NCBI GenBank assembly: GCA_965178125.1
Contig: OZ237749.1
Location: 1,178,001 to 1,200,551, forward strand
Length of the DNA: 22,551 nucleotides
Origin: Bilabrum cf. latius
Taxonomy: Eukaryota
Direction of reading: 5' to 3'
In this document: piece by piece, positions 1-22,551 of the stretch
Layout of the letters: every line of letters starts with the position of its first letter
How positions within the stretch are numbered: the first letter of the stretch is position 1
Program-made: the position numbers and the translations under genes
The notes under the pieces: generated by a model
The model's database searches: none
What the model saw: only the letters and a program-made list of their open reading frames with translations
What the model was told of the DNA's origin: nothing

Positions 1-2679
1 GCTCTGCGTCTAAGGGGTGTCCGGGAGCGGTACTTCCACATCGACGACGCCATGGGCCTCGACGCAGCCGGCAAGGCCTCGGGGGGGCGGGATGCGTCTG
101 CAGCAGCCGCAGGGGGTGGAGGCTTGCGGCCGGCAGGGTATGACACGAAGGATCCGGTGAGCTGCGTCACCGCCAGCAGGTAGTGCATGCTAGTGGGTCG
201 GGCATCAGGCGCGGTGTCAAGGTACACCCTGCCGCACCTGGTGCAGGATGCAGAGTACAGGCTGCGCAAGCCAGCAGCCAGGCTGGCTCTCAACTGCGAC
301 AGTACAGTGTTCAGTGTGGTGGACGACTCGGGCTTCCTGTCTTTCTTCGACACGAGGAGGCACCGGGTGGACCCGTCCACCGGACAGTCCGTGGAAGGCG
401 AGCAGCTCCCCGAGGAGCGCAAGGATGCGTGGGCCATGCGGTGGGCCGAGGACTCCCCGGAGCTGTTCGCGTCGATGGAGAAAACCAAGATGATTGTGTA
501 CAGGGACTGCAAGCCAGGTGACCCGGTGCTGTCCAGCGGCTACCTGGGGCGGTTCAGGGATCTCCGGGTGCAGGTGGCCATGCTGGACGACGTGATGGTG
601 GAGCCGGACCTGGCCAAGGTGAGTGACTGCGTGCTCTTCCACGAGACCAAGTCGCTCGAGGAGGCGTAGGTGCTCATCGAGTCAGCGTCGCCGCAGAAAG
701 CCGTGCAGTACATCCAGGAACATTCGCACCCCAGGCTGTGGCGGCTGCTGGCCGAGGGCGCCCTGGAGCGGCTCGATTTCGCGACTGCAGAGCAGGCCTT
801 TGTGGGCGGGCAAGACTATGCCGGGATCTAGCTCGTGAAGCGGTTGCGGCGGCTAGGTCATAACGCCAAGCAGAAGGCCGAGGTGCACGTGCACTTTGGC
901 AGGTTTCAGGACGCAGAGGACGCCTACCGCGGGATGGACAGGCTGGATCTCGCGATCGAGATGCGGGCCAGGGTGGGTGACTGGGCTCGAGCACTGCAGC
1001 TCGCATCGGAGGGAGAAGCAGACGGGGTGGATCGGATTGTGGCTGAGTGCAGGCGCCGCATAGGGGACCAGCTGATGGACCAGCAGCAGTGGACCAGGGC
1101 CGCGGAGGAGCTGGCCAAGACGGATGACAAAGCTGCGCTCATCAAGTGCTACCGCGCCATGGACGACTTTGACGCGCTGGCCGGCCTCGTGGAGGAACTC
1201 CCGGATGAGTCGCCGCTGCTGGTGGAGCTCGGGAGGGCGCTGCAGTCCGCGGGTGTGGCCCAGCCAGCCGTGGAGGCTCTGCTCAAGGCGGGCTAGCCGC
1301 AGGCAGCCGTGGACTGCTGCGTGCTGCTCAACGAATGGGACAAGGCCATCGAGCTGGCGCAGACGCATGACTTCCCGCAGGTGGAGTCTTTGCTCAACAA
1401 GTACGCCGCCCGGCTCCTGGCCAAGGGTCAGGTGATCGCCGCCATCGAGCTGTACCGCAAGGCTGGCAGACATGCAGAGGCTGCCCACTTGCTAGCCCAG
1501 CTCGCGGAGAGTTCCTTGGCTGCTCGCAAGTCCCCGCTCCGTGCGAAGAAGTTGTTCGTGCTGGCCGCACTGGAGGTGGAGAGCTTCCGGCAGCAGGCGG
1601 CGGACAAGGCCGTCGAGGATGCTACTGCTAAGGGCGGGGGCGCGGTCACTGCGGCAACCGCCACTGCCGCCATGACGGCCACCATGATGGACACCATGCT
1701 GCGGACTAATGCCACGCTCTCGGCGTCCACTGTCGGGGGCGAGCGAGCAGCGAAGCGGGCCGCGCGCACGCTGGACAACGCCTGGCACGGAGCCGAGGCT
1801 CTGCACTTCTGGATGCTTGGGCAGCGGTAGCTGTACGCGCGAGAGTTTGATGCGGCGATGGCGACTGCGGCAAGGCTTGCGGCACTGTACGAGGACGTGC
1901 TCCCTGCGAGGGACGTGCACAGCCTGCTGGCCCTCGCTGCCTTCAGAGCCGGTTTCTTCGGTCTTGCCTCCAGAGCATTCATCCGACTTGAAGCCGTGGC
2001 GGCCGGGGAGGACGAAGCCGCGGACGATGCGGGGGCTGGGGGGGGTGCGAAGGCAATTGGCGGTGCGGCTCACGTGAGCGGCGGCACCGGGGCGGGAGTG
2101 AGCCTGGCCACAGCCGCCACTACCATCATGGGGGGCGCGGAGACCGCCTCTGATCTGGCCGCCGCTCTGGGTGCCATCCCGCTGCCGAGGCCTGCGACTG
2201 CGGGGCTCGGGATGGCCGCGGGGCAGCTGCCCACCGAGGCTGCTCAGGCCATGGAGGCCGGTGGGTTCGGCGCAGGGGCGGCGGGCAAGGGCGGCGTCGG
2301 CTCTGCTGCTTCTCTTGCCCTCCAAGCGGAGCAAGCCAGGAGACAGAAACAAAGGGCCCGCGAGGAGTACGAGCAGCTGGCATTCCAGCTGTTCATGAGA
2401 CACCCCCCTCGCGACCCGCAGACCCGCATGCACCCTTGCCCGCACTGCAAGGAGGGGGTGCAGGGCTGGCAACCCAACTGCTCCTCGTGCGGGGCGCTCT
2501 TCTCGCCCAGCGTGGCATCTGGGCTGCCAATTAGGGGTTAGCCTTACTATCGGTGTGGGAGGTGTAAGCACAAGTGTCTGCTGCATGAAGTGGCTGGACT
2601 TGGGCTCAAGTCTTGCCCGCTCTGCCACGAGCCAATCGACACCGAGCAGGTCGAGCGAAGGTAGAGCCAGGGAACCTGA
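1..2679 (+). CDS. WDR35: IFT-A subunit IFT121/WDR35, 5'-truncated by the window edge (about 892 C-terminal aa; TAG=Gln)
   Basis: Frame +1 is continuous from base 1 to TGA 2677-2679 if TAGs at 181, 667, 829, 1294, 1828, 2539 and 2662 are sense. WDR35 motifs: PELFASMEKTKM, HPRLWRLLAE, AAVDCCVLLNEWDKAIELA, AIELYRKAGRH, LDNAWHGAEALHFWMLGQR*LY, and C-terminal Zn-finger pairs CPHC/CSSC and CGRCKH...CPLCH. Confidence 0.95.
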
Positions 2680-2780
2680 ATCCGCACAATACATATGGTG
2701 GCATCACCGTTCTGAGAAATTTCGTAAGCACTTGCTGGTGTGGCGTAACGCATGGTCAATGCCAAGCACAGGCTGTCCAA

Positions 2781-3255
2781 TCACTTCCCTCGAGCAGCGG
2801 CCGCAGCCTTCCCAGCTCGAGCCTTCTACATCTCGACAACTCTCTCCCCGATCTTATCCTTCTCGGACTTCTTAGCTTCGATACTGTCCTGCATCTGCTT
2901 GATTTGCCTTTCAATTAGGTCAAGACGTCTGCTGACATCCGATTTCCCTTCTTCAACGGGCTGCCGAACAAGCAGCGGGCCGGACAGCTTGAATATGGAC
3001 TCTCCCTCCGCCAACGCCTCAAACTCCTCCTTGACCATAGTGTTCTCATTTCTTCGTGCGTCGAGGTCAGTCATTTGCGAAATGCATTGCTAGATGTCTG
3101 CGATGTCACAGATGAACGTGAAATTACTTGTTACTATACTTGAAGCCCTGAGCTAACACGAATAGAACCAAGCCTAGATCCGTCTCACCAGCTTCAACCT
3201 TCCTATAGCTATTGATTACTTTCGCGAACTCTTCGTCTACGCCTCCTGCCATCAT
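2781..3255 (-). CDS. PFDN6: Prefoldin subunit 6 (beta type, Yke2/PFDN6), 127 aa, exons 3255-3189 and 3097-2781
   Basis: Contains NENTMVKEEF...IFKLSGPLLVRQPVEEGKSDVSRRLDLIE, typical of PFD6. A GT-AG intron joins MMAGG...KVEA to DI*QCISQ. In-frame TAG at 3092-3090 and 2828-2826; stop TGA at 2783-2781. Confidence 0.9.
3098..3188 (-). other. Spliceosomal intron (91 nt) in PFDN6
   Basis: GTGAGA donor and CGCAG acceptor; removal restores the frame. Confidence 0.85.
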
Positions 3256-3562
3256 GCTAGGATTGCAATCCTGTCTGCTGCCGCTGCTGCCTACATTTGA
3301 ACTCCGAACGAGTGTGAATATACACACTACAAACCACAAACAAGACGTGGGCGCGATCCACGGCAGCCGCTTTTACGCACGATTGGCTCAGATTACAGGC
3401 GTATCGGACATCTTAGCCGGGTCTTATCGGTTCAAATTATAAAGATTATTCTACAGCCCCATCACTGATCGGCTAAAGTCAGTAGTATCCGAGTGTTGGA
3501 CTGCTGTTGCCAGCTGGATCCACATCTTTCGCCAACGCAGTAGTATTGGCCAGCGATAAGAC

Positions 3563-5845
3563 ATGCGAACAGTAGCTTCTATTCTTATTGCAACAGTCAG
3601 TTGTCTGGCTGGGTGCAGTGCGTAGTTGTCGGTTCCGCTCAGTGCGTCAGCCGCCGAAGCTGCAACTGCTGCAGCAGTTGGTACATTCGAGGACCCAACC
3701 AGCAACTCCCATGCTCGATTTGCGGCAGCCAAAATCACCTCTATGAGTGAGCAACTCCCAGGCACCTCGGTGCAGTTCCCAAGCGCCAGCAAGGCACGAG
3801 CATGCAAGTCGCTGCAGTCCAGTCAAGGTAGTGATGCTGATATGGCCTTGTCATTCGCTGCGGCTGCTCATCTCGATTGTAAATGGGTATCGAAGCCTTC
3901 CGCTGGCGTAAAGAAGGCAGTCTCCGGTGCGCTTGCCTCAAAATCGGTCCCGTCCATCCTTGCGGCCCTGGAGGCCGCAAAGCACGCACCAAAGCTGCTG
4001 GATGGCAAGCTAGTGGGTGGTAGTAAGAAGGAAGCATCTGACCTCGTGCAGATGCTAATTGACAGCTTTGATGCGTCTGGCGAGTCTGCTTGGGCACCGT
4101 TCAGCTCGGATGACGCGCCTCGTAGCGCCGCCGTGACCTCGATGGCACTGCGCTCCTTGGCTCTAGTCGCTGAGCTGGCGTGTCCCAGCAGCGACGAGGG
4201 CGAGGAATGCCAGTCTATGAGGCAGTCAGTGGTGGAGGCCGGTGCACAAGCTAGTGTTCTGCTGGACAAGGCCGGTGTGGCCGGTCCTGGATCGAGCGGG
4301 GATGTCTCCCTCTCGTTGGAGGTCTCGGACTGGCTGCCCGAGAGGGAGGAGGCTCTCGGGGATGCGATGCTGACCAAACAGGCACGAGCGCAGGTGGAGG
4401 CGTTCTGGGCTACCCACGGCTCCCCAGCCCAGGCCACGGGCCAGCTGGCAAGCGCGCTGATGGACCTGCACGCAGTGACCAGAGCCGACCTTGAGGTGAC
4501 CGCTGACCAGCTGGCGGCCATGGCGCAGGCACTCGTCACACGGGCTCACGAAGCGGCCAGCACAGGAAACGTCGAGCAAGCAGCTGCAGCCCTGGATGGG
4601 CTGGTGGCGCTGTCTCGCCGCAACGTGGTGTCCGTCCCCGTGGCCCTGCAGGTGGTCCCCGCCAAGGGAGACCGCGTGGCTGTGCGGGCGTCCGACCCCC
4701 TGGGTGCGCCTCTGGCCGATGCCAAGGGGTGCGTACTGCGGGCACAGCTCGCCAGACAACTCAGCGGGCCGGAGGAGTCTGACGATCTCAAGATTGATCT
4801 GGAGTTCTCGCTGAGGAAGCCCAAGGCGGGTGCCAAGTCGCAGGACACCGTGTTCGTGGCCAAGGGGGTCTCCGCTGCTCTCTCCGCCCAGGGAGGCACC
4901 TTCGAGCTGGACCTCACTTTCGCCCCCCCGGACAGCCCATCACATGGGCCCCCGCTGCACTCGGTCGAGGCCACCTCCCGCGCCGTGCGGCTGCCCCTCA
5001 AGGCGGCTCTCAAGAACGGCGAGGTTCTCGTGAGCAGCTCGCCAAGGGCCAGCGATGACTCCGCCGTGGTCTCGCGCTCTGACATCGATGCCAAGGGTAG
5101 AGGCGCGGCCACTGTCACGGCGGGCTCGGCGCAGTACGTGCACGTGCTGTTCTCCGTGACGGCCTCGGGCGCCTCCATGCAGCCCCACCAGGCCCTCGTG
5201 CGTCTGACTCCGAGGTCAGGCCCCGGCTCAGCGGCGTTCTTCGTGGCACGGGTCGACTCTGGCGATGAGTCGGAGGGTGGATCGGTCACCATGCGGGCAA
5301 GCATCAACGTAGGCGACCGTCGCGAGCTTGGCGCGGCTGCCGATGGCGGCGCGTTCGATGCTGCCATCGTGATCGGAGACTCTCGCCTCAGCGTCGGCCT
5401 CGAGGTGCCAGTGGGCACGGTGGTGCTGGAGACCCCCTCCCCGCCCCCCGCCCAGGAGGAGATCCTCTACTCCAAGCCGCTGCTGCACGAGAGCGACACC
5501 GCCACGGCCCCTCTGCGGGAGATCGTGCACCAGTTCAATCCCCCGGAGAAACAGCCCCCGATTGTGGTGCCTCTGGCGGTGACGGGGGGCCTAGCTGCCG
5601 TGCTGGCGCTTTTCGTGACCACCGTGGGTGCCCTCAGCCACTCGTGGCGGTCTCCGGGGGCTGCCGGGCTGGGGCTGCTCGCAGTAGTGGGCTCCATGCT
5701 GGCAGTGCTGGGCCTGTACTTCTTCTAGGCTGGCCCTGTGGACAACGCTTTCACCGCGCTAGCCCTGCTGGGCATCCTGTCGGTGCCAGCGCTATTCGTT
5801 GGGAGGTCGGCTCTGGGCGCGCTCGCGGCGCAGGATGCCAAGTGA
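3563..5845 (+). CDS. RPN2: Oligosaccharyltransferase subunit ribophorin II (Swp1/RPN2), 760 aa
   Basis: Signal-peptide-like MRTVASILIATVSCLAGCSA, then TAG 3623. Contains the PHQALVRL motif and EIVHQFNPPEKQPP (RPN2 EIxHxFRxPEKRPP), followed by three hydrophobic segments. The third lies after TAG 5726. Stop TGA 5843-5845. Confidence 0.88.
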
Positions 5846-5987
5846 AGAATATGGTGCTGTCTAGGTGTATCGGTGCATTCAACGAAAATGATGCGGCCCT
5901 GCCAAGGGTAGGACAGCGGGTTTGAGTTGGTATATGGTGGTTGCAATAGTCTAGTCTAGTGCGAGAATGCAACGTCTACGAGGTCTA

Positions 5988-6739
5988 TCAATCCCCCATA
6001 AATATCCTACTCGCGATATCTCCCACCACCCAATCGACTCCTTCCACAAGCCCGTCTCCTGTGTATGCTGAGCACCCCTCGATACTCCAGTGCCTTCCTT
6101 CGTACACTGGGTGCGTTCCAAGTTCGAGAAGCTCAGCGATCTCCTTTGGCGGCAACGCACCTTTGATGTCCTGCTTGTTCGCGAACACTAGCAACGATGC
6201 GCCAGCCAACTTCTCCTGCTGCAGGAGACCGAATAGCTCTTTCTTGCAGTCCAGAAGCCGCTTCTTGTCGGCCGAATCAACTACCCAAACTACCCCGTCC
6301 GTAGACTCGAAATAATTCTTCCAGTATGACCTAATTGTCGTCTGACCGCCAACGTCCCATACATTCAACTTGTACCTGCAAAATTCAACGGGGCAGGCAG
6401 GTACCAAACCGCGCTAGCGGACAGAGTGCAGCACAGAGATTTCGAACGGTCATGAGACTTTCGGATGCCCTCACGACTTGTACTCTAACGTCTTGATATC
6501 AAATCCAAGCGTGGGTGAGATGGTACTGATATCTTCCCCATTAAATTTCCTGAGAACTGTAGATTTTCCAGCGTTGTCAAGTCCCCTGCGAACATTAAGA
6601 TTGCAAGTCGCACCGTTCAAAGGCATAGCATTCGTGACGTGATCCGAGTAGTTCGGACTATACCTCTGGCTCACAGGATGAGAATTCGCATCTCTTTTTC
6701 TTTCTACTTCAACTTCTTCAAGATTGTGAGCAGCCCCAT
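5988..6739 (-). CDS. ARL2: ARF-like GTPase ARL2, 187 aa, exons 6739-6675, 6585-6475 and 6375-5988
   Basis: [64 protein letters not shown] at codon 12 (6706-6704); stop TGA 5990-5988. Confidence 0.96.
6376..6474 (-). other. Spliceosomal intron 2 (99 nt) of ARL2
   Basis: GTGAGG...TGCAG; splicing gives LEYKSYKLNVWD. Confidence 0.9.
6586..6674 (-). other. Spliceosomal intron 1 (89 nt) of ARL2
   Basis: GTGAGC...CGCAG; splicing gives RILILGLDNAGK. Confidence 0.9.
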
Positions 6740-6860
6740 TGCTACGGGAGTATACAAGTCGGGGAGTGAAACTGTTGTGCTACAGTGCAATGCATACAAC
6801 ACTCGTCACACAGTGGTCTCGCTCGATTTCGCGTTTGAAACAAACGATTGCTACAGCTCC
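6740..6860. promoter_or_regulatory. Putative bidirectional promoter between ARL2 and RFC4 (121 bp between start codons)
   Basis: Divergent ATGs at 6739 and 6861. Contains GCTACAGTGCA and CGATTTCGCGTTTGAAA. Confidence 0.55.
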
Positions 6861-8110
6861 ATGGCAGCAACTAGTGGCGCGCTAGGAACTGGCAAGAAAT
6901 CTGCTTCAAAGGTCATTCCTTGGGTAGAGAAATAGTAAGGCGCCAGTTGACAGCACAGTGTGCTATGTTTCTTCTTGGATTCGTAGCTGCCGAACCGTCC
7001 AATTTCCGCTTCGCAGCCGCCCCAAGAAAGTTTCGGAGGTGTCCTTTCAGGATGAAGTTACAAAAGCTCTCGAAAATTCCATCCGAACCGGCGATGTAAG
7101 TACATGGCTGTTGGTGACAGTTTGCCTAGCCTCCAGCGCTACGCTGCACTTGTAGCTTGATCAAAACAGTGTCCTCGCAGTTGCCCCACTTGCTATTTTA
7201 CGGGCCCCCGGGAACAGGTAAAACGAGTGCAGCCAACGCTGTCGCAAGCGAATTGTTTGGGCCGGAGCTGATCAGAGCCAGGAAGCTAGAATTGAATGCG
7301 TCAGATGAGCGAGGAATCTCGGTCGTTCGCGAAAAGATCAAAGCGTTTGCGTCTGGATCAGTTGGATATGGTGCATCCACCTCGGCAGCACCGCGACGAA
7401 GAGTCCCGGCTTTCAAGCTCATCGTCTTGGATGAGGCGGACTCCCTCACCCCGGATGCTCAAGCAGCCTTGCGGCGAACGATGGAGACGTATTCTCACGT
7501 GACGCGGTTCTGCTTGATTTGCAATTATGTGAGCAGAATCATCGAGCCACTGACCAGCCGGTGTGCCAAGTTCCGATTCAAGCCCCTGGACGACGGGAGC
7601 ATGCGAGCGCGGCTCCGGCTCATCGCCGACGCCGAAGGGGTGGCGATGGACGCAGAGGCGGAGGGGGCGCTCCTCTCGTCGAGTGGGGGCGACTTGCGCC
7701 GGGCCATCGCCACCCTCCAGGGCACGGCTTAGATGCACGGCGTTGACGGCGTGTCCAAAGACAGGGTGCTGGCCATGAGCGGGAGACTGCCGGATGCCGT
7801 GTCGAGGCGGTTCTGGGAGGCGGCTCGCGGGGAGGACGTCGCTCGCGTGGTGGCGGTAGCCAAGGAACTGTCCAGCCTGGGCTTTGCTGCATCCGACGTT
7901 CTGGAGCGGCTGTTTGAGGACTCGATCGAGCTTGGCGCCAGCGCCAGCAGCAAGGCCAAGGCTCGCATTGCTAAGTGCCTGGCGGAGAGCCATAAGGCAT
8001 TGCTGGACGGGGCAGATGAGAGCCTGCAGCTGCTGCATGTGGCCATGTCGGTGCAGCGCGCCCTGCACGATTGGGTCATCCCGGATGAGTTCGCTATGCG
8101 GCAACTCTGA
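6861..8110 (+). CDS. RFC4: Replication factor C small subunit (human RFC4 / yeast Rfc2 type), 360 aa, exons 6861-6934, 7017-7095 and 7181-8110
   Basis: [96 protein letters not shown]. In-frame TAG 7730; stop TGA 8108-8110. Confidence 0.93.
6935..7016 (+). other. Spliceosomal intron 1 (82 nt) of RFC4
   Basis: GTAAGG...CGCAG; it splits the TAC codon of PWVEKYRP. Confidence 0.92.
7096..7180 (+). other. Spliceosomal intron 2 (85 nt) of RFC4
   Basis: GTAAGT...CGCAG; splicing gives [11 protein letters not shown]. Confidence 0.92.
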
Positions 8111-8221
8111 TACATGTGCTACTGGATAGAGAGGGGTTAGCCTATGTGCTACTAGATAGAGAATCATCCTAGCCAAGTGGTCAAATCAGGCTAGTGTCCG
8201 TGACATCAACGCAAATCCAAA

Positions 8222-9034
8222 TCACAAACCCGCCTTCCGATTCTGCTCGCGCCTCCTCTCCGCCTCTTCCTTTCGCCGCTTCCGTTCCGCTCTCTTCTTC
8301 TTCCTCTCCACCTCGTCCTGCTTGCGCTTCTCTCGGAGCTCACGAGCCGCTACGTACGACTCTGCCGGGGGAGGCACCCATCCTTCTAATTTGCCCACCC
8401 TTACATACTTGCCCGAGTAGAACTCGACCTGCTCTTCCAGCTCGAGTGTTTCACGGGCCCCGAAATCGCTAAGGTCCGGATTCTCGACGTCATCCTTTTC
8501 TAAAGAACCAGTAGGGAGACTTTTACTGCCATCACGGCCTGCAAATATATGATACGGGGCATCAGGGCCGTAAAAGTGTGCACCCGCCGATACATCGAAC
8601 ACAATGCCGCCGCATGCTAGCAGGATCGGCTTAGTAGGATCCGTCCCGTCATACGCGCGCAACTCCTCCTTAGTGTACTATCGTTCACCGCTAATCTAGA
8701 TGACAAGAAATGACCACATCTGCTGCACCTGTATCCAGCCCATGCCAGCAACACTATCGTCAGGCATGTACGGGCACCCCGTGCGAGCAGTTGAGATCTC
8801 GTGAAAGTTGCCAGCTGGAATCAACAAGGTACTCAAACACCCAATAGACCCTACTATGGCCATGAGCACCCAAACAAAATATGGGAGCCCCTTTCGGCTA
8901 GATTTTGCCTTGCCATGAGGCGCACGCTCTGCTTCTTTCGATTCAACGCCTGTACTAGAGAGCATAGACCTACGTTCCCGCCTATTCCGCACATTACTGT
9001 TATTTTCATCACGTATGCCGGGTTCCGGCTGCAT
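8222..9034 (-). CDS. Membrane-anchored cytochrome b5-like heme/steroid-binding protein (MAPR family), about 270 aa
   Basis: Hydrophobic segment YFVWVLMAIVGSIGCLSTLLIP, then R*YTKEELRAYDGTDPTKPILLACGGIVFDVSAGAHFYGPDAPYHIFAGRDGS...YSGKYVRVGKL. TAGs at 8698-8696 and 8680-8678 link the TM part to the domain. Stop TGA 8224-8222. Confidence 0.88.
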
Positions 9035-9160
9035 CAATGGCGCAGCCTCTTGATTCGTTTCTGCTACACCTCCCGTGCCGTGACGTAGTGCGCTACAGTG
9101 CAGTGATTAGCCGCGATTTCCGTTGAGCCGGCACTTCTGCAGCGATTTAGCCAAGTTCAC

Positions 9161-10419
9161 ATGTCAAGTCGGCGCAAGTGAGTCTTTATTGTGTATGATG
9201 TAAATATATCTTTCTACAGACCCCGGATTATCCTCCTATACTCTATAATTGCCGGCGTAAATTCCGCCTTTATTGCAACCGCAGAGGCATGCCACATAGC
9301 ATCTTGGAGCAACGGGAGAAGGGTTTTGATTTGTCGGGATTATCCTCTGGCAAGTTGGACTACAACCCACTGTACGACTCCAACCTGAGACACTTCTTTG
9401 AGAGTGGTGGAGTGCAAAGGATTCTCAGGAGCACTGGCATGCTAGACTCAGACGGGCGAGTAATAGACATGGACAGGTTCAAAAGCAAGGTAAATATTAT
9501 TGAGCAAGAGTTCAGAACAGTTGAGGCGGAGGAAGAACAGCGTCGTAGGGAGGAAGAGGCGATGCGCAAGCGAGTTAGACAGAGACGCTACGAGGCTCTT
9601 GAAAGGGCTAGATAGCAGGAAAAACTGCAAAAAATGCGGTAGGATAGGAAGATTCGTGCTCAAATTCTCAGAGTAGCGCGGGGTATCGCCCCCGCTGGTC
9701 CCCCAGCTGGCGCAAAGAGAACATCAGGTCGATCAGTGCTTGCGCACAGCGCAAGCGCTGGCGTCCTAGGCAGCCGACCTGGCATGGGTGGGTCCCATGC
9801 TGCAGCCGCTGGCCTATATGGACAAGGTGGCGGCGCGAGGCGCAAAGTCAAGCGCAAAGGCAAGAAGAAGAGGGCTGCCGCGAGACAAGAAGCAGCCGGG
9901 TTTGCATCGAACTCCCCCCCCTTCGCTGCTGACGTCCATCGCACTCACGTGCCGGCAAGAGCTCCCGACGAGAGCAGGTTTCGCGATCCTATGGCACATG
10001 ATGAGTATGACCGTGGAGCTGTGGTAGAGCTTCCCAGGGAGGCTGGTGCGGCGGAAGAGCCGGCTAGCTCTGCCCCACTGGCACCACCACGCGCTACCTC
10101 TGAGCGGGCGGCGAGCCAGGCCTAGGCAGGAGGGGCTAGCTAGGCCTACTAGGCAGGAGGGGCGTACGACTATATTGATGTGCTCGCCCAAGAGGCCCGC
10201 AAAGACGCCGAGCGCATGGCGGAGTCTGCTAGAAGCCTTGGGGGCGGCACCGGCGGAGCCTCGGGGGCTGGGACGGCCAGATCTATGCGGTCTGCTGGGC
10301 TAGGTGACATTGCCGGTGCAGTTGCACCCGGCACAGCTGGGAGCGCAGACGTTGTCGTGACCGATGCAGACGGGTTTGCCATCCCTCCGGCCACAGATGC
10401 GGATGGCTTCAATTTGTGA
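9161..10419 (+). CDS. Uncharacterised protein with an ERICH3-N-like motif, coiled coil and low-complexity tail, about 383 aa, exons 9161-9177 and 9285-10419
   Basis: YNPLYDSNLRHFF...ILRSTGMLDSDGRVID resembles the YNSLxDxHLxxYF...L...G.I...GR motif I recall from ERICH3-type ciliary proteins. Frame is continuous over TAGs at 9613, 9640, 10123, 10141 and 10150; stop TGA 10417-10419. The first exon is inferred; ATG 9289 is an alternative start. Confidence 0.7.
9178..9284 (+). other. Predicted spliceosomal intron (107 nt)
   Basis: GTGAGT...CGCAG; joins MSSRRK to GMPHS in frame. Confidence 0.65.
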
Positions 10420-10476
10420 ATGATCCCATGCGAAACTAGATAGTATGTTGTGCACTATGTGAATGATACAGTCGCG

Positions 10477-13400
10477 TCACCTCCGCTTGCCCCGCATCTC
10501 CTTGGAGCGGTGCCTCTTCATGCCCTCCTGGTGCTGCTTGCGGGATGCCTGCTTTTTCGCATGAGCACGCCGCAAACCTGCCTCATCCAGCGCCAGCCCG
10601 TTCCCCTGCTCCCGGCGACTGCCTGCCCCCTTCCCGGAGCCGCCCCTGCCTTGTCCACTAGCGCGCCCTGCACCGGCACTCGGCCGGCGCTGCGAAATAT
10701 CGCCAGCCCGTGCGGCTAGCGGGATGGCGCGGCTCCTGCCCTTGCCCTTCTGCCTCCAGTCCATCTTTGGAGCAGCACCAACAGCCGCGGCATCATCATC
10801 ACCATCCCCCCGGGCCCTGTTGGTCGCGTCCCCGATGCTCCGCTTGGTGTCCTTGGTCCACCGACGATACAGCTCGCCGTGCTCCTTACCATCCGACCGC
10901 ACCACGGCGCCGCTCTCTGTTCTCAATCGCTTGTCGCCTCGGCGGTCTGCTGCCTCCCCGTCTGTAAGTCTCACGTACTTGCGCTTGCGCTTGTCCCAGT
11001 GCAGTCGCTGCTACTGCGCCGCCATATCTTTCTGGTCATCAGCAACCACATCCACGACAGAGCTCTCCAGACGGGTGAAGCCCTCGATACCCGAAGCAGC
11101 CCCTCCCCTCGTTGCAGTCTCGCTGTTCGCCACCCTGTGCACCTGCATCGCGCTGGCCTCCCGGCGCTCCTCCGCGCTGGGGCCTTGCTGCACGAACAGA
11201 GCCGGGTCCCGGAATGCGCCAGTGGCCAGATCGATGTTGGAGGCGCCAACCCCGGCCTACTCCAAGTGCATGGCAGCCTCCAATGCAGCGCGCCGCCTAG
11301 CTGCTTTGGATCCTTTGCCGGCGCCGCGGTCAGCTCGCTTCATTGAACGCAGATGGACAGATGAGCGGCTTGCGCCCTTGCTTACCCGCGATGTTTCCCC
11401 AGCTGAGGAGCCGTTTTCATCGTCCGAGGCGCTACTGTCCTCCGACTCCGGACTCTTCTTCTTTGCAGCCGCCATCCTCTCCGCCGTCCTCTCTTTTTTC
11501 CTGGCAGCTGCGAGCGCCTCGCCCTTGCCCCACAAATCCTGCCGGGTCGTGTGCCTCCGCCGAGCAGCCTCCATGATTGCAGCCCCATGGTCTCGCTTCA
11601 CCTTGCTGCCGTCCGTCTCCAATATGGTCTGCTTGGGACGAAAGGCACGCAAAGACTCGATCGTCACTTGGTCCGCTCCTGCTGCAAGCCCTGCCGCAGA
11701 AGATGAGGAGGAGGAGGCTGGCTAGTCAGCATCCCCCCTACCGGACAGAATATCGTCCGCGACCGCCTGAGCAAGCCGACGAGCATGCGCACCGACAGCC
11801 TCGGCCTTGCCCCTCCGGCGGCCGCTGCTCTTGGACTTCACTGGGGCAGGTGCCGCCCCTTGCGCCAGAAGCAGAGGGTGCTCCGTGGCAAAAATGCGCC
11901 GCTCCAACCGCCGCACCTCGGCTGCTCCTCGCCGCGTTGCCTCCCTGCAAGCGCGCCTGTAGGCCTGCATGCCTCGTGCCGCTGTCTTGAGCTGGGACCG
12001 CATTGTATCGCTGTGCTTGAGGGCCTGTTCTTGTTCCTCCAGCAAAGCAGCGCGCACCGGTGCTGGCACCCCGCCCACATGCACGTCGAGCGGCGTCATC
12101 GTTGCAATATTGTACTGCAGCTGCCTCTAGCCACTGCCAGCTGTGTCAGCTGAGTCGGTCAACCGCGCCACGGACACATCCTCTGTTGCGGCACCCGAAC
12201 TAGCTACCTCTGCCTGCTCCGCTGGCTCTACTTCTTGGCTGCCCGGTAGTGGCAGCAAAATATCATCCAGGTCGTGCCCTAGAAAAGCGGCGCAATCGGC
12301 CAAGTACGGCGCGTCAGCCGGTGAGACGAACTATATGGCAGTTCCTGACCTGCCTTGTCTGGCGACTCGACCGCACCTGTGCACAAACAGCTTGGGCTGG
12401 TCCGGCATGTCGAACTGCACCACGTTGTCCAGCAGAGGGAGGTCGACGCCTCGGGCTGCCACGTCTGTTACAATCATCACACGAGCCTGCTTTCTCCGGA
12501 ACACCTCCATGTGCGCTCGTCGCGCGGCAGCATCCATCGAGCCAAAGATGGCGATGACACCGCCGGTGCCCGTGGAGGCAGTGCGCACGTCCTCTTCCTG
12601 CAGTGCGCGAGTCTCGCGGGCCGCGTCTGCAGCTGCGCGGTTGCGGTACTTTCCCGCCGCGCTGCCGCCAGGCTTGGCCCCTTTGGCAGCCCCTCCGGCC
12701 CCTGCACCCGAGCCGGCTGCCCGGACGCAGTCGTTCGGGACAGAGCAGGCCCGCAGGAACTGGAGGAGGAGCTCAGCCTGGTGCTTAGTAGCAACGAAAA
12801 CCATGGCCTGCTGGTCGGTAGGAATCACAGCACGCAGCACATACAGCAATAACCCCAACTTTGCATGAGTTTGCACTCCGAAGAAAGCGAGTCGGAGCTA
12901 GTCGCTGATCTTGGACTCGGCGTCGAGGCGAATCATAGCCGGGTCTCGGAGCCCAGCGCGAGCGAACTCTGCTACTCTGCGAGGCAGCGTCGCGGAGAAC
13001 AACAGCGTCTATCTGGCAGGCGACACCCTGGCCAGGATCTCCCGGAGCTGGTCGGCAAACCCCTGCTCAAACAGTCGGTCTGCTTCGTCGAACACGAGGT
13101 ACTCGACTGCGTTCAGGCTAAACTCATCCTTGGGAATTTCTGCCAATAAGTGCATAAGTCGGCCCGGGGTACTGACAACTAGATCGGGCGCAGTTGCCAA
13201 AGCTTCAAACTGAGCTGTCATGGAGTCTCCGCCTACCAGCAGGGCGCACCGGCAAGAAGCAAACCTACCCAGCTACAGAGCAAATTTCATCGTCTGTTGG
13301 GCAAGCTCCCTAGTTGGGGAAAGAACCAATACCCTAGGCCATTTCAAATTGCTTCCGCGTTGCTCAACTGACTTTCCTCCCTCGGTTGCCGCTGAGGACT

Positions 13401-13845
13401 TTTGCCGCAGCCCCTTGGTGCCAGCGAGAATACGCTGCAAGCCAGGCAACAAAAATGCAGCTGACTTGCCTGATCCAGTTCTTGCCATTGCTACGATATC
13501 CTTTCCAGATAACGAAATTGGAAGTGTTTGTGCCTAGATCTGCGTAGGCTCGTTGTACTTCAACTGCTTAATGCCTTTCAGCAGCAGAGAATCTAGCCCG
13601 AAACTCGACCATATCTCTTTTCTCTACCTCTTCTTAGCTTTTTTTGAGGTCTAGTCTGGGTTGCCTTCTTCTACTGGCACAGTTTGTACCTGTCCCGCTG
13701 GTTTGGAAAGCACGCTTGCGGCTGCCGAATTTGCCCTTGCACCTGACACCACCGCATTGCTCGTTGCTTTTGCAGTCAAAGATGATTGCGCCTGCTAGAG
13801 CTCTCTCTCGAAGTCTACTTCTGCGAGTCCCGCAGCCAGATCCAT
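10477..13845 (-). CDS. DDX54: DEAD-box RNA helicase DDX54/Dbp10, about 1122 aa, apparently intronless
   Basis: Q motif [81 protein letters not shown], and the Dbp10 C-terminus WDKRKRKYV...RTESG...GELYRRW. Twelve in-frame TAGs (plus-strand CTA at 13795, 13651, 13624, 13534, 13273, 13009, 12898, 12331, 12127, 11722, 11257, 11011); stop TGA 10479-10477. Confidence 0.95.
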
Positions 13846-14144
13846 CTAGAATTCTGTTCCTACTCAATGCTTTGGTGAAACTGCAAGTGCAGTAATTTGT
13901 TGCCCACCGGAACGAACGTTCTCTTGCTTGACGTGGCAATATTTGTTGTGCCCAAATACGGTAATAATTCTTTTATTAGATGATATCGTATATAGTTCAC
14001 AGTTCAACTCCACTTCGGCGGAGGCTTTCCGGCTAGCTCCTCTCATGCCTTTTACCTGAGAGGAACACGGTTTGCCTCGTTACGCTAACGATATGAAAAT
14101 TTTGGACACTTCTCTTCGGAGACCCGTTTCTCGTGAATTTAGAT

Positions 14145-16856
14145 TCAAGTCGGTGGAGACCACTTCCGCATTTCCTTTTGGACGGTCGCTGCGTACCGCT
14201 CCGGCGAGAAGCTTGTGCGTAGGTCAGGCAGCGGCGCTGGTGGCATGGCCGGTATGCCTTCCAAATGCTCGGCCTGTGCCTCTGACCTCTCGCGAACTCC
14301 ATGTGCAACGCCAAGAATAGATGCACCACTAGCTGGTCCTCTCGTAGCCACCAGCCGCCCGGTACTTGTCCCAATGCCTTCCAATGCAGGTGTACCTGCC
14401 AGTGCAGCTGCCGCTGCAACTCTCTCGTTGGACCGGGCCACTGCCTGCATCAAGTCGATCTCCACTGCTTTAAATCTACTTTGACTGCCCACTTCATAAT
14501 TACCGGCAGCTATAACTCCACCAACACTCTCTACGCCCACACGCGCACCTTGATGACGTGCGCCGCCACGCCTAATGTCCGCAGCCTGGACTGGTGCCAT
14601 GTCCGCAGAGGCCACACCCTGGACTGGTGCCATGTCCGCAGAGGCCACACCCTGGACTGGTGCCATGTCCGCAGAGGCCACACCCTGGACTGGTGCCATG
14701 TCCGCAGAGGCCACCTCCTGGACTGGTGCCATGTCCGCAGAGGCCACACTCTGGACTGGTGCCATGCCCGCAGAGGCCACACTCTGGACTGGTGCCATGT
14801 CCGCAGAGGCCACACCCTGGACTGGTGCCATGTCCGCAGAGGCCACCTCCTGGACCGGTGCCATGCCCGCAGAGGCCACACCCTGGACTGGTGCCATGTC
14901 CGCAGAGGCCACCTCATGGACTGGTGCCATGCCCGCAGAGGCCACCTCCTGGACTGGTGCCATGCCCGCAGAGGCCACACTCTGGACTGGTGCCATGTCC
15001 GCAGAGGCCACACTCTGGACTGGTGCCATGTCCGCAGAGGCCACACCCTGAACTGGTGCCATGCCCGCAGAGGCCGCACTCTGGACTGGTGCCATGTCCG
15101 CAGAGGCCACACCCTGGACTGGTGCCATGTCCGCAGAGGCCACACCCTGGACTGGTGCCATGTCCGCAGAGGCCACCTCTTGGACTGGTGCCATGTCCGC
15201 AGAGGCCACACCCTGGACTGGTGCCACGCCAACTGATTCAATTATTACTGGAGACCACTGAGTGCGCTGACGCAGATTCTAGCCTACTTTACTACTGAAT
15301 CGAGGCGTATGGTCCATTCCTCTCTCCGATTGCAGGTGCGTGTGCTGCACCGGAGGGGTGTGCTTCCAAGAGCTGCCAGAGCAGAAAGCTGGGGAGACAG
15401 TCTCTCGACCAGAGCCCAGCCGTGCGCGAGCATCATTCCCCTGCTAATCATGCAGTGGCCCAATAGAGTTGCCGACGACAACCCCCAGGCGAGCCAGTCG
15501 TCGACGCAACCGTGCCACCGTTATCTCAGGGTCCTCTACCTTAATCGCCTCCAATGTGGGGTACATGCTAGCGGATCCAACTCCAATCATGTTCTCTAGT
15601 TCCGGTGCAGCTTTGCTTGACGATGAATCTGAGGCACTACCCCGACCTGCCGTCAGGTACTACACAGTCTCAAGCGGCTATATATCTACAGGATGCATGC
15701 GGCGATCCTAGTCCAACCTTAATTGCTGCGCTAGTTGATCAGCAGGACTTGGTTGCAACGATGTGCATGCAGCAGATACGGCCGTCAGCCTCATGCTGGT
15801 TGCCGCCGGGGCAACACCCGTGTCCGTCCTACGCTTGGGTGTGCCTGTTTCGGAAAGCAGATGGCCACGAGTTGCGCCCGAATCTGTTTCTCGCATGGCG
15901 GAGAGATTTCTAGCATCACTATTGGTGGCCTTACCTCTCAGAGCCACATCAATAATGTCGTGCTTTGCGGTCATGCCTCCCACCGCTGTCGCAACCGCCG
16001 CATCACGAGGCTCACACATTCCAGGCAGGATTGACTACGGACTGTGCACCGGGCTGTGCATGCCACCCCTTTCTTCTTGAGATCCCACCCTATCTGGAAC
16101 ATAGGATTTGGTGGCTTCGTCATATCTGAACTTGGCTCTCGTTCTTCGCACTTCCGACCTGGATAGGGGCAGAGCTGGTACCACTGGGGTAGGATCCTAG
16201 CACCCACGCGAGCGAGCCGCTTCATCATCACAAACTATATCACCGTGACGACGGCTGTGTTGTACTTCAATTTCCGCATGGCTCTCCTGCTTGCCAGGAG
16301 GTCCACCCCCACATGATTCGGGCACTGCTGCTTCGGACTACCGTGTCAGCGCATCTGCTCCAACTATGGATGTGTGCGGCAATGAACTATCAGTTCGCAC
16401 TATCGATGCAAGGTCTCCAAGTAACTTTCGAGCTGTTCGAGGTGATGCCGACTGCAAGATGGCACCAAGAGCGTCGCCGCGGTCCCTGCTAAAGAATGAA
16501 GTTGCTGAATGGCTACTGCGCGCCGAATCCACGGAAGTTAATCCATCCACATAATCAATACGCGCGCGATCCTGTTGTCCAGAGCTTGATTCTATTTCAA
16601 GAGACGGTTTGCGGGACGATGCTGGCGGGGACGAAGATCGACGAGGGTAGCCCGGACTAGCATGAACCCTGCTGTCTTCCCCGACTCTGTCTTCACGCTT
16701 CGATGGTGGTGCCCTTCTGCGTGGGAAAGACTGTTTGAATCTGGGAATCGAGGTCCCACGCTATATGCCGCGACATGCACACCAATATTATTAGCACAAA
16801 AATCATCGAACTCACAAAAATCGCTATCTGTAGTACTCCAAATCAATTGACGCCAT
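14145..16856 (-). CDS. Orphan low-complexity protein with an 11-aa tandem repeat, about 878 aa, exons 16856-16816 and 16740-14145
   Basis: One minus-strand frame has no TAA/TGA from 16787 to TGA 14147-14145. The spliced model has 9 in-frame TAGs. The first exon MASIDLEYYR*RF is joined by a GTGAGT...CCCAG intron. No recognisable domain. Confidence 0.7.
14586..15227. repeat. Coding minisatellite, 33-bp unit, 19 full copies plus a partial, encoding MAPVQ(G/E/S)VASA(D/G) on the minus strand
   Basis: Head-to-tail copies of CTGGACTGGTGCCATGTCCGCAGAGGCCACACC with point variants and no indels. Confidence 0.97.
16741..16815 (-). other. Predicted spliceosomal intron (75 nt)
   Basis: GTGAGT donor and CCCAG acceptor in compatible phase; it supplies the ATG missing from the long frame. 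Confidence 0.6.
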
Positions 16857-17008
16857 GCTATGCTTTAGTCGACAAATTGTGTGGATATTATATCTATACG
16901 GTACCTCTCAATGACCTACTCGACGACCTTTCGTTTCGAATTGCATTATGAGGATCGAACCTTCGCTGGCCTGGCGGTGGATTCGGTTCATTTAATCACT
17001 GTGCTGCG

Positions 17009-20000
17009 ATGGCAACAACGTCTGGATTCGATCCAGCATTCGCTCATCTTGCTAAGATTGGTGCTGATCTCCGCGGTACATCGAGTCAATCAAGACCACG
17101 AGCAGATCAGCTAGGAACCGCGATATAGTGCTTACCAGCCTGTCTGCATCTTTTTGCGGTTGCCCTGCTTGACTAGACCCGCGCTGGTCCCAGTAAAGGT
17201 GCTTATCATATGGATATGATATGCCAGCAAGTTTCAGACTATGTCATTTCGGCTTTGCAAACGACAGACACACGCTGTCCAACGTGGTGCATAGATTGTT
17301 TTGGGAATTGCTCCACGCTTCTTCTCGCCGTTGACTAGGCCTGGAGGGACCCCAGCATACTTTCAGCTGTGCTATGCTTTCGGGTTGCCCAGAAGTTGGT
17401 TCGGACACCGGGCGTTGAAGTCGTCCATGTGGCGGAAGGTATCGCAGGAATAGCGTTGATGCGGACCCGCGACTTGATGCATGATATCGTTGATTTCAGT
17501 CCTGCATACTGTGATGGCACCAGTCATAAAAAGCGCCCAGAGTCTAGCAGGCGATAGTCGGACCTTGGTCCTTTGAGCGCAAAGATTGGACGGAGTAGCT
17601 TAGGCGAGCCCCTCGACCCCAGTCACCTGCCGGTGGCAGCCAGCCGAGGGCGATCGGTTCCACAGTCAACTGTGTCTGGCTTTCATGGAGCTAGTCCTAC
17701 CACAGGGATTCGAGTCCAGCGAGCACTTTCTGAGCCCCTGGAGACCTTCAGGCCTGAGCGCGTGGGTGCAGGAGCTCCCAGCAGTGGTCGCAGCTTCGAT
17801 CGAACGCAGCACCTATCCAGGGCGGCATCAAGAGAGGCAGCCGGAGGCACCATGCCGACATCTCGATCGAAGCTGGACAGGGTGTCAGACATGAGTAGTA
17901 CTGACTCCGCTGGCGTAGTTCACGCATGGGTCGCTCGATGCGGCTACGCGAGGGCCGCAGTGGCTCGAGTCTTAGTGTGCTTGGAACAAGCTGACCTGCC
18001 AGGTTCGTGGGTATCAAGGTGTGCGACAGCAGCGCGAAAGAGCTGGCCGAGACTGCCAGTGTGTGCCAACGCGCGGCTAGTGGCATGTGCAATTGCAGTA
18101 GCCAGCCCAGGTGTGCTGGATCTCTTGCATTGGCAGCAGACTGTTGCAGCAGAGACTCTGAGCCGCGCGCAGCGTGCTTCCCCAAGGTCTGGAATTCATG
18201 AGAGGGTTGCTCGACCTCTAGACCGAGCCCGGCCAATCCTTGGACTGCTGCAAGAATCTTCGAGATTCGTCGCTACACGATGCGACGCGGCTGAGGTTTC
18301 GTATTTGTGGGGATTGCGGCCGCCTGCCACTGTCAATAGCAAATCTAGCTCATATGGCGCAGCCACGGGAGCGGCTTCACCGGGACAAGGGCCTCTATAG
18401 AGCTTGTTTCGGCCATTGACCATCTCTCTAGCGTCCAGGCTTTTATTGGTAACGTCATCGGGTGAGGTTGAGAGCGTTGCTATCGCCCTTCTCGAAGGTG
18501 GAATCCTTGTGTTCGGCACGGAGCAGGGACACCGCGCCCCAAGCTAGCTGTGGACGCCTGCACCGCGCCCTACACTTGCATCTAAACTGAATAGGCGACC
18601 AGTTCAAACACATGGGGTTGGCACCGCATCAGATTCCTGGATCAAGAATGCAGATATAGCCGGGCGAGTCGCATTCAACTCATCGCTAGCAAGCATCTCG
18701 ATGCTAGACGGTCGTCCCGAAAACCCTGACAAAGATGGGTGGGCAGTCCACTTTCAAGCCGAGGACTGCCAAGCCATGGCTCTTGAGCCTTCAGCAAATC
18801 AGGGTTCGGCGAGGACATAGTTCAGTTCGTGGGGCATCATTGGTGGCAACAGCATAGGGCTCGTAGCGTGCTCAGCTCCAGAGAAAACGGCTGCGTTAGA
18901 GCTGTCAAAGCTTTTGCCTGATAGAGCCAGTACTCCCATCATATGCTAGGGTGTTGAGCGAAGCATGATTCTGCTGTGCCGTGGGCAAGCTGAGGCAAAC
19001 AGCTGGAGCCTGGCAATCAAAGCCGAAATGGTGGGAGCGTGTGCTGCTGGCACCAAGTTGCCTCTACCAGCTCCAATATTGGTGCCACGTGCTTTATGGC
19101 CTCTTCGGTCTGTGCTACTCCCCGGCATTGATAAAGTTTCGGCGTAGCGTGAGTCGGCTGTGGAACCAATGCCGCCGGCTGACGCAAACGTGTTCGCGTG
19201 CGATCTGTGCGGTCGGCTAGCGCCTGGACATGGAGCGCCACCCCACGTCCCTATGCTGCTAATTCCCGACCACACGACGAATGCCTGGCCATGCAGCTGC
19301 TGCACGCAGTGTTTAAGCAGGATGGCTCTGGAGGATGACTGTGACGAGGACGTCGGCGCTCGTGACTTCGGTGCCAGGCTAGTCCTGTTGCAGAATAGAG
19401 TTGGGAGCAACCATTGCCCCTCCCGGTGCCGATTCGCGGCCTCAATGGCCTTTGGGGTGTCGAGAGACTAGGCGACTGCGTGGCTTGATGAGGCTGAACG
19501 TACTGTGATTTCCAGTGGTGCACGCGGCTAGGCTGTTCCCTCGCCACCGGGCAACTCATTGGCTCGGGCGGTGCTGTACACTATATCGTGTGGGTTACGT
19601 GTACGATTAAAAAGCGATGCGACCGTGGTGGAGCTGCATAGGCCTGATTTAGCATCCACTGACAGCCCTGCAGACACCACGTCATCAGAGCCGCAAGGTC
19701 TATCCAGCTCCGATGAGGTTCATTGGAAGAAGTGGTTTATGCCAGGTCCTGACCGCCATGCGTTTCTTCAGGGCGAGCTACGACGAGGGGCGCGCCGTTA
19801 TTGTCTGCTGGAGGAAGCCCTGTGCCTGAGGCTTCGTGCAGTTCGTTTGGATCCTTCCGTGCAGATTAGCAAGCTTGCGCTGGAGCAGCTCAGTACTCTG
19901 TGGAGACGAACTGGTCTACTCCGTGGCGATTTTGAGGCTGCAGGGCCTGCGAGACCAGTTGCAGACGACGCCGCTCATCTCAAAATACCTGCCAGTGCCA

Positions 20001-20839
20001 ACACCCCGAATGGATAGCACAGCTCTGCATCTGCCCCACAATCGAACCACCTTCATGTGCTGCGTTGGCGGTACGATTCGTACAATCGTGTTACTCGCAA
20101 GCGCGTGTGTCTAGCACCGGGCACGAGGGTCCATGTGGTGGAGCCACATCGCACGGCAGCTCTAGTAGCACAAGGCAGGGTACCTGCGTGCCCGGACCCC
20201 ATGAGCATTGAGAGCTATGTCCTCGTTTCTGTCGCACAAATGCGCGGCGTCCATGCTGCCAGCAGCTATCATGCAGCACCAGCCAGTACTACAAGCTTGA
20301 CTATTGGCCTTCACGAAGTTAGGCCGCTGGGGCCTGGCAGGGTGGAAGTACGCGATGCTAGCATAACCGAAGAAAGCCCTTCTGGAGCAGGTTCGATGCT
20401 AGCAAATCCCAGCCTCGTACGACGGCAACAAGCAGGACACTCAGGTGGCGATGCTAAGCTTGTCGATGCAGAACTGGTTTGGGTACCTCTTGACTTTTTG
20501 CGATCCCAGGGATCCAGTCTCGCAGTTAGTCCTGCTGATCTATCAGGTCTCGGATGGGATGCCTCTGCCCAGTTTGCAGCCTATGAACAGTCTGGAGTTG
20601 CCACGTACACTGCCACGGATTGGGGCTAGGACGAAAGGGCGAGTAACACATCAACCCAGGCAGGGCGCAGCCTGGAAGTACCAATTCAGGAAGGCAAGTC
20701 AGCCACGACATTTGCATCGGCAACCCCAGTACCTAGCACAGATGAGGATGATTCAGAATCACCTGACCTGGACCACAAAGGAGATGCAGTCGACTTCGAC
20801 TTGGCTAGGGGGTCGGCAGCAGCGTTTGAATGGGATTGA
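17009..20839 (+). CDS. Large orphan protein, 1276 aa; possibly a highly diverged DH-PH-Zn-finger-SH3 (RhoGEF-like) protein
   Basis: Frame +2 runs from ATG 17009 to TGA 20837-20839, interrupted only by 13 TAGs (17126, 17174, 17336, 17555, 18398, 18545, 18818, 18947, 19145, 19469, 19529, 20015, 20627). Six ORF-track fragments share this frame. Domain resemblance is weak and judged by eye. Confidence 0.75.
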
Positions 20840-20926
20840 CTTCAGAAGGTTGAACAAGTCCTTACGGAGCATCTGCTTTCACTTCAACCCTTTACTTTGC
20901 CATTGTCTACCTGTAGTCCGGTGCGA

Positions 20927-21906
20927 GTCCTGCCCACCTTCCAACCCTGCCACCACTTGCTCCCGTTCGTGATGGCCCATCCGGAGCGTATCCTGCCCAC
21001 CTTCCAACCCTGCCACCACTTGCTCCCGTTCGTGATGGCCCATCCGGCGCGTATCCTGCCCACCTTCCAACCCTGCCACCACTTGCTCCCGTTCGTGATG
21101 GCCCATCCGGCGCGTATCCTGCCCACCTTCCAACCCTGCCACCACTTGCTCCCGTTCGTGATGGCCCATCCGGCGCGTGTCCTGCCCACCTTCCAACCCT
21201 GCCACCACTTGCTCCCGTTCGTGATGGCCCATCCGGCGCGTATCCTGCCCACCTTCCAACCCTGCCACCACTTGCTCCCGTTCGTGATGGCCCATCCGGC
21301 GCGTGTCCTGCCCACCTTCCAACCCTGCCACCACTTGCTCCCGTTCGTGATGGCCCATCCGGAGCGTATCCTGCCCACCTTCCAACCCTGCCACCACTTG
21401 CTCCCGTTCGTGATGGCCCATCCGGAGCGTATCCTGCCCACCTTCCAACCCTGCCACCACTTGCTCCCGTTCGTGATGGCCCATCCGGCGCGTGTCCTGC
21501 CCACCTTCCAACCCTGCCACCACTTGCTCCCGTTCGTGACGGCCCATCCGGAGCGTATCCTGCCCACCTTCCAACCCTGCCACCACTTGCTCCCGTTCGT
21601 GATGGCCCATCCGGAGCGTATCCTGCCCACCTTCCAACCCTGCCACCACTTGCTCCCGTTCGTGATGGCCCATCCGGCGCGTATCCTGCCCACCTTCCAA
21701 CCCTGCCACCACTTGCTCCCGTTCGTGATGGCCCATCCGGCGCGTATCCTGCCCACCTTCCAACCCTGCCACCACTTGCTCCCGTTCGTGATGGCCCATC
21801 CGGCGCGTATCCTGCCCACCTTCCAACCCTGCCACCACTTGCTCCCGTTCGTGATGGCCCATCCGGCGCGTGTCCTGCCCACCTTCCAACCCTGCCACCA
21901 CTTGCT
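20927..21906. repeat. Subtelomeric minisatellite, 63-bp unit, 15 full copies plus a partial
   Basis: Tandem (A/G)TCCTGCCCACCTTCCAACCCTGCCACCACTTGCTCCCGTTCGTGATGGCCCATCCGG(C/A)GCGT units, nearly identical. Confidence 0.97.
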
Positions 21907-22551
21907 TTAGGGTTAGGGTTAGGGTTAGGGTTAGGGTTAGGGTTAGGGTTAGGGTTAGGGTTAGGGTTAGGGTTAGGGTTAGGGTTAGGGTTAGGGTTAG
22001 GGTTAGGGTTAGGGTTAGGGTTAGGGTTAGGGTTAGGGTTAGGGTTAGGGTTAGGGTTAGGGTTAGGGTTAGGGTTAGGGTTAGGGTTAGGGTTAGGGTT
22101 AGGGTTAGGGTTAGGGTTAGGGTTAGGGTTAGGGTTAGGGTTAGGGTTAGGGTTAGGGTTAGGGTTAGGGTTAGGGTTAGGGTTAGGGTTAGGGTTAGGG
22201 TTAGGGTTAGGGTTAGGGTTAGGGTTAGGGTTAGGGTTAGGGTTAGGGTTAGGGTTAGGGTTAGGGTTAGGGTTAGGGTTAGGGTTAGGGTTAGGGTTAG
22301 GGTTAGGGTTAGGGTTAGGGTTAGGGTTAGGGTTAGGGTTAGGGTTAGGGTTAGGGTTAGGGTTAGGGTTAGGGTTAGGGTTAGGGTTAGGGTTAGGGTT
22401 AGGGTTAGGGTTAGGGTTAGGGTTAGGGTTAGGGTTAGGGTTAGGGTTAGGGTTAGGGTTAGGGTTAGGGTTAGGGTTAGGGTTAGGGTTAGGGTTAGGG
22501 TTAGGATTAGGGTTAGGGTTAGGGTTAGGGTTAGGGTTAGGGTTAGGGTTA
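21907..22551 (+). repeat. Telomere (TTAGGG)n, about 107 units
   Basis: TTAGGG array to the end of the window, G-rich strand running 5'->3' toward the end. One TTAGGA variant at 22501-22506. Confidence 0.99.

Follow-up and report, generated by a model that had tools for sequence, protein, structure and literature searches.

Gene content of the chromosome end

The window, by which the whole analysed stretch of 22,551 bases is meant, holds ten gene models distributed over both strands and ends in a subtelomeric tandem array followed by a telomere (Table 1). Seven of the genes encode recognizable proteins, namely IFT121/WDR35, a prefoldin subunit, ribophorin II (RPN2), ARL2, a small subunit of RFC, a cytochrome b5-like protein and the DEAD-box helicase DDX54/DBP10. 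The other three (g9161, g14145 and g17009) matched no Pfam family, and g14145 contains a tandem repeat of 33 bases (11 residues) at 14585-15226. Introns occur in four of the ten genes. There are six of them, 82 to 107 bases long and with GT..AG ends, and all six are supported by spliced contigs.

Table 1. Genes and repeats of the window. X5, X7 and X8 are public sequencing runs with spliced contigs; a joint between two positions is written n>m.
Feature	Position	Strand	Structure and codons	Basis
IFT121/WDR35	1..2679	+	5' end cut by the window; 892 codons, 7 TAG, TGA end	Pfam WDR35, IFT121 TPR and zinc-finger families; X5 contig 1-2696, 0 differences
Prefoldin subunit	2781..3255	-	Exons 2781-3097, 3189-3255; 2 TAG, TGA end	Pfam Prefoldin_2, E 2.9e-13; joint 3097>3189 in X5, X7, X8
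Prefoldin intron	3098-3188	-	GT..AG ends on the minus strand	
Ribophorin II (RPN2)	3563..5845	+	760 codons, 2 TAG, TGA end	Pfam Ribophorin_II third and C-terminal domains
ARL2	5988..6739	-	Exons 5988-6375, 6475-6585, 6675-6739; TAG at 6704-6706; TGA end	Pfam Arf, E 2e-42; contig joints 6373>6473, 6584>6674 in X5, X7, X8
RFC small subunit (RFC2/4 type)	6861..8110	+	Exons 6861-6934, 7017-7095, 7181-8110; 1 TAG at 7730-7732; TGA end	Pfam AAA, Rep_fac_C; joints 6934>7017 (X5), 7095>7181 (X5, X8), GT..AG
Cytochrome b5-like haem/steroid-binding domain protein	8222..9034	-	270 codons, 2 TAG, TGA end	Pfam Cyt-b5
g9161	9161..10419	+	Exons 9161-9177 (tentative start), 9285-10419; 5 TAG, TGA end	Joint 9177>9285, GT..AG, in X5, X7; poly(A) site near 10452
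DDX54/DBP10 DEAD-box helicase	10477..13845	-	1122 codons, 12 TAG, TGA end	Pfam DEAD, Helicase_C, DBP10CT; X5 contig 10452-13863, 0 differences, 0 gaps
g14145	14145..16787	-	Open frame of 880 codons (638 from first ATG); 9 TAG in open frame, 6 from first ATG; TGA end	
g17009	17009..20839	+	1276 codons, 13 TAG, TGA end	ORF list
Subtelomeric tandem array	20917..21906	.	63-base unit x 15.7 copies	Tandem Repeats Finder
Telomere	21907..22551	+	TTAGGG x 107.5, reaches window end	Tandem Repeats Finder

In-frame TAG codons

Counted anew from our own models, in-frame TAG occurs 54 times in the 6257 codons of the ten genes, on both strands, in agreement with an earlier sequence-only reading that had given 54 in about 6,260. 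The same models contain neither TAA nor TGA in frame; all ten are terminated by TGA, and TAG ends none. That reading had also stated that no frameshifts are present, which holds with the addition of the six short introns, and that homology continues in frame past the TAGs. Pfam families are indeed recovered across them, spanning TAGs in seven of the ten genes.

The expectation by chance can be taken from frames +1 and +2 of the same CDSs, whose 12514 triplets comprise 143 TAG, 51 TAA and 234 TGA. TAG is similarly frequent in frame (0.86%) and out of frame (1.14%). At the out-of-frame rate about 25 TAA and about 117 TGA would be expected in frame, yet none of either is observed. The in-frame pattern thus exceeds chance, TAG staying near its background rate while TAA and TGA are strictly excluded. 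When TAG is treated as sense, the longest stop-to-stop frames grow from 700, 403 and 386 codons to 1295, 1128, 892, 880 and 761 codons. Treating TAA as sense brings no gain; with TGA as sense the frames lengthen, yet the maximum remains 700 codons. The base that follows an in-frame TAG is C in 17 cases, G in 15, A in 12 and T in 10, without strong bias.

Retention of TAG in spliced transcripts

RNA runs were recognized by the spliced joints in their contigs, none being on record as RNA. The Logan contigs of three such runs, X5, X7 and X8, skip introns with GT..AG ends and leave the TAGs unchanged; the contig of a fourth run, X6, has the unspliced DNA form over 2725-10787. Positions 1-14500 hold 32 TAGs, of which the listed contig pieces cover 31 in X5, 26 in X7 and 13 in X8, and not one of them is altered. 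The sole difference across 14.5 kb in the four runs is a G>T at 9485. Nine loose A residues behind 10452 in the X7 contig represent a polyadenylated end, and the g9161 transcript ends 33 bases past its TGA. The contigs show that UAG remains UAG in spliced mRNA; Logan contigs drop rare variants, and minor RNA forms could escape detection. The sequence-only reading had named CAG in transcripts at these sites, or splicing across them, as observations that would speak against it; the spliced contigs keep the TAGs and have their introns elsewhere.

Decoding of UAG

A relative with about 74% nucleotide identity, L001, is syntenic with the window over 9.8 kb. It is rich in in-frame TAG, with 16 in its IFT121 orthologue, and its orthologue frames, bounded by TAA and TGA, extend over the full length of their window counterparts with no TAA interruption. 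Identity between the two is 0.85, 0.93 and 0.43 at codon positions one, two and three, respectively, a profile that indicates purifying selection. These observations and the transcripts show that TAG serves as an ordinary codon within the reading frames of genes that function, are expressed and evolve under purifying selection.

Of the 31 informative codon pairs between the window and L001, 27 match TAG with CAG or CAA (20 of 24 well-aligned pairs and all seven in ARL2 and prefoldin), a count that mutational nearness could inflate, as TAG and CAG are one transition apart. The four remaining partners are AAG (twice), GAG and GCT. Omitted from the tally of 24 were 15 columns, five with TAG opposite a gap and ten that align poorly; three of these ten have a Gln-codon partner. 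The seven pairs in ARL2 and prefoldin include positions where L001 has TAG for the Gln of DVGGQ and of NKQD, presumably the G3 and G4 motifs of the Arf family. Gln accounts for the partners with a log10 likelihood of -10.2, against -36.9 for the runner-up residue, a gap of about 27 units. As read from these alignments, TAG is shown to exchange freely with both CAG and CAA between relatives. Closer relatives carry Gln outright: a near-identical strain sequence, P0135, has Q at TAG 223 of the window IFT121, and in P0277, which is 98% identical, Q occupies the position of the RFC TAG.

Alignments with deep homologues are free of the TAG-CAG transition bias. Two TAGs of DDX54, at residue 104, which presumably belongs to the Q motif, and at residue 279, just before TLLFSAT, fall in columns where Q is present in 120 of 120 homologues. 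The TAG at IFT121 residue 610 meets Q in 78 of 126 occupied rows, and opposite the N-terminal TAG of ARL2 the three solved ARL2 sequences all have Q. All four of these sites had been proposed from family sequences as Gln positions, and all four hold. Across the 13 well-occupied TAG columns Q is the commonest residue in four; in the other nine the commonest residue is A, A, E, D, S and K in DDX54 and K, R and D in IFT121. Such a majority of non-Q columns is expected for an ordinary Gln codon, because at the CAG and CAA codons of the query, used as a control, Q is commonest in just 13 of 67 columns. Summed over the TAG columns the log-odds are +1.2 bits for Q, -17.9 for K and -19.6 for E, with Gln scoring best overall. 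Orthologue pairs, near-identical strains, deep columns and transcript contigs agree in this respect and support the proposal that UAG is decoded as glutamine.

Status of UAA and UGA

Codons ending in A make up 27-28% of CAR, GAR and AAR codons, and CAA is 27% of CAR; if TAA too encoded Gln, about 20 should therefore occur in frame. There are none in the window, and UAA is not a sense codon. UGA works as the terminator in every gene seen, with TGA at 16 of 16 gene ends (10/10 in the window, 6/6 in L001) and TAA at none (0/10 and 0/6), the six of L001 being orthologues of window genes and not all independent. The code had been described at the outset as of the NCBI table 15 type. This stands in so far as TAA is not sense; the role of TAA as a stop was assumed, and none of the 16 gene ends uses it.

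Placement of the organism

The best named matches of RFC, DDX54 and IFT121, at 42-55% identity, belong variously to stramenopiles, green algae, plants and animals. Naming the organism by best matches was dropped, since ranking alone cannot place it at such identities and among such mixed groups. The IFT121 tree contains a stramenopile clade of 20 rows (SH-aLRT 99), and in it the window and L001 are sister to Cafeteria and two environmental rows (SH-aLRT 99); the DDX54 tree gives the same sister position to the Cafeteria clade (SH-aLRT 98). Both are single-gene trees from quick searches, with long branches that share an odd amino-acid make-up and with no ciliate or fungal rows. As far as two such trees go, they support a position of the organism within the stramenopiles, sister to the Cafeteria clade, and with it the earlier supposition that this is not a ciliate and that the code had an independent origin. 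An aphelid origin was rejected in view of the stramenopile position in the two trees and the lack of TAA sense codons, and no fungal row occurs among 79 IFT121 matches. Amoeboaphelidium, the aphelid with a known UAR-to-Gln code, is an algal parasite. The present organism is seemingly free-living and compact in its genome, and occurs in public sequencing runs that carry various organism names.

The sister lineage, Cafeteria roenbergensis and its environmental relatives, is GC-rich like the present organism. The Cafeteria homologues of IFT121 and DDX54, FNF29_01012 and FNF29_01020, lie on one contig with about the spacing found in the window. In C. roenbergensis and these relatives the two genes encode uninterrupted proteins of 1059 to 1480 residues, with 42-54% identity to those of the window, and thus have no in-frame TAG, from which it follows that the code change would have arisen after the split.

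Interpretation and alternatives

Taken together, the evidence makes it very likely that, in a GC-rich, intron-poor stramenopile with TTAGGG telomeres, sister to the Cafeteria clade according to two gene trees, nuclear UAG means glutamine and UGA ends every gene seen. By analogy with the mechanism set out in the relevant passages of PMC5304391, a tRNA-Gln(CUA) derived from tRNA-Gln(CUG) would read UAG but not UAA, and an altered eRF1 would no longer release at UAG. No tRNA gene was detected in the window or in L001 to L005, Rfam at its gathering threshold gave no match in the window, and eRF1 is not among the genes of the window.

It is very unlikely that UAA and UAG both encode Gln, as in a code of the NCBI table 6 type, so that UGA alone would stop translation and the GC-rich composition would account for the scarcity of TAA. 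Termination by UGA only is typical of table 6 organisms, and the gene ends (16 of 16 TGA, none TAA) fit it. The coding frames do not: 0 in-frame TAA stand against 54 TAG in 6257 codons where about 20 TAA are expected, the triplet itself is by no means rare, occurring 51 times when these CDSs are read in their two other frames, and L001 frames bounded by TAA and TGA span the full length of the window orthologues. Even less credence can be given to an ambiguous UAG, sense within genes and a context-dependent stop at some of their ends, in the manner of Condylostoma or Blastocrithidia. Just 16 gene ends were sampled, and the RPN2 frame of L001 ends in a TAG followed by a TGA, where the true end is ambiguous. 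Against this, none of the ten window genes ends in TAG (a small sample), five of six L001 frames pass every TAG to reach a TGA at the orthologous end, and the base following in-frame TAG is not strongly biased.

The probability that UAG stands for another amino acid (Glu, Lys, Leu, Tyr or Ser), a kind of change known from other lineages with altered codes, is close to nil. E, D, K/R or S is commonest at several of the deep-homologue columns, and Lys, Glu or Ala codons appear in four of the 31 orthologue pairs, but Gln is ahead by about 27 log10 units in the orthologue pairs and by 19 bits in the deep columns, two DDX54 TAG columns are uniformly Q (120/120) and Q is found in two near-identical strains. 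It is just as hard to credit that the TAGs reflect artefact or decay, whether through sequencing or assembly error, pseudogenes, splicing that bypasses them or editing in the RNA that turns UAG into CAG, and no point in favour of such an account was found. Identical TAGs are present in the contigs of four runs from three studies, with no differences there. Spliced transcripts retain them, the six real introns being located elsewhere. The codon-position identities point to purifying selection, and L001 uses TAG likewise.

Relation to known codes

Outside ciliates, changes of the nuclear code are, to our knowledge, very rare. UAG encoding Gln, with UAA kept as the dominant terminator, is described for Iotanema spirale (Fornicata) in those parts of PMC5304391 that concern its code. 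On that description the two cases are alike in that only UAG is reassigned, to Gln, that UAA is not sense, and that the same tRNA-Gln(CUA) and altered eRF1 would be expected; they differ in termination, UAA being dominant in Iotanema (PMC5304391) whereas TGA is used at 16/16 and TAA at 0/16 gene ends here. Iotanema is also unrelated, belonging to Fornicata, whereas the present organism groups with stramenopiles.

The relevant sections of PMC11687900 list, among ciliates, Protocruzia tuzeti and two phyllopharyngean lineages with a change of UAG only to Gln, the same codon and the same new meaning as here. The present case differs from those ciliates in its multi-gene chromosome end with TTAGGG repeats and its stramenopile position, in trees without ciliate rows. 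Ciliate telomeres would differ from the TTAGGG chromosome end seen here. Codes in which UAR became Gln (table 6) are recorded in the corresponding parts of the literature from many ciliates, some ulvophyte algae, hexamitin diplomonads, Streblomastix and Amoeboaphelidium protococcarum (PMC11687900, PMC5304391). They likewise convert a stop codon to Gln and keep UGA as the working terminator, but TAA is also sense in them, whereas the window has 0 in-frame TAA and 54 TAG. No report of nuclear stop-codon reassignment in a bicosoecid, a bigyran or any other stramenopile was found in the literature searched, which was mostly open-access and taken without supplementary tables. The UAG-to-Gln code is real and of a known kind, in a lineage that is probably new.

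Implications

Gene callers that apply the standard code shatter the genes of this organism. Two entries in the databases, P0135 and P0254, are fragments with both ends near TAG sites. Most proteins of the organism are therefore absent from public protein sets or present there in broken form.

A further origin of a reassigned UAG would provide an independent replicate for how a stop codon is captured. Codes that give UAG and UAA different meanings are rarer still than other nuclear code changes; the pertinent part of PMC11687900 lists Iotanema, Protocruzia, two phyllopharyngean lineages, one rhizarian and Scotinosphaera. That TAA is missing from gene interiors and gene ends alike is relevant to the unexplained link between UAA and UAG. 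It is conceivable, if rather unlikely, that in at least two species of this Cafeteria-related lineage UAG is Gln, UGA is the sole terminator and UAA is out of use altogether, neither sense nor stop. If true, such a code would represent a natural stage between the standard code and those in which UAR became Gln, and would give a direct view of why UAA and UAG usually change jointly.

Reading frames and gene content

The window has a G+C content of 54-66% and is a chromosome end, as it closes with a 63-base tandem array (15.7 copies, 98% matches, 20917-21906) directly adjoined by 107.5 copies of TTAGGG that continue up to the last base. One telomere unit, near 22503, reads TTAGGA. In seven genes Pfam families extend across in-frame TAGs (see table), bearing out the claim of the sequence-only reading that homology continues past these codons. 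The long frames g9161, g14145, and g17009 have no Pfam family. On the minus strand, g14145 carries a 33-base tandem repeat (19.5 copies, 14585-15226) encoding an 11-residue repeat.

Window genes with a Pfam family
Gene	Position	Strand	Pfam
IFT121/WDR35	1-2679	+	across TAGs
Prefoldin subunit	2781-3255	-	across TAGs
Ribophorin II (RPN2)	3563-5845	+	across TAGs
ARL2	5988-6739	-	across TAGs
RFC small subunit	6861-8110	+	across TAGs
Cytochrome b5-domain protein	8222-9034	-	across TAGs
DDX54/DBP10	10477-13845	-	across TAGs

When the window is read with the standard code, its longest stop-to-stop frames measure 700, 403, and 386 codons. Taking TAG as sense yields frames of 1295, 1128, 892, 880, and 761 codons; TAA as sense brings no gain in length, and TGA as sense lengthens frames, yet the maximum is still 700 codons. 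A recount across the ten genes gives 54 TAG, exactly the number claimed earlier, and neither TAA nor TGA in 6257 in-frame codons, while the two other frames of the same coding sequences contain 143 TAG, 51 TAA, and 234 TGA in 12,514 triplets. TAG is thus tolerated equally in and out of frame, whereas TAA and TGA are strictly excluded in frame. Among the 283 window codons read as glutamine, 165 are CAG, 64 CAA, and 54 TAG.

Probable glutamine at UAG

The presence of TAG within the frames is confirmed, and its translation as glutamine is very probable. The UAG-only reassignment to Gln proposed earlier finds support in relatives, near-identical strains, deep homologues, and the absence of in-frame TAA. 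Scanning metagenome contigs with an IFT121 fragment retrieved a syntenic contig of a relative (L001, 9849 bases), which is collinear with window positions 171-9692. Nucleotide identity is 67-74% except in a short 51-base segment (88%). The IFT121 orthologue on L001 stays open only when 16 in-frame TAG are read as sense, and the contig's other frames likewise depend on such codons. Over 838 IFT121 codons, the identity between window and L001 is 0.85, 0.93, and 0.43 at codon positions 1, 2, and 3, so both copies are under purifying selection.

Protein-guided codon alignments of five genes were restricted to columns with at least four of eight flanking columns identical. The partners of window TAG in L001 are CAG (4), CAA (3), TAG (3), GCT (1), and AAG (1), and those of L001 TAG in the window are CAG (10), CAA (3), TAG (3), GAG (1), and AAG (1); the partner is a Gln codon in 20 of the 24 informative pairs. 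Fifteen columns were omitted, five opposite gaps and ten poorly aligned, three of the latter with a Gln partner. Alignments of ARL2 and prefoldin, to which the flank filter was not applied, add Gln partners in seven of seven cases; two of these place an L001 TAG at the Gln of DVGGQ and at that of NKQD, presumably GTPase motifs. Using substitution frequencies estimated from the same window/L001 alignments, the log10 likelihood of the TAG partners is -10.2 for Gln, followed by Thr (-36.9) and Glu (-37.6).

Two proteins in the database belong to nearly identical organisms and were called with the standard code. P0135 differs from window IFT121 residues 63-276 by a single change and has Q at the TAG of residue 223, while P0277, at 98% identity to the RFC exon, carries Q at the position of the window TAG. 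P0135 begins two residues past one window TAG and ends just ahead of another, bounds that are expected of a standard-code gene caller.

Columns of deep homologues are independent of mutational nearness. With query TAGs masked as X, DDX54 was aligned to the best 120 of 5094 matches; for IFT121, 148 homologues were used, the best 150 of 2125 matches minus the near-relatives P0135 and P0254. Of the 19 TAGs examined, 13 are in columns with an occupancy of at least one half, and among the homologues listed Q is commonest in four: DDX54 residues 104 and 279 (120/120 each) and IFT121 residues 277 (84/137) and 610 (78/126). The single TAG of ARL2, entered as X, is matched by Q in each of the three solved ARL2 sequences, and the conserved Gln positions proposed earlier for DDX54, ARL2, and WDR35 thereby hold. 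In the remaining nine columns the commonest residues are A, A, E, D, S, and K (DDX54) and K, R, and D (IFT121). Since Q is commonest in only 13 of 67 columns of the query's own CAG/CAA codons, the TAG columns behave like those of an ordinary Gln codon, as had been suggested for TAGs at variable polar sites. At IFT121 residue 223, homologues mostly have R or K, yet the sister strain (P0135) has a standard Gln codon. Log-odds summed over the 13 columns are +1.2 bits for Q, -17.9 for K, -19.6 for E, and -20.6 for R.

UAG in transcripts

Contigs of four public sequencing runs (X5-X8) were compared with window 1-14500. Those of X5, X7, and X8 lack six short segments, 82 to 107 bases in length, all of them confirmed to have GT..AG ends on the strand of the respective gene (prefoldin and g9161 with one intron each, ARL2 and RFC with two each), and X7 has a nine-A loose end at 10452, 33 bases past the g9161 TGA. 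The joints and the A run mark these contigs as spliced, polyadenylated transcripts, irrespective of how the libraries are labelled; X6 is the unspliced DNA form, with one contig over 2725-10787. The sole mismatch to the window across all four runs in 14.5 kb is 9485 G>T in X8, so the four runs contain almost the same strain. Among the contig pieces listed, those of X5 cover 31 of the 32 TAG codons in this region, those of X7 26, and those of X8 13, and the entire DDX54 gene lies within one X5 contig (10452-13863) with zero differences and zero gaps. UAG is thus retained in mRNA, and the major RNA form is neither edited to CAG nor spliced around the TAGs, contigs being blind to minor forms.

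Convergent neighbours are almost in contact (10419-10479, 5845-5988, 8110-8222), 25 bases separate the g9161 poly(A) site (10452) from the stop codon of DDX54, and single transcript contigs span RPN2 with ARL2 and RFC with the cytochrome b5 gene; 3' untranslated regions are consequently tiny or overlapping. Odd joints occur at 12220>7934 in X5 and X8 (two runs of one study, with 27 foreign letters between its sides) and at 5052>7943 in a low-depth DNA contig of X6. Chimeric assembly or a match to another locus is the probable cause of both.

Termination and decoding

In window genes, the A-ending share is 27% for CAR, 28% for GAR, and 27% for AAR. If TAA had the same meaning as TAG, about 20 would be expected in frame, against an observed count of zero. 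By these counts, the code is a UAG-only reassignment and not of the table 6 type, in which UAA is also Gln. TGA terminates all ten window genes and all six L001 gene ends (16/16), and TAA none of the 16. With a TAA share of 27%, its absence would have a P of about 0.04 (10 ends) to 0.007 (16 ends), where the ends on L001, as orthologues, are not fully independent; as a triplet TAA is not rare, given its 51 occurrences out of frame. In contrast, UAA is described as the dominant stop in Iotanema and the rhizarian exLh (PMC5304391). Termination by UGA only, with UAA absent both in frame and from the gene ends seen, is an odd feature worth pursuing; UAA may be a rare stop here or may have fallen out of use. 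The RPN2 orthologue of L001 ends in ...GGC TAG TGA (5657-5662), where TAG may be the last sense codon or itself the end of translation.

The sequences speak to the behaviour of UAG; the mechanism is proposed from other UAG-decoding eukaryotes, as described in PMC5304391. A tRNA-Gln(CUA), one anticodon change from tRNA-Gln(CUG), would pair with UAG and not UAA, glutaminyl-tRNA synthetase would accept it, and eRF1 would no longer grip UAG (PMC5304391). Genes for these three components are absent from the window and from the retrieved loci (L001-L005).

Placement and origin of the code

Even the best named matches reach no more than 42-55% identity, and they come from mixed taxa. More informative is a quick-search IFT121 tree of 32 rows under LG+C20, which places the window and L001 in a clade of 20 stramenopile rows (SH-aLRT 99), sister to Cafeteria roenbergensis and two environmental proteins (SH-aLRT 99). 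A DDX54 tree of 30 rows gives the same position (SH-aLRT 98); both are single-gene trees of rows other than ciliates, fungi, and metamonads, with long-branched window rows, and an unusual amino-acid make-up common to the window, L001, Cafeteria, and several environmental rows may draw these together. The Cafeteria IFT121 and DDX54 proteins (P0448, P0075) have the locus tags FNF29_01012 and FNF29_01020, both on a contig of 960,280 bases, a spacing close to the eight-gene span between the two genes in the window, which suggests conserved gene order. P0429 (IFT121) and P0292 (RFC) both have their longest contig listed as 62,133 bases, likewise hinting at linkage. The P0121 cluster of IFT121 homologues (48-49% identical) includes a member filed as Symbiodinium sp. 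KB8 (4187-base contig); as the IFT121 tree places the cluster among stramenopile and environmental rows, the KB8 record may stem from contamination of the dinoflagellate assembly.

Reassignment of UAG alone to Gln is likewise described in Iotanema spirale, Protocruzia tuzeti, and two phyllopharyngean ciliate lineages, and of UAR in other ciliates, ulvophytes, hexamitins, Streblomastix, and Amoeboaphelidium (PMC11687900, PMC5304391). Searches of the open full-text literature, a scope mostly outside subscription journals and supplements, found no report of nuclear stop-codon reassignment in any stramenopile. Public runs with window DNA date from 2019 to 2025, so a description may exist beyond the literature covered. 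The independent origin suggested earlier finds support within the reach of the two single-gene trees. The code is of a known kind, in a lineage that is probably new and independent. IFT121 and DDX54 proteins of the Cafeteria clade are uninterrupted (1059 to 1480 residues) and hence free of in-frame TAG, which argues that the reassignment arose after the split from that clade and before the divergence of the window organism and L001.

Follow-up and report, generated by a model that had tools for sequence, protein, structure and literature searches.

A nuclear code in which UAG alone is reassigned to glutamine and all observed genes end in UGA, from a chromosome end of a putatively Cafeteria-related eukaryote

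Introduction

In the parts of the literature available to us, nuclear reassignments of UAG alone are confined to Iotanema, one rhizarian, Scotinosphaera and a handful of ciliates. In Iotanema spirale (Fornicata), UAG encodes glutamine while UAA and UGA are stops, with UAA predominant (PMC5304391, available text). The ciliates Hartmannula sinica, Trochilia petrani and Protocruzia tuzeti are likewise described as having reassigned only UAG to glutamine, with UAA as the preferred stop (PMC11687900, available text). The same two sources, as far as their available text goes, describe the rhizarian exLh, in which UAG is read as leucine and genes terminate in 56 UAA and 15 UGA, and Scotinosphaera, in which UAG is read as serine (PMC5304391, PMC11687900). 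Outside nuclear genomes, crAss-like phages with genetic code 15 read TAG as glutamine (PMC9523058, available text).

The more familiar table 6 codes, in which UAA and UAG both encode glutamine, occur in Tetrahymena and other ciliates, Hexamita, ulvophycean algae, Streblomastix and Amoeboaphelidium (PMC11687900, available text). An earlier, sequence-only reading of the locus described here took as its background that UAA and UAG usually change together, which matches the available text of PMC11687900, where a UUA anticodon is said to wobble onto both codons. A CUA anticodon would decode UAG alone (PMC11687900, available text).

Here we analyze one stretch of DNA of 22,551 nucleotides (the window) together with a syntenic locus from a diverged relative. 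The explanation that we consider likely is a nuclear code in which UAG alone has been reassigned to glutamine, with a tRNA-Gln(CUA) and an altered eRF1 as the putative agents and with termination centred on UGA favoured. On that explanation, a flagellated, Cafeteria-related eukaryote is the source, and the window covers one of its nuclear chromosomes at the telomeric end. The change is of a rare, already known kind; the lineage is new.

Results

Gene content of the window

The window carries ten genes followed by a subtelomeric repeat and a telomere. Seven introns were first predicted from sequence and later checked against transcript contigs. The features are as follows.

1..2679, plus strand: IFT121/WDR35, truncated at its 5' end by the edge of the window; 7 TAG, 0 TAA; stop TGA 2677-2679
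2781..3255, minus strand: beta-type prefoldin subunit, exons 3255..3189 and 3097..2781; 2 TAG; stop TGA 2781-2783
3563..5845, plus strand: ribophorin II; 2 TAG; stop TGA 5843-5845
5988..6739, minus strand: ARL2 small GTPase, exons 6739..6675, 6585..6475 and 6375..5988; 1 TAG; stop TGA 5988-5990
6861..8110, plus strand: replication factor C small subunit, exons 6861..6934, 7017..7095 and 7181..8110; 1 TAG; stop TGA 8108-8110
8222..9037, minus strand: cytochrome b5-domain (MAPR-like) protein; 2 TAG; stop TGA 8222-8224
9161..10419, plus strand: UNK7, conserved gene, exons 9161..9177 and 9285..10419; 5 TAG; stop TGA 10417-10419
10477..13845, minus strand: DBP10/DDX54 DEAD-box helicase; 12 TAG; stop TGA 10477-10479
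14145..16856, minus strand: UNK9, exons 16856..16816 and 16716..14145; 9 TAG; stop TGA 14145-14147
17009..20839, plus strand: UNK10, 1,276 aa; 13 TAG; stop TGA 20837-20839
20917..21906, no strand: subtelomeric repeat, a 63-bp unit in 15.7 tandem copies with 98% matches by Tandem Repeats Finder
21907..22551, plus strand: telomere, (TTAGGG) x 107.5, reaching the window's last base

Pfam domains identified seven of these genes: WDR35/IFT121 domains (E = 1e-54 to 1e-10), Prefoldin_2 (E = 2.9e-13), the third and C-terminal domains of ribophorin II (the latter aligned to residue 757 of 760), Arf in ARL2 (E = 2e-42), AAA and Rep_fac_C in the replication factor C gene, Cyt-b5 (E = 7e-8), and DEAD, Helicase_C and DBP10CT in DBP10. 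UNK7, UNK9 and UNK10 had no Pfam match. UNK7 has an orthologue in the relative, UNK9 contains an in-frame repeat (33 nt x 19.5, at 14585-15226), and UNK10 is a single frame, open only with TAG as sense.

Each of the seven introns corresponds to an exact GT..AG skip in contigs of sequencing runs X6, X7 or X8, and not in X1. The 91-nt prefoldin intron (3098-3188) and both ARL2 introns are skipped in all three of these runs, the replication factor C introns in X6 (the second also in X8), the 107-nt UNK7 intron in X6 and X7, and the 99-nt UNK9 intron in X6. The automatic run labels are 'probably DNA' for X6 and 'RNA?' for X7 and X8; the seven intron skips lead us to call all three transcript-derived. 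At ~14.3-17.0 kb, X7 and X8 offer little or no contig cover, and those parts were left uninterpreted. Transcript contigs also span 10452-13863 (DBP10) and 17016-20870 (UNK10) and reach 2696 at the end of IFT121, and unspliced ones cover the cytochrome b5-domain gene. An apparent in-frame 'TAG TAA' at 6933-6938, in the replication factor C gene, proved to be the 5' splice site TA/GTAAGG.

The stretch at 5900-15800 was matched in sequencing runs of nine studies. The same DNA appears in runs under at least four different organism labels, and it may therefore be mis-annotated or mis-attributed in public data. X6 and X8 share a joint from 12220 to 7934 with 27 inserted letters. A 44-base unit of the subtelomeric repeat had no exact match in the metagenome, genome or viral contig collections.

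In-frame UAG and the absence of UAA

Over 6,258 codons, the ten gene models contain 54 in-frame TAG, no TAA and ten TGA, every one of the latter terminal (2677, 2781, 5843, 5988, 8108, 8222, 10417, 10477, 14145 and 20837). The sequence-only reading had arrived at the same 54 and zero and the same ten end coordinates, all of which were recovered exactly with the transcript-supported models. This count is not circular: when table 6, in which TGA alone stops translation, is applied, the long frames keep their 3' ends and, where comparable (both lists begin at ATG), their starts; only the ribophorin frame extends upstream of its ATG.

The window is GC-rich (50-66% GC per kb), but GC bias fails to explain the missing TAA, because A-ending alternatives are common in the same sequences. 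CAA is in use for glutamine, as had been claimed before, with 64 CAA against 164 CAG, or 28% of CAR; read in their two off-frames, these coding sequences show 54 TAA against 142 TAG, which is likewise ~28% of TAR. The probability of no TAA among 54 is 1.9e-8 at the A-share of CAA and 2.8e-8 at the off-frame share. TAA is also found 44 times within the 2,072 non-coding positions of the window, both strands counted.

The same code in a second species

A metagenome contig syntenic with the window (L001) comes from a less GC-rich relative (54% GC; GC3 0.5-0.6). It repeats the window's pattern in stronger form: among 2,693 codons it has 36 in-frame TAG and no TAA, and all six of its gene termini are TGA. 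CAA makes up 37.5% of its CAR codons, GAA has a share of 42% and AAA one of 37%; at the A-share of CAA the probability of no TAA is ~4e-8 (0.625^36). Between the window and L001, synonymous sites have diverged heavily, with 55-60% of the codons for identical residues differing; the same code change as in the window is present in this diverged second species. UAG accounts for ~19% of glutamine codons in the window and 31% in the relative.

A further contig, L002, duplicates a part of L001 at 100% identity and thus contributes nothing independent; L003-L005, which carry distant IFT121 loci (32-40% identity), were left out. Searches limited to longer sequences also gave a distant homologue match, to Scenedesmus at 37%. 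With DBP10 as the query, no relative was found in the genome or viral contig collections.

UAG stands at conserved glutamine positions

Residues 104 and 279 of DBP10 are encoded by TAG, and glutamine occupies both columns in 120 of 120 homologues; of the twelve DBP10 TAG columns, six have another majority residue and four are mostly gaps in homologues. Three IFT121 TAG columns have glutamine in 33, 37 and 40 of 44 homologues, and two others in the window have arginine (40/44) and aspartate (32/44). Overall, glutamine is the commonest residue at IFT121 TAG columns (31-33%), above its frequency at CAR columns (11-19%). In the relative's ARL2, TAG lies in the WDVGGQ motif, at the catalytic glutamine, and in FANKQD, opposite the glutamines of solved ARL2. 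A reading of TAG as some other amino acid is rejected by these DBP10, IFT121 and ARL2 columns.

Alignment of the two species leads to the same assignment. Of the 17 window TAGs in the alignment, 14 stand opposite CAG, CAA or TAG in L001; of the 35 L001 TAGs, 27 stand opposite one of these three codons in the window, mainly exchanging with CAG and CAA. TAG exchanges with CAG or CAA at 31 aligned positions, and neither coding set contains an in-frame TAA. UAG is thus a sense codon for glutamine, and UAA is not a sense codon.

Terminators and the role of UAA

UGA terminates 16 of 16 genes (ten in the window, six in L001), and UAA and UAG none. These termini are real: C-terminal homology supports them, the relative's ARL2 matching solved ARL2 chains to the last residue, and transcript ends lie close to TGA, with a poly(A) loose end 33 nt after that of UNK7 (after 10452) and two other contigs ending 17-31 nt after theirs. 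Ten TGA out of ten in the window has a probability of 0.007 if TAA were used at the A/(A+G) proportion of four-fold sites (0.39), and of 0.11 at a TAA share of 20%; taken alone, this is weaker evidence than the missing in-frame TAA. For no TAA among all 16 termini, the probability is 1.4e-4 at the A share of four-fold sites (0.39 for the window and 0.48 for L001), 0.003 at a TAA share of 30%, 0.028 at 20% and 0.19 at 10%, the 16 being not fully independent as the six L001 termini belong to orthologues of six of the ten window genes. Rather than a normal second stop at UAA, they favour a release factor that recognizes essentially UGA, UAA being scarcely used or unassigned. The sequence-only reading held that the window alone could not settle the status of UAA; the six further termini tilt the case towards 'hardly used as a stop', without proving it.

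Phylogenetic placement

IFT121 trees (46 rows, MAFFT alignment) put the window and L001 together as sister to Cafeteria, with an SH-like support of 100 in FastTree and an SH-aLRT of 100 in IQ-TREE under LG+C20. The DBP10 tree recovers the window, with support of 99, as sister to a clade that contains Cafeteria. Both are single-gene trees, and the window and L001 rows were flagged for deviant composition. Together, they would place the organism beside Cafeteria, a stramenopile (Bicosoecida-like). The literature searched yielded no account of a changed nuclear code in a stramenopile or bicosoecid, most subscription journals being outside the reach of that search.

Discussion

Alternative readings of the code

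At the level of the code, the sequence-only interpretation stands: UAG encodes glutamine, UAA is not sense and UGA is the sole stop seen (10/10 in the window, 6/6 in the relative). Its proposed agents are plausible. UAG would be read by a tRNA-Gln whose CUA anticodon is unable to wobble onto UAA, and eRF1 would have lost recognition of UAG. An ARAGORN scan of the window and L001-L005, ~51 kb in all, detected no tRNA genes, a length of sequence too small to be informative.

The strongest competitor is an ordinary UAG-only code of the NCBI table 15 type, such as that of Iotanema, in which UAA is a working stop that went unsampled since a GC-rich genome prefers UGA. The prior favours it, because every nuclear UAG-only code described in the available text of PMC5304391 and PMC11687900 keeps UAA as its main stop. 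Moreover, a stop codon predicts exactly zero in-frame TAA, and zero of 16 termini is not extreme if TAA use is 10% or less. Against this, UAA is the preferred rather than a rare stop in those described cases, and the zero includes six termini from a relative with a GC3 of 0.5-0.6 and A at 48% of A+G at four-fold sites. We regard this reading as a possibility that falls short of being probable.

We give the same weight to the possibility that UAA is functionally vacant, the organism having a UGA-only release factor like that of table 6 organisms and tRNA-Gln(CUA) as its sole suppressor tRNA. If so, UAA would be neither read nor released and would be purged from reading frames and gene ends alike, leaving a nuclear code in which 62 codons are sense, one is a stop and one is vacant. 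Such a code would be a living intermediate between the standard code and table 6, with UAG captured first. No such state was found described in the available text of the literature consulted on stop codon reassignments.

A table 6 code in which TAA is avoided solely through GC-biased codon usage had been named beforehand as the rival that could overturn the sequence-only reading. It fits UGA as the sole stop seen and the GC-rich window, but the relative, with 36 TAG and no TAA, tells against it. Pooling both species (0 TAA against 90 TAG in 8,951 codons) bounds the TAA share of TAR at ≤3.3% (95% upper bound), far from the CAA shares of 28% and 37.5% and from the GAA and AAA shares of L001, and neither coding set has an in-frame TAA to pair with any codon, whereas TAG exchanges with CAG or CAA at the 31 positions noted above. 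This reading is rejected as very improbable.

Equally improbable is a context-dependent UAG of the Condylostoma type, read as glutamine within genes and as a stop near the mRNA end. The 3' UTRs are very short (~17-33 nt), a feature on which such codes rely, and TAG directly follows TGA in the window's ARL2 and in the CYB5 gene of L001. However, none of the 16 genes requires TAG as a terminator, all having TGA at a conserved C-terminus, and ribophorin II of L001 has TAG as its last sense codon, adjoining TGA.

In-frame stops are often artefacts, but nothing was found here in favour of that view. That the in-frame TAGs are not decoded as such, but reflect pseudogenes, sequencing error, editing to CAG or programmed readthrough, is scarcely credible, given that only two base differences, neither at a TAG, separate the window from four runs over the 20 kb compared, that the listed pieces of spliced contigs take in 44 of the 54 TAG codons and retain them (which argues against RNA editing), that the genes are conserved and recur, syntenic and intact, in a diverged relative, and that TAGs occupy catalytic and invariant glutamine positions.

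Significance

The preferred reading, UAG alone reassigned to glutamine, adds a stramenopile-placed lineage to the nuclear cases, and with it a second, diverged species that has the same change. With UGA at all 16 termini, where the other cases prefer UAA, the steps by which table 6 codes evolved become testable in one organism, namely whether UAG was captured first with UAA vacated or retained. On the practical side, standard-code gene callers fragment these genes; within the DBP10 gene of 1,122 residues, table 11 ORFs on the coding strand reach 181 aa at most.

Comparison with known codes

As in Iotanema, UAG alone has gone to glutamine, in-frame UAA is absent and the organism is a non-ciliate flagellate. 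It differs from Iotanema, so far as the available text describes that code, in that none of 16 termini is UAA and all are UGA, and in its lineage, which the stramenopile placement would make unrelated. With the UAG-only ciliates, as described in the available text, it shares UAG as glutamine in wide sense use and the absence of UAA as a sense codon. The window organism is not a ciliate, having a TTAGGG telomere and a different tree position. Like table 6 organisms it has UAG as glutamine and UGA as the sole terminator seen (16/16, a small sample), but unlike them it uses UAA as sense in 0 of 8,951 codons. In exLh and Scotinosphaera, according to the available text, UAA and UAG are decoupled as here; the amino acid differs, and exLh retains UAA as its dominant stop. 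The crAss-like phages, in the text available, are viral, with a bacterial host and two release factors, whereas the present code is that of a nuclear chromosome of a eukaryote, which has introns and a telomere. The ambiguous stop/sense usage of the Condylostoma and Blastocrithidia type, where the reassigned codon also ends genes, is absent, as 0 of 16 genes end at TAG. It is thus the terminators, UGA in 16 of 16 genes against a preference for UAA, that set this lineage apart from all the UAG-only cases described in the available literature.

Results

The window is the terminal part of a eukaryotic nuclear chromosome, with a GC content of 50-66% (per kb). Ten genes take up 18,774 of its 20,880 leading bases; the last gene ends at 20839, and a subtelomeric repeat begins 77 nt beyond, leading straight into the telomere:

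20917-21906: tandem repeat, 63 bp x 15.7 copies, directly before the telomere
Up to the final base of the window: TTAGGG x 107.5

Spurious long ORFs occur in several frames of the 63-bp repeat because its period is a multiple of three. Pfam searches identified seven of the ten genes, i.e., IFT121/WDR35, a prefoldin beta-type subunit, ribophorin II, an ARL2-type GTPase, a replication factor C (RFC) small subunit, a cytochrome b5-domain protein, and a DBP10/DDX54 helicase, and gave no match for the other three (UNK7, UNK9, and UNK10). UNK9, on the minus strand, contains a 33-nt unit repeated 19.5 times in frame at 14585-15226 (93% matches), so that its protein carries an 11-residue repeat. The presence of an IFT gene implies that the organism makes a cilium or flagellum. 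Under translation table 11 the genes break into fragments; with TAG as a sense codon, uninterrupted frames open, the longest of 1,276 codons.

Seven GT..AG introns of 82-107 nt were predicted from sequence and protein homology, and contigs from four public sequencing runs (X1, X6, X7, and X8) were placed on window positions 1000-20999. Contigs of X6, X7, or X8 skip each of the seven introns exactly, and those of X1 skip none; X6, X7, and X8 were therefore treated as transcript-derived, the run kind being software-guessed and X6 being labelled 'probably DNA'. What looks like an in-frame 'TAG TAA' within RFC is a 5' splice site. Transcript contigs end 17 nt past the IFT121 stop and 31 nt past the UNK10 stop, and a loose poly(A) end follows 10452, 33 nt beyond the UNK7 stop; 3' UTRs are about 17-33 nt long. 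Four convergent gene pairs have 57-142 nt between their stops (2679-2781, 5845-5988, 8110-8222, and 10419-10477). Transcript contigs of convergent partners abut or overlap, those of UNK7 and DBP10 both extending to 10452, and single contigs cover ribophorin II plus ARL2 and RFC plus the cytochrome b5 gene. Contigs of X6 and X8 also connect 12220 to 7934 with an identical 27 additional letters in between; this join could reflect mis-assembly over low-complexity, GC-rich coding sequence, or else a genuine copy that is rearranged or paralogous.

The ten genes comprise 6,258 codons, among them 54 TAG, no TAA, and ten TGA, each of them terminal. The intron-corrected models thus reproduce the in-frame counts, and the very stop coordinates, claimed in the sequence-only reading. 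The count is not circular, because a TGA-only reading keeps the 3' ends of the long frames and comparable ATG starts, the ribophorin frame excepted. TAA is available elsewhere: the two off-frames of the coding sequences contain 54 TAA vs 142 TAG, and the 2,072 non-coding positions contain 44 TAA over the two strands together. The in-frame CAA:CAG ratio is 64:164. The probability of finding no TAA among 54 codons is 1.9e-8 at CAA's share and 2.8e-8 at the off-frame share.

Four agreeing lines of evidence (DBP10, IFT121, residue enrichment, and transcripts) establish that UAG is glutamine. In DBP10, two of the 12 TAG codons lie in the Q-motif and the RQTLLFSAT block, where all 120 homologues among the matches listed have Q; at the ten remaining TAG columns, the majority residue is not Q in six, and gaps predominate in four. 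In IFT121, two window TAG columns have Q in 33 and 40 of 44 homologues, and two others have R in 40/44 and D in 32/44. When the TAG columns of IFT121 are pooled, Q outnumbers every other residue, with a share of 31-33% vs 11-19% at the organism's own CAA/CAG columns. Finally, 44 of the 54 TAG codons are within the listed pieces of spliced contigs, and the only base differences reported over the 20 kb compared (9485 G>T and 15411 A>G) fall outside TAG codons. RNA editing and sequencing error are ruled out because spliced contigs retain the TAGs and differ at none of them.

Scanning metagenome contigs with IFT121 recovered one contig in full length (L001; 9,849 bp) and a second contig (L002), which matches a stretch of L001 at 100% identity and is therefore not independent. 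L001 shares synteny with the window across IFT121, prefoldin, ribophorin II, ARL2, RFC, cytochrome b5, and UNK7. Protein identity is 55-96% and codons differ at 55-60% of identical residues, so that L001 represents a well-diverged relative. Its sequence occurs in two separate metagenome records (100% identity across 3,317 bases), and the relative is therefore a recurrent environmental organism. The 2,693 codons of L001 include 36 TAG and no TAA (CAA:CAG 30:50), and all six complete genes end in TGA. In its ARL2, TAG occupies the catalytic Gln of WDVGGQ and also occurs in FANKQD, both aligned to Q of solved ARL2 structures, and the alignment extends to the final residue of the solved chain. Fourteen of 17 aligned window TAGs are opposite CAG (6), TAG (5), or CAA (3) in L001; conversely, 27 of 35 aligned L001 TAGs are opposite CAG (16), CAA (6), or TAG (5).

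L001 also bears on the rival named in the sequence-only reading, namely ordinary table 6 (UAA and UAG both Gln, UGA sole stop) with TAA avoided through GC-driven bias. L001 is less GC-rich than the window (54% GC, GC3 0.5-0.6), and under this weaker GC pressure the TAG share of Gln codons goes up to 31% and TAA stays at zero. Table 6 with GC-driven TAA avoidance is thus rejected; the 95% upper bound on the TAA share among the 90 TAR codons of window and L001 is 3.3%.

TAG adjoins the terminal TGA in three of 16 genes, a small sample in which chance is possible. It follows TGA in window ARL2 and L001 CYB5 (the cytochrome b5-domain gene), and in L001 ribophorin II it is the final sense codon, right before TGA:

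Window 5985-5990: TAG beside TGA
L001 5660-5665: TAG beside TGA
L001 8236-8241: TAG beside TGA

Because the lack of in-frame TAA suits both UAA as a stop and UAA as an unassigned codon, only gene ends can discriminate between them. TAA is at none of the 16 termini (ten in the window, six in L001). At the A/(A+G) share of four-fold sites (window 0.39, L001 0.48) the probability of this is 1.4e-4, and at TAA shares of 30, 20, and 10% it is 0.003, 0.028, and 0.19, the termini being not fully independent because the six from L001 are orthologous to window genes. In GC-rich eukaryotes with the standard code, TAA usually still ends at least 20% of genes. The sequence-only reading had left UAA as either a rare stop or nearly unused; we conclude that it is a little-used stop at most. 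We lean towards a release system that would work essentially on UGA, the vacancy of UAA being beyond the reach of 16 termini.

A close relative was sought in a 5.8-billion-protein collection and none was found; the best protein matches were 47-48% (IFT121) and 42-54% (DBP10) identical. IFT121 trees placed the window and L001 as sister to Cafeteria, inside a cluster also containing Platysulcus and oomycetes (FastTree, 46 rows, SH-like support 100; IQ-TREE LG+C20, 27 rows picked from the 46, SH-aLRT 100). With DBP10, a tree built on 37 rows picked from the 120 matches listed placed the window as sister to a Cafeteria-containing clade (support 99). The organism would thus be a Cafeteria-related stramenopile, which is a working placement because the trees are single-gene and the window, L001, and Cafeteria were flagged for deviant amino-acid composition. 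An IFT121 member of cluster P0123 is labelled Symbiodinium sp. KB8, yet the cluster lies in the stramenopile part of the IFT121 trees, far from the dinoflagellate rows; this record may be contaminated.

Window positions 5900-15800 are present in at least 14 runs from nine studies, under several coded organism labels. Runs X1-X8, with four labels (A-D) and from four studies, contain 52-97% of the sampled words of this region, and 99 of 107 contigs of X1, X6, X7, and X8 are at least 99% alike to window 1000-20999. This suggests that the organism accompanies other samples or cultures, or that the runs are labelled inconsistently.

Discussion

Two diverged species share a code in which UAG is read as Gln, UAA is kept out of frames, and UGA terminates. 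By the accepted decoding logic, a UUA anticodon reads UAA and UAG, and a CUA anticodon reads UAG only (PMC11687900, PMC5304391). From established decoding knowledge, UAG would be read by a tRNA-Gln(CUA) that probably arose from tRNA-Gln(CUG) through a single anticodon change, and eRF1 would have ceased to compete at UAG.

A literature search for nuclear code changes in stramenopiles or bicosoecids found no report, its coverage being incomplete and no proof of absence. Among the cases described in PMC11687900 and PMC5304391, UAG alone is reassigned to Gln in Iotanema spirale, Protocruzia tuzeti, Hartmannula sinica, and Trochilia petrani, to Leu in a rhizarian and some ciliates, and to Ser in Scotinosphaera. 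The present code is the same kind of change. The UAG-only cases described there keep UAA as a stop, and as the preferred one; the present code, from another lineage, differs in having UGA at every gene end seen (16/16 over window and L001).

Follow-up and report, generated by a model that had tools for sequence, protein, structure and literature searches.

The window, as we call the whole stretch of 22,551 nucleotides that was analysed, is densely packed with genes and has a GC content of 0.50 to 0.66 per kilobase. It opens on the plus strand with a gene for IFT121/WDR35 that is truncated by the window start (positions 1 to 2679; seven in-frame TAG codons), followed by a ribophorin II-like gene (3563 to 5845, plus strand; two TAGs), a three-exon gene for the GTPase ARL2 on the minus strand (5988 to 6739, with exons 6739-6674, 6584-6473 and 6373-5988; one TAG), a gene for an RFC4-type clamp-loader subunit, also with three exons (6861 to 8110, plus strand, with exons 6861-6934, 7017-7095 and 7181-8110; one TAG), and, on the minus strand, a gene of uncertain start codon that encodes a cytochrome b5-like haem/steroid-binding domain (8222 to 9037; two TAGs). 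An ORF of no known family (9289 to 10419, plus strand; five TAGs), with a GT..AG intron just upstream (9178 to 9284), precedes the coding sequence of a DDX54/Dbp10-type DEAD-box RNA helicase (10477 to 13845, minus strand). Two further ORFs of no known family follow, one on the minus strand with a 33-bp tandem repeat (14145 to 16550; eight TAGs) and one of 1276 codons on the plus strand (17009 to 20839; 13 TAGs). The terminator is TGA in all nine genes.

Beyond the last gene, the window consists of repeats (20917 to 22551, plus strand), namely a 63-bp subtelomeric tandem repeat (20917 to 21906) and 107.5 copies of TTAGGG (21907 to 22551). A candidate tenth gene, orf20879 (20879 to 22549, minus strand), was rejected as an open frame that merely crosses the 63-bp repeat and the telomere without meeting a stop, and was left out of all counts. 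The telomere repeats, the spliceosomal-type introns and the set of typical nuclear genes, including one for intraflagellar transport, together indicate that the window comes from a flagellated eukaryote and forms the end of one of its nuclear chromosomes.

Identity and architecture of the helicase

The helicase coding sequence is intronless and comprises 1122 codons, from the ATG at 13845 to the TGA at 10479-10477. Read with the standard code, the frame is interrupted by 12 TAGs, while TAA and TGA do not occur in it at all. At the rate at which TAA and TGA together are found off frame in the coding sequences of the window (2.25% per triplet), a run of 1122 codons without either has a probability of 8.5e-12, which indicates that the frame is under selection and that TAG alone is tolerated.

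Pfam recognizes the DEAD domain (E 1.5e-44, residues 101-293), the Helicase_C domain (E 1.8e-17) and the DBP10CT domain (NUC160, PF08147; residues 932-998, positions 10852 to 11052 on the minus strand; E 9.5e-11, score 42.2 bits, cut-off 27). The best relative of solved structure is human DDX54 (8fkt_NI, E 9.2e-98), accompanied by three DBP10 chains. As in the DDX54 and DBP10 chains of the pre-60S ribosome structures (8fkt_NI, 8i9v_Cb, 8v84_3), a helicase core is combined with DBP10CT, and the Q motif, motif I, DEAD, SAT and motif VI are common to all of them (E 9e-98 to 7e-82). The query differs from these chains in being longer (1122 amino acids), in having stretches of low complexity inserted between the two RecA-like domains as well as in the tail, and in spelling 12 positions with TAG that would be Gln. 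The consensus sequences of DEAD-box helicases are AxTGSGKT/S for motif I, DEAD for motif II, SAT for motif III and HRxGRxxR for motif VI. All four motifs are intact in the query, as ARTGSGKS (Walker A; codons 121-128, positions 13462 to 13485), D-E-A-D (codons 253-256, 13078 to 13089), S-A-T (codons 284-286, 12988 to 12996) and HRCGRVAR (codons 489-496, 12358 to 12381), each on the minus strand. Judged from domains, motifs and structural matches, the gene is a DDX54/Dbp10 orthologue. The closest homologues listed are distant; among the matches listed from a collection of 5.8 billion proteins, the closest shows at most 54% identity to the helicase and the closest to IFT121 shows 48%, and neither the helicase nor the IFT121 protein of the window itself is among the matches listed.

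TAG codons at conserved glutamine positions

The original prediction had located a TAG at the invariant Gln of the Q motif, in a minus-strand stretch reading P-T-Q-I-[TAG]-A-Q-T-L. The sequence reads exactly so (13522 to 13548, codons 100-108: CCT ACG CAG ATC TAG GCA CAA ACA CTT), and the column of this TAG (codon 104, 13534 to 13536) is Q in 120 of 120 listed homologues. This and the following column counts are derived from a MAFFT alignment in which TAG was read as X and which holds 120 listed homologues out of 5360 significant matches. The alignment to DDX54/Dbp10 orthologues, proposed along with the prediction as its check, likewise sets the TAG on the Gln column and not off it, as codon 104 is aligned with the Q in the PTPIQ of human DDX54 and of three DBP10 chains, ungapped through to motif I. 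From codon 104 to the start of motif I at codon 121 there are 17 residues, a spacing shared with those four chains, and the distance that had been called normal is indeed so. A Q motif at its proper spacing would be present only if TAG is read as Gln. The Gln of this motif has an established role in the recognition of adenine.

Codon 279 (13009 to 13011, minus strand), predicted in the context R-[TAG]-TLLFSAT, is found as described just ahead of motif III, and its column, too, is Q in all 120 listed homologues. The Q-motif Gln had been regarded as the most diagnostic single site for the amino acid; while its column bears out the diagnostic value, codon 279 is equally diagnostic. With codon 316 (12898 to 12900, minus strand), in ISD-[TAG]-L, the prediction that human DDX54 has Gln at this site proved correct, but as the column is mostly D (D 87, N 18 and Q 8 of 120) the site says little about the meaning of TAG. 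Apart from codons 104, 279 and 316, the helicase TAGs stand in columns that are variable or mostly gaps. Codon 945 (11011 to 11013, minus strand), inside DBP10CT, faces K in 67, R in 42 and Q in four of the 120 listed homologues; codon 505 (12331 to 12333, minus strand) faces S in 104 and N in 16 and would be a substitution if TAG is Gln; codon 191 faces E in 89 of the 120 and codon 74 A in 71 and S in 24.

There are 159 positions of the query at which at least 95% of the column is one residue, and six of these are Q, written four times as CAG and twice as TAG. That two or more of 12 TAGs among 1122 codons should fall on these six codons by chance has a probability of 1.5e-3.

Evidence for Gln across the window

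The nine genes with their 6045 codons contain CAG 160 times, CAA 60 times and TAG 51 times in frame, but neither TAA nor TGA. TAG is used in every gene, between one and 13 times, and at a rate in frame (0.84%) not far from that off frame (1.13%) in the same nine coding sequences. Outside the helicase gene, TAG meets Q in 83 of 102 homologues at codon 277 of the IFT121 fragment (829 to 831, plus strand) and in 89 of 98 filled rows at codon 610 (1828 to 1830, plus strand), where the best IFT121 chain and human WDR35 also have Q; codon 223 of the same fragment faces R in 87 of 102 homologues, and its last TAG lies four codons ahead of the terminating TGA. The TAG of ARL2 (6706-6704, codon 12, exon 1) is opposite Q in three ARL2 chains and that of the RFC4-type gene (7730-7732) opposite R in human RFC4.

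Log-odds of column frequency over background were summed for those TAG columns of DDX54 and IFT121, 13 in number, in which half of the rows or more are filled. Gln alone comes out positive with +8.6 bits, versus -16.7 for Lys, -24.7 for Arg, -26.1 for Ser, -26.8 for Glu, -50.2 for Leu and -54.7 for Tyr. Calculated per column, the TAG profile (Q 0.66, K -1.29, R -1.90) is similar to the CAG profile (Q 0.39, K -1.06, R -1.44), which supports the reading of TAG as Gln. As a control, the same procedure assigned CAG, GAG, AAG, CTG, TCG and TAC correctly, and for CAA it also placed Q at the top, albeit at a negative score drawn from only 12 columns.

A similar picture is obtained from the 648 positions at which DDX54 and IFT121 reach a conservation of 70% or more. 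Fourteen of them are Q columns, which the query writes as CAG (eight), TAG (four), GCA (one) and GCT (one). Four of the eight TAGs in conserved columns are at Q, compared with eight of 22 CAGs, and the probability that four or more of eight would meet the 14 Q columns among 648 is 9e-6. The other four TAGs in conserved columns are at S (codon 505), E (codon 191) and D (codon 316) in DDX54 and at R (codon 223) in IFT121. These four columns count against Gln, yet by this comparison they are no commoner than for the ordinary Gln codons of the query.

In-frame UAG is thus found at Gln columns of intact, conserved genes, and we consider it well supported, with a probability of roughly 85%, that the window is translated with a nuclear code in which UAG alone would be read as Gln and TGA would serve as stop.

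Spliced contigs and readings other than a Gln codon

Of 17 listed public sequencing runs, eight contained 50% or more of the words sampled from positions 10400 to 14000, and contigs of four of these eight (X1, X5, X6 and X8, of which X5 and X8 belong to one study and X6 to another, both distinct from the likely source study) were compared with positions 5800 to 14000. In run X1, which is of the DNA type and possibly the one from which the window derives, the stretch is covered in one piece with the introns retained. The contigs of X5, X6 and X8 skip five intervals of 82 to 107 bases, each bordered by GT..AG when read in the direction of the gene. The helicase ORF is covered by X5 (10452 to 13863) and X6 (10522 to 13857) with no differing letter and no gap, and a contig of X8 (13352 to 13856) spans the Q-motif TAG; the letters of codon 104 are unchanged in all four runs. 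Over the whole 8.2 kb the sole differing letter is a G>T at 9485 in X8. Contigs that skip introns look like assembled cDNA, and expression of the helicase gene is probable; the kinds of X5, X6 and X8 are automated guesses, none of the three is recorded as RNA, and X5 is rated 'probably DNA'.

The 12 premature stops that the helicase gene would have under the standard code could in principle indicate a decaying pseudogene, or a transcript in which TAG is corrected to CAG. Both are hardly conceivable here, as the spliced contigs keep the TAGs without a single differing letter over the helicase ORF, which argues against decay as well as against a U-to-C correction. A pseudogene is further contradicted by the 1122 codons without frameshift, TAA or TGA (with the probability of 8.5e-12 given above), by the intact helicase motifs and by the same TAG pattern in nine of nine genes of the window. 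As in-frame TAG is common to all nine genes, the reading would not depend on whether the helicase has an intact paralogue. That TAG might encode an amino acid other than Gln, i.e. Lys, Glu, Leu, Ser or Tyr, as stop codons do in other variant codes, is suggested by individual TAG columns in which S, E, D, R or K dominates, but is very improbable in view of the summed log-odds, which are positive for Gln and strongly negative for Lys, Ser, Glu, Leu and Tyr, and of the two columns in which all 120 listed homologues have Q, one of them in the catalytic Q motif.

Phylogenetic placement and search for relatives

In a FastTree tree of IFT121 with 95 rows the query is sister to Cafeteria with a support of 100, and the same relationship with the same support is recovered by IQ-TREE (LG+G4) from 33 picked rows, where the query lies inside a clade that also holds oomycetes (SH-aLRT 94). 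In the FastTree tree of the helicase, calculated with 50 of 121 rows after most angiosperm rows had been dropped, the sister of the query is a clade of four rows that includes Cafeteria (support 99). Query and Cafeteria were both flagged for deviant composition, and attraction through a shared GC-driven amino-acid bias is possible. With two single-gene trees at hand, the best guess would be a stramenopile related to the bicosoecids.

Full-text searches of mostly open-access papers, judged by listings and abstracts, turned up no stramenopile (bicosoecids, Bigyra, Opalozoa, Placididea) with a changed nuclear code, and broader searches on code changes gave none either. By a search for terms, a paper on the genome of a MAST-3 stramenopile mentions neither the genetic code nor stop codons, UAG or TAG (PMC12614181). 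Among JGI metagenome contigs, a single-protein query gave 134 pattern matches without a close relative. An alignment query against these contigs led to 517 relatives, from which 80 loci were retained, none exceeding 60% identity in any one segment. A frame check of 27 of the 80 loci found no in-frame TAG. By tblastn of all 80, a stop inside the HSP was observed in 14 loci and a TAG-only pattern in none. Codon-by-codon inspection of seven of the 14 showed that L057, L058, L061 and L080 carry TAA together with TAG and look like users of NCBI table 6. Among the 80 of 517 loci, therefore, no metagenome relative that would share the UAG-only code was found.

A probable change of UAG without UAA

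In the nine coding sequences TAA occurs 49 times off frame and not once in frame. Had the TAR codons followed the third-base share of the CAR codons, the probability of zero TAA would be 9e-8 for all nine genes (CAA 27%, 51 TAGs) and 4.6e-3 for the six genes backed by homology (CAA 19%, 25 TAGs), the latter being the safer figure because TAA was taken as a stop when the three ORFs without homologues were delimited. UAA and UAG together at Gln positions, as they would be in table 6, are not what is found (51 TAGs versus no TAA), and the code of the window looks like a UAG-only code of the type of NCBI table 15 rather than table 6, with the window as the sample. TAA is not seen as a terminator either (none of nine genes), a result that would be obtained with a probability of 0.39, 0.13 or 0.04 if its true share among terminators were 10%, 20% or 30%. 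TAG likewise terminates none of the nine genes; with nine genes as the sample, a dual role of TAG as sense and stop codon is possible.

A code in which both UAA and UAG are Gln, with TAA simply absent from a small GC-rich sample, would agree with the absence of TAA terminators, with a GC3 of 0.52 to 0.80 in the genes of the window, which disfavours TAA, and with the rule, stated in the accessible text of PMC5304391, that the UAR codons usually change together. It is nevertheless quite improbable, since no TAA was found against 51 TAGs in 6045 codons despite CAA making up 27% of CAR (P 9e-8, or 4.6e-3 as above), since the TAA triplet as such is not rare in the coding sequences, as its off-frame occurrences demonstrate, and since the four metagenome DEAD-box loci that resemble table 6 carry both codons in the matched stretch (TAG 6, 5, 5 and 1 times, TAA 3, 3, 2 and 3 times). 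A different question is by which tRNA UAG would be decoded. Near-cognate reading by tRNA-Gln(CUG), with an eRF1 blind to UAG and without a dedicated suppressor tRNA, would be in line with the lack of tRNA genes in the 22.5-kb window and with the statement that the responsible tRNAs are undescribed for most variant nuclear codes (PMC5304391, in the part available). Such a mechanism appears unlikely, as up to 13 TAGs per gene demand a near-complete efficiency of decoding, as tRNA-Gln(CUA) genes have been documented in Tetrahymena, Condylostoma and Spironucleus according to the same part of that source (PMC5304391), and as a window of 22.5 kb is too small for the absence of tRNA genes to mean much.

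Proposed decoding of UAG and relation to known variant codes

Under the preferred reading, UAG as a Gln codon of its own, the adenine-recognizing Gln of the helicase Q motif and the conserved Gln ahead of motif III would both be spelled TAG, with ten further TAGs in the same frame, and the ribosome would read through all of them and terminate at TGA. A tRNA-Gln whose anticodon CUA differs by a single base from that of tRNA-Gln(CUG) could decode UAG and not UAA, and eRF1 would have lost the recognition of UAG. Such a tRNA and an altered eRF1 are proposed by analogy with other variant codes, as far as these are covered in the accessible text of PMC5304391. The tRNA scan of the 22.5-kb window found no tRNA gene, which says little about the genome, and Rfam families had no match in the window.

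Table 6, in which UAR is Gln, is used by many ciliates, hexamitin diplomonads (Hexamita, Spironucleus), Streblomastix, some Ulvophyceae and Amoeboaphelidium. The window resembles these organisms in that a stop codon has, as we read it, turned into a Gln codon and UGA terminates, and differs from them in that they also use TAA, for which there is no in-frame instance here in 6045 codons. Codes with UAG alone as Gln have been described, in the parts of the sources available to us, for the fornicate Iotanema spirale, in which UAA is the predominant stop (PMC5304391), and for Protocruzia tuzeti and two phyllopharyngean ciliate lineages (PMC11687900). As in Iotanema, Protocruzia and the phyllopharyngeans, so far as the same parts describe them, UAG would be the only one of the former stop codons to serve as Gln codon in the window, UAA is not found in frame and UGA terminates; unlike Iotanema with its predominant UAA terminator, the window has TGA in nine of nine genes and TAA in none. 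A further difference from the metamonads and ciliates with a code of the table 15 type is the GC-rich genome and the position among stramenopiles in two single-gene trees. The uncoupling of UAG from UAA in a nuclear genome is shared with the rhizarian exLh, where UAG is Leu, and with Scotinosphaera, where it is Ser (PMC5304391, PMC11687900, each in part), whereas the log-odds of the window favour Gln (+8.6 bits) over Leu (-50.2) and Ser (-26.1).

UAG as Gln is here of a kind already known (NCBI table 15), most likely in a lineage for which it has not been described before. That it represents an independent and so far unreported origin in a GC-rich relative of the bicosoecids, with UAA also disused and UGA as the sole working terminator, is doubtful. 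Nuclear codes in which UAG and UAA differ in meaning are rare, with a single fornicate, a single rhizarian and a single green alga besides a few ciliate lineages named in the accessible parts of PMC5304391 and PMC11687900; if the placement as sister of Cafeteria is true, UAG as Gln would have originated independently in a new supergroup, in a GC-rich, intron-poor flagellate, whose compact genome would suit the hunt for tRNA-Gln(CUA) and for changes of eRF1. Annotation with the standard code would break nearly every gene of such a genome, as it does nine of nine in the window with their one to 13 TAGs each, so that table 15 is needed.

The DEAD-box helicase gene of the DDX54/Dbp10 type, whose in-frame TAG codons are very probably read as Gln, and the plus-strand ORF orf9289 are convergent, with 57 bp between them (window 10419-10479) from the TGA of orf9289 (10417-10419, plus strand) to the TGA of the helicase (10479-10477, minus strand). 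Contigs from both genes end at 10446-10452, and in one of them 9 unattached A residues follow at 10452, a pattern that hints at very short, abutting 3' UTRs for the two genes. Contigs as such cannot prove RNA ends. If TAG could still act as a stop in certain contexts close to the ends of mRNAs, the final TAG of the IFT121/WDR35 gene (2662-2664), only 4 codons upstream of its TGA, would be the place for it to show.

DEAD-box homologues with 35-38% identity to the helicase protein are encoded by contigs at the JGI metagenome loci L057, L058, L061 and L080, the matched stretches of which carry 4-9 in-frame TAA and TAG codons, most of which align with Q, R, E, A or K in the helicase. Judged from these sequences, their source organisms look like users of a UAR=Gln code, and the loci served only as a contrast to the code of the window.

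Five introns, at 6374-6472 and 6585-6673 in the ARL2 GTPase gene (both minus strand, with an offset of 1-2 bases at equivalent cut sites) and at 6935-7016, 7096-7180 and 9178-9284, have GT..AG ends, a length of 82-107 nt each and a GC content of 0.40-0.56 compared with approximately 0.6 in exons; read in gene sense, the 3' end is CGCAG in four and TGCAG in one. In contigs of the public sequencing runs X5 and X8, position 12220 is joined to 7934 with an identical 27 other letters in between, and at 7958 and 12203 the same contigs have loose ends. The sequence at both places is GC-rich, of low complexity and codes for Ala/Gly, and the joint is probably an assembly chimera.

The ORFs 9289-10419 (376 codons), 14145-16550 (801 codons) and 17009-20839 (1276 codons), with 5-13 in-frame TAG codons each, matched no Pfam family at E <= 0.01. 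Inside the second, on the minus strand, a 33-bp tandem repeat (14585-15226; 19.5 copies, 93% matches) translates into a MAPVQGVASAD-like unit of 11 residues that recurs about 19 times.

The window terminates in a telomere of 107.5 TTAGGG units (21907-22551), directly preceded by 15.7 copies of a 63-bp tandem repeat (20917-21906). A stop-free frame of 556 codons on the minus strand (20879..22549) was rejected as a gene, being an artefact of this repeat and the telomere. In one plus-strand frame of the telomere, TAG is read 107 times.
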